Source of the DNA: Eledone cirrhosa
Taxonomy: Eukaryota
Length of the DNA: 64,000 nt
Assembly: GCA_964016885.1 (NCBI GenBank)
Contig: OZ024751.1
Coordinates: 10,292,001-10,356,000, forward strand
Reading direction: 5' to 3'
A program made the translations under genes and the position numbers. The notes under the pieces are model-generated. The model had not been told where the DNA came from, made no database searches, and saw only the letters and a program-made list of their open reading frames with translations. Below are positions 1-64,000 of the stretch, piece after piece (position 1 is the first letter of the stretch; each line of letters starts with the position of its first letter).

Positions 1-475
1 TAGCCTGACGCTCTAACCTCTTAGCCAATTTTAAGAAATTACTATTTCTCTATTAGTGTGTGTTTAGTGAGAAATTTGACTAGAAACTAAACATTGGTTT
101 CTAATTTTGGCACAAGGTCAGCAAATTTAGGGGAAGGGCAAAGTCAATTAAATTAACCCCAGTACTTGACTGGTATTTTATTTTATCAACCCCAGAAGGA
201 TGAAAGGCAAGGTTGATCTTGAAAGGATTTAAACAAGAAATTAAATAAAGTAGTGTAGTTGATAAAAGATGATGATGATGAGATATGTAATAAAAGGCCG
301 ATCATTTTCAAAAAGCCGGTACAATGTGGTAGAAAAATACAAAGGACAAATGATGACAAAACATTTAACATTATTATAGCTATGGTTAGCTTTCTATATA
401 GGACAGACACCACAGCTAAACACCTAATCTGATGTGTAAAACAATGATAGGAGGGGATGAAACAAAAATACTTAC

Positions 476-631
476 CTCTCGTATATCATTGTCGCTAAGA
501 TTTAACATTTTCAGTTGAGACAGTAGGCCAATATCTCCAGAAACTTTGTTAAGTCGATTAAAACTGACATCTAACATAGTGAGATTAGGAAATATTACCA
601 CTGGAGGTGGAGCTATACCAGATGATGCAGA
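476..631 (-). CDS. Lrrk: Lrrk-like coding exon 10 (LRR); gene continues beyond the left edge
   Basis: catttcag|TCTGCA...CGAGAG|gtaagt. Encodes VIFPNLTMLDVSFNRLNKVSGDIGLLSQLKMLNLSDNDIRE, phase 0-0. ROC-COR-kinase is expected downstream but is not visible. Confidence 0.9.
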
Positions 632-636
632 CTGAA

Positions 637-1102
637 ATGATAATAGCAATGTTGATAATAGCAATGTTGATAATACCAATATTGATAATAGCATTGTTGG
701 TAATAGCAATGTTGATAATAGCAATGTTGGTAATAGCAATGTTGATAATAGCAATGTTGATAACAGTAATGTTGATAATACCAATGTTGGTAATAGCAAG
801 GTTGGTAATAGCAAGGTTGATAATAGCAATGTTGATAATAGCAATGTTGATAACAGTAATGTTGATAATACCAATGTTGATAATAGCAACGTTGATAATA
901 GCAATATTGATAATACCAATGTTGATAATAGCAATATTGATAATACCAATATTGATAATAGCATTGTTGGTAATAGCAATGTTGGTAATAGCAATGTTGA
1001 TAATAGCAATGTTGATAATAGCAATGTTGATAATAGCAATGTTGATAATAGCAATATTGATAATAGCATTGTTGATAATAGCAATGTTGATAATAGCATT
1101 AT
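637..1102. repeat. 15-bp minisatellite (ATAATAGCAATGTTG)n
   Basis: About 30 units abutting the exon-10 acceptor. Confidence 0.95.
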
Positions 1103-1104
1103 TG

Positions 1105-2128
1105 TGGGTAGGTAGATAGCTAGGTATATGGGTAGGTAGGTATGTGGGTAGGTAAATAGGTACATACATAGGTAGGTAGGTAGATAGGTAGGCAGGTAGG
1201 TAGGCAGGTAGGTAGGTAGGTAGGTAGGTAGAGAGGTAGGTAGGTAGGTAGGTAGGTAGGCAGGCAGATAGGTAGGCAGAGAGGTAGGTAGGTAGGTAGG
1301 CAGACAGATAGGTAGGCAGGTAGGTAGGTACATAACTAAATAGGTAGGTAAGTAGATATGTAGTTAGGTAGTAGGAGGTAGTAGGTACATATGTAGTTAG
1401 GTAGGCAGGTAGATAGGTAGGTGGGTAGCTAGGTGGGTAGCTAGGTAGATAAGTAGGTAGGTAAGTGCATAACAAGGTAGGGAGATAGGTAAGTAAGTAC
1501 ATAGGTAGGTATGTAGGTAAGTACCTAAAAAGGTAGATAGGTGGGTAGATAGGTTGATATGTGGGTAGGTAGGTGGGTAGGTGGGTAAATAAGTAGGTAG
1601 GTAGTTAGGTGGGTTGGTAGCTGGGTTGGTAGGTGGGTGGGTAGGTGGGTGGGTAAGTAGGTAGGTGGGTAGGTGGGTGGGTAGGTAGGTAGGTAGGTAG
1701 ATAGGTAGGTTAATAGGTAGGTAGGTAGGTAGGTAGGTAGGTAGGTAGGTAAATAAGTAGGTAGGTAGGTAAGTAGTTAGGTGGGTTGGTAGGTTGGTAG
1801 GTAGGTAGGTAGGTAAGTAGGTAGGTAGGTGGGTAAGTAGGTAGGTAGGTGGGTAAGTAGGTAGGTAGGTTGGTAAGTAGGTAGGTAGGTGGGTAAGTAG
1901 GTAGGTAGGTTGGTAAGTAGGTAGGTTGGTAAGTAGGTAGGTAGGTAAGTAGGTAGGTAGGTAAGTAGGTAGGTGTGTAAGTAGGTAGGTAGGTAAGTAG
2001 GTAGGTGTGTAAGTAGGTAGGTAGGTAAGTAGGTAGGTGTGTAAGTAGGTAGCTAAGTAGGTAGGTGTGTAATTAGGTAGATAAATAGGTAGGTTGCTAG
2101 GTGGGAAGGTAGGTTGATAGGTAGGTAA
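1105..2128. repeat. (GGTA)n-type microsatellite
   Basis: Direct inspection. Confidence 0.95.
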
Positions 2129-2197
2129 TAAGACATAATCTCATGTGGTAGACAAAACAACAACAAAAATGAAGAAATCTTATGAAATAATTCTTAC

Positions 2198-2420
2198 ACT
2201 TCGGAAAGTTCCATCAGTTCCAACGGAGTTCCTTGAATGGCAAGAATCAGCAGATGTGTTGGCATTATGAATGAAGTTTAATGATAACAGACGGTTGGCA
2301 TGTAAATTTAATGTCTGTAAATTCACCAATATTCGGTGTTGGCGATGAACACAGGTGTTCAAGTCTTGGATATAAGAAGTAAATGGTGGTGTTCCACTGA
2401 GCCGCCAGGATGATGAACCC
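2198..2420 (-). CDS. Lrrk: Lrrk-like coding exon 9
   Basis: ctgtgtag|GGGTTC...CGAAGT|gtaaga, phase 2 to 0. CVHRQHRILVNLQTLNLHANRL matches the C-x-H-R-x-H + LRR segment of invertebrate Lrrk. Confidence 0.9.
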
Positions 2421-3365
2421 CTACACAGAAACAAAATATTATTTAGTTCTAAAAAAAATGTCAGTGTTCAATAATAATAATTGTTTCTACTTTAGGCCAG
2501 CAATTACCCAGCAATTACCCAGTGCATTACTGGTACTTTATTTTATCGACCTCGTAAGGATGAAAGGCAAAGTCAACCTCGGCAGGATTTGAACTCAGAT
2601 CGTAAAGAGACGTAACTATGCTGGAAAGCATGGCGTCCAACCCTCTACCGATACTGCCAATCCACCGTGTTCAATAATAATAATGGTTTCTTATATAGGC
2701 ACAAGGCCAGCAATTTTTTTTTTTGGGGGGGGGGGGGGGGGGGGCGATTAAATCGACCCCTCCATACACGTGTGTGTGTGTGTGTGTGTATGTATGTGTA
2801 GGAATCATGACTCACGTGTGTATGTGTGTGTATGTGTGTGTGGGGGGAATCATGACTCATACACTTCACTTTCCTGACATTTATACATTATTCTATGTAC
2901 TATACATGCAGCTTTGATGTGTTGTAGTGCACCTGAGCACTGTACAAAATAATTTCTATTATTATTATTATTATCATTTTAACCCTTCCTTTTCTTAGAA
3001 TCATCCAAACAGCACAGAAGACACCTTTTCAAAATAATTATGCTCATGTTATTGTTAAGAGACTAAATGCTCTACATTGGTCAGCTGACTTTGATAAGCA
3101 ACCAATCAAATAGTGACTATGACTATTCATGAACCTTATTTTTCATTAATATGGGAGTCTGCTGAAAAGTTCATAGGCTGACCAAGATATCCTCATGGAA
3201 TGACCAAATGAGGTTTATTTTTCAACATAGTCCCTGGAAAGAAACATTGCAGTTATTAATAAGAAGAGTTGAAATTAATGCACACAAGAATTCACAGCTC
3301 TACCATGACTCCTTCATAGTCAGCCTGTGAACTTTTCAGCTGACCCTCATAAAAGTATCACTTGT

Positions 3366-3590
3366 TTAACCCTTTAGCATTTAAACCAACCATATCTGGC
3401 CAAAATTCTCTCACCTCTTTCTGTTCAAACCATAACCGGCCACTCATACCAACATTAAGGTATTGTACTCAAAATAAATAATATCAAACTCTCATTGATT
3501 CGATATTATGTGAGATAATTATGTGAGGTAAAGCCTTTACCACGAAAATACAATAGTAAATGTAGAGTAACGCAAATGCTAAAGGGTTAA
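3366..3590. mobile_element. piggyBac-like TTAA MITE (~220 bp); further copies 9192-9414, 12642-12824, 14837-15040, 17561-17789, 30173-30388, 63780-64000
   Basis: TTAA-CCCTTTAGCATTT...AAATGCTAAAGGG-TTAA termini with a conserved interior. Confidence 0.9.
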
Positions 3591-3720
3591 CTTCATTTTT
3601 TCAAATAAAAAAAAATGGTTAAATATTTACTATATAGAGTGCTAACTTCTCTTTAACCTTGAAAGAAGAAGATATATTTCAAAAGACACACAACACAAAG
3701 AAATGACCAAATATACTTAC

Positions 3721-5168
3721 TGTTTGCTATTATAGCAAAACAATGACTCCGTACTTGTAGATGTAGAACCTTGTTTAGTCGACATATTGATTAGCCTGTT
3801 TTGACTGAGATCAAGTTCTCGCAACATTGATGGGTAAAAACTTAGATTGCCCCAATTGTAAATATCATTTTCAGAGATATTTAGTTGGTCCAGATTTGGG
3901 AAGCAACAAGCCAAACCCTCGGGAATTTCTTTCAGGTAATTAGAAGAAAGATTGAGAACTTTAAGGCCTAGTTTACGTCCGTTTTCATCGTTAGCTGGTA
4001 CTGCACTTTCAGTGCTCACTTGCAAACTGCTGTGCCAATAGACGCAATGTTGTACATCAGTCTTTAAGTTATGTGATAACACAGGGTCACTGTAATCTTC
4101 CAGCTCTTGACAGGTGGAATGTCCCAAAGTAAATACTTCTGAATTATCATTGCTGGAAATGCTGTCATTACATGAGTAGGTATTTGAATATCTTTGCCGA
4201 GTTGTCATCATTACTCGGCTCTGATAAGCTGGACAGATGAATGACCGCAAATTATTATAGGAGAAATCAACATTTTCTAATGAAGATGTGAACCAAAAAT
4301 CCTCCGGAATGTTCTCTAAGCGATTGTGGGAAACATTTAAATAAAATAGAATGGGCAAATGGAAGATGTAAGTTGGTAAACTAATTAATTGGTTGTGACT
4401 TATGTTCAATTTGACTAAATTTGGCCACAGTTCTCCAGTCTGTAAGGGGTTTGTTTCAGACAGAGTGTCAAACTCATTGTGTGAAATATCTAAGTAACAT
4501 AGAGAAGATAATTCATAGAATACGGATGGAAACTTTAATAATCTGTTGCCCTGAAGATTAATTCTTGTTATGGTACACAATGAGAGTTGTGTGTGACTGC
4601 TATTAAGGTAAGAGTTGTGAAGCAGAGAAGCAGAAATTAACCATGAGGTGTCCACAAATGTGAGGATATTTAAGTCCTGCCAGCAGAGAGAAACAGCAGT
4701 CATTGGAGGGTAAAGTTGTCCATCGAGATCAGAAGAGGTAAAGCTTTCAATGTTACCACTCTCAGACATAAATGACAGCTCGGAAGCCTTCTGCTTCACT
4801 TGGTTACGATCGATATGACAGTGAGAGTCCGGTACAGTTTTATATTTCAGGATCACACCGAGCATTTCGATATCATGAGATATTTCAGCAGCCATGAGAA
4901 TATGGTTGCGATCATCTTTGGCACCATGTTGTAGAAGAAGATCAACTAGAGATATATAACCATAATCAGAAGCTGTTTTCAAGACAAATGTCAGTTCATT
5001 TGGATCAGCCCTAATTCCTGTATTCATACCAGTTTCTAACAATATACTGGCAATTTCCTGGAAATTATGAAGAACAGCTATTTGTAGAGGACTCAAACCA
5101 TTAACAGTAAATGGTTTACATAAGTGAACAGTGGGAAACATTTGGCTCTGTGTCATACTTTCAGAAGT
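3721..5168 (-). CDS. Lrrk: Lrrk-like coding exon 8 (last ankyrins plus LRR block)
   Basis: ctttttag|ACTTCT...AAACA|gtaagt, 1448 nt. Ankyrin SPLQIAVLHNFQEIASILLETG, then multiple LxxLxLSxNxL LRRs, including LKVLNLSSNYLKEIPEGLACCFPNLDQLNIS...YPSMLRELDLSQN, which resembles invertebrate Lrrk as recalled. Confidence 0.95.
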
Positions 5169-5963
5169 CTAAAAAGAGGAAAATTAAAAGAAAGAGAAAA
5201 ATCTTGTTAGATGTTAGTAAACAAATTTTATGCATTATATACACACACACACACACATACGCATACATATATCAATAATCATCATAATAATATATGTATA
5301 CATATATTATTATGATGATTATTATGATTATGATGACTACTACTACTATTGTTATTCTACAATAAATATTTTGTAACTTAAAGAAATCAATACTTAAGTT
5401 TGTAAGTTCGTAGAGAGCATATAAATTTATTATCTGATATTTATCAAGGCAAATATTACACACACACACACATTGTGTGTGTGTGTATATATATGTATAT
5501 ATATATATATATATCCAGGGTGTGTAATGTCATTACTGCAGCAGATGTCCGATGAGCTTTTGATTCCAGAATGAGGTCAGATCGATACAGATTGAACCTT
5601 GACCTGATCAATAGCGAAATGCATGTCACCAATCAATAAATGTAATGAAGGCTTAACAAATCATCCTTGTATTATTATATTATTATATATAACAAAGAAG
5701 GTGTGGTAAGATACCAGGTGGACCATAACACACCAGAGTACTCAATGCTTAGGGTAGTAGAGTAGGTAATAGGAAAAGAGTCAGGACCTCAACGGCTGAG
5801 CTCCGGCCGTTTGGACAGGTAGATCCGAACTGTTCGGATCTACCTGTCAAAATATATATAAAGGGCAGTGGAAGCTTTTCTGAATTGGAAGTGCCAAATT
5901 TGTTTAATTTAGTTGTAATGATTAGATTAGCTGTTATCATCAAATATCAACCAAGATAGAAAA

Positions 5964-7082
5964 ATAGCAATATGACATAGCAAAGCAATATAGCATAGCC
6001 ATATGACATAGCAATATGACATAGCCATATGACATAGCAATATGGCATAGCAATATGACATAGCAATATGACATAGCAATATGACATAGCAATATGACAT
6101 AGCAATATAGCATAGCAATATGACATAGCAATATGGCATAGCAATATGACATAGCAATATGACATAGCAATATAGCATAGCAATATGACATAGCAATATG
6201 GCATAGCAATATAGCATAGCAATATGACATAGCAATATGACATAGCAATATGACATAGCAATATGACATAGCCATATGACATAGCCATATGACATAGCCA
6301 TATGACATAGCAATATGACATAGCCATATGACATAGCAATATGACATAGCCATATGACATAGCAATATGACATAGCCATATGACATAGCAATATGACATA
6401 GCCATATGACATAGCAATATGACATAGCCATATGACATAGCCATATGACATAGCCATATGACATAGCCATATGACATAGCCATATGACATAGCCATATGA
6501 CATAGCCAATATGACATAGCAATATGACATAGCAATATGACATAGCAATATGACATAGCAATATGACATAGCCATATGACATAGCCATATGACATAGCAA
6601 TATGACATAACAATATGGCATAGCAATATGACATAGCCAATATGACATAAGCAATATGACATAGCAACACAGATAGCAACACAACATACTAACATGACAT
6701 AGCAACATAACATAGCAACACGACATAGCAACACGACATAGCAACACGACATAGCAACACGACATAGCAACACGACATAGCAACACGACATAGCAACACG
6801 ACATAGCAATACGGCATAGCAACACAACATAGCAACACGGCATAGCAACACGGCATAGCAACACGGCATAGCAACACGGCATAGCAATACGGCATAGCAA
6901 TACGGCATAGCAACACAACATAGCAACACAACATAGCAACACAACATAGCAACACAACATAGCAACACAACATAGCAACACAACATAGCAACACAACATA
7001 GCAACACGGCATAGCAACACGGCATAGCAACACGGCATAGCAACACGGCATAGCAACACGGCATAGCAACACGGCATAGCAA
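5964..7082. repeat. 13-bp minisatellite (GACATAGCAATAT / GGCATAGCAACAC)n
   Basis: About 85 units with variant blocks. Confidence 0.95.
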
Positions 7083-7099
7083 CCCAGTATTATCTCTAC

Positions 7100-7414
7100 C
7101 TTTTCTGGAATAGATTTCACGCAGGTTTTACATGCTGGTAATTCCTTGTGTAACATGTACTTGACAACACTGAAGTGTCCATTCTCACAGGCATGGTACA
7201 AGGCTGACTTGGAATCAAAGTCTAGGGTGTCAGGATCAAAGGCATGGTGGAAATGTTGATTGCCATCTGTTGTATGATTGATTTGCATCAATGCTTGATC
7301 AGGATATGGAAATTCCAGTAATAAGGAAACAATATCTAGTTTACCATTCATTGCAGCATAATGTATAGCCAATCTTCCATTGGGGCAGCGTAGAGCTGCA
7401 TTCTCTGGATATTT
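7100..7414 (-). CDS. Lrrk: Lrrk-like coding exon 7 (ankyrin repeats)
   Basis: tttttcag|AAATATCCA...GAAAAG|gtagag. Encodes KYPENAALRCPNGRLAIHYAAMNGKLDIVSLLL...SALYHACENGHFSVVKYML. 315 nt, phase 0-0. The donor is weaker than the others. Confidence 0.88.
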
Positions 7415-7442
7415 CTGAAAAACAATCATTATATTATTATAA

Positions 7443-8072
7443 AGGGCGGTGAATTGGCAGTATCAGTAGAGGGTTGGACGCCATGCTTTCTAGCATAGTT
7501 ACGTCCCTCTACGGTTTGAGTTCAAATCCCATCAAGGTTAACTTTGCCTTTCATCCTTACGGGGTCGATAAAATAAAGTACCAGTAATGTACTGGGTAAT
7601 TGCTGGCCTTGTGCCAAAAGTAGAAACAATTATATTATTATACAGGCAGTGGATTGGCAGTATCGGTAGAGGGTCGGACGCCATGCTTTGACGCATAGAT
7701 TTACGGCCCTTTCCAATCTGAGTTCAAATCCCGCCGAGGTAAACTTTGCCTTTCATCCTTACGGGTTCAATAAAATAAAGTACCAGTAATACACTGGGTA
7801 ATTTTTGGCCTTGTGCCAAAAGTAGAAAATTATATTATTATAATTATTATCATTATCATCATTATTATTATTACCCTGTGGAGGGAGGTGGATTGGCAGT
7901 ATCAGTAGAGGGTCAGACGCCATACTTTACAGCAAAGAGTTACGGTCCTTTATGGTCTGAGTTCAAATCCCGCCGAGGTCAACTTTGCCTTTCATCCTTA
8001 CGGGGTCGATAAAATAAAGTACCAGTAATGTACTGAGATAATTGCAGGCCTTGTGCCAAAAGTAGAAACAAT
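7443..8072 (+). mobile_element. Three head-to-tail copies of tRNA-derived SINE family A (Deu/Nin-like core)
   Basis: A-box tggcagtatcggtag, B-box gagttcaaatccc, core gcctttcatccttacggggtcgataaaataaagtaccag, tail ggccttgtgccaaaagtagaaacaattatt. Confidence 0.9.
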
Positions 8073-8974
8073 TATTAATATTACGCTTGAGCGTCTCCTC
8101 CCTATTTAGGAACCTTCTTTGTTTTAATTTTATTGTTATCTTTTTTTTAGCATTGTTAAAATTTGTTTACACGCAAAACCCACACACCAACACACATGCT
8201 ATGTTTTCATCCTGTACTGTCAATGTTTTTCTTGATGTAAATCCTTTGTGGTTACGTATCAGTAAAGAGTCGGATGCCATGCTTTGCAGCATAGAGTAAC
8301 AACCCTTTATTGTTTGAGTTCAAATCCTGCCGAGGTTAACTTTGCCTTTCATCCTTACGGGGTCGATAAAATAAAGTACCAGTAATGCACTCGGGTTGAT
8401 TTGATCAACTTTCCCTTTCTCTTCAAATTTCTGGCCTTGTGACAAAGGTGTGATGAGAGTGAAGAGAAGAAAAGAAACAGGTCTTGCTGATGTGGTTTTA
8501 TGTGAATTGTTAATTTATATGTTTATAGTATCTTTACTAGTGGAGAGATTGTTGTTAAAATTTATAGTATTAAGATAAAGACTTGAATTTTTAATGTGAT
8601 GACAATATAATGCTGTTTTATACTTTTCAACAATGGATTAGAGGACGTTAAGAGTTCTTCTTCCTCACCCACTTATTCATAAGAGGGTCATGGAGGCAGA
8701 GTCCTCAAACACTCCTTCCAACAGGTCCTGTCAGAAGCAACAGATTCCAACTGATCCGACTGGATCACCAAACGAGACCAGCCAAGCCCATGGATGTTAT
8801 CCAACCATCTTGCTCGGGGTCTACCCCTGGGTCTCTAGCTGGTTGGGTTTGCCCATAAAATCTGTCCAGCGAATCATTCCCGAGACACTCTAACTACATG
8901 CCCACATGTTAAGGGTTAACAATCATAAAAGGTTGTTTTATTTTTCAAATATTTGAATAAATAACATATCTCAC

Positions 8975-9119
8975 CTCAAGTAACAACAAAGTCACTTCTA
9001 AGTGACCTTCTTCACAGGATACATGTAATGGAGACTTCTCACCAAAACTAATGCTATCCACTTCCAGATTTATTGTGAGTAAAAGGCGAACTAGATCCTT
9101 CTCTCCTGATCTGCATACA
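8975..9119 (-). CDS. Lrrk: Lrrk-like coding exon 6 (ankyrin repeats)
   Basis: cttttccag|TGTATGC...CTTGAG|gtgaga. Encodes (C)VCRSGEKDLVRLLL...KSPLHVSCEEGHLEVTLLLLE. Phase 2 to 0. Confidence 0.92.
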
Positions 9120-10499
9120 CTGGAAAAGAAAAAGAAAATAAATACACAAGTAAATCAAGAGACAGGTGATGATGTTAAACTAGCTAACAGATTAACCCTT
9201 TAGCATTTAAACTGGCCATATCCAGCCAGAACTCTCTCACCTCTTTCTATTAAAACTGGCTGTAACTGGCTACTCATACTGATATTAAGATACTATTCTC
9301 AAAATAAATATCGAAATCTCATAGATTCGATATGTGAGATAATTATGTGAGATAAAGCCTTTACTGTGAAAATACAATAGTTGATATAGAGTAATGTAAA
9401 TGCTAAAGGGTTAAGTCTATAACCCAAGAACAATCCATCTGACAGGCATCCACATAGGTTCTATCTACCAAATCTCATTGTTAGATATTTATAAGTCAAG
9501 AACATTGATGGAAGCTACTGATGAAATACAAAATAAACTGAAGTATAAATTTATTAGATAATTCAACTCTGTGAAAGCATGCAACTTAGTGGTTAGAATG
9601 TTGAACTTGTAAGGTTGCAAGTTCAATCACAGGTGAAAGAAACAAAATGACAGAATTTAACCATTTTGATACCAACATACTCAAAACTGTTTCTGGCTTT
9701 ATCAAACAAAACTACCTATTTTAAAGGGTCCCCCATTTAAATTATATGCCCAGCCATAATTTGATATAAGAACCTTTTGTTAAGTCATGTCACAAACACC
9801 ATCTTAATAATGAGATAATAATTTTAGTAAATCCTTCCACATACTTTGTTTGATGGGTTCAGCAGTCAACTAGCCTGTCCCTCCTCATAACAGTGCCATC
9901 CAGTTCCACACTGTAAATGTGGTTGGTGTTAGGAAGGGCATCCAGCTGTAAAATCTCAGCCAAATTTACAGTCCCATCGGAGCAAGGTATGGTGTGGCCA
10001 ATTCTGGCCAGACTTGTCTCCCAACATGGATAACCCGTCTAACCCATGCAAGCATGAAAAAGTGGATGCTAAATGGTGGTTATGATGAAGATGATAATTT
10101 ATAAACTAAGTCAAATAGAGTGTATTTCATTAAAAATACAGCAATGGAAGAGTTAAAAGAGAAATTAATTCAAGATTCAAATGTGGTGACATGTTGAGAC
10201 GAAGCTTATTAGTCCACCATGTTCCATAGCATATATATGACGGGTTGCTGAAAAGTTCCTGGCTTTGGGTAAAAGAAAATACAGGAGAATCAGTTAATTA
10301 TGATTTTATTCAACATATTCCCCTCACAGATTCACACACTTATTGCTGCAGTCCTTCAGTTTTTCTAAGACATGTAAAAAGAACTCAGGTGGGCCACCAG
10401 CCAGGCCTCTGTAGCAGCGATCAAGCCAGGAACTTTTCACACCACCCCACACATATAGTTATATGATATCTTCATATACAGGTGTGTGATATCTTCAGA

Positions 10500-10695
10500 T
10501 ACAAGGGGGTGCAGAAAAGTTCCTTGCTTGGGGTAAAAAAAAATACAGGAGAATCAGTTAATTATGATTTTATTCAACATATTCCCTTCTCAGATTCACA
10601 CACTTATTGCAGCAGTCCTACCACCTCAGTAAAGGTAACAGCTCAGCCCTTTTGTGATACCCTTAAAGCCAAGAACTTTTCAGCTCCCCCTTGTA
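10500..10695. mobile_element. Mariner-like MITE; related copies 10238-10452, 3150-3351, 18068-18391
   Basis: TA-CAAGGGGGTGCAGAAAAGTTC...GAACTTTTCAGCTCCCCCTTG-TA inverted termini. Confidence 0.75.
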
Positions 10696-10714
10696 TTATT
10701 AACTAAATACCTAC

Positions 10715-10832
10715 CATAAAAGTGTGTGATTGTATTTCATGGCACTAATGCTAGTTTCTGCAAGGTCACCCATCTGCTCCCGTAACTCCAAAGCTTTCGG
10801 CATATCTCGTTCTTCACAAGCTAATAAAAATT
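10715..10832 (-). CDS. Lrrk: Lrrk-like coding exon 5
   Basis: tttttacag|AATTTTTA...TTATG|gtaggt. Encodes (E)FLLACEERDMPKALELREQMGDLAETSISAMKYNHTLL. Phase 1 to 2. Confidence 0.85.
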
Positions 10833-11329
10833 CTGTAAAAAAAAAAAAAAAGTTACGATAGGAGTAATCCAAAGATCTTGTCCTAAGAAGAGAACGGACC
10901 TACCTTTGTATTTCCACTCATATCCGGACTAAATCTACCTGTGTTATACACATCTGTTTTGCATCTGGCCAGAGAACATAGCAAACTCACTCACTCACAC
11001 GATACATAGGTCCTGATTCACAGCTCAGAAATGAAGAGCCAGATACTGCCCATGCTTCCTCTGATGTGACATCACTGGCTCCTCACTTCCAGCAAGATTG
11101 ACCCTTGCACTTCTAGTTCCTTAGCCCCCCCATGACGGGTGGAGAGATGCTGTGCTGAATAGGACCCGTCCAACCCTCCTATCTTACATCAAATAATCAA
11201 AAGTTAGAAGTTTTTATCTTTTCCGCATCTCCTTGAAATAAAAACAGATAGAAATTCACACATTTGTTTTTTCTTACTAAGTAATACACATTCTAAGTAA
11301 GAAAAATAATCGCAAAGAATCCAGTCATT

Positions 11330-11705
11330 TGAGCACAAGTGCTTCAGAAGGTTGCTCTACACCCCATACACAGGAGCACAAAACAAACAGCTTTGTCAGG
11401 CAGCAAGTTAACAAATATGCTGACAGACAGGAACCACTCCTTGCGATAGTGAAAAGATGGAAGCTTGCCTGGTATGATCATATATCCTGCTACAACTCCT
11501 TCAGGGCACAGTCGAGGGAGGGCAAAGAAAAGGCAGACAAAGAAAAATCCTGGTCAAACAACATCAAAGACTGGACTGGTCACAACACTGAGACCCTACT
11601 ACACATAACAGAGAATAGAGACCAATGGCGACAACAGACTGAAAAGGTGTCTAGAGTGGCACCCTAATGACTGGTTGCACCAGTTGCAGGAACATGATGA
11701 TGATG
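11330..11705 (+). mobile_element. RTE-like LINE 3' remnant (third family)
   Basis: EHKTNSFVRQQV...LLAIVKRWKLAWYDHI...SWSNNIKDWTG...ENRDQWR, with a (TGA)n tail. Confidence 0.75.
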
Positions 11706-11896
11706 AATAGACATTATTACAATTTAGCCCCAGGTCAGCTTTGATCAAGTAGACTTGTGATTAAAAACATTCTATCTGGGACCATTTCATCTCCTTTCAT
11801 CAGACACAGGTATCTAGGATACAATACCCATAGTATCCTCCATATTTTTATATCAGTAAAAAAGGGGGAAATAAATACCCTTAAAAAACAACTCAC

Positions 11897-11932
11897 CTTC
11901 CCCAATTTTAGCCCATTTTGCTGTTCTTTTGG
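11897..11932 (-). CDS. Lrrk: Lrrk-like coding exon 4 (36-nt symmetric micro-exon)
   Basis: Strong pyrimidine tract ttttcttttctttcttttag|CCAAAAG...GGGGAAG|gtgagt. Phase 1-1, open, encodes (A)KRTAKWAKIGE. Confidence 0.75.
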
Positions 11933-12009
11933 CTAAAAGAAAGAAAAGAAAATAAAAAGAAATGTTACCATCAATAATAAAGAAAAATATATGTAAAGAC
12001 AAATATTTA

Positions 12010-12601
12010 TCAGATTAGCATGAGAGGGGGGTGTCCCAAGGCCATAGTATCTAGAATAAGGACGGGATGGAAGAAGTTTAGGGAGCTGCTTCCTCTGTTG
12101 ACAAAAAAGGGTTTCTCCCTGCGTACGAAAGAACGGTTATATGATGCCTGTGTGAGATGCGCGATGCTGCATGGTAGTGTGACATGGGCAGCAACTGCAG
12201 AAGATATGCGACGGCTGGAGAGAAATGAAGCAAGTATGCTCCATTGGATGTGCAATGTCAGTGTGCGTGAACAACCAAGCATAGACGAGTTGAGAGAGAG
12301 ACTGGGTATAGGAGGGATAAGCGGTGGTGTGCAGGAGAGAAGGCTGGGATGGTATGGACATGTGATGTGCATGGAGGATGACTGATGGGGGAAGAAGTGC
12401 CAGGAAGTCCCAGTGGAGGGAAGACGCAGTAGAGGAAGACCACAAAAAACATGGGCGGAGTTGGTGAGAGCAGACCTCAGATTGCTGAAACTCACGGAGG
12501 AGATGACGAAGGACCATAACGGGTGGAGAGATGCTGTGCTGAATAGGACCCGTCCAACCCTTGCAAGCAGGGAAAAGCAGACGTAAAATGATGATGATGA
12601 T
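12010..12601 (+). mobile_element. RTE-clade LINE 3' fragment, same family as 24868-25938
   Basis: SRIRTGWKKFRELLPLL...RLYDACVR...WYGHVM, with a premature stop and a (GAT)n tail. Confidence 0.9.
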
Positions 12602-14119
12602 GGCAAATCTCTAAATCCATTTTTTTATTTTAATATCTTATTTAACCCTTTAGCATTTACATTACTCTATATATACAATTGTATATTGAATCTATGAAAT
12701 TTTGATATTCATTTTGAGAACAATACCTTAACATCACTATGAGCAGGCAGATACAGCCAGTTTGAACAGAAAGAGGTGAGAAAATTATGGCCAGATACAA
12801 CTGGTTCAAATGCTAAAGGGTTAACATAGTAAATTCATGATATTGCTCCAACATCAGAGATGGTGTTGCTACTAAACTACAATCACAGACAGAATAAAAA
12901 AAAATGTTCTACCTGGTTGAATTACTAAGATACACACACTGATCCACTGTATCCTCTTTCTCTACCTTTTCTGTTATTACTACAACAATAGCCCCTGTTC
13001 TTCTGAACTAATTACATACCAGCTCCATCCAGGCCCATTCTAAACGTCCGATTCTCTCTTATTTTCCACTCAACGTTACTGTTTCTCATTGCCTAAGACC
13101 TTTACTAACCATTTTCCCCCAAACCCTTCTTCCCAAAATGACAACTCTGAGGAATTCCTTTTCTGCCCACATTTTTTGCTTTTCCTACAGATAGATATTG
13201 ACTTACAGATATGTTCAAGCTTAATATGTTGTATCATCTATCAGGGTTGACAATATTGATTTAGCTGTCCAATCAACTGGATATCCTACAAATTAAATTC
13301 CTATTTAAGTGGTCAAGGAGAGTCGCTCCAGGTAGAGCCGCTACTTCTCCAAACTGAACAATCACAGCTCCGATATTATGGGCATGTGGTTAGTTAAAAT
13401 GTCTCAGGAAAGAATCGCTGGACAGATCCTTTGGATTAAACCAACCGGCAGGAGACCCAGGGGTAGACCCTGAACAAGATGGTTGGATAACCTCCATGAG
13501 ATTCGCTGCTCTCAATTGGGGATTTATCCAGAACAGTTGGAGATGGTTGCTTCAGACAGGACCTGCTGGAGAGTTTGATGACTCTCTCAGGAATGAGTGG
13601 GTGAAGAAGAAGTGGCCAAGTATTCCACCAACATTACAGGTACAAACTAACAGGCAGATGTCCACATAATTTCCACCTACCCATTTTCAGTTCAGTTTCC
13701 ACCTACCCGCAAATGTTTTTGAAAAATCATCCTGAAAAATTTCCCAAAAAATTTGTGCACTTTTTTCAAGAATTTTTCTCAAAATTTTGTCAAAATTTTC
13801 ATAAAAATTTCATTAAAAATTCTCTCAAAAACATTTCCCCAAAAATTTCTAATAAAAATTTTTCTGAAAATTTTTTTTTCAATTTTCTAAAATTACAGCC
13901 AAATTTTTTCCAAAGGTTTCACCAAAAATTCTAAAAAATTTTCAACCATTTTCCTCAAACTTTTCCAAAACATTTTATCAAAACTTTCAATACTATGAAA
14001 CTTACCAGATTTGGGTAAGACCTGCAAAGACACTTCTCGATCAAACCATTTATAAATGTGAAATTAATACAGAATTGATTATAAAAGTCAAAGAAGTTAA
14101 TTTAACTGAAGGGTTTTAC

Positions 14120-14285
14120 CTTTCTCTCTTAATAAACAGCTGTAGATCTCCAAATCTCCTCGTAGTTCAGCAATTTTCAGTGGAGTCAAGTTAAATACAT
14201 TTAAGGCATTGATGTCAGCCCCAGCATCAAGGAGGGTGGCAACAATGTCTTTGAAGCCTTTCTCCACAGCAACATGGAGCGGTGT
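14120..14285 (-). CDS. Lrrk: Lrrk-like coding exon 3 (ankyrin repeats)
   Basis: ttgtag|ACACCG...GAAAG|gtaaaa. Encodes TPLHVAVEKGFKDIVATLLDAGADINALNVFNLTPLKIAELRGDLEIYSCLLREK, a canonical ankyrin repeat. 166 nt, phase 0 to 1. Confidence 0.93.
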
Positions 14286-15524
14286 CTACAACAGAAGGGA
14301 TACAAATTGAAATAGCCTAACATTTCACACAACTCCATATGTGTGTGTGTGTGTGTAAACAAGCTCATGCACGCAAACACATACCTGCACACACATATAC
14401 ATGCACACACACACATACATAAACACACACAAAAACACAGGAACCAATAAGGAAATAAGAACATCAATGTTATAGGCTAGGCAAGACTAGTCTAAGAGGT
14501 TTCATAAGCAATGGCCTTACATTTAACTCTTTTAATAACAAACTGCCTGAAACTGCTTCCCACTGGTTCTAGGATACAAAACTGTTTATTTTAGAGGTTT
14601 TATATTTATCTAAAATCCTTCCATCATAATTTTATGTAAAAACCTTTATGTTCAAATTACCAGCTTAATAATGAGAAAGTTTGGTTTATTACTAAATCCT
14701 TCCAAATCCTTTGAAAACCCTTCATTTGCAATATGCCGATAAAAGGGTTAAACAAAAGCAAAGAAATATTGTAGTAGACTGTAGAAGATATACAGTTCTG
14801 ATAAGAACTGTATAATGATAAATCAGTTATGTGCCTTAACCCTTTAGCATTTACATTACTCTATATTTACTATTGTATTTTCGCATAAAAGGTTTATCTC
14901 ACATAATATCGAATCTATGAGATTTTGATATTATTTATTTTGAGAACAATACCTTAACATCAGTATGAGTAGCCAGTTGTGGCCAGTTTCAACAGAAAGA
15001 TGTGAGAGAATTCTGGCCGGATACAGCCAGTTTAAATGCCTTCTCTAGGTATTATGCCAGCCATGCAGGACCAGGCTTTAACTTGCTGGGGCCCTAAGCT
15101 ATGTGAAATTTGGAGCTCTAATTTTTTTATGATTTAGTGTTAAAGAATAAAAGCTAGGGATAAAAAAATATATTTTTAAAATGAGGACCTCTGAGAATGT
15201 GTGGCCCGAAGCTGTAGCTTATTTAGCTTATACTCTCAGGTCCCAAATAATAAGGGGGGAATAAGCAAGGGGATTGGAATAAGCAGGATGTGGAGATTCG
15301 GCGATTATTTGAGACCCGAGAATAGGTAATTCAAGCACTGCAGTCATGCTTGCTGATGATAAATGTCAAATGTTAGTGATAATGATGACATAAATTTTAG
15401 TTATTGCAGAGACAGCAGATAATGATGATTCCGATGATGATGATATTTCTAAATATGTAAATGTTTTATCAACTTTGTTAAACACGAAATGACCTAATTA
15501 GATCCAGCTATCTTTTAGTAAACT

Positions 15525-17165
15525 TCGCCATTCTGAGTTCAAATCGCGCCAAGGTTAACTTTGCCTTTCATCCTTACGGGGTCGATAAAATAAAGTACCA
15601 GTAATGTACTGGGTGATTGCTGGCCTTGTGCCAAAAGTAGAAACAATTAAATTAGAAAGATAATCTCTTTTTTTTTAACATTCCGTTCATAGAAATTAAC
15701 AATTATCATAATAATTGTTATTATTATTGTTTTGCTGGCCTTGTGCCAAAAGTAGAAACAATTATTATTGTTAGGGTCGTGGTTAGGCAGTATGGGCAGA
15801 ACATTGGACACCCTGCTTCTTGACAGAGTTACACCCCTTTATGATCTGAGTTCAAATCCTGCCAAAGTTAGCTTTGCCTTTCATCCTTACGGGGTCGATA
15901 AAATAAAGCACCAGTGATACACTGGGGTCGATTTAATCGACTTTCCCCTCCCCTTCAAATTGCTGGCCTTGTGTCTAAAGTAGAAACAATTATTATTATT
16001 TTTATTATGCATCTTTACTGCTTTACCGAGCACAGCTCTGTGCGTCTTGGGTATGTGCAGTGTAGTTTTCGCTGGTGCTGTTTCTATTGTATTGATAGTA
16101 CTTTTTGTAATATGTGTGCAGTCCCTAGTGCTATCTTTTGTATGCTGCATATATTTGTAAGTCCTCGGGTTTTGGCTATGTATTTGTATGTGTTTTTTTT
16201 ATCATTCCCAGAGCACCTATTATTATAGGTATTGTTTCAGTTTTCATTTTCCACATTCGAGTTATTTCTATCTCTAGATTTTTATATTTGGAAAGTTTCT
16301 CCACTTCTTTGGAAGATATATTGTCATCTGTAGGGATTAGTACATCTATTAGAATGCATTTTCTTCTTATTATTATCGTTGGATTGGCAGTATCAGTAGA
16401 AGGTCGGACGCCATGCTTTGCAAGCAAAGAGTTACTTCCCTTTACGGACTGAGTTCAAATCCCGCCGAGGTTGACTTTGCCTTTCATCCTTACGGGATCG
16501 ATAAAATAAAGTACCAGTAATGCACTGGGATAATTGCTGGCCTTGTGCCAAAAAGTAGAAACAATTATTATCGTTATTATTATATCAGGGTGGTGGATTG
16601 ACAGTATCTGTAGAGGGTCGGACGCCATGCTTTGACGTATAGAGTTACGGCCCTTGCCATTCTGAGTTCAAATCCCGCCGAGGTTAACTTTACCTTTCAT
16701 CCTTACGGGGTCGATAAAATAAAGTACCAGTAATGCACTGGGATAATTGCTGGCCTTGTGCCAAAAGTAGAAACAATTATTATCGTTATTATTATTTCCA
16801 TTATTGTTTTTATTGCACATCATTACGGCTTTACTGAGCACAGCTCTGTGTGCCTTGGGTATGTGCAGTGTAGTTTTTGCTGATGTTGTTTCTATTGTAT
16901 TGATAGTACTTTTTGTAATATTTGTGCAGTGCCTAATAGTGCTATCTTTTGTATGCTGTATATGTTGTTGTTGTTATGATTGGCAGTATCGGTAGAGGGT
17001 CGGATGCCATGCTTTGCAGCAAAGAGTTACGGCCCTTTATGGTCTGAGTTCAAATCCCGCCGAGGTTAACTTTGCCTTTCATCCTTACGGGGGTCGATAA
17101 AAAAACGTACCAGTAATACACTAGGATAATTGCTGGCCTTGTGCCAAAAAGTGGAAACAATTATT
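15525..17165 (+). mobile_element. Cluster of SINE family A copies interleaved with R4-like fragments
   Basis: Copies at about 15525-15648, 15775-15990, 16380-16568, 16587-16778 and 16978-17162. Confidence 0.88.
16005..16378 (-). mobile_element. R4/Dong- or NeSL-like non-LTR element 3' fragment (restriction-like endonuclease); second piece at 16805-16965
   Basis: CILIDVLIPTDDNISSKEVEKLSKYKNLEIEITRMWKMKTETIPIIIGALG matches the PD..D-K-KY RLE motif. It ends next to a (TAA)n tract. Confidence 0.8.
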
Positions 17166-18433
17166 AATATTATTTTTATTGTGCATCATTACTGCTTTGT
17201 TATTATTACAGATTAGAAGATTCTCTGACAAAATGTCTTGGAGTATGTAATCCTATACCTTTACATGTGGTTGAAGTAGATAAGGTCTGGTGGCTTTCCA
17301 CACAGTTTCAATCTACCTAGTTTTATTCATGAACTACTTAAAGTTATTTTCTTACAAGACATTCAGAAACTGACAATATTACTACCATGAAGTCAACCTG
17401 TAACAGCAACAACATCAGTGACATATTAAGTGAGGAAAAACAATAACATTTATTTTAACCTGTTGATTGCTGCATATATTTTACACAGCTACAGTTGCTG
17501 TGCTGGGGGGGGGGGGGGGGGGGGGGGTCAGTAAAATGACTTTTTTTAAACAAACATTTATTAACCCTTTAGCATTCAAACCGGCCATATCTGGCCATAA
17601 TTCTCTCACTTCTTTCCGTTCAAACTCACCATAACTGGCTGCTTATACTTATTTTAAGGTATTGTTCTCAAAATAGATAATATTAAAATCTCATAGATTC
17701 AATATTATGTCAGATAATTATGTGAAATAAAGCCTTTACCATGAAAATATAATAGTAAATATAGAGTAATGTAAATGCTAAAGGGTTAACAGCACATATC
17801 TGACTGATTGGCAAATGCCACATCAATAAACTAGTAACCCCATTTAGCTTTGAAGTTATGAACTGTTGGAAATGAGTTCATAACTTTGAAGTTATGATTG
17901 TTGGAAAAGAGTTCAAACATGTTAGGGTGAGTTATTTCATCTGTGGCACTGGAAATCATACATCTACAGCACTGAAGAGGTTAAATGGTGTGTTTATGAA
18001 GTAACTGTGAGAGTCCAGCATGGCCTCAGCCTGATAGCTGAACAGGAAAAAGAGTAAAGGCTGAATAAGATAACTCTCATGGAAAGACAAAATGAGGTTT
18101 AATTTTCAACATAGTGCTTGGAAAGAAACAATGCAGTTATTGATAAAAAGAATTGAAATTAATGCATGAAATATTTCACAGCTCTATCATCGCTCTTTCA
18201 TAGTCACCAGGATACTCTCATGGAATGACTAGGATACTCTCATGGAATCACCAAATGAGGTTTATTTTTCAATATATTATCTGGACAGAAACAATTAAAA
18301 ACAAGAGTTGAAATTAATGCATGCAAGATTTCACAGCTCTAGCATCAATCCTTCAAAGTCAGCCTGTGAACTTTTCAGCTGACCCTCGTATAAAGTTACA
18401 ACAGAAATCATAAAATATAAAGAGGCTACTTAC

Positions 18434-18474
18434 ATTGTTGTGACATTTTAGGCCTCCAGGAAGGTTCAAATTAG
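18434..18474 (-). CDS. Lrrk: Lrrk-like coding exon 2 (41 nt)
   Basis: tatttccag|CTAATTTG...AACAAT|gtaagt. Phase 1 in, phase 0 out. Encodes (A)NLNLPGGLKCHNN, completing the ankyrin G-A-x-L-N turn. Not in the ORF track. Confidence 0.82.
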
Positions 18475-18516
18475 CTGGAAATAATAGACATTTGTTATAA
18501 ATTAATTAAAATTAAA

Positions 18517-18828
18517 TTGTTATACTTTGGTAGGGTCATGCTGCCAATAAAACACATGCACCTGTCGGTTTTCACTTCAATTTATTATAAATTTCCAGTT
18601 GGTTGGTTTAATAACCAGATGGTTGTTTATTTATTGTCAAAGCTCTTTCATCAAGATGGTGTAAGTCAGAACAAAGGAAAGACATAAAATAACAAATTAG
18701 TCACTGAGGATGTCACAGAATGTGTGGCAAAAGAGCTTTGACAATAAATAAACAACCATCCAGTTATTAAACCAACCAAGGTGCGCATGTTTTTATTGGC
18801 AACATGACCCTCCCAAAGTATAACAATA
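18517..18828. mobile_element. Fold-back PLE-terminus-derived element with hammerhead motif
   Basis: Inverted arms end in gaccctcccaaagtataacaat, like the PLE end. Plus-strand motif at 18700-18742: GTCA-CTGAGGA-T-GTCACA-GAATG-TGTGGC-AAAAG-AG-CTT-TGAC. The other arm retains GAAAG. Confidence 0.75.
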
Positions 18829-19149
18829 TCTGTTTCAACACACATCTTCAGATAAGGAATCTTGCAAAACAAATACAAAAACGAAATAAAATTAAATAGT
18901 TTCCTCTATCTTTTTCCTACACATATATATAGGTACCTGTGCATGCGCTGATGTATGGGAGTATGTGGTTATGTATATATGTATACATATACACTCCACC
19001 CATGTCCTAAAATGTCACCCTTCACCCATATTCTTACACCCCCACCTTAGACTTACCTTTTCAAACCCCACATTTTTAGACATGCACTGCCCCCACTCCA
19101 GCCTCCAATCCACACACTAAAGTGGTTGTGTTGGTGACATGTCAAAAAG

Positions 19150-19410
19150 TGCCCAGTCCACACTGTAAAGTGGTTGTATAGGTGTCACAATAAAAAGCAT
19201 CCAGTCCACACTGTAAAGTGGTTGTATAGGTGTCACAATAAAAAGAACCCAGTCCACTCTGTAAAGTGGTTGTATAGGTGTCACAATAAAAAGAACCCAG
19301 TCCACTCTGTAAAGTGGTTGTATAGGTGTCACAATAAAAAGCACCCAGTCCACACTGTAAAGTGGTTGTATAGGTGTCACAATAAAAAGCACCCAGTCCA
19401 CACTGTAAAT
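19150..19410. repeat. 48-bp tandem repeat derived from the SINE-B interior
   Basis: ccagtccacactgtaaagtggttgtataggtgtcacaataaaaagcac, about 5 copies. Confidence 0.9.
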
Positions 19411-19672
19411 GGGGTTGTAATTAGGAAGGGCATCCAGCCATAGAAACCAAGCCAGACACAGATCTGTATGAGAGTGAGAAAGAGATATAGAGGAAGAATT
19501 GATCCCAGTACTTGACTGGTACGTTTTTTATCAACCTAAAATGGATGAAAGGCAAAGTTGACCTCAGCGGGATTTGAATTCAGAGAGCAAACAACCAAAG
19601 CAAATACTGCAAAGCATTGTATTCAACATTCTAATGACTCTACCAATTTGCCATCTTAGCTATACCTATACC

Positions 19673-20733
19673 TTCTTCTTCACCTTCTTATTCCATAGAG
19701 GATCGTACGGGCAGAATCCTCAAACACTACTTCCAGCGGGTCCTATCAGGAGCAACCGTCTCCAACTGATCTGGCTGGATCCCCAAGCATGACCAGCTAA
19801 AGCCAAGCTAATGGATGTTATCTAACCATCTTACTTGGGGTCTACCCTTGGGTCTCTTGCCGGTCCCCAAGCATGACCAGCTAAAGCCAAGCTAATGGAT
19901 GTTATCTAACCATCTTACTTGGGGTCTACCCTTGGGTCTCTTGATGGTCCCCACACATGACCAGCTAAAGCCAAGCTCATGGATGTTATCTAACCATCTT
20001 ACTCGGGGGTCTACCCATGGGTCTCTTGCCGGTCCCCAAACATGACCAGCTAAAGCCAAGCTAATGGATGTTATCTAACCATCTTACTCGGGGGTCTACC
20101 CATGGGTCTCTTGCCGGTCCCCAAGCATGACCAGCTAAAGCCAAGCTAATGGATGTTATCTAACCATCTTACTTGGGGTCTACCCTTGGGTCTCTTGATG
20201 GTCCCCACGCATGACCAGCTAAAGCCAAGCTAATGGATGTTACCTAACCATCTTACTCGGGGTCTACTCATGGGTCTCTTGCCGGTCCCCAAGCATGACC
20301 AGCTAAAGCCAAGCTAATGGATGTTATCTAACCATCTTACTCGGGGGTCTATCCATGGGTCTCTTGACGGTCCCCACACATGACCAGCTAAAGCCAAGCT
20401 AATGGATGTTATCTAACCATCTTACTTGGGGTCTACCCTTGGGTCTCTTGATGGTCCCCACGCATGACCAGCTAAAGCCAAGCTAATGGATGTTACCTAA
20501 CCTTCTTACTCGGGGGTCTACCCATGGGTCTCTTGCCGGTCCCCAAGCATGACCAGCTAAAGCCAAGCTCATGGATGTTATCTAACCATGTTACTCGGGG
20601 GTCTACCCATGGGTCTCTTGCCGGTTGGTTTTGCCTGTAAAATATGTCCAGCGATTCTTTCCTGAGACATTCTAACAACATGTCCGTAGTATCAGAGCTG
20701 TGATCTCTCAATTTGGAAAAGTAGTAGCGGCTC
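19673..20733 (-). mobile_element. RTE-like 3' fragment with an internal 84-85-bp unit amplified about 10 times
   Basis: Unit ccccaagcatgaccagctaaagccaagctaatggatgttatctaaccatcttactcggggtctacccatgggtctcttgccggt starts at 19781, 19865, 19949 and so on. The flanks match the second RTE family. Confidence 0.88.
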
Positions 20734-21059
20734 TATAATCAAAATATCTAACTCTTCCCAACACCAGCCATTTAAATATATTTATATTTCTGCTCTACCT
20801 CTGCCATCCACACTACCATGGACTCTGTCAGAATGTTCTAGACATACATATATACAATACTCTCCTTAGCAATAACTAAGTTAATATCCATCACGTCATC
20901 AATGCTTTCTAATTTTCCACGGTTTATGAACACCAATGAACACGATAAAAAAACTGTTATGGTGTCCAATGTCTCTTCATTTATCTCTACAACCATTATT
21001 GTAATGAACACTGTGTGCCAAAATGTGTATATATATATATATATATATGAATGTGTATG

Positions 21060-21152
<93 letters not shown>

Positions 21153-21211
21153 ATATATAAATATATGAATGTGTATGTATATATATATATATATATAAAT
21201 ATATGAATGTG

Positions 21212-21249
<38 letters not shown>

Positions 21250-21311
21250 TATGAATGTGTATGTATATATATATATGTCTATATATATGTATATATATAT
21301 ATATGTCTATA

Positions 21312-21345
<34 letters not shown>

Positions 21346-21441
21346 TATGTATATATATATATGAATGTGTATGTATATGTATGTGTATGTATATATATAT
21401 ATATATATATGAATGTGTATGTATATGTATGTGTATGTATG

Positions 21442-21481
<40 letters not shown>

Positions 21482-23257
21482 GAAAAGATTCAGTACCTCG
21501 ACGGCTGAGCTCTGGCCGTTTCGACATATATGTATATGCATACATATGTATGGATGTATGTATATATATATATATATGTATATATATTATATACATATAT
21601 ATATATATACACACATACACACACTATATATATATATATGCTAGTGTGGAAGATGGATGTTAAACGATGATGATGATATATACATATATATGTATGCATA
21701 TACATATATGTATACATATTTCAGTAAATATATATATACACACACACACACCCTAAATATATTGTGTACATATATGTATGTATTCATCATCATCATCATC
21801 ATCTTCGTTTAACGTCCATTTTCCACGCTAGCATGAGTTATGTGTATGCATGTATGTGTGAGTAAATATATTATATATATACACACACGTATACATCATT
21901 CTCTGAACACGCCTGAATACCAGTCAATAAACCGCCCTCTCTCTCTATCATACCAACAATATCCACTTTAATTTTCAATGGTATAGAAATCTATAGACAT
22001 CTATGAGCATACAAATAAATAATTATTAACAGGACTTCTCTTCCTCTTCCACCATTACTTAACCAATGTCTGCTAAATATAAACTTCGTTTTCCAACTGA
22101 AACTCAAAAATCAATCAATAATTCAGCTTCTTAACTTCATGCCATCAATATTTTCATAACTTTTCAATGATTTATCAACTAAAAAAAAAAAATGTTATGA
22201 TACCCAAATATGTTTCTCGGTGAAAAAAAATGTGTATATGAGATGCATGTATAAATGTGGTGTGTGTATAAATGTTGTGTGTATAAAGGATGTGTGTGTG
22301 TATAAGAGATATGTGTATATGAGATATGTGTATAAGAGATATGTGTATAAAAAATATGTGTATGTGTATAAGTGATATGTGTATATAAAAGATATGTGAG
22401 TGTAAAAGAGATGTGTGTATATTATGTATGTGTAATATTGTGTATGTATAATATTACATATATATAATATTATGTGTGTATATGTGTGTATAAGTTGTGG
22501 ATTTAAGTTGTGTGTATAAGAGTTATGTGTATAAAATATGTGCATATAACTGTGTGTATAATAAGTATATAATAGTATGTGTGTATATATATAATATGTG
22601 TATATAATATGTATGTATAATATTATGTGTATATAAGGTGTGTGTATAAGGTGTGTATATGAAAGTTGTGTGTATAAGAGATATGTCTATAAGAGATGTA
22701 TGTATAAAAGATGTTTATAAGAGATATGTGCATAAAAGATGTGTATAAAATATGTGTGTATACGAGATATGTGTATAAAATTGTGTATAATATTATGTGT
22801 ATAATGTTATGTGTGTATAAAAGATGCCTGGATAATATGTCTATAAAAGAAGTGTATAATATTAGGTATGTATAAAAATATTTTAATAATTTTGATATTT
22901 TGTTTGGACATAAAATGCCTTTAGTTTTTATTTCTACATATCTTACAAAGTTATAAATATTTTTGTTTAGTATTAATCATGAAGACCTGGCATGGTCAAT
23001 AAACCAAATATTGGTTTTAAATTGTGTTTGTGCATATATTTTATATAACATGTATGTGTGTGTACATGCACACACATATATATACACACAAACATACCTC
23101 CATACAAACAAATATATGCATGGAAATACATACCTACACACAAATGCACACACAAGGAGTTTCAAAAGACATTCCCCACCATCAGTTTAAATTCTGCTTC
23201 ACTGCCCATCATGCCAATCAAATATCATATATTAAGTAAATTATATATACATATATA

Positions 23258-23558
23258 TAAATAAAAGATGGCGTAGATATACCATACAACAGGAGGAACA
23301 TAATAGCACCACTGACCATGTTGCAGATGTGCAACGAAAGGACTTTGTTAGACTATATATATGTGTTTATATCTATCTATATTATATCTGTATTTTTGAC
23401 CGTTGGTCAGTCAATGGTAAACATTGAGGACCGAATTAATTAACTGTGGAGATATAAAAGATACAGAAGCGAAAACCAACCAAACACAGTGAGTGTGTTC
23501 TGTTATTATTTCTGGCAATATCATTACAACAATATAACCCTCCCCAAGTATAACAATA
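23258..23558 (+). mobile_element. Solo PLE terminal-repeat copy
   Basis: Colinear with 58708-59006 (atggcgtaga...gttgcagatgtgcaacgaaag...accctccccaagtataacaat). The hammerhead core is mutated to CTGACCA. TA-flanked. Confidence 0.85.
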
Positions 23559-23674
23559 TATATATATACATATATATATATATACTGTAGTAAAATGTTG
23601 GTAGAAATATCCAAGAGTAAGGGCTCTCAGTCCATAGGATGAGTAAAGTATAGTTAGTTACAACAGTAACATAT

Positions 23675-23724
23675 ACAGGTACTTAAGTTTCGTTGGGTTT
23701 TGCACCCCAAATCATTCAGCCTGT
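23675..23724 (-). ncRNA. Type I hammerhead motif (variant core CUGAAUGA)
   Basis: ACAGG-CTGAATGA-TTTGGG-GTGCAAAA-CCCAAC-GAAAC-TTAA-GTA-CCTGT. Stem I is ACAGG/CCTGT, stem III is the palindrome ACTTAAGT, cleavage triplet GUA. Confidence 0.72.
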
Positions 23725-23762
23725 TATAAAAACAACCACCGGAGGACATTTTTGTTTTTATA

Positions 23763-23812
23763 ACAGACTGAATGAGTTGGGGTGCAAATCCCAATGAAAC
23801 TTAGGTACCTGT
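23763..23812 (+). ncRNA. Type I hammerhead motif (variant core CUGAAUGA)
   Basis: ACAGA-CTGAATGA-GTTGGG-GTGCAAAT-CCCAAT-GAAAC-TTAG-GTA-CCTGT. Confidence 0.65.
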
Positions 23813-23835
23813 ATATGTCACTGTTGTAACTAACT

Positions 23836-23878
<43 letters not shown>

Positions 23879-23896
23879 AGTGTGAGAGTGTGTGTG

Positions 23897-23928
<32 letters not shown>

Positions 23929-24377
23929 CGCGTGCGCGTGCGCGTGTGCGTGTGTGTGTGTGTATATATATATTATATACATACATATATATATATATAG
24001 CAGCAGCAGTATTTAGCGTCCACCTCGTTTTTGGACAGAACGGAACTCCTGTTGATGAATTGAATCCTCTGTTTGATCATGGAATACCACAAGCGTGCCA
24101 GTTACGTAAGTCTGATATTTGATTTCGGATTCATAGAAACACTTTAAACGTATAACGTTTAATTTGTCCAGGTGTATCTTTTTTTAACCTGTTAGTTTTT
24201 TCGTTACTTTGGTATTGTGTGTTAGGTTTTGCTTACCACAATGTTCAATTTGTCAAGCTATTTAAACGGATGTTATTACTCTAAGGACCTACCCTTATTG
24301 AGTGCTTTGCTAACTCATTCATATTGTAGGTCGACTTTGCTTGGCCACAGCCAAAGCTTCGATTTTACTAAGCTTCC

Positions 24378-24410
<33 letters not shown>

Positions 24411-24427
24411 GCATAATATATATATTA

Positions 24428-24585
24428 CCAACAACCCAGGATTCTACATACATCTGTACCAAGTGCAGCAAAGACTGTCACTTACGCATCAGTCTGCAGT
24501 CACAGCAGATGATTCCAAAGACTAGCCATAACTCCAGACACATTAAACATGGTCTGCCAAGACTGAGCTGCCACTGAATGAATGA
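24428..24585 (+). mobile_element. RTE-type LINE extreme 3' end
   Basis: TYICTKCSKDCHLRISLQS resembles the RTE C-terminal zinc finger. (TGAA)n tail. Confidence 0.6.
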
Positions 24586-24867
24586 TATATTATATATATA
24601 TATATATTATATATATATATTATATTATATGTATATATCATACATATATATTATAACCATCATGTCAGCTTGGGAGAGAGGAGAGCTTAGTGGGAGGGCT
24701 GTGTAAGGGTGGTGCCAAACCCAATACAGATATTTCCCTGCAGCTACTATGACCAGATCTGCCAATCTCAGATGGGTCACATCAGTCACTAGCATACATA
24801 AATAGAAGGAAAAAGGGACCTGACTTTTAGGTATCTTTGTATCAAAGTCATCACCATTATCATATAT

Positions 24868-25938
24868 CATCATCATCATCATTTTACGTCCGCTTTTCCA
24901 TGCTTGCAAGGGTGGGACGGGTCTTATTCAGCACAGCATCTCTCCACTCGTCACGGTCCCTCGTCATCTCCACCGTGAGCTTCAATGATCTGAGGTCTGT
25001 TCTCACCACCTCCGCCCATGTTTTTCGTGGTCTACCTCTACCACGTCTTCCTTCAACTGGCAATTCCTGGCACTTCTTCACCCATCGGTCTTCCTCCATG
25101 CGCATCACATGTCCATACCACCTCAGTCTCCTCTCCCGTACACTACATTCTATCCATCTCAGAGACAGTTTCTCTCTCAACGCATATAAGCTGGGTCGTT
25201 CATGCACATTTACACTGCACATCCAACGGAGCATGCTTACCTCATTTCTCTCCAGCCGTCGCATGTCCTCTGCAGTTACTGCCCATGTCTCACTACCATG
25301 CAGCATCGCGCTCCTCACACAGGCATCATACAACCGGCCTTTCATACGCAGGGAGAAACCCTTCTTCGCCAACAGAGGAAGCAGCTCCCTAAACTTCTTC
25401 CAACCCGTCCTTATTCTAGATACTATGGCCTCGGAACACCCTCCTCCCATGCTAATCTGATCTCCTAGGTACCGGAAGCTATCCACCACTTCTATAGCGC
25501 CCTCCTGCATTTGAAAAATGTGTCTATCAATGCGACTTCTACTGTCTAATTTCCCTGTACATCTACTGCATACATATTTCTCCCTACCTGTTAGTTTGCC
25601 TGCTATCCCGCTACATCTCTTGTGTACCCAGGATCTGCATTGTGTGCATTTTATAGAATTTATGCCAGTTCCTTTTCTGCATATCGAACATGGCCATTTC
25701 CCTGACGGAATCAGGGTTTTGTCCTCTTTTCTACTCAACACTTTTGTCTTAGTTAGATTCACTCTCAGTCCTCTTGCTTCCAACTGCTGTTTCCATAGCC
25801 AGAATTTATTCTCTAGCTCCTCTACTGATTCTGCTATAAGAACCAGATCGTCAGCATAGAGAAGTTCCCATGGACAGCCAGTCTTAAACTCCTCTGTTAT
25901 GGCTTGGAGGACTATAATGAACAAGAGCGGGCTGAGGA
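24868..25938 (-). mobile_element. RTE-clade LINE, 5'-truncated (RT C-terminal half with Cys/His finger)
   Basis: LSPLLFIIV...LLYADDLVLIA...GLRVNLTKTK...FRYLG...RLRWYGHVMRM...RGRGRPRKTW, ending in a (GAT)n tail. Confidence 0.93.
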
Positions 25939-26079
25939 CCGTTAGACGAACAGCCATTAAAAAAAAATAATAAACATAAAAATAAGATCCCGGCACTTCA
26001 GGCGTTGTTACCTTTACAGATGCAATGGAAAAAAACACATCACTGTAACTTCCAGCACATCACATATTTATTATATATA

Positions 26080-26508
26080 GTGAAGGCGCATGGCTTAGTG
26101 GTTAGAGCATTGGGCTTGCAATCGAAAGGTTGTGAGTTCAATTCTCAGACCGGGTGATGTGTCGTTTCCTTGAGCAAGACACTTTATTTCAAATTGCTCC
26201 AGTTTACTCAGCTGTAGGAATGAGATGATAGGACTGGGGTCCACATCATTCCACTGCAAAGTGGTCGTGGAGGTGCCACGGCAGAAAAAGCACCCAGCCC
26301 ACACTGTAAAGTGGACGTGTAGGCGCCATGGAAAAAAAAAAAGCAGCCAGTACTCACTGTAAATGAAGTTGGTGTTAGGAAGGGCATCCAACTGTATAAA
26401 TCAAGCCAGAATCAGTTCCCGTATGAGCAAGACAAGGTAAACCAACAGGGCAACCCATCTAACCCATGCTAGCATGGAAGAATGGATGTAAAACGGAGAT
26501 GATGATGA
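26080..26508 (+). mobile_element. tRNA-derived SINE family B (CORE-like) with an RTE-type (GAT)n tail
   Basis: gtgaaggcgcatggcttagtggttagagc...gtgagttcaattc...ccttgagcaagacacttt...ttggtgttaggaagggcatcc...aacccatgctagcatgg...gatgatgat. Confidence 0.88.
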
Positions 26509-26932
26509 TATATCTTCTTTTGACCTGCAACTCCTGGGGGATTTGCAGGAGCAGCATGTTGACATATGGCATTTCTAAACCTGGCAGAGCCCATCCCCTC
26601 TCCAGGTCTGAACACAACAGATTTCTTCCAGAGAAGGATAGAAAGTGAGAAAGAGATATAGAGGAAGAATCAACCCCAGGACTAAACTGGTATTGGTACT
26701 TTTTTATTGACCTTAAATGGATGAAAGGCAAAGTTGACCTCGGCTGGATTTGAAAGAGAACAAAGAGTCAGAACAAATATTGCAAAGCATTCTAACCGAT
26801 GTTCTAATGACTCACACCTTAGCTATACATATACCTATAGTCAAAATATTTAACTCTTAACAACACTAGCCATCTAAATATATTTCTATTTCCGCTCTAC
26901 CTCTGCCAATTCACCGCCAATAAATATTATAG

Positions 26933-27417
26933 ACCATATTTTCCAGCACCGAAGACGCTTTGTCCTCGAGGATGCACCAAAAATTTGAAAAAAAAATAAT
27001 AAACATAAAAATAAGATCCCAGCACTTCAGGCGTTGTTACCTTTACAGATGCAATGGAAAAAAACACATCACTGTAACTTCCAGCACATCACTTAAAATG
27101 TTCCTAGCATTTATTATGGCTGTTCGTCTAACACTTATTTGCGCTATTCCTATACAGGAATTAATTTTGGGGATTGCGTATATGTTAAAAAATGTTTATG
27201 ATACTTTTGTTTATATACTACTTTAACAAAGTATAATTTATACACTTCACTGAGCAGTCATATACAGGGGTTCAGATTACTGTCTAGCATAGATAATTTT
27301 CCTCTGGGGTTAGGATATGCCTATGAAAAATGCAACCTTCGGCCTCCAGGATGCATGGTAGATTTTTTAGACTTATTTTAGAAAAAAAGGAGCGTCTTCG
27401 ACGCCAGCAAATATGGT
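26933..27417. mobile_element. pogo/Tigger-like non-autonomous DNA element
   Basis: Imperfect TIR accatattttccagcaccgaagacgct / agcgtcttcgacgccagcaaatatggt. Confidence 0.65.
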
Positions 27418-28188
27418 GTATAACCTTGGAGTTATATTAATCGGAGTTCAAATCCTGCCAGGGTTAGCTTTGTTTTCATTCTTACGGGGTCAATAAAATA
27501 AAGTACCAGTAATGCACTGGGGCCAATTTAATCGATTTTCCCCTCCTCCAAAATTACTGGTCTTGTGCCTAAACTAGAAACAATTATCATGGATAATGGA
27601 CACTAAATGGTGATGATGATGATGATGATGTTAATCCTTTATTCCAGCTAAGGATTCTCTTTGGAATTCACTCCATTACAGAATATGTTTGCAACAAAGT
27701 TAATGATGGGGCCTCTGGAATGGAACCACCCTCTGATGGTTCCAACAAGGACTGTTCCATTTTGTTCAATTACTGGAACAGCCTGCTTGTGAACTTAGCA
27801 TGTAAGTGGCTGAATATTCCACAGATACCCCTAATGCAATTATCAAGGAGATTCACTGTGCCACAATGCATGCAAGGTTGGCCCTTTGAATTACTCCAGA
27901 GAATTACTCGAAGGAACTACATTTTGGCTGCTTGTATTCGTGGTCATATTCTTTTGGTCATTAGCCAAGACTTATGACCATAGGTAAGGGTTGGCACAAA
28001 TACCAAGTATCCAAAAAATGTCAACATCACTTAAAATCTATTTTCCATGCTTGCATGGGTCAGTCAGGTTGTCATGTTGCAAGGCCAGACATATGTCTTG
28101 TTCATATATCAAAATAAAAAATGACAATAAAAATTTAAAAAAAACAAACAAGCAAGAATAAACCAGTCAGTGGCTTAACTATATTTAC

Positions 28189-28420
28189 CTCCATAATGTA
28201 TGAGCCATTTGAGACACTCAACACTATTATTTGTTACAGCAGTGTAGACAGCTGTCCTACCACTGTTGTCTAATTGGTTAACATTTGCCAATTCATCTCC
28301 TTCCAGTAGACATTGCATCAGCTCACTGTTGTTGTAGATGGCTGCTTGATGTATCATCTGGCCTGGCCATTCATCCAGGTTGGCAGAAGAGGTGTCTGAG
28401 TTATTCACTTCACTGGTCAT
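28189..28420 (-). CDS. Lrrk: Lrrk/LRRK1-like gene, first coding exon (ATG; ankyrin repeats)
   Basis: MTSEV...IHQAAIYNNSELMQCLL...GRTAVYTAVTNNSVECLKWLIHYG contains ankyrin motifs. Acceptor tatatttcag before 28439 leaves a 19-nt UTR. Donor G|GTAAAT at 28188, phase 1. Confidence 0.88.
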
Positions 28421-28679
28421 CTTTCAGCAATGGCTACAACTGAAATATAAACCAAAACCAAACCAAAATTATAACTTGTACTTCTACAAAATAACAACTA
28501 CTATCATAGGAGCTCCAGCATGGTCTATTTTCACCTGCTAGACAAACAAATCTCCCCCAAACCACACTTTATCTTCCTGAAAAAAATGGTAAGAATCACA
28601 TTGGATAATATGTTACTAAATACTCTTAAACAGACAAATGATCCTTGCTGGAATTCGTTAGATTATATAGGTTTTCTCA

Positions 28680-29490
28680 GTCAGGTTCTAAGTGGTATCA
28701 CATCAGGCAGGTGTAAAATCAGTCGGCTGGAATTTGCTGACGACATGGTGTTACTTAACTCAACATAAGGTGATCTCCAAATTGCACTCGATAGGTGTGA
28801 TGCCGAGTGCTGCATGGCTGGAATGAAAATGAGTGCTGCGAAAACTGAGACACTTGTCCTCTCAAGGAAGCCTGTGCAGTGAATGGAGTTCTATTGAAGC
28901 AGGTGGAGAAAGTCAAGTATCTCCAAGCTGTGGTTGCAAGTGATGGAAGGCAGGAGACTGAATTAAGTGCAAGAATTGTAGGAGCTGGTGCAGTAATGCG
29001 CCAACTTCAGCATATAGTAATCAGAAGAAAGGAGGTAGGCATAAAAGCCAAACTCGCTATCTTTAATTTGGTAATCGTGCTAACCATCATCTATGGTCTT
29101 GAATCTTGGGTAATGACTGTGAATATAAGCAGCGCCAAAATGGGGTTCCTCCAAAGGGTTTTTTGAGTAGAGCTCAGAGAGTCACACAAGGTAGAAACAC
29201 TACTTCTCCAAATTGAGAAATCACAGCTCCGATACTATGGGCATGGGGTTAAAATGTCTCAGGAAAGAATTGCTGGAGAGATTTTACAAGCAAAACCAAC
29301 TGGCAGGAGACCCAAGGGTAGACCCTGAGCAAGATGGTTGGATAACATCTGTGATCTACGCTGGTCTCACTTGGGGATCCAGCCAGATCAGGTGGAGATG
29401 GTTGCTTCTGACACAACCCACTGGAAGGAGTGTTTGAGGACTCTGCAGCCATGACCCTCTGAGGAATAAATGGGCAAAGAAGAAGAAAAA
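28680..29490 (+). mobile_element. Degenerate RTE-like LINE fragment (second family)
   Basis: ISRLEFADDMVLL...KYL...KAKLAIFNLV...YGLESW, with stops and frameshifts and a (GAA)n tail. Confidence 0.85.
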
Positions 29491-31049
29491 GATGACAAAG
29501 ATAGTAACTTAACATATGGTTCTTATACATAAAATTATGTTGAAAGATTTTAATATAAATTGGAAACCTTTAAAATGGATGACTTTATTTCATAGAACCA
29601 GAGCCTATTTTGGCTATTCACACATCCCTTGCTTCTGGTCTTATAGAATCTTTGAAATGCATAAGCACAACCTCTGTCTCTGGTCTTAGAGGGTATGGGC
29701 CATGAACACAGGATAAATAAAAACAGAGTAATATATGATTTGAAGGAGAGGTTTGACTGCTTTATCTAGCAGTTGAAGCTAGTACATGGAACCAGCCTCT
29801 AATTCCATAACCAAAAACATTAATTCCATTTCCTTTACATTAAATCATTCATCTTCTTTACATTACTAATCCCCTGGGTAGTGGCGACAGGGGATTTCAG
29901 AAATGATACAACTTCTCATTTCTCCACCCCTCCAGTTTAGCTATCCAAATGATTTGTCATGTCAAAATAAAATAAAATAAACTCAATATTATCTCCTTCT
30001 GGGAAAGCAGTGAATCAACAGGATTAGTAATCAACAGGATTAGTGAGACATCAAACTAGTTACTTCATGGTATTTAGATTGATGAGGGGCAGAAACATTA
30101 ATGGATTAAATATCTTATAGGGGCCCTGTAAAAAGTCTGACTGAACCATTTAAAAAAAAAAACATGGACCCATTAACCCTTTAGCATTTACATTACTCTA
30201 TATTTACTATTATATTTTCATAGTAAAGGCTTTATCTCACATAATATCGAATCTATGAGATTTTGATATTAGTTATTTTGAGAACAATACCTTAACATCA
30301 GTATGATCGGCCAGTTACAGCTGGTTTGAACAGAAAAAGGTGAGAGAATTCTGGCCAGATATAGCTGGTTTAAATGCTAAAGGGTTAAATCATAGACTGA
30401 ACCATTAAAAAGAGTCAGGCCCTCTAAATCACAAACTGAACCATTAAGAAGACAGACCCATTAAATCACAGGCTGAAGCATTAAAAAGACACAAACCACT
30501 TAAATTTCAGACTGGCCCATTAAAAAAATACAGGCCTATTAAATCTCAGATTGAACCATTTAAAACATGAACCCATTAAATCTCATACTGAACCATTAAA
30601 AAAACACACATTAAATCTCATGGACCCATTAAATAAATCATCATCATCATCATCTTCGTTTAACGTCCATCTTCCACGCTAGCATGGGTTAGACGGGACT
30701 TGTCCCACTTGAGGCAAGGTTGGTCGGGTGACCGTGTCTCGCTCATATAGGACTATCTGGCAGGTTTTCTACAGCTGGATGCCCTTCCTAACACCAACCA
30801 CATTTACAGTGTGGATGCCAATGATAAACCAGGGCTAAATAAGTGAATTACTCATCCTCACAACAAAAATGTATAATTACTGGTACACATCAAATCTAAA
30901 GAAATCAGAAGTTTTGATTTCAATCAAGATTTTTTGATTGAAAACCTGCTTGATTTGGAAACGGGGGAGGTGGAAGACTGAGGTAGAGGTGGAAGACTGA
31001 GGTAGAGGTGAGGAGAATGGTGGTATTGATCCATAGTATTTATGATTTT

Positions 31050-33570
31050 AGTAACAGTAGTAGTAGTAATAGCAATAGTGGTGGTGATTAAAAGTATACT
31101 GGTAAGAAGGCAGCAAGTATTGTTAGTGGCGTTGGTGTTAGTGGTGGTAGGTGGTGGCTATTGCAATGGTGGTGGTGGTGGTGGTAGTGGTGCTGGTGGC
31201 TGTTGTGACAGTGGTAGTGTTGGTGGTGCTGGTGATGGGAGGTGGCTATTGTGGTGTTGGTAGTAGTGGTAGGGGTGCTGATGTTAGTGGTGCTAGTGGT
31301 GGTGGTGGTGATGAAAGGTGGCTATTGTGGTGGTGGTAGTGTTGGTAGTGGTGGGAGGTGGCTATTGTAGTGGTGGTGATGAGAGGTGGCTATTGTGGTG
31401 GTGGTAGTGTTGGTAGTGGTGGTAGGGGTGCTGATGTTAGTGGTGCTAGTGGTGGTGGTAGTGGTGGTAGGGGTGGTGAGTTAGTGGTGCTAGTGGTGGT
31501 GGTGGTAGTGTAGGTAGGGGTGCCGATGTTAGTGGTGCTAGTGGTGGTAGTGTTGGTAGTGGTGGTAGGGGTGCTGATGTTAGTGGTGCTAGTGGTGGTG
31601 GTGGTGGTAGTGTTGGTAGTGTTGGTAGGGTGCTGATGTTAGTGGTGCTAGTGGTGGTGGTGGTAGTGTTGGTAGTGGTGGTAGGGGTGATGTTAGTGGT
31701 GCTAGTGGTGGTGGTGGTAGTGTTGGTAGTGGTGGTGGTGGTAGTGTTGGTAGGGGTGCTGATGTTAGTGGTGCTAGTGGTGGTGGTGGTGGTAGTGTTG
31801 GTAGTGGTGGTAGGGGTGCTGAAGTTAGTGGTGCTAGTGGTGGTGGTGGTAGTGTTGGTAGTGGTGGTAGGGGTGCTGATGTTAGTGGTGCTAGTGGTGG
31901 TGGTGGTAGTGTTGGTAGGGGTGCTGATGTTAGTGGTGCTAGTGGTGGTGGTGGTAGTGTTGGTAGGGGTGCTGATGTTAGTGGTGCTAGTGGTGGTGGT
32001 GGTAGGGGTGCTGATGTTAGTGGTGCTAGTGGTGGTGGTGATGAGAGGTGGCTATTGTGGTGGTGGTAGTGTTGGTAGTGGTGGGAGGTGGCTATTGTAG
32101 TGGTGGTGGGAGGTGGCTATTGTAGTGGTGGTGATGGGAGGTGGCTATTGTGGTGGTGTTGGTAGTGGTAGTGGTGATGGGAGGTGGCTATTGTGGTGTT
32201 GGTAGTGGTGGGAGGTGGATATTGTAGTGGTGGTGATGGTGAGAGGTGGTTATTGTGGTGGTGAGAGGTGGTTATTGTGGTGGTGGTGGAGGTACTGATG
32301 GCATTGATCCATGCTGGTGATTATTGATGATATCAGAGAACAGTGGTGGTGATGTGAGGTGGCCATTGTTGTAGTAGTGGTAGTTGTAGTAGTGGTGGTG
32401 ATGGTAGTAGTGTTAGTAATAGTAGATATCTGTGGTGTTAGTTGTGGTGGTAGTAGTAGTGGTGGTGTCAGTGGCAGTAGTAGTAGTGGTAGTAATAGTG
32501 GTAGTGGTGGTAGCTATGGTGTGTCAGTGGTGGTGGTAGTAGTAGTAGTGTCAGTGGTGGTAGCTGTGGTGGTGTCAGTGGCAGTAGTAGTAGTGGCAGT
32601 AGTAATAGTAGTAGTGGTGGTGATAACTATGATAGAAAGCCTCAACATCTTCAGTAGACCAGTTCTCTGTAATAATCCGATCAGTTGGAATAGAATTAGG
32701 ATTTCAAGATGGTGGGGGGGGGGCATTGATGATGATAGTGGTGGTGGTGGCGTTAGTGGTGTGGGGTATAGTGGGGGTGGAAGTGATGGTATTGATTGTG
32801 GTGGTGGGAGTAGTGGTGTTATTGGTTGGAGTGGTGGTGTTGGTGGTGATGATGGTATTGATGGTGGTGGTGGTGGTGGTGGTGGTGGTAGTGTTTATGG
32901 TGATGGTATTGGTTATAGTGGTAGTGTTGATGGTGGTGGTGGTAGTGGTGGTTATAGTGGTGGTGTTTATGGTGATGGTATTGGTTATAGTGGTAGTGTT
33001 GATGGTGGTGGTGGTAGTGGTGGTTATAGTGGTGGTGTTTATGGTGATGGTATTGGTTATAGTGGTGGTGGTGTTGATGGTGGTGGTGGTAGTGGTGGTG
33101 GTAGTGGTTGTGGTAGTGGTGGTGGTAGCGGTGTTTATGGTGATGGTATTGGTTGTAGTGGTGGTGGTGTTGATAGTGGTGGTGGTGTTGATGGTGGTGG
33201 TGGTAGTGGTGGTGGTATTGGCTATAGTGGTAGTGTTGATGGTGGTGGTGGTAGTGGTGGTGTTTATGGTGATGGTATTGGTTATAGTGGTAGTGTTGAT
33301 GGTGGTGGTGGTAGTGGTGGTGTTTATGGTGATGGTATTAGTTATAGTGGTGGTGGTGGTGTTGATGGTGGTGGTGGTAGTGGTGGTGGTAGTGGTGTTT
33401 ATGGTGATGGTATTGGTTATAGCGGTGGTGTTGGTGGTTGTGATGATGGCATTGATGGTGGTGGTAGTGGTGGTTATAGTGGTGGTAGTGGTGGTTATGG
33501 TGGTGGTATTGGCTGTAGTTGTGGTTATATTGATGGTATTGGTTATAGTGGTGGTGTTGGTGGTTGTTCC
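31050..33570. repeat. GT-rich (GGT/AGT/GAT) degenerate minisatellite field
   Basis: Triplet-based repeats that produce poly-V, poly-G and poly-T ORFs. Confidence 0.92.
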
Positions 33571-34179
33571 CAGATTGAGAGTCACACTGTGTCTATGAGC
33601 AAAACAATTTATTCCATGCTACTTCAGTCCATTCTTCAGATGAAAACATGAGTATCAGCAGCAGCTGGTACAATGTGTCTTTGATGGGGTGGACGGGGGT
33701 AACATTCTGATGAACAGTGTTCTGTCCAGAATTGAGTCTTGTACTCTGTCACTTACCACATGAAACCAGGGTAAGCTCAGGTTTGAAGAAGAACTTTAAA
33801 AATTAAGAGAGGTCACAGTGTAAATGTGATTGGCGTTAAGAAGGGCATCCAACTGTAAAAACCCCAGCCAAATTTACAGTCCCATCAGAGCAAGTCCTGG
33901 CCAAACTTGTCTCTCGACGCGGATGACCGATCTGACCCATGCAAGCATGGAAAAATTGATGTTAAATGGTGATGATGAGGATGATCTAGTTCAAGGAAAT
34001 AGTTGTACTCATCATCATCATCATCATCATTGTTGATTTAACATCTGCTTTCCCTGCTAGCAAGGGCTGGACGGGTCTATATAGACCAAACAATAATCAC
34101 TCAATATGTAAAATAAAAAATGTGTAAGTAGAAAGGGCTTCTCTCTCAGAGTGAAGGGCTGATTGCATGATGCATGTGT

Positions 34180-34642
34180 TTAACACTTTAGCATAGGCAT
34201 GTCAAACATGCAGACTGTGGACTGCATGCGGCCCTTTACAAGCACACCTACAGCCAACACAAATGTTTTTACAGCACGAGCGTAATATAAAATAAAAAAC
34301 ATTAGTTGAAATGTGCGCAATTAGTTGTCATGTTCGGCCCTCAGACAACACATATGTGACCCATGTGGCCCTCAGACAACACATTTGTGACCCATGTCAC
34401 CCTCGGGGGTCCCTCAGTTTGACATGCCTGCTTTAGCATTTACATTACTCTATATTTACTATTGTATTTTTGTGCTAAAGTCACTATCTCACATAATTAT
34501 CTCATATAATATCGAATCTATGAGATTTTGACATTATTTATTTTGAGAACATCAGTATGAGCGACCGGTAACAACCAGTTTGAACAGAAAGGAGTGAGAT
34601 CATTCTGGCCAGATACGGCCAGTTTAAATGCTAAAGGGTTAA
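34180..34642. mobile_element. TTAA MITE interrupted in its TIR by a hAT MITE
   Basis: ttaacactttagca[insert]ctttagcatttacattactc...aaatgctaaagggttaa. Confidence 0.85.
34194..34430. mobile_element. hAT (Charlie-like) MITE
   Basis: TIR TAGGCATGTCAAAC / GTTTGACATGCCTG. 8-bp TSD CTTTAGCA at 34186-34193 and 34431-34438. Confidence 0.9.
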
Positions 34643-34720
34643 ATGGCTATGTTGCATGGTAGCATGATGTGAATCTTGAATGCAGAAAATTTGCAGTAGC
34701 TGGAACATCATGAAACATAC

Positions 34721-34943
34721 ATAGGGCAAACAGGGTATTAAGCCCTGAAGGCATTAAGCTCCACCTCACTACAAATTTTGGCACAAACTGTATTGCTTCA
34801 ATTTATTGATCTTCATATAACTTTGTTTTCAAGAAAAACACATTCTGATTGGTTCTTGGCATTATATTTATATTTGGCTGGTGTATTTGTAGTGTGGTGG
34901 AGCTTAATATGCCCTGGGGCTTAATACCCTCCGCTTGTCCTAT
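34721..34943. mobile_element. MITE with ~45-bp imperfect TIRs
   Basis: atagggcaaacagggtattaagccc...ttaagctccacc / ggtggagcttaa...gggcttaataccctccgcttgtcctat. Confidence 0.7.
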
Positions 34944-35288
34944 TCCACTGGATGTGTAATATTAGTTTAGTGTGCATAAACAATGCAGCACAATTGAATC
35001 GGGAAAAAAATCTGAGTATGAGAGAAAAGAGATGCAGTGTGTAAGAGAGATGTCTGTGCTGCTATGAACTTCTTATGTGTAAGGAGAGTGAAAGTTGTAT
35101 AGAGACGTACCAAATATTTGAAGTAAGTGGAACATGTGTTAAAGGGAGAGCTAGGAAAATATGGGATGAAGTTGTAGTCTTCTTTTGTATGAGACTGCAA
35201 TTACATTGTAGTGAAGAATGACCTCAAGAGACAAACTCACAAAGGATAAGACCCATCCACCAGTACAAACACAATATGGTCACAGAAT

Positions 35289-35724
35289 TTAACCCTTTAG
35301 CATTTACATTACTTGGTGCTAGGAAGGGCATCCAGCTGTAGAAACCAAGCCAAAATCGATTCCGTATGAGCAAGACATGGTCACCTGATCTGGCATTGCT
35401 CACAACAGGATAACTTGTCTAACCCATGCCAGAGTGGAAACATTGGACGTTAAACAGTGATGATGATGATTACTCTATATTTACTATTGTATTTTCACAG
35501 TAAATTATCTCACATAATATCACATAATTTCACATAATTATCTCACATAATATCACATAATTTCACATAATTATCTCACATAATATCAAATCTATGAGAT
35601 TTTGATATTTATTTTGAGAACAATACCTGAACATAAGTATGAGCAGCCGGTTATGGTCAAGTTGAACAGAAAAAGGTAAAAAAGTTCTGGCTGGATACAG
35701 CTGGTTTAAATTCTAAAGGGTTAA
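35289..35724. mobile_element. TTAA MITE interrupted by a SINE-B tail (35314-35470)
   Basis: MITE termini are intact. The insert is flanked by ATTACT repeats. Confidence 0.8.
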
Positions 35725-38700
35725 AAGTGGCGATACATATACATACTCTCTCTCTGCTTTCAACTCATGGTCCTCAGCCCCGCAGTCATGTTTGCCTTGA
35801 AAGAATACAGAAAACTGAACCTCACAAAGAAGGAGAAGACCCATCCACCAGTACAAACACAACAATATCACCACAGAACTTAAAAGTAGTGATACATACT
35901 CTCTCTTTATACTAATGATCATCCCACCCACCCCTCAGTCATGATTGCCTTGAAAAAACAGAGACTGCGTGGAGTAAACAGGTCTCTTTAGCCTTGCAGA
36001 GGACAGGGCACTCTCTCTAGGGCAATGATCAAATTCATTAGTACAATCAGTAAAGTGGTTGGTGATTGAATGAGGCACAACATAAGGTAGAAAGGGTTCT
36101 TTAGTCCTAAATCTCTCTAATGTTGGTGCAATAATATGTAAAGTGGTTTGTGTTAGAGAGGGTATCTGGTCATAAAAGCCTTGCCAATATTGGTATGTAT
36201 GCATATGATGTGGTCTTCTGTGCTTTCTTCAAGGGCAGTAACTCTGAATAAGGTCCCTGACCATAACAACCCATCAAACTGATGTCATTAAGGAAACAAA
36301 TGTAACATCATGATCATCATCATTTTACGTCCGCTTTTCCCTGCTTGCAAGGGTGGGACGGGAACTGATTCTGGCTTGATTTCTACAGCTGGATGCCCTT
36401 CCTAACACCAACCTCATTTACAGTGAGTGCTGGGTGCTTTTTTTCGTGGCACCTCCACGACCACTTTGTAGTGGAATGATATGGATCCCAGCCCCTATCA
36501 TCTCATTTCTACAGCCGAGTAAACTGGAGCAATGTGAAATAAAGTGTCTTGCTCAAGGAAACAACACATCACCCGGTCTGAGAATTGAACTCACAACCTT
36601 TCAATTGCAATGAGGTCGTGTAGGTGTCACAACAAAAAAAAACACACAGTCACGCTGTAATCTGGCCGTGTAGGCAACACGGTAAAAACCTCCCAGTTCC
36701 ACACTGTAAATGTGGTTGGTGTTAGGAAGGGCATCCAGCGAGCAAGACAACCATGCTTGCCTCAAGTGGGAAAACTCCCGTCCAAACCCATGCAAGCGTG
36801 GAATATGGACGTTAAACGATGATGATGATGATGATGATGATATAACCAGTTTGTATCTATAGATCTTGTGGTATTAATTATGGTCACATACATTCGATTA
36901 CTTTATTCTTGGTGTCACATTTTTTTTTATTTTTGTGATTACTCTAGATGAAAATGTATTAACTTTTCACACCATCAAGTGCTTTGTGGTTGCCTCAAAC
37001 AATTCGATTAGTACCTGCTATGCTGCAGCTACAACTTATATTTATACCTATTATTAGATATATATATGATGATGATGATGATATAAATTACAGAATGAAA
37101 CCAAGGCTGTTCATTTAAATCCATCTTTAATCTCAACAATTGTTTCTATACAAATACGAGTCCTGTGAGTACATATAAACAATGAACCAAACAGTTGCAA
37201 TTAATAATTTACATGGTATTTAGACTCACACGGCATGTCTTCAGGAGCGGTTTTTCTCCGGCAGTGGAGAGATGCTGCTGTGCTGAGAAGGACCCGTCCA
37301 GCATTTGCAAGTGTGGAAAAATGATGATGATGATATATGGCATTAAGAAGAGCCTTCAGTTATAGAAGCCATGCCAAATACGAAGCATATAAGCAAAACA
37401 TGCTCTCCCGATCTGTCTAGTCTCAGACCATTAACTTTAGTTATATATTCACAGGGAGATTTTATGAATTTCAAATACTTTCTTGTGAACCTGTATGGGT
37501 ATTTATTCTATACTCTATTATTCCCTTCAGTGTGAGTGTGTGTGTCGGAGTGTGAGTGTGTGTGTCGGAGTGTGTGAGTATGTGTGTCGGAGTGTGTGAG
37601 TGTGTGTGTCGGAGTGTGTGAGTGTGTGTGTCGGAGTGTGTGAGTGTGTGTGTCGGAGTGTGTGAGTGTGTGTGTCGGTGAAACATTCATATACACCAGG
37701 TCTGAACACAAAAGAACCAAACTCCCACAGTCCACCGTATCTCCCACTCTCCATCTTTCATTATTATAAGCAAATGGGGGCCCATGCACTGGTCGCCCCA
37801 CGGCCCCGGCGGATTGAATAGAGAAGGCGTTTCCCCGGAGGATGGTGAGGAAGTCGCACCGGAAGAACCATTACAACTCATGGGGCTCACACCTGCAGAT
37901 AGCCAACTCTGTGCCAATGGTGGTGAGTAGGGCCAAAAACAAAACCATGACAACCAATCCAATGTACGCCAGCATATAAGCAAACATGAAATGATGAAGA
38001 TGATATTAATGACTAAAGGTGGATGAAAGCAGCGTAATTAAAATTAGGACCAGCAATAACTGAGAAATGTAATCATCAACATAGGATTCCTAAATTACTG
38101 AAACCAGGAGACCCAGGATAGACCCCGAGCATGATGGTTGGATAACATCAATGAGCTTGGCTGCTCTCTCTTGGGGATCCAGCTGGATCAGTGGGAGACG
38201 GTTGCTGACAGGACAGGACCTGCTGGAAGGAGTGTTTGAGGACTCTGCTCCCCCACGGTCCTCTCAGGAATAAGTGGGCGAAGAAGAAGAGAAGTAAATA
38301 ATTACATTAAATAGTGAAATCATATACCCAGGACCAGTGCCAGACTATCGACACCCTACACAAGGTTAGATTTGGAGAAATGCGCCCCCTGAAATCAGCG
38401 CCCTAGGCAGTTGCCTAGTTTGCCTATATGGTAGCGCCGGACCTGCAAACATTTTTTTTTTTTTTTTTTTTAAACAATGATCAGAATTCATTTCACCACT
38501 CTTCAATAATTTGAAAAGACGATGCTCAAATAATACCTTAGCCAGTACCAATCATTATTTAATCCCGCCGAGGTTAACTTTGCCTTTCATCCTTACGGGG
38601 TCGATAAAATAAAGTACCAGTCACGCACTGGGGTTGATTTAATTGACTTTCCGCTCCCCCACCAAATTGCTGGCCTTGTGTCTAAATCAGAAACCATTAT

Positions 38701-39184
38701 TATTGGACATTTTTTTTAAATTACGACGCTTTCCTTCACTTTTACTCGTACAATAATTTAACAACAAAAAAATATCACTTTCACTTTTGCTGGCGCGCTG
38801 TGCGTGTGTGTGTGGTGTGTGGTGTGTGTGTGTGTGTGTGTGTGCGTGCGTGGGTAGACACAAGGTGTGTATGTGTGAGAAAAAGCGTATATGTGTATCA
38901 TGTGAGAAAAAGCGTCATGTTAAGAAAACCCATTTAAAGATGCTGGTAATTGATTAGTAGTAGTAGTCGTAGTGATGGTAATGGTAATAATAGTAGTAGT
39001 GGTGGTGGTAGTAGTAGTGATAATAGTAGTATTAATAGTGGTGGTAGTAATAGTGGTGATTGTGGTAGTAGTAGTTAAATTGATTGTGCCACAGATTGTA
39101 GTAGTAGTAGTAGTAGTACATTGTGTGTTTACTAAAGGTGGAGGTTGTGATTGTGTAAACGGGAGTAATGGAGGCAGCAGTATG

Positions 39185-39286
39185 CATGATATATATATAT
39201 ATATATATATATAACTGTATATGCATATATATATATATATATATATATGCATATATATATATATATATATATATATACACTGTATA

Positions 39287-39327
<41 letters not shown>

Positions 39328-39333
39328 TGTATA

Positions 39334-39374
<41 letters not shown>

Positions 39375-39380
39375 TGTATA

Positions 39381-39417
<37 letters not shown>

Positions 39418-39423
39418 TGTATA

Positions 39424-39460
<37 letters not shown>

Positions 39461-39466
39461 TGTATA

Positions 39467-39539
<73 letters not shown>

Positions 39540-39840
39540 TGTATATGCATATATATATATATATATATACACTGTATATGCATGTATATGTACACAGATT
39601 ATATGCATATATGTAGATATATGCATATATCTACACACACAGTGTACGCATATATACACACACACACACAGTATACGCATATATACACACACACATACGC
39701 ATATATACACACACACATACGCATATATACACACACACAGTATACGCATATATGTAGATATATGCATATATCTACACACACGGTGTACGCATATATACAC
39801 ACACACAGTATACGCATATATACACACACACAGTATACGC

Positions 39841-39871
<31 letters not shown>

Positions 39872-39903
39872 GTATACGCATATATATACACACACACAGT
39901 ATA

Positions 39904-39939
<36 letters not shown>

Positions 39940-40190
39940 GTATATGCATATATATATACACACAGTATACGCATATATATATATATACACACACACACAG
40001 TATACGCATATATATATATATACACACACACACACAGTATACGCATATATATATACACACACAGTATACGCATATATATATACACACAGTATACGCATAT
40101 ATATGTATATATACATACACACACAGTATACGCATATATATACACACACACAGTATATGTATAATAATTATATATATATATATAAATATA
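39185..40190. repeat. Compound (TA)n/(CA)n minisatellite
   Basis: Units cactgtatatgca(ta)n and cagtatacgca(ta)n(ca)n. Confidence 0.92.
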
Positions 40191-40266
40191 TAGGAAAATG
40201 TATGACCCCGACGGCAGAGCTCAAGCCGTTTCAACGGCTATTTCTGGCTATTACCACAACTCCTTC

Positions 40267-40312
<46 letters not shown>

Positions 40313-40638
40313 GAGATCGAAGTGCATTCATTAAATGTAATGCACACAATACAATAATATAATGGAAGGTGGGCGGTGTGGAGGATATATACAAAGAACT
40401 GTACAAAATGAGACGTAAAGACGATGAAAGGAACATCAATGTTGCATGATATTAAATATCTCGCCGACTCTCAGGTGTGTGTGTATATGTATATATATAT
40501 ATATATATACACGACAGAGTCGGCGATATATATATATATATATATATAGGGTATCCCCCAAAATACATACATTATATTATTAAAATGCTGTTGAAGTGTG
40601 TATACATTTTTGGGGACACCTATGTGTAGGTATGCGTG

Positions 40639-40675
<37 letters not shown>

Positions 40676-40795
40676 TTCGAATGAAACAGTTCTAGTCCCG
40701 TAGAAGCAATTTCTATATTAAATATTTATACTCTGCTATATATTGAGTACCTTACTTACAGTGGTTACCCCAGATTGAACCCATTATACACACAC

Positions 40796-40842
<47 letters not shown>

Positions 40843-40884
40843 CTTCAAAATATTAATAAATAGACATTCATGTGATCAGATATA

Positions 40885-40946
40885 TTTTATTATACATATT
40901 TCAGAGGTACTGAGCTATTTCAACAGTACGTCCTCATCAGATAAAA
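40885..40946 (-). ncRNA. Type I hammerhead ribozyme motif (mirror copy)
   Basis: Reverse complement reads TTTTAT-CTGATGA-GGACGTACTG-TTGAAATAGCT-CAGTACCTCT-GAAAT-ATGT-ATA-ATAAAA. Confidence 0.8.
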
Positions 40947-41050
40947 TAAGTTGATGCTTGACATACCTTGACTATGTTGATGGTTATAATTTACTGCCAT
41001 GGCAGAATTATAACCATCAACATAGTCAAGGTATGTCAAGCATCAATTTA

Positions 41051-41112
41051 TTTTATCTGATGAGGACGTACTGTTAAAATAGCTCAGTACTTCTGAAATA
41101 TGTATAATAAAA
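41051..41112 (+). ncRNA. Type I hammerhead ribozyme motif
   Basis: TTTTAT-CTGATGA-GGACGTACTG-loop-CAGTACTTCT-GAAAT-ATGT-ATA-ATAAAA. Canonical core, 6-bp stem I, 9/10-bp stem II, cleavage triplet AUA. Confidence 0.8.
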
Positions 41113-41483
41113 TATATCTGATCACATGAATGTCTATATTTATTACTATTTTGAAGTAATATTAATAACTGAAAAAAACCCTCTATGGAGTGCTTCTAAT
41201 CTATTGTGAAACTTTATTCTTTGATTTATTCATTGAACCTTGTTTAACCTTTAATCATATATATATATATATATATATATATAGCATCGTGTCATCCAAC
41301 AGATGAACTGAAGATATTTAGAATCAATACGTCACTTTTACCAACATGAATACTGAATACACATACTGTTTTTCACACACAGCAATTGTGTAAGAATGTA
41401 TGTATACACATTATATATATACACACACACCACCCGCCTCAGTAAACCACGAATCTAATGAACCACCTAATATTATATATCCC

Positions 41484-42343
41484 GGCAGTATCGGTAGAGG
41501 GTCGGACGCCATGCTTTGCAGCAAAGAGTTACGGCCCTTTATGATCTGAGTTCAAATCCCGCCGAGGTTAACTTTGCCTTTCATCCTTATTAGGTCCATA
41601 AAATAAAGTACCAGTAATGCCCTGATATAATTGCTGGCCTTGTGCCAAAAGTAGAAACAATTATATATCCCATTCATTTTCAAACTTTTATCACCACTCG
41701 GAGGAGAAGGAATGCTATATATATATATATCAAATCCCGCCGAGGTTAACTTTGCCTTTCATCCTTATGGGGTCGATAAAATAAAGTACCAGTAATACAC
41801 TGAGTATTTGCTGGCCTTGTGCCAAAAAAGTAGAAATAATTATATTATATTATCCGCGCGTTTCACAGAGCGGATTATCAACCCGCTCGCTGAAATGCGC
41901 GTCCTCGAATATGGTTTGGTAATTTGTTGTGGAACTAACTCTATACAGATTTCGTCCTCTGAACTGTGTGCTCTATTTACTACGGATATAAACTACCGGC
42001 TTTTTACCATAATGAAAAAGAGTGAAAAACGGGACAAAACATCAACAAGCAGGACAGTAGAGAAAGAGATGATATAAATAAATTTTTTTTTTTTTTAAAC
42101 TGCGGAACGTGACAAACTATATAATAACTGTTTCTTATATAGACACAAGGCCAGCAATTTTAGGGGAGGGAAAAGTCGATTAAATCTACCCCAGTGCGTG
42201 ACTGGTACTTTATTTTATCGACCCGTAAGGATGAAAGGCAAAGTTAACCTCGGCGGGATTTGAACTCAGATCATAAAGGACCGTAACTCTATGCGTCAAA
42301 GCATGGCGTCCGGCCCTCAACCAATACTGCCAATCCACTGCCC
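41484..42343. mobile_element. SINE family A copies (41484-41662 +, 41730-41838 +, 42128-42343 -)
   Basis: Same A/B boxes and core as 7443-8072. Confidence 0.85.
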
Positions 42344-42708
42344 TTGGACAAACTATATAATAACGTCACATTTTGGTCTTCAACTAACTCCACTTTCTAA
42401 ACTAACAGTTTTTTAACTAAGGAAGGATACTGATTTGGCACGTAGAGAAGTAGATATGATAGTAGTAGTAGGTTGAAAAAACCATAATAAAAGCCGATAA
42501 AATAAAGTACCAGTAATACACTATGAGTTAGGAAGGACTGTCCGGGTAGTTTATATAGAGAGAATGGTTTTCCGAAAAGGAACGAGTGGGAACTACATAT
42601 TATTAAATAAAGTACTAATACATTAGTAGAGAAGGTACATATTTATTACATATATAAATATATAAGTGACTTCTACGGGACTAGAATTGTTTCATTCGTT
42701 TGAAAATC

Positions 42709-42751
<43 letters not shown>

Positions 42752-42815
42752 TGTCCCAAAAGAATATATACACACTTAACCAGCATTGGGGACCCTGTAT
42801 GTATGTGTGTGTGTG

Positions 42816-42852
<37 letters not shown>

Positions 42853-43130
42853 CGGAAGAAATGTGGTAAGGAACCAGGTGGACCATAACGCACCAAAGTA
42901 CTCAATACTTAGGGTAGTAGAGTGGGTAATAGGAACGAGTAGGACCCCGACGGCTGAGCTCAAGCCGTTTCGACGGCTAATTCTGGACTAAATTTAGTCC
43001 ACGGGGTCCTACTCGTTCCTATATATATATATATATATAGTGAAAAAAGAACGGGAACAAAACAGAAAAGCAGTACGAACAAAGGTTTATTAGGTTCACG
43101 CTCTTGAGAGTGAGGTGGTGGTGGGGAACC

Positions 43131-43188
<58 letters not shown>

Positions 43189-44258
43189 GGTGTCCCCAAT
43201 GCTGTTGAAGTGTGTATATATATATATATATGAGGGAGAGAGAGAGTGAGTGAAGAGAGTGAGAAAAGAAAGAGAGTGTGAGAGATATGTAAGGCATGTG
43301 TATAATTGTCTATTTCATTATAACGTAAATAATTGCGAAAAGGGCAGTGCGTTACTGTAAAGTTGGAAATATTGTCCATAGCTACCTCCTCATTTTAGAC
43401 TTGTTTATGTGTACGTTCTCAAGTTAATGAAATGTAAACACACATCCTAATGATTAAATAAATATATTTTCTTTTCAGAATTTAGTGATAAAAACAATTT
43501 ATAGTGGAGACAGTAGTAAGATTGCTGATCTTTCTAACTGACTGTGTCACCGCCTCTTTACGAATGGTTTGTATTGTTATTAAACTCTCAAACATATTTA
43601 TTGGGGTTGACACGAAAGTGAAACGTCGCTCCACATATATCGGTTTGAACTCAACCCAAATCGACATTACTTTTTCATTATTTCATGAATCGATACAATA
43701 ATTACAAGTCTATATAATTACAACATGAATTATATATATATATATATCCCCCCAGTAAAAATGTTGGCATTCTTTCAAGTCGAAAGAAATTATACATTAG
43801 GAAACCTGTCCGAAATAATATATTAGCGTTGTATTAAATATATTTGAGTACTAATAATTGTATTGAAGCCGTTGTTGGGGGACACTTGGTATTTCATCTA
43901 TCTAGTGTCAAATTATTTGGGTGCGTATTTGTAAGGTTCCTAGCAATAGCGAATTGTTTTTATTATATGGATTTATATTTTCATTCTGGAAGAATTATGA
44001 ACAAATTATAATGTTATTTATACAACTGTGAATAAAAACTTTTACATACTGACCCCGAACAATTATTTACTGGGAACAAAAGAAGAAAAATATTTCTTTA
44101 ATAATTTCGATACATAAATAAGATTTTCCTGTACTTTTTGTTTTTTATTTTTTATGGGTTAACAAAGTTTTTTTTTTCTTAATAGATAGTATTTATTCTC
44201 TCTCTATTCTACAAAAGTTGGTTTGGTGGAAATAAATTATTCATATAATAATACTTAC

Positions 44259-44750
44259 CATTTTAATTAACGAAGCAAAGACTTGGTTATACAAACATAA
44301 CTAGATTTTTTTTATGTGTTCCTGGCGATGTATAAATTCCGGTGTGGTTTAATCCCAAAGTAAGAATTTAATAAAGGGGCGAATGTGAAAGAACTAGAGT
44401 GACAGAGAAAGATCTAAAGATATTAATATTAAAAGAAATAATGATATACGTCCTTTCATTCTCAAGCCATCGTAATATTTTATCGTCTTCTCTTTTTCTG
44501 AGTATTTTCCGCTGTTTCGTACAACAATGTTCCGTTTTTCTGTACAGATGAAATATTTATATTTATATTTATTTATTTGTATCAGTTATCGATACTGATA
44601 TTGATTTTTATTTATATCATTTGTTCTCTGTACCGTTGTCCTGTTCTGTTTAGACTCCTATTTCGTTTCACACATCGTTTGAATTAAATGTTGCATGATT
44701 CGTCACCGTACACAAAACAAAATTTGACAATTGTGAGCTAGAACGTGATA
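44259..44750 (-). promoter_or_regulatory. Candidate non-coding first exon / promoter region of the Lrrk-like gene
   Basis: The ATG exon has an acceptor, so an upstream exon must exist. There is a strong minus-strand donor ATG|GTAAGT at 44258 in a repeat-free stretch with visibly more CpG. The 5' end is unknown. Confidence 0.4.
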
Positions 44751-44804
44751 AGTTCTAATATTCTTGATTACTGCTACTGATAGTGATGATAGCAGTTGTG
44801 TCAT

Positions 44805-46152
44805 TTGGATTGGCAGAATCGGTAGAGCGTCGGAAAAAATGCTTTGCAGTATTTAATTACGGCTCTTTACGTTCTGAATTCAATTCCCTCCGAGGTGAGC
44901 TTTGCCTTTCATCCTTACGGGGTCGATAAAATAAAGTACCAGTAATGTACTAGGCTCGTCTTAATTGACAGTCCCCTCCCAAAAATTGCTGGCCTTGTGT
45001 CTAAATCAGAAACCATTATTATTATTATTATGGTCCTTCTTTCATCTCCGTTTTGTATGTTCCATTCCCATACCGGTTTAAATAAGTTCAGTTATTTAGC
45101 TTTGCTTAACTATCTCAACAAGTTCTTATTATTGCAAAGTATAACAGCTATCGTTGTCATATCAAGTGCGTTGGTGTTCTCTCTCGCTCTCCCCATCTCT
45201 CACTATTATAAACAGATGGGAGCCTACGCACTAGTCACTCCGTGGCCCCGGTGGACAGAATTTGGTGTTGTATGTATGAGGCGGTGTCTCAAAGTGTACG
45301 GTGTAAATAATTGTCCAGCAAATTAACCAATACATTACTGGTACTTTATTTTATCGACCCCGTAAGGATGAAAGGCAAAGTTAACCTCGGCGGGATTTGA
45401 ACTCAGAATGGCAAGAGCCGTAACTCTATGCGTCAAAGCATGGCGCCCGACCCTCTACAGATACTGCCAATTCACCGCCCCTATTTACGGTGTAAATAAT
45501 GGTTTCTGATTTAGGCACAAGGCCAACAATTTGGGGGGGGAGGCAAAAGTCAATTAAATCGACCCCAGTGTGTTACTGGTACTTTATTTTATCGACCTAG
45601 TAAGGATGAAAGGTAAAGCTCACCTCGACGGAATTTGAACTCAGAACGTAAAGGGATGTAACTCAATGCCATAAAGCATGTTGACCGATGCTCTACCGAT
45701 GATGGTGCAGGGTCATTCTCATTGCATTTATTAAAGATTACTCTTTATTTATTTATCTATATTTTTCTTGTATTGTAATCATTAGTATGTATTACAATTA
45801 TAACTGTTATAGCTACTGTTTCCCCTGTGGCGGCGTTGGTGATATCTCCTTACTCGATGTAAACACAACTCTCTATTGTTTTAAATCCTTGTTCGGCCGC
45901 ACCACCCGCCTCATCTTGGGCCGTGCGGACCAATGAATGAAAGCATTATTATTGGCAGAGTCGGTTGAGCGCTCGACACCATGCTTCGCAGCATAGAATT
46001 ACAGCTGTTTACGTTCTGATTTCGAATCCCGCCGAGGTTAGCTTTGCCTTTCATCCTTACGGGGTCGATAAAATAAAGTACCAGTAACGCACTGGGTCGA
46101 TTTAATCGACTTTCCCGTACCCCCCAAACAATGTGCCTAAATCAGAAACCTT
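44805..46152. mobile_element. Four SINE family A copies in mixed orientation; further copies near 95-230, 2484-2668, 8250-8445, 27440-27588, 38560-38700, 57163-57340, 62910-63045
   Basis: 44805-45020(+), 45320-45482(-), 45498-45700(-), 45950-46152(+). Confidence 0.85.
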
Positions 46153-46580
46153 TGTTATTATAGTTATTTGTTGTTGCTGTTGTTGTTGCTGTTGTTGCTA
46201 CTGTCGCTGCTACTGTCGCTGCTACGCCTACTGCTGCTGCTGCTGCTGTTGTCATTGTTTATTGAGTAAAGATAATAAATTGACTGCGAATTAAATGTCA
46301 GCTCTAAATCATTAGGAAATGCATTTTCAGTGTTCAATGTAAACAGTAAAGTGACGCACTGCAACAGAAACTGCAGCCTACATAAGATGAGCAGCGATGA
46401 GAAGATCACAGCCGTTCCAACCATCTACTGCCTCATCTATAGCGTCAAAAATGTCAATCAACTGACATTGTTGAAATTATCTCCCTTGGTTTTTGTTTTT
46501 TGTTGGTGTTTTTTGAGATTCTAAACACCTCTTGATGGAGTTTTTGTCTATTAATTGTGTTGATAATATCATTTGATGGA

Positions 46581-46626
<46 letters not shown>

Positions 46627-46863
46627 AAGGCGTGTGGCTGAGTGGTTAGAGAATTGGATTCACAATCGTAAGGTTGTGAGTTCGATTCCTGGACCAGGCG
46701 ATGCGTTATGTCCTTGAGCAAGACACTTTATTTCACGTTGCTCCTTCTACCTGGAGTTGCGACCGATAGATAGTATTAGCAATTGGAAAGACCAACGGAA
46801 TCATTGTTCCCTCGGTCCGATTTGACGAAAGTCGATCGTTCCTATATATATATATATATATAT

Positions 46864-47030
46864 ACTCCGTGGCTACTAAAGATAGATGGTAGCCACGGAG
46901 TAGGCAGACCCAGAAAAACCTGGGACAACCTGATAAATTCCGACCTCACACACTTACACCTCTCCAAGACAATGTCACTGGACCGAGATCTCTGGCGGTA
47001 CTCAGTAATAGAGAAGACCCGCCTTGCCTA
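46864..47030 (+). mobile_element. RTE-like 3' fragment with a 5' fold-back
   Basis: GRPRKTWDNLINSDL...DRDLWRYSVIEKTRLA*. A 14-bp inverted repeat lies at its 5' junction. Confidence 0.7.
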
Positions 47031-47542
47031 AATACAAAGTAAACCTACTACAGTCAGTAGGCATCTCTAACAAAATACGCCCCCGTCACACCACCCCCAC
47101 CCCATCCACACCACCCCTTCAATGTAAAGTTATGTTGGTGCCACAACATCCAGGCCGAAACAAATGAGATCGTGTAGGTGTCACGACAAAAAAACACACA
47201 GTCCACGCTGTAATGTGGCCGTGTAGGCAACACGGTAAAAACCTCCCAGTCCACACTGTAAATGTGGTTGGTGTTAGGAAGGGCATCCAGCTGTAGAAAA
47301 CACGCCACACAGTCCACGCTGTAATGTGGCCGTGTAGGCAACACGGTAAAAACCTCCCAGACCCACACTGTAAATGTGGTTGGTGTTAGGAAGGGCATCC
47401 AGCTGTAGAAAACCCGCCAGACAGTCCTATGCGAGCAAGACAACCACTCTTGCCTCAAGTGGGAAAACTCTCGTCCAAACCCATGCAAGCGTGGAACATG
47501 GACGTTAAACGATGATGATGATGATGATGATATATATATATT

Positions 47543-47741
47543 TAATTAGAAAGTGAACAGCGCAAAATATAACTACTCCATTACCAAAGGTTCTGGATCC
47601 CAGACAATATTAATATACGTCTGGATCGGTCATGACATATATTAATACTGACCGATCCAAACGTATATTAATATTGTCTGGGATCCAGAAACCTTTGGTA
47701 ATGGACTAGTTATATTTTGTGTTGTTCACTTTCTAATTAAA
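47543..47741. mobile_element. Fold-back element (~90-bp arms) with partial hammerhead motif
   Basis: Inverted repeat taattagaaagtgaac...gttcactttctaatta containing TCCAAAC...GTCTGGGATCCA-GAAAC-CTTTG-GTA-ATGG. Related rearranged copy at 52790-52920. Confidence 0.7.
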
Positions 47742-47799
47742 TAGCTCTGTTCTATACATAGAGCACTCTTTTTTCCTTTGCTTTTCCTTTGGAATTACC

Positions 47800-47848
<49 letters not shown>

Positions 47849-47850
<2 letters not shown>

Positions 47851-48140
47851 GGAACCAGTAAGACCCCGACGGCAGAGCTCAAGCCGTTTCAACGGCTAAT
47901 TCTGGACGGAATTAGCCGTCGATACGGCTTGAGCTCTGCCGTCGGGGTCTTACTGGTTCCTATTACCCACTCTACTACCCCAAGTATTGAGTACTTTGGT
48001 GCGTTATGGTCCACCTGGTTCCTTACCACATTTCCTTCGTTATATATATATATATATATATAGGAAAAGAGTCAGGACCCCGACGGCTGAGCTCCGGCCG
48101 TTTCGACAGCTACATCCGAACTGGTTCCTTACAACACTTT
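47849..48140. mobile_element. (TA)n-associated non-autonomous repeat family with fold-back; other copies at 5697-5851, 21480-21525, 40193-40250, 42852-43021, 53597-53700
   Basis: Shared sequence aaatgtggtaaggaaccaggtggaccataacgcaccaaagtactcaatacttagggtagtagagtgggtaatagga...gaccccgacggctgagctc..gccgtttcgac. The reverse strand reads GAAAC-GGC-loop-GCC-GTC-GGGGTC. Confidence 0.75.
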
Positions 48141-48160
48141 CTTTGTTCTTTATATATATA

Positions 48161-48238
<78 letters not shown>

Positions 48239-48369
48239 CAAAGGGATATTTAATTTGTTGGTAATTCAACAAATATATTTATAACAGATTCGAAGCATTC
48301 AACAAGTTTTCTGGAGTATAATATCAATGATATTAATAAATGGAAACTATATTTATAAAACCATATTTA

Positions 48370-48426
48370 TTCTATTATATATATTTCAGGGGTACCAAAA
48401 CTTTGGTATGCTCTCATCAGATAAAA
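48370..48426 (-). ncRNA. Type I hammerhead ribozyme motif
   Basis: TTTTAT-CTGATGA-GAGCATACCAAAGTTTTGGTACCCCT-GAAAT-ATAT-ATA-ATAGAA. Stem III region is the palindrome ATATATAT. Confidence 0.7.
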
Positions 48427-48769
48427 TACAAAGTTTGTTTTATAAATATTGACATATGAGACCTTAACAGTTCAAGTTTCACCTGGATAGTCATATATAT
48501 ATATATATATATATATAGGGAGTTGTATATATATATATATATATATATATACCGTCCAAACCCATGCAAGCGTGGAACATGGACGTTAAACGATGATGAT
48601 GATGATGATGATGATGATGATATATACAACTCCCTATACTACATATGTGAGAATGAATAATAAATATTTTATTGTTCAGGTGTTGTGTCAGTGAAACAGT
48701 CTCTACTTGGTTGCTCGACCTGGTAAAAATAGTAGTTACCAAGTCACTCCATGTCTTAACCAAAGAAAG

Positions 48770-49320
48770 GACACATGAAGTGTGTACAGGGTCTGGGTTT
48801 AGGGTCTCCATTGAAACAAAGGCTTTACATGAAGTGTATACAGAGACTGTCTTTACAGTCTCTGTTAAAATGAGGGTTTTACATGAAGTGTATACAGATA
48901 CTGACTTTAGGGTCTCTATTGAGAAGGGATCTTTACATGAAGTGTATACAGGGACTGATTTTAGGGACTCCGTTGAAAAGAGGACTCTACGTGAAGTGTA
49001 TACATTGACTGTCTTTAAAGACTCCCTTGAAAAGGGGGCTTTAGATGAAGTGTATATGGAGTCTGACTTTAGCATCTTCATTGAGAAGAGGGTTGTACAT
49101 GAAGTGTATAGAGGGACTTTTAAGGACTCCATTGAGAAGAGGGTTGTACATAAAGTGTATTGAGGGGCTGTTTTTAGGGATTCCATTGAGAAGAGAGCTT
49201 TATATGAAATATATATAAGAGGCTGCTTTAGGGACTCCATTGAGTCTTTACATGAACTATAAACATGGTCTGGTTTTAGGGGTCTCCATTGAGAAGAGGG
49301 CTTAACATAAAGTACATACA
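48770..49320. repeat. 54-bp minisatellite (~10 diverged units)
   Basis: acatgaagtg recurs at 48773, 48827, 48881, 48935 and onward. Confidence 0.9.
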
Positions 49321-49407
49321 AACAGATTAGAGTCTCACTTTGAGTATAAGGTGAGAGGAGGGAGGGGGAACTTCAACCAACTGAGACTATATTCACAATT
49401 TCAAGAC

Positions 49408-50137
49408 TTAACCCTTTAGCATTTAGTGAAGGTACATGGCTTAGTAGTTAGGGCATTCGGCTTGCAGTTGAGAGGTTGTGAGTTCGATTCTTAGACCAGG
49501 TGGTGATTGTGTCCTTGAGCAAGACACTTTATTTCACGTTGCTCCAGTTTACTCAGCTGTAGAAATGAGTTGCGACGTCACTGGTGCCAAGCTGTATCAG
49601 TCATTGCCCTTCCCTTGGACAACATCAGTGGCGTGGAGAGGGGGAGACTGGTATACATGCGTGACTACTGATCTTCCACAAAACAAACCTTGCCCAGGCT
49701 TGTGCCTCAGAGGGACACTTTCTAAGTGCAAAACCATGGTCATTCGTGACCAAGTGGGGCCTTATAATTTATAATATAATCCGGCCAGAAATCTCTCACC
49801 TCTTTCTGTTCAAACCTCCTGTAACTGGCCACTCATACTGATGTTAAGGTAGTGTTCTCAAAATAAATAACATCAAAATGTCATAGATTCAATAATCGGT
49901 AGAGAGTCAGACGCCATGCTTTCCAGCATAGTTACGTCCCTTTACGGTCTGAGTTCAAATCCCGTCGAGGTTAACTTTGCCTTTCATCCTTACGGGGTCG
50001 ATAAAATAAAGTACCAGTAATGCACTGGATAATTGCTGGCCTTGTGCCTAAAGTAGAAACAATTATTATGTGAGATGAAGAATTTACCATGAAAATGCAA
50101 TAGTATATATAGAGTAATTGAAATGCTAAAGTGTTAA
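49408..50137. mobile_element. TTAA MITE interrupted by SINE B (49425-49765) and SINE A (49896-50066)
   Basis: MITE sequence resumes colinearly after each insert. Confidence 0.85.
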
Positions 50138-50479
50138 ACTCCCTTCAGAGATCGGGGGAGGAGGGTCAAATTCTGAGAAGCCAGCAAAGGAAAGAACTCC
50201 TGCAGTGTGGAATCAACCTGCTATCCAGAATCATTGATCCAATTATCCTGTCAGCCAGGACCAAAAGGCAGGCGACATGTTAGAAAACATGCTTTCTACT
50301 TGATAGATTGGTTCTGGCTTGATAGATTCATTCACTGAAACTGGCTTTGTTGCTTCATCCTCTTTTTTCTCTTTTTGTTCTTTTCATTTCTTTTTTTTTT
50401 TCCTTTAATATTATGTTCTGTTTTTATCAGATACTGCACAATAATTTTTATATAATGTCATTGGTTTTTCTGTGACATT

Positions 50480-51056
50480 GTGAGATTTCCTGAGAGGGTC
50501 GTGTGGGGGCAGAGTCCTCAAACACTCCTTCCAACAGGTCCTGTAAGAAGCAACCGTCTCCAACTGATTTGGCTGGATACCCAAGCAAGACCAGCCAAGC
50601 CCATGGATGTTATCCAACCATTTTGCTCGGGGTCTACCCCTGGGTCTCCTGCCAGTTGGTTTTGCCCATAAAATCTATCCAGCAATTCTTTCCTGAGACA
50701 TTCTAACCACATGCCCTTAGTATCAGAGCTGTGATCTCTCAATTTGCAGAAGTAGCAGCTCTACCTGGAGTGACTCTCTGATCTCTGAGCTACGAACTCT
50801 ATCGAGTAACGTTACTCCAAAGACCCTTTGGAAGAACCCTATTTCGGCCACTTGTATTCGCAATTGTATTCTTTCAGTCATTAACCAAGATTCATGTCCA
50901 TGGGTAAATGGTTAGCATGAATACTGAATTAAAGATAGCGCGTTTGGCTTTTATGCCTACCTCCTTTCTTCTGATTACTGAATGCTGAAGCTGGTGCATT
51001 ACTGCACCAGCTCCTGCAATTCTTGCACTTAATTCAGTCTCCTGCCTTCCACCACT
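50480..51056 (-). mobile_element. Second-family RTE-like LINE fragment; shorter pieces at 8658-8908(-), 13318-13612(+), 38100-38290(+)
   Basis: Homologous to 28940-29465 (GRQETELSARIAGAGAVM...KEVGIKAKRAIFNSV). Confidence 0.85.
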
Positions 51057-51119
51057 CATAAAACATGTGCCCAACATACTTGAACTCCTCTACCTGCTTC
51101 ATTTGTTTTTGTTTTGTAT

Positions 51120-51500
51120 TTTTCATATTTACATATCTCTATGTATCTTTTTTTATTTTGTTTTGTTTTGTTTTTTTGGCTTCTCAACTGTAAAAAAATA
51201 CTAAACACTTTTCCTAGTCTGCCATGACTTACTAGCTCTATACGGACGTTTAAATTTATTTTTATTTTTGTATTCACTTGTTTCTATATATCTTGTTATT
51301 TTTGTTTCTCGACTGTAAAAAGTGATAGACACTTCCCTAATCTGCCATGACTTACTAGCTCTATACGGACGTTTAAATTTATTTTTATTTTTGTATTCAC
51401 TTGTTTCTATATATCTTGTTATTTTTGTTTCTCCACTGTAAAAAGTGATAGACACTTCCCTAATCTGCCATGAATTACTAGCTCTATACGAACATGTAAA
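51120..51500. repeat. 123-bp tandem repeat (~3 units, with a diverged 4th near 51610-51710)
   Basis: ctgccatga(c/a)ttactagctctatacg at 51219, 51342 and 51465. Confidence 0.88.
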
Positions 51501-52061
51501 TGTATTAAATAGATAAATAAATAAATAAATAAATAAATACTTTATCTTTTTTTATGTCTATTTTGCCTCCTGTTAGTCTTCCCTATATATTTTTGTATGT
51601 TATTTATTTTCACATATCTCTATCTTTTTTTTTCTCTTGTTTCTCAATTGTAAGAAGTACTAGATACTTCCCCTGGTGTGTCATGAATTACTAGCTCTAT
51701 ACGGACGTATAAAGTTACTAAATAAATAACTCTATTCTCAACATCATTTAACCGCACCCAAATTAAATATAATTCTGATAATTTGAAAACTACTACAATT
51801 CTTATACAATACTATACAGTTAATATCTGAAAATATTTGAACAAGCCACTTTTTGGAGGATGGGATAGAGTTGGTAGGTAGGTAGGTAGGTAGGTAGGTA
51901 GGTAGGTAGGTAGGTAGGTAGGTAGGTAAGTAGGTAAGTAGGTAAGTGTGTCAGTGGGTGGGTAGGTGATAAAGGGATAACTTAAATAATTTGTCATTAT
52001 CTTGTGACTGACTGATATTCACTCATTTATTTACACAAGGACATGTCACAATGAGGTCTAC

Positions 52062-52595
52062 ACACCACCAGCACCACCATCACCACCACCACCACCATCA
52101 CCACCACCACCACCACCAACACCACCACCACTATCACCACCAACACTACCACCACCACCACCATCACCACCAACATCACCACCACTATCACCACCAACAC
52201 TACCACCACCACCACCACCACCACTATCACCACCAACACCACCACCACTATCACCACCAACACCACCACCACCACCACCAACACCACTATCACCACCAAC
52301 ACTACCACCACCATCACCACCAACATCACCACCACTATCACCACCAACACTACCACCACCACCATCAGCACCAACACCACCACCACTATCACCACCAACA
52401 CTACCACCACCACCATCAGCACCAACACCACCACCACTATCACCACCAACACTACCACCACCACCACCATCAGCACCAACACCACCACCACCACCACCAA
52501 CACCACTATCACCACCAACACCACCACCACTATCACCACCAACACTACCACCACCACCACCATCAGCACCAACACCACCACCACCACCACCACTC
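52062..52595. repeat. (CAC)n-type repeat
   Basis: Direct inspection. Confidence 0.95.
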
Positions 52596-53424
52596 CATCT
52601 GTCACATAACAATGCAGAGAAAACCTTTTTTTTAAATAGAAAACAAAGCCCTCTACTGTGATATTTCTCTACACAAACAACACACACAGACACACATACA
52701 TATGAACAAATACACGCATACACACACACAAACAACACACATCTATCTATCTATTTATCTATATGATATATATATATGTTTTATGTGTTAGGTAATTCCA
52801 AAGAAAAAGCAAAGGAAAAAAAAGAGTGCTCTATGTATAGAACAGAGCTATAATGAATGATCCAGACATATCATATATTAATATTGTCTAGGATCCAGAA
52901 ACCTTTGGTAATGGAGTAGGTTTTTGGTAGGTTTTTCATTTTAATTCATCCTTTTAATTATTATGTTTCTCCTATACCCCTCTTAGCTTATATTCTCTTC
53001 ACGCTGGTGGTTAAAATCTTGTAAATGAAAACACACTCTCCTGTGTTTTTCCTCCCTCTATATATTGTATTTTAAAGTGCCCAGGAAAACTCTTTCCTTT
53101 GAGCTCATTGAATTACAGGATTATACGCAAGTCCTTTACTTCGTTATTTTACTGTATACGTATATATATATCACCTTGACCGACAAGTCTATTGGGCGCC
53201 AATCGGCACCGCTGGTCACAGCACATCGTGCTGTTTAAGCCATAAGATAACGCCATCCCACTGGCTGGGCAGGCAGGCCGGTACTTATTTCTACAGCTGA
53301 GTAACTGGAGCAACGTGAAATAAAGTGTCTTGCTCAAGGAAACAACACATCACCCGGTCCGAGAATTGAACTCACAACCCTTCGATTGCAAGCCCAATGT
53401 TGTACCCACTAAGCCATGCGGCTT

Positions 53425-53478
<54 letters not shown>

Positions 53479-53479
53479 C

Positions 53480-53535
<56 letters not shown>

Positions 53536-53544
53536 ATATGTATG

Positions 53545-53575
<31 letters not shown>

Positions 53576-54130
53576 ATATATATATATATATATAGCAAAG
53601 GAAAAGTGGTAAGGAACCAGGTGGACCATAACGCACCAAAGTACTCAATACTTAGGGTAGTAGAGTGGGTAATAGGAGTAAGCAAGACCCCGACGGCTGT
53701 ATAAAGAGGTGCAGGGTACTCAAATTTGACAGAAACTATGGAAGAGGAAGACCTAGGAGAGATTGGAATGAAGTAATAAAGGATCGAGATTTCAGGTGTT
53801 ATATTTTTAACTGTTGGTCAATCAATGATAAACAAAAAAGCACCCAGCTCACACTGTAAAGTGGTTGTGTAGGTGTCACGGCAAAAAGCACCCAGTCCAC
53901 ACTAAAAAGTGGTCATGTAGGTGTCACGACAAAAAGCACCCAGTACTCACTGTAATTGAAGTTGGTGTTAGGAAGGGCATCCAGCTGTAGAAACCAAGCC
54001 AAAATCAGTTCTGTATGAGCAAGAAATGGTCACCTGACCTAGCATTGCTCACAACAGGACAACTCGTTTAACCCATGCTACTGCGGAAAAGTGAATGTAA
54101 AAAAGTGATGATGAAGATGATGATGAATAT

Positions 54131-54312
54131 ACTGAAGTGAAAACCAAACCAAACAGTGAGTGTGTTTTACTATATTTTGGCAATAGTAGGACAACATGAC
54201 CCTCCCCAATATATAACAATATCCTGAAGTGAAAACCAAACCAAACAATGAGTGTGTTTTACTATTTTTTGGTAATATTAGGACAACATGACGTTCCCCA
54301 ATATATAACAAC
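54131..54312 (+). mobile_element. Two tandem copies of the PLE extreme 3' terminus
   Basis: About 92-bp unit ctgaagtgaaaaccaaaccaaacagtgagtgtgtt...atgaccctccccaatatataacaa, twice, similar to 58911-59006. Confidence 0.75.
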
Positions 54313-55077
54313 ATACATAATGTTTTGGTTACTATTTTTAGCATGTTGTGTAAACATGTAAAATCCCATCCATTAGCTCAAAGTATTTATTGGCATCACA
54401 GTTCTGTAATCTATCATTTCATGATAGTAACTCATAGTTCCGTAATCTTTGATCTCTTGATGATTTCTTCCTCCATATATAAGAGAGTGGTCTTATCTAA
54501 TTATACATCATGATCTCTATATCTATATTCCCAACATTTACTGTGACATGCCACATGCTTCACTCATATAACTGCTATGAGCTATATTTCATATCTCTAT
54601 TAATCATTCAAGTTGACAAGCTGAGGCCATGCTGGGGCACCGCTATTCTATATATGAGGAATCTTTTTTTTTTTGCTTTGTTTTCAACAGTAAACAAATA
54701 CTGGATATATTCTTGAATATAAGTCAAGAAATATGTGACCAGAAAATTTATGGTAAAATGGTAGGGTTGACATATTCGAGATCAATATTTTGACGATTTT
54801 CAACAACCTCAAAATTCTACATAAATGAAGTTTGGATTTTTGCCCATTTCTCAGGCATAAAATAGTGGGGTTGGCTTATATTCGAGTATATATATATATA
54901 TATATAAATTTTAGTACAGCATTGACGAAGCTTTAGAATACGGCCAAGCTAGCGTATATGCATAATCGGTCTGTAGCTTGAGCACTCAGATGAGGAACGA
55001 CCCTAGAGTACTAACATTACGTTCAGACAGCTTAGCAAATCAGATATAGTGGTCGGCAGTCCAGCCGCATCACTAGA

Positions 55078-55125
<48 letters not shown>

Positions 55126-55668
55126 GTTTGTATATGTACAATAAAGCCAAAACAATGCAGGCATGGACATAGAATAAAGAATGCAAATGCAAAAGATATT
55201 GTTGACAATTAGTCTTTTACCTTAGATTTATTTAAATGTCCTTAATTTTCGAGATAATATCTCTTCTTCAGAGGGAAGTAAAGCGGTTAAACTCTGGTTT
55301 AACCGCTGTTTTTCTTATTCCTTTTTTCTTTTTTCTTTCTTTCCTCCTGTCTTTTTTCTCTATGCATTTCTCTCTCTCTGATATTTCTCCACGTTTTTTC
55401 TTTTTTCTTTTTTCTTTTTTCTTTTTTCTTTTTTCTTTTTTCTTTTTTCTTTTTCCTTTTTCTTTTTTCTTTTTTCTTTTTTCTTTTTTCTTTTTTCTTT
55501 TTTCTTTTTTCTTTTTTCTTTCTCACCGTCTTTTTTTTCTAATTGTCCTTAACACTAAGACTTATTAAAATAATATAAACAATTCACTATCCAGATGGCT
55601 TCCAAAAATAATGGTTGCATTTTAAAAGGGTACGTCAAAGCTTATTTGTAAAACTGTTATATATTGTA

Positions 55669-55729
55669 TTTTGTCTGATGAAGGCATACCATAATTTAAT
55701 TTGGTATCCCTGAAATATGTATAATGAAA
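55669..55729 (+). ncRNA. Type I hammerhead ribozyme motif
   Basis: TTTTGT-CTGATGA-AGGCATACC-loop-GGTATCCCT-GAAAT-ATGT-ATA-ATGAAA. The 3' flank is homologous to 48330-48370 in inverse orientation. Confidence 0.7.
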
Positions 55730-55904
55730 TAAATATGGTTTTATAAATATAGTTTCCATTTATTAATATCGTATATATATATATATATATATATATGATG
55801 ATGTTGATGATGATATGTATTCATTTATATTAAGGCTAAAAAATGAGTCTTGTTACTCTGAAGTTTCACTGTTTATCACAAAACTCCAGAGTAACAAGAC
55901 AACG

Positions 55905-56245
55905 CCAACGTGGTTTCATGTGGTACAGGATGCTATGACTTAAGGACTTAAGAACAAATCTAATGTGGTTTCATATGGTACAGGATGTTATGAGTTAAAG
56001 AACAAACTTAATGTGGTTTCATGTGGAACAGGATATTATGAGTTAAAGAACAAACTTAATGTGGTTTCATGTGGTACAGGATCTTATGAGTTAAAGAAGA
56101 AACTTAATGTGGTTTCATGTGGAACAGGATGTTATGAGTTAAAGACAAATCTAATGTGATTTCATGTCGTACAGGATGTTATGAGTTAAAGGCAACCCTA
56201 ATGTGGCTTCATGTGGAACAGGATGTTATGAGTTAAGGACAAACT
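55905..56245. repeat. 48-bp tandem repeat
   Basis: taatgtggtttcatgtggtacaggatgttatgagttaaagaacaaact, about 7 copies. Confidence 0.92.
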
Positions 56246-56574
56246 AGAATTTTAAGTGGAGGGTTACAACATTCTCTCTGTTGTGAATGAAGAAAAAATG
56301 TTTTACGTATTTTATTTTATTTTATTTTATTGAAAAAGGGTAGAAATATGTTTATTGTTTTTGGGTGAAATATTTTACCTTTTAAATTATATCAGTGGAT
56401 TTAACTGATTTATTTATTTGTTTTGATTTGTTTCATTTCTTTAATTGAATTTATTTCGGTAATTCAGCGCCATTTCTTGTGGCAGGTAGTCATACCAACT
56501 TACTGACTTCATATAACCTGAACAATAAACAAAGGAAAATATAGAACAAAAAAAAATGTTATAAAATCTGTAAA

Positions 56575-57150
56575 AAATATGACGTCATAAAGTCTACAAT
56601 AATACATTGTTGTAAATTCTACATTGGTATGATGTTATAAAGTTGACAATAATATGAGATCATAAAGTCTACATTGTTATGATGCCATAACGCCTACATT
56701 GGTATGATGTCATAGTCTAAATAGTTTGTTGTCATAAATTTTATAATAATATTATAATATAATTTTACATCATATTGGTATGACATCATAAAGTCTACAT
56801 TGGTATGATATCATAAAGTCTACAAAAATATGACATCATAAAGTCTATATTGGTATGATGTCATAAAATTTGTAATAATATGACATCATAAAGTTTACAA
56901 TAATATGACGTCATAAAATATACATTGGTATGATGCAATAAATTCTACATCACTACTATGACATCATAATGTTTACATTGTCCTGATGTCATAAAGTCTA
57001 CAAAAATATGACGTCATGATGTCTACATTGGTATGATGTCATAAAGTCTACATTGGTATGATGTCATAAGGTCTACAATAATATGTCATAATCTCTACAT
57101 TACTATGATGTTTACATTGGTATTATGTCTTAAAGTCTACAGTGGTAGAC
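56575..57150. repeat. 25-bp tandem repeat
   Basis: tgatgtcataaagtctacattggta and tgacatcataaagtctacaaaaata variants. Confidence 0.9.
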
Positions 57151-57533
57151 TTTAAGACTTAATTGTTTCTACTTTTGGCACAAGGCCAGCAATTACCCAG
57201 TACATTACTGGTACTTTATTTTATCGACCCCGTAAGGATGAAAGGCAAAGTTAACCTCGGAGGGATTTGAACTCAGATCATAAAGGGACGTAACTCTATG
57301 CTTCAAAGCATGGTGTCTGACTCTCTACCGATACTGCCAAAGACATAATACCAATTAGATATGTTTTTTTTAACTTCACCTGCATTGTTAATGAGAACAG
57401 CATGAACATCACAAATTCACTGTTCTGTCCTCTCCTCCTCTCTCAACATATAATTATAATATCTCACTTTCCCGCTCTCACTCCTCACTCTCTTTCTCTC
57501 ATATATATACATCATTGTCATTTTATATATGTG

Positions 57534-57620
<87 letters not shown>

Positions 57621-57685
57621 TGTTATACTTGGGGAGGGTCATATTTGTGTAATATTGCCAGAATTAATAACAGAACACACTCACT

Positions 57686-58509
57686 GTGAAGAATGTGTCC
57701 CGCATGTGCGACCCAACAGAAATGGAAAGACACATCCAACACTTCATCAACCGCATGCAGTTCTCTGGCTACAACCAAAGAGATAGAGTCAGAGTATATG
57801 AAGGAGCCATGGAGAAGTATAAGACCCTCATAGAACTGGACATGAAAGGAATTTGCCCATTGTACAGGAACAAATCATGGAATAGCTTAGATAGGGCTAG
57901 ACATAAGATAGGGAAAGCCACCTCATGGTACGACAACCAGAGATACCAGAGTGTCATGTTTGTGGACGCTACCCCTGGAGGGAAATTAGCTAACCAGTGT
58001 AGAAAGGCCCTGAGAAAGACCCACTTAAAAATTAAGGTGGTAGAAAAGCCAGGAACCACCATAAAATCCCTGATCAGCAAAACCTACCCTTTTAAGAAAA
58101 CCCACTGTACTAATAGGAAATGTATCATATGTAAGGTAAACCCCCGGATAAACTGTAAAACTAGAAACGTAGTCTATAGCATAAGATGTACAGAGGGTAC
58201 TTGCAAAAACATGACAACAACATACATAGGTGAGACAGCTCGTAGCATAGATGAAAGGATAGACCAACACCGGGGGAACTAAAAGGATGAAAAAATGGGT
58301 CAGTACTATACGAACATGCCAGACAACAACATGACGGTAACATAGACAACATAGAAATTAGAATAATATCTAAACATAGAAATGACCCAGCAGATAGGCA
58401 AATCAGAGAGGCCAGTGAAATAGAACTTAGAAGGCCAAGACTAAACAGAAAGAATGAATGGAATAATAAAAACACCCAAACAAACAACACTGACCTAAGA
58501 GAAGTATAA
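57686..58509 (+). pseudogene. PLE polyprotein C-terminal remnant (thumb/linker, Cys-rich region, GIY-YIG endonuclease)
   Basis: CKTRNVVYSIRC...YIGETARSIDERIDQH, then a stop and frameshift near 58270-58295, then SVLYEHARQQH...RQIREASEIELRRPRLNRKNEW. The RT core is absent. Confidence 0.88.
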
Positions 58510-58755
58510 ATAAGTAAATAAATAGATAAATAAATAAATAAATACATACACAAGCACAATAACAACAAACACATATAAACACACACTAGTCAGCCAATCA
58601 CGAAAACACATCAAACAAAACACTATACACACATGCAAACGCATGCGCAAAGAAGACAAAATAAAATAAACAAATAAGCAAATAAATAAATAAATATATA
58701 GACAGACTAAATAAAAATGGCGTAGACATACAATGCAACGGGAGGAAACAATAGC

Positions 58756-58797
58756 ACCACTGACGATGTTGCAGATGTGCAACGAAAGATTTATGAT
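58756..58797 (+). ncRNA. Minimal type I hammerhead ribozyme motif in the PLE terminal repeat
   Basis: CA-CTGACGA-T-GTTGCA-GATG-TGCAAC-GAAAG-AT-TTA-TG. Intact core boxes and a 6-bp stem II. Stems I and III are weak. Confidence 0.6.
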
Positions 58798-59046
58798 AAA
58801 CTATATATATGTGTTTGTGTCTATATTGTATCTGTATTATTTTTGACCGTCGGTCAGTCAATGGCAACATTGAGGACCGAATAAATTAGATTACCGATAT
58901 AAAAGACACAGAAGTGAAAAGCGAAAACCAACCAAACAGTGAGTGTGTTCTGTTATTAATTCTGGCAATATTACACAAATATGACCCTCCCCAAGTATAA
59001 CAATATTTGTTTCGACACACGATTTCATATAAAAAACCTCGCAAAA

Positions 59047-59122
<76 letters not shown>

Positions 59123-59123
59123 C

Positions 59124-59220
<97 letters not shown>

Positions 59221-59222
59221 CA

Positions 59223-59298
<76 letters not shown>

Positions 59299-59544
59299 TA
59301 TATCATCATCATCATCATCAGGTTTAGCGTCCGTGTTCCATGCTTGCATGGGTTTGGACGAGGGTTTACCCACTTGAGGCAAGAGTGGTTGTCTTGCTCG
59401 CATAGGACTATCTGGCGGGTTTTCTACAGCTGGATGCCCTTCCTAACACCAACCACATTTACAGTGTGGGGCTGGGAGGTTTTTACCGTGTTGCCTACAG
59501 GGCCACATTACAGCGTGGACTGTCTATATATATATATATATATA

Positions 59545-59888
59545 TGGAGGTACATGGCTTAGTGGTTAGAGCATTGGCCCTGCAATCGAAAGGTTGTGAA
59601 TTCAATTCTCAGACCGGGTGATGTGTTGTTTCCTTGAGCAAGACACTTTATTTCACATTGCTCCAGTTTACTCAGCTGTAGAAATGAGATGATAGGGACT
59701 GGGGTCCATATCATTCCACTGTAAAATGGTCGTGGAGGTGCCACGGCAAAAAAGCACCCAGCACTCACTGTAAATGAGGTTGGTGTTAGGAAGGGCATCC
59801 AGCTGTAGAAATCAAGCCAGAATCAGTTCCCGTCCCACCCTTGCAAGCAGGGAAAAGCGGACGTAAAATGAAATGATGATGATGATGA
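59545..59888 (+). mobile_element. SINE family B copy; others at 36312-36605(-), 46624-46842(+), 49425-49765(+), 53165-53427(-)
   Basis: Same head and core. This copy's 3' end (cgtcccacccttgcaagcagggaaaagcggacgtaaaatg) matches the 3' end of the RTE at 12550-12600. Confidence 0.88.
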
Positions 59889-59919
59889 TATATATATATA
59901 TATATGTGTGTATATATAT

Positions 59920-59951
<32 letters not shown>

Positions 59952-60390
59952 CAACTAGAAATTGATTGACATCCATATATTTAAAATAAACACATGAAAC
60001 AATCGCAGGGAATAATTTGTAAAGTGTGTAATCATACATAGCTAGGTAGGTAACTAATTAAAGTTTAACTAGAGCTTCAAAAATGTTACCTTTTTAAAAA
60101 ATGATTAATCCTCCTTGTATATATTTCATTAAAGAAACATATTTCACCGTTAATCCGTAAAGTCACAGTAGTTAAATCTCGGATCTTCAACAAGGGGGAA
60201 GATTTAACGATCTGTGCTTACACATCAAATGCAAATCTGCGAGTGAGCCATCGCACGTGTTGCATTTCTAAAACTACTAACATGCTAGCATCACCACATT
60301 GGCATGAATAGGGTGATCGAGAGCTATAAATAGCAGCCGGGTCCTTTCAACTGAATAAGCTCTACAATTAAGGAGCTGTTTATATATCTA

Positions 60391-60635
60391 AAATTAATTA
60401 AATTAAATTAAATTAAGGGAGTCATGTCTGAGACATGCACCATATCCACCGTAGATTAAGCTTAAAGATTCCAATGAATAGATCCGAGCATTTTATATCA
60501 ACTAGAAATTGATTGACATATATATATTTAAAATAAACACATATAAAATGCTCGGATCTATTCATTGGAATCTTTGAGCTTATTCTATGGTGGATATGGC
60601 GCATGTCTCGGACATGACTCCCTTAATTTAATTTA

Positions 60636-60643
<8 letters not shown>
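60391..60643. repeat. Long inverted repeat (~105-bp arms)
   Basis: aattaagggagtcatgtc...gatccgagcattttata / tataaaatgctcggatc...gacatgactcccttaatt. The spacer duplicates 59949-59993. Confidence 0.8.
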
Positions 60644-60696
<53 letters not shown>

Positions 60697-60769
60697 CTGG
60701 TGGTAGCTAAGATGCTTCCATAAGTGGTATGCTGGTTGAGCACTCTATGCTCTTACAGAGCAGAGTGTG

Positions 60770-60923
60770 ATATAATATAAAACGAAAAATCAGTGATGCA
60801 TCTGAACTCAATTTATTGTGTGTTACAATTGTTTCGCTGGCGGACAGCTCGAGACACGATCATTGTGTGGATCTGTCTGATTCTGGATCTGCAGGTTCAC
60901 CGATTTTTCGTTTTATATTATAT
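60770..60923 (-). mobile_element. Small inverted-terminus element with a degenerate hammerhead
   Basis: 27-bp inverted ends (atataatataaaacgaaaaatcagtga / tcaccgatttttcgttttatattatat). Minus strand 60820-60857 reads GTGT-CT--CGA-GCTG-TCCGC-CAGC-GAAAC-AATT-GTA-ACAC. Confidence 0.65.
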
Positions 60924-60987
60924 ATGTATATATATACTCTTTTACCCTTTTACCTGTTTCAGCCATCCGGCTGAGGCCATGCTGGGG

Positions 60988-61040
<53 letters not shown>

Positions 61041-61227
61041 TCCAGTTCATTTTCATTGGCACAGGTTGAACAACTTGGTTCTCTGGACTAACAAAACGTA
61101 CATGCATGGTATGGCGCCATTGTAGTAATTGGCTTTAATAATTATATATATATATATAATATTATAGAGTAAAATAACAGGTTGAATTCCATCCAAAATA
61201 TTTGAAGGAATTCAATCTGTCCGGCCT

Positions 61228-61810
61228 CCTGTCATTTTACTCTCCCTATCTTGCTCAGAACATTGACCGCCTGGAAACTGTTCAGAGACGTGCAACCAAG
61301 CGAATACCCTCCATCAGGCATCTACCATACTCTGAGCACCTTGCTTCCCTGGGCATGGATACATTGAAGCTCCGACGCCTGGCAACTGACTTGGTAAACA
61401 CCCACAAAATTGTTAACCATCTTGCCAACAACAACCCTGAGTACCTTTTTGATTTCCATGTGTCTAACACACGTGGACATGCCCACAAAGTAAGAAAACA
61501 GCACAGTTCCCATGACTTTCGGAAACATTTTTTCACGCTCAGAGTTGCTGAAGCATGGAACAAACTACCTGCATCAGTTGTTAGCTGTCGAGACACTGCA
61601 TCCTTTAAGGCCTCCATGCTTCCCGAGATCCGCCAACACTACAGCTAATGTTCCCCCTCCATACACATACACACATGTATACCATGACTCATACACTATT
61701 CACTTCCCTAACATTTGTGTATTATTCTATGTACTATACATACACCTTTGACGAGTTGTAGTGCACCTGAGCACTTTACACAATAATTTCATTATTATTA
61801 TTATTATTAT
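61228..61810 (+). mobile_element. CR1-clade LINE 3' fragment; 3' UTR piece also at ~2755-2972
   Basis: SPYLAQNIDRLETVQRRATKRIP...LRRLATDL...NTRGH...RKHFFTLRVAEAWNKLP, with an (ATT)n tail. Confidence 0.88.
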
Positions 61811-61932
61811 AATATAATAGGATTCAACATTAAAGAGGAATGAGATGTGTAATGTTGAGTGCTTTCCTACTGGTACATCATGATTAACATTGCAGAATGA
61901 CCAATTCTACCCAGTGGTGAATACCCAATTTA

Positions 61933-61979
<47 letters not shown>

Positions 61980-64000
61980 GTGTGTATGTGTAACACAGGG
62001 TCAATCGGGGGTACACAGTAAGTAAGGTACTAAATACATAGCAGAACATAAATTTTTAATATAGAAATGGCTTCTACAGGACTAGAACTGTTTCATTGAA
62101 GGAAATCATCAGAAAAGCTGACTGTCAATGTGATATGGTGGTATGTATATATTTTCTGTTGGTTGGGGAAGGTGGTGATTGGGTGCAGGTCATTGGCTGA
62201 TGGATTTAAAGAATGGAGATTCTTTGAAAACTATATTTAGAGAAAAATACATAGTGATACAGAATGAAACAAATGCAGGCACTCTTAATTTTCAAAGTTC
62301 ATTTATTCTACAGGGCATGTCAATACAGCCACTTAATGAAAACCCTTTGCTTGCTTAGAATTTACTCAAACACGCACATGCACATACACTCACAGCGTAG
62401 CTTTTTCATCCTCCCCTTCCTTAGTATGAGGTAGTCAAACTACTTCTCTCTCTTTACGTGTTGTGACAGAATCGCAGAAATTTATATATAGATTAACTGG
62501 CCCTGTGCCATCAAAAATGATAGCTAATTGTAATATCTATCCATAATATAAAAAAGAGATGTTTGTTTGTTTGTTGGTTGATTGGCTCCTTCACACTCAC
62601 ACACACAAGTGATACAAACATACAAACACACTACTGTGACGAATTTTAGAATACTGGACTTCTATAGTATTTCACCCTCTTCCATCCTCAGTCATCACAC
62701 TCACACAAATATTATAGATAAATATAATTTATACAAACACACATATACACACACACACACATAAACACTCATATAATAACAGCCAATGTATGTAGCCAAT
62801 TTGCTACACATATATACACACAGACGGTGCTTTCTGTAGTTTGTCCTCACCCTTTCCTTCCTCAGTCATCTCTAGTGCATGACGGACAAATACACATTGG
62901 CTTTTATTATACCATGCTTTGCAGCATGGTATAATAACCCTTTACGGTCTGAGTTCAACTCCCGCTGAGATTAACTTTGCCTTTCATCCCTTTGGGGTCG
63001 ATAAAATAGAGTACCAGTAATGCCCTGAGATATTTCCTGGCCTGGGTGACATACTGTCAAGTGTTTCGTCTCTTTTGTGTCTGGTGATTACAAGTTTGTT
63101 CATCAAGTTGTTTGTTTTGTTGATTGGGAAATATTCAGAATAATTAGATGAAGATTTATTTACATAACAGTTGTTGATTGAACACTGTAATTATTGTCAA
63201 ATGTCTGCTACAGGAGAATATATAATAATTAACTATGTTCTCTGTTAATTACTGAATACAATTACTCTATTAAAATTCAGATGGTTTAATCACATATATA
63301 TGTGTGTGTGTGTGTATGTCTGTATGTCTGTGAGTGTATATTTTAGTAAGTGTGTCTGTGTTTGCACGTTTATATTTATATACTCATACATATAAATGTA
63401 TACATATGCACATACACTCATGCACACACATATACACATATGCGTCAGCGTGTTGAAAAGAAAATTCTAGTTATCAAAAACACATGTAATCACCAGATAT
63501 CAGACCTGCCAACCTCTAAAAACACTAACGGGTGGGGGATACCATGAAAAAAGTGCCTCAAAACAGGGAGAAATGAGACAAAATAGGGAAGATTTTAATG
63601 AAAGATATACCCATTTTCACAAAAGAAGACATCTCTCACCCACCCCAAAGTGGGTGGAAGATATCCCTATTGGATAGAGAGAGTTGACAGGTCTGAAACA
63701 TGAAAGAAAAGTATGTCAAGCAGTGCCCCCCCCCCCCCCAACAGATCTAACTATAATAAACACCATACCATAAGCAACATTAACCCTTTAGCGTTTACAT
63801 TACTCTATATATACTATTGTATTTTTGCGTTAAAGTCTTTATCTCACATAATTATCTCACATAATATCGAATCTATGAGATTTTTGATTTTACTTATTTT
63901 GAGAACAATACCTTAACATCACTATGAGTGGTCAGTTACAGTGGGTTTGAACAGAAAGTGGTGAGAGAATTCTGGTTGGATATGGCCAGTTTAAATGCTA

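Follow-up and report, generated by a model that had tools for sequence, protein, structure and literature searches.

What kind of element leaves small hammerhead ribozyme motifs, several of them paired as inverted copies beside (TA)n tracts, dispersed in an octopus genome? The window, a stretch of 64,000 nucleotides of Eledone cirrhosa (contig OZ024751.1, positions 10,292,001 to 10,356,000; numbered here from its first letter), contains 11 type I hammerhead motifs in nine short insertions, which fall into five sequence groups (A-E). Our data indicate that these are likely the 5'-truncated ends (pLTRs) of several endonuclease-bearing Penelope-like element (PLE) families, and most copies are predicted to be inert.

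Hammerhead motifs and comparison with chance

All eight motifs listed in the original prediction, and the core-deleted one, are present, and two more were added (sites 23312 and 55271). The motifs had been called near-complete. Six of the 11 have an unaltered core, in the type I order of CUGANGA and GAAA with an NUH site; five have altered cores. The intact ones are 40883-40948 (-) and 41049-41114 (+) in group A1, 48368-48428 (-) and 55667-55731 (+) in group A2, the newly found minimal form 55240-55274 (-) in group E, and 58758-58795 (+) in group B1, with a stem I of only 2 bp beside the core. Stem II of 48368-48428 is decayed, with three mismatches. Among the altered cores, 18700-18742 (+, group B2) has AAAA in place of GAAA and has lost G12 (G12A), the newly found 23310-23347 (+, group B1) carries G8C, and 60820-60857 (-, group D) is missing two core nucleotides. 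The remaining two, 23675-23724 (-) and 23763-23812 (+) in group C, have the 8-nt core CUGAAUGA. The stems had been thought unrelated between families, a view that has to be narrowed: sites 40940, 41057, 48420 and 55675 form one group (A, mutual identity 70-82%), and 18704, 23312 and 58760 form another (B). Sites 23719 and 23768 are the two arms of one insertion, as are 40940 and 41057. A self-complementary stem III, as had been proposed, is seen in groups A, C and D.

Chance matches in AT-rich, repeat-rich DNA are an exceedingly improbable source of these motifs. With a descriptor for the intact core, whose thresholds were chosen after the motifs had been seen, the window gave five matches against a mean of 0.07 (maximum 1) in 200 dinucleotide shuffles in 500-nt blocks, so the motif frequency is not that of shuffled DNA, the comparison by which the original prediction could be checked. 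Allowing the 8-nt core raised this to seven matches against 0.08, and site 48420 falls below the thresholds because of the three mismatches in its stem II. Motifs also recur in homologous copies with apparently compensatory changes, and related PLEs of other organisms have a hammerhead at the same position. In group A, 74 of 76 cells are paired and four of 19 pairs are changed on both sides (four sequences, three insertions); none of 500 shuffles reached these cells paired and the score, and 150 of 500 reached the number of doubly changed pairs, the structure having been drawn from the same four sequences on which it was tested. What speaks for chance is that a loose descriptor found 20 matches against 9.3 per shuffled window (15 shuffles), that folding z-scores of single motifs were only -1.6 to +0.5, and that no hammerhead family was among the Rfam matches listed (150 of 152 at E<=1), although minimal forms may fall outside the Rfam models. 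Non-circularly permuted orders of the core blocks with three paired stems occurred in the window at chance-like numbers (SGC 0, CSG 0, GCS 1 against 0.55 in 40 shuffles). A chance origin is rejected for all 11 counted motifs.

The loose-descriptor result makes "partial" matches weak evidence, and a chance origin is tenable for the partial site at 62112. There, the repeat 61983..62130 (-) keeps CUGAUGA and GAAAC...GUC without pairing stems I and II, and it was not counted as a hammerhead. Pieces related to this repeat lie at 40675-40796 (+) and 42647-42698 (-).

A coding Penelope-like element and its stubs

Group B, three of the nine insertions, derives from a coding PLE. A 5'-truncated element of group B1 (57617..59049, +) lies between two (TA)n tracts and consists of an inverted end, an ORF remnant, a pLTR with the hammerhead, and a tail. 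The inverted end (57617..57687, -) repeats the pLTR end over 71 nt, with 100% complementarity to 58936-59006, and excludes the tail. The C-terminal ORF remnant (57688..58498, +) has a CX4CX2C linker finger and a GIY-YIG endonuclease, with a frameshift near 58280. Its best match, at 59% identity (E=3e-74), is an RT protein of Octopus vulgaris. The GIY-YIG domain matches PF01541 at E=0.003, under the curated cut-off, and has two cysteines between GIY and YIG; linker residues C140, C145 and C148 are invariant in all five aligned proteins. The closest proteins carry an RT and a DKSG motif, and the RT core is absent from the truncated window copy. The linker finger points to the Neptune/Nematis type, the window having no RT core to separate the two clades. 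Upstream of 57687, 52,728 RAD reads and 45 contigs continue into sequence that translates as further ORF, and strand inversions are seen at other breakpoints in single-locus joints.

The start of the PLE ORF, an ATG with the first 23 codons (58981..59049, +), spans the pLTR end (59006) and the one-sided tail. ATG 58981 and ATG 18804 open 24-aa peptides, and seven of the 12 base differences between them fall at third codon positions. The peptides align with the N-terminus of a metagenome PLE; one pairing scored 40, which was reached by one of 5000 shuffles, and in the other three pairings 8, 30 and 133 of 5000 scored as high. A similar motif was seen by eye in four of 17 longer relatives. Among six metagenome loci, only L001 and L002 contain the whole endonuclease end and downstream DNA, and in both a minimal hammerhead follows the stop codon and precedes the next ATG.

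The hammerhead at 58758-58795 has an extra U after A9, a 6-bp stem II, a stem III of A-U and G.U, and a predicted cut after 58793. At the G.U, about 80% of the aligned RAD reads show G-C instead, and in group B1 stem I is weak and stem III self-pairs poorly. The other two group B hammerheads, 18704 and 23312, are in ORF-less stubs. A solo pLTR of group B1 (23233..23559, +) is 82% identical to 58687-59006. The B2 stub (18516..18880, +) has an inverted arm (18516-18648) that begins at an intact GAAA, followed by a direct pLTR with the hammerhead, the ATG at 18804 and a one-sided tail. Two tandem 92-nt group B pLTR ends without a hammerhead lie at 54126..54316 (+). The group B footprint is a pLTR with hammerhead, an inverted 5' copy and a one-sided tail covering the ORF start.

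Insertions without an ORF link

Several elements had been described as inverted repeats without an ORF. Not all insertions lack one: 58760 lies in a 5'-truncated PLE with a GIY-YIG remnant. For groups A, C, D and E (six of the nine insertions) no ORF link was found, as tblastn with 154 PLE proteins matched the window only at 57500-58500. The A1 fold-back (40834..41256) has arms at 40834-40998 and 41001-41167 (97.5%) with hardly any spacer and a one-sided tail of about 90 nt to (TA)n. The two A2 stubs are 48237..48490 (-), which lies between (TA)n tracts and has a tail that aligns with that of A1, and 55545..55771 (+), which ends in (TA)n. Stem I of group A is 8 bp. The group C fold-back (23586..23839; arms 23647-23735 and 23752-23839, 93%) has a one-sided extension of about 60 nt to (TA)n on its left side. 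The group D stub (60692..60923, -) has a 31-nt inverted end (60890-60923 against 60770-60800) and a one-sided tail of about 78 nt to (TA)n. The group E stub (55123..55400, -) ends in (TA)n, and its hammerhead has an extra A after A9, a 6-bp stem II closed by G-C, no loop III and a 3-bp stem I. No recognisable ORF start was found in the tails of these groups (60-90 nt). Groups A, C, D and E could thus be of non-autonomous origin.

The insertion footprint is shared across this divide. Outward-pointing inverted ends occur in five insertions (18516, 23647, 40834, 57617 and 60770), and (TA)n lies within 300 nt of eight of the nine, compared with 27% of the window (p=2e-4). Both associations had been proposed, as had the link to PLEs, which the GIY-YIG remnant before the hammerhead now supports. 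The inverted end, one-sided tail and (TA)n of PLE insertions are all found in A1, C and D, while A2 and E have only (TA)n at an end.

Two other origins have to be weighed. The fold-backs might be DNA transposons similar to MITEs that captured PLE fragments in their terminal inverted repeats, and the perfect 71-nt inverted repeat of 57617-59006, with ATAT on both sides, and the presence of the same terminal 22-mer five times resemble such elements. However, arm lengths vary inside group B (71 and 133 nt), the "terminal repeat" is the coding start of the PLE ORF and runs into a tail at just one of the two sides, the same end also occurs in solo and tandem form (23233, 54126), and at the junction other copies continue into the ORF. 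This origin is largely refuted and we regard it as very improbable. Groups A, C, D and E might instead be non-autonomous retrozyme-like RNAs, small non-coding units that cleave themselves and form circles before PLE enzymes write them into DNA. The window would then hold monomers or part-monomers of them, and only group B would be a true PLE. The missing ORF link, the longer stem I and the clean palindromic stem III of A, C and D fit this reading, and Li et al. 2026 (10.64898/2026.07.22.740005) report that retrozymes derive from PLEs and that their monomers are distributed evenly along chromosomes. Published retrozymes are recognised by at least two consecutive head-to-tail units with a hammerhead in each. 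In the window, no insertion has same-strand tandem hammerhead units, so that this mark of a retrozyme is missing; none of the tandem arrays (125 rows) contains a hammerhead, distances of 7.5 and 14.6 kb separate the group A copies that share a strand, and in no copy does the tail sequence recur upstream of the hammerhead, which would be expected of a circular unit. Moreover, the proven PLE stub has the same footprint, and dispersed single motifs of this kind were assigned to truncated PLEs by Cervera 2014 (PMC4209133). The original prediction of diverse non-autonomous, retrozyme-like elements is not demonstrated, given the coding origin of group B and the lack of same-strand tandem units in the window, and for the other groups we consider it unlikely.

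Truncated PLE insertion with an inverted end accounts for the fold-backs. Following published PLE work, the RT-endonuclease of the element would nick AT-rich DNA, and reverse transcription would start inside the ORF start of the next unit in a tandem transcript, shortly past the hammerhead. Most copying would end early, so that the hammerhead-bearing end is nearly always retained. The other DNA end would receive a second, shorter copy, starting about 45-90 nt further in, through priming on both strands or cDNA fold-back, and both the palindromes and the tail on one side would result from this. Tandem transcripts of the parent element might be cut slowly by the hammerhead, either in dimeric form, paired through the self-complementary stem III, or with the assistance of the element's protein. 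Copies with a fold-back are predicted to be trapped in long hairpins.

Relation to known elements and hammerhead load

The pattern is the known debris of PLEs, in a genome where it is dense. Dispersed PLE hammerheads, including opposite-strand pairs, were already described in many animals in 2014 (Cervera and de la Pena, PMC4209133). The minimal hammerheads (min-HHR) of that study share with ours the type I order, many families per genome, mostly single and dispersed occurrence, opposite-strand pairs 100-700 bp apart, a long stem II with a short stem I, an extra base after A9 (groups B and E here) and a palindromic 15.2-16.2/loop III. Group A differs in its 8-bp stem I, G.U or A-U at 10.1-11.1 and lack of the extra base, and group C in carrying an extra base within the core. 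The stem I of group A is longer than the 4-5 bp typical of PLE minimal hammerheads and nearer to canonical retrozyme motifs. Animal non-LTR retrozymes (Cervera and de la Pena 2020, PMC7229834; Li, Clavereau and Pollet 2026, 10.64898/2026.07.22.740005) have a type I hammerhead, a small non-coding context and a proposed dependence on PLEs in common with the window. Our copies differ in having neither head-to-tail hammerhead units nor a definable unit length, and group B is coding-derived, A, C, D and E being non-coding so far.

The same geometry, a pLTR end and a tail covering the ORF start, was described by Arkhipova 2013 (PMC3846280). Insertions of EN+ PLEs (PMC3846280; Craig 2021, PMC8557442) are alike in 5' truncation, an inverted truncated 5' copy, a tail at one end, palindromes at the inversion junction, a microsatellite target and, in Neptune/Nematis, a CX2-5CxxC linker. 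In the published elements pLTR and tail cover the first 12-22 codons, compared with 9 and 23 here. Most window copies, unlike those insertions, are reduced to the pLTR alone, and in groups A, C and D the tails extend over 60-90 nt as against 30-40 nt. The Poseidon element PAc of Anolis (Frangieh 2024, PMC11167929) also has its hammerhead beside the ORF start, an AT-rich target and two RT start sites marked by the tail. Its enzyme cleaves and extends both strands, and a similar activity would result in outward-pointing inverted ends. PAc belongs to another PLE clade, and its ORF starts within stem II, whereas the B1 ATG is about 190 nt downstream of the cut site. The PAc hammerhead required protein to cut and was dispensable for insertion in vitro.

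What goes beyond the known pattern is a possibly very high genome-wide count and one 8-nt core variant. Six intact motifs in 64 kb would extrapolate far above the 2,000-9,000 per genome in PMC4209133, in which we found no cephalopod named. Our literature search found no report of a high hammerhead load in octopus or other cephalopods, and the main text of a 2026 O. vulgaris repeat annotation does not mention ribozymes. We tentatively propose, as a possibility still open to considerable doubt, that octopus genomes hold about 100,000 or more intact hammerhead motifs, exceeding by far the counts published for most animals. Some of them would belong to non-coding families (A, C and D) copied by PLE enzymes to the two ends of a cut in the DNA, with family C keeping CUGAAUGA as a working form. 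If so, thousands of stubs would be available across the genome to place both RT start sites and the inversion step of PLE insertion. Within one window, a truncated coding element and hammerhead "fold-back elements" are seen to be one and the same product of insertion, and the copies are natural substrates for studying how PLEs form inverted ends and tails. The palindromes would yield long double-stranded RNA in any read-through transcript. Octopus is known for heavy RNA editing, and given this such RNA could matter.

The 8-nt core at 23719 and 23768 resembles the A6a core-insertion hammerhead (Perreault 2011, PMC3088659), which has one extra base after A6. That variant is reported there as rare and of low activity; in the window, both arms of one insertion carry the extra base.

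Hammerhead motifs and their folds

The type I hammerhead arrangement was present at all nine sites named in the original prediction, and two further hammerheads were found at 23312 (+) and 55271 (-), which gives 11 motifs, named here by window position, in five sequence groups and nine insertions. Group A comprises 40940/41057 (A1, both arms of a single insertion), 48420 and 55675 (A2). Group B comprises 58760 and 23312 (B1) and 18704 (B2), group C consists of 23719/23768, both arms of a single insertion, and groups D and E are represented by 60853 and 55271. The core is unaltered in six of the 11 motifs, 60853 is short of two core bases, and both group C motifs have one additional core base (the 8-nt core). 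Insertion after A6 has been associated with low activity (Perreault 2011, PMC3088659). Motif 18704 lacks G12 and 23312 carries G8C. Because G12 is the hammerhead general base (PMC6155905) and G8C abolishes cleavage (PMC11167929), both copies are predicted to be dead. In the 18704 stub, the inverted arm starts at the hammerhead GAAA (18649), where the G is kept; it is lost in the direct copy (18730), and about 36 nt are deleted from the direct arm. The group E motif (55240-55274, -) is a textbook minimal hammerhead without loop III and with an extra base after A9; it and the 55675 motif are arranged head-to-head about 400 nt apart, on either side of a (TTTTTTC)n tract.

The motifs were more frequent than in shuffled DNA. 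With thresholds set after the motifs had been seen, a strict descriptor (intact core and paired stems) gave 5 matches against a mean of 0.07 (maximum 1) in 200 block-wise dinucleotide shuffles, and permitting the 8-nt core changed the figures to 7 against 0.08; an earlier, tighter descriptor gave 3 against 0.017 (60 shuffles). Motif 48420 fell below the strict thresholds because of three stem II mismatches. Allowing one free core change gave 20 matches against 9.3 (15 shuffles), and loose partial matches therefore carry little weight. The partial match at 62112 was rejected and is not counted, as 61983-62130 (-) has both core words and lacks stems I and II. It belongs to a three-copy repeat (61983-62130 (-), 40675-40796 (+) and 42647-42698 (-)) with a conserved GAAAC...CTAGTC block beside (TA)n, in which the core words occur in one copy without pairing stems. 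Hammerheads of rearranged order were not above chance in the window compared with shuffles. Rfam returned no hammerhead among the 150 matches listed of 152 at E<=1, only microsatellite-driven miRNA matches, and the folding of single motifs was not better than that of shuffled sequences (z from -1.6 to +0.5).

In group A, 74 of 76 cells are paired, and 4 of 19 pairs are doubly changed between A1 and A2, all of them in stem II. None of 500 shuffles reached the paired share or the covariation score; the pair count was attained by 150 of them. Because the alignment holds four sequences from three insertions and the structure was derived from those sequences, the covariation supports selection on the fold without proving it. 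The group A covariance model found only its four training copies below E=0.3 and none of groups B-E, and scored the hammerhead of L002, a metagenome locus related to the group B Penelope-like element (PLE), at E=0.93; it adds no cross-family support. The palindromic stem III suggested earlier was borne out in groups A, C and D, where it is self-complementary (predicted self-duplex -2.2 to -6.6 kcal/mol); in groups B and E it is weakly so. Such self-complementarity would fit dimer-type hammerheads, as expected. In B1, a C at 58791 in about 80% of RAD reads changes the stem III G.U to G-C, as in the other two group B copies.

The PLE end at 57617-59049

The stretch 57617-59049 is flanked by two (TA)n tracts and contains, in order, an inverted end, an ORF remnant, a low-complexity spacer, the hammerhead, the end of the pseudo-LTR (pLTR) and a tail. 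The 71-nt inverted copy at 57617 perfectly matches 58936-59006, and the 43-nt tail is on the right side only. The original prediction described several of the elements as having no ORF, which fails for the 58760 copy, where a GIY-YIG ORF remnant precedes the hammerhead. The remnant encodes a GIY-YIG domain (Pfam E=0.003, below cut-off) and a CX4CX2C linker, a motif that marks Neptune and Nematis (Craig 2021, PMC8557442), and its cysteines are invariant in all five aligned proteins. It has a frameshift near 58280 and ends in a typical endonuclease C-terminus. Its best protein match is from Octopus vulgaris (59%), and all four matches of full or near-full length are to RT and/or GIY-YIG proteins. 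Upstream of 57687, 52,728 RAD reads and 45 contigs run on and can be read as further ORF; the 57617-59049 copy is therefore 5'-truncated. A few single-locus joints have inversions at points other than 57687. The stretch is covered by 12,023 contigs of one run, so that the group B family is multi-copy, read depth not being equal to copy number.

The pLTR end and tail can be read as protein from an ATG at 58981 (first 14 residues, not shown), and the 18704 stub can be read in the same way from an ATG at 18804 (14 residues, not shown). Seven of the 12 base differences between the two are at third positions, with four synonymous and six non-synonymous codons. The 58981 peptide aligned with the ORF start of L001, another of the metagenome loci, with a Smith-Waterman score of 40, reached by 1 of 5000 shuffles; the other three pairings of peptide and ORF start were weaker (8, 30 and 133 of 5000), and BLASTP of the 24-aa ORF start against L002 gave no alignment. 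By eye, 4 of 17 longer relatives begin with a similar ORF-start motif. Of six metagenome loci, L001 and L002, which have the full 3' region, were used; L003-L006 had no 3' region or weak matches and were left out, with one loose hammerhead match in L006. In both L001 and L002 a minimal hammerhead follows the stop codon and precedes the next ATG; it is intact in L002 and has one core change in L001. A PLE has been described in which the pLTR corresponds to the first 12 codons, the tail extending this to 22, and the 5' end carries an inverted pLTR (Arkhipova 2013, PMC3846280), and the coding end and inverted pLTR of group B match this geometry. The coding pLTR end, the published geometry and the hammerhead position in L001 and L002 together indicate that group B is the end of a coding PLE, and the linker motif makes it one of the Neptune/Nematis type. 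The 123-nt terminal overlap of L002:1-3441 gives one whole PLE unit of 3,318 nt (ATG 3310, RT, endonuclease, hammerhead 3237), with one frameshift near 2690. In L006:4637-5517, four 36-nt direct repeats spaced 70, 695 and 80 nt lie downstream of a weak PLE match.

Insertion footprint and the retrozyme alternative

Five insertions (18516, 23647, 40834, 57617 and 60770) share a footprint consisting of an inverted end copy on the 5' side, ends facing outward and a one-sided extension. The association with (TA)n noted earlier holds, with a (TA)6+ tract within 300 nt of 8 of 9 insertions compared with 27% of the window. In general, these elements are truncated, carry an inverted copy and a tail, and are biased towards microsatellites (Craig 2021, PMC8557442). 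Thousands of dispersed minimal hammerheads of many families have been reported per genome, some of them paired on opposite strands 100-700 bp apart, and these hammerheads were ascribed to truncated elements (Cervera and de la Pena 2014, PMC4209133). Dispersed PLE-end hammerheads are an already known kind. Reading the 71-nt inverted repeat as a DNA transposon was rejected, as the group B arm lengths differ (71 and 133 nt) and the tail is one-sided and coding. The two motifs of a fold-back are on opposite strands, and therefore each transcript has a single sense copy; at 40850-41150 the sense hammerhead is buried in a predicted hairpin of -220.6 kcal/mol. Because of this single, hairpin-buried copy, the fold-back is best modelled as an insertion scar and not as a ribozyme design.

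Anatomy, truncation, coding end and target bias are established in the window. In vitro, the Anolis element PAc cleaves AT-rich DNA and both strands are extended; its tail is defined by internal RT starts, and its hammerhead is protein-dependent and dispensable for insertion (PMC11167929). If RT started just downstream of the hammerhead, the hammerhead would be retained in nearly every truncated copy, and a high motif density would result without selection on the copies. Either priming on the opposite strand or fold-back of the cDNA might produce the second arm. The nearly spacer-less palindrome at 40999 would fit fold-back, and the 71-nt arm at 57617 would be compatible with either route.

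The original prediction regarded the motifs as non-autonomous, retrozyme-like elements, and groups A, C, D and E might accordingly be monomers of non-coding families. These groups have no ORF link, as 154 PLE proteins match only 57500-58500 in the window; their tails are longer than usual without a clear ORF start, and group A stem I is long. However, retrozymes are recognized by two or more hammerhead-bearing units in succession (Li et al. 2026; Cervera 2020, PMC7229834), and no tandem array in the window contains a hammerhead motif. Same-strand group A copies are separated by 7.5 and 14.6 kb, and group B is derived from a coding element. We regard the non-coding-monomer reading of groups A, C, D and E as unlikely. 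The earlier observation stands with corrections (11 motifs, six intact), and its interpretation is partly supported.

The A1 tail (41168-41256, +) aligns with the A2 tail (48237-48345, -) at a score reached by 1 of 2000 shuffles; in one frame each can be translated to ...ASNLL-stop, and the differences between them there are synonymous. At its 5' boundary (55545-55571, +), the 55675 stub reads VLNTKTY-stop and resembles the LNTK motif that ends PLE endonucleases, a likeness of only seven residues that may be due to chance. The fold-back at 60381-60653 has arms 95% alike, a 42-nt spacer that recurs at 59952-59993 and a (TA)n end, and contains no hammerhead; it might represent the end of a PLE family that lacks a canonical one.

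Genomic setting

If the density of six intact cores per 64 kb held throughout an octopus genome, which we take to be 2.3-2.8 Gb, the total would be about 200,000, but the window was picked for its motifs. Titles and abstract openings of the papers listed gave no report of cephalopod or octopus hammerheads, and the supplements of Cervera and de la Pena 2014 may already include octopus or 8-nt-core variants; the main text of a 2026 O. vulgaris repeat paper has no mention of ribozymes (PMC13282606). The window is animal DNA, probably from an octopus in view of the O. vulgaris protein match, and has a GC content of 37%, 125 tandem-repeat rows with abundant (TA)n, and RTE-like reverse transcriptase pieces. 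Protein-domain matches place ankyrin and LRR exons of a host gene with an LRRK-like layout at 3717-7462 (-), with further weak matches at 14121-14282, 2255-2365 and 479-610; a search for a close full-length relative of this gene found none. A 13-nt tandem array (5984-7082) lies between the ankyrin/LRR exons. LINE remnants are present at 24884-26059 (-), 11981-12385 (+) and 61178-61648 (+), and that at 24884-26059 includes an RT piece with a PHD finger inserted. A SINE-like repeat pair, one of many in the window, lies in opposite orientation at 41484-41684 and 42093-42362, and its copies are 90% alike.
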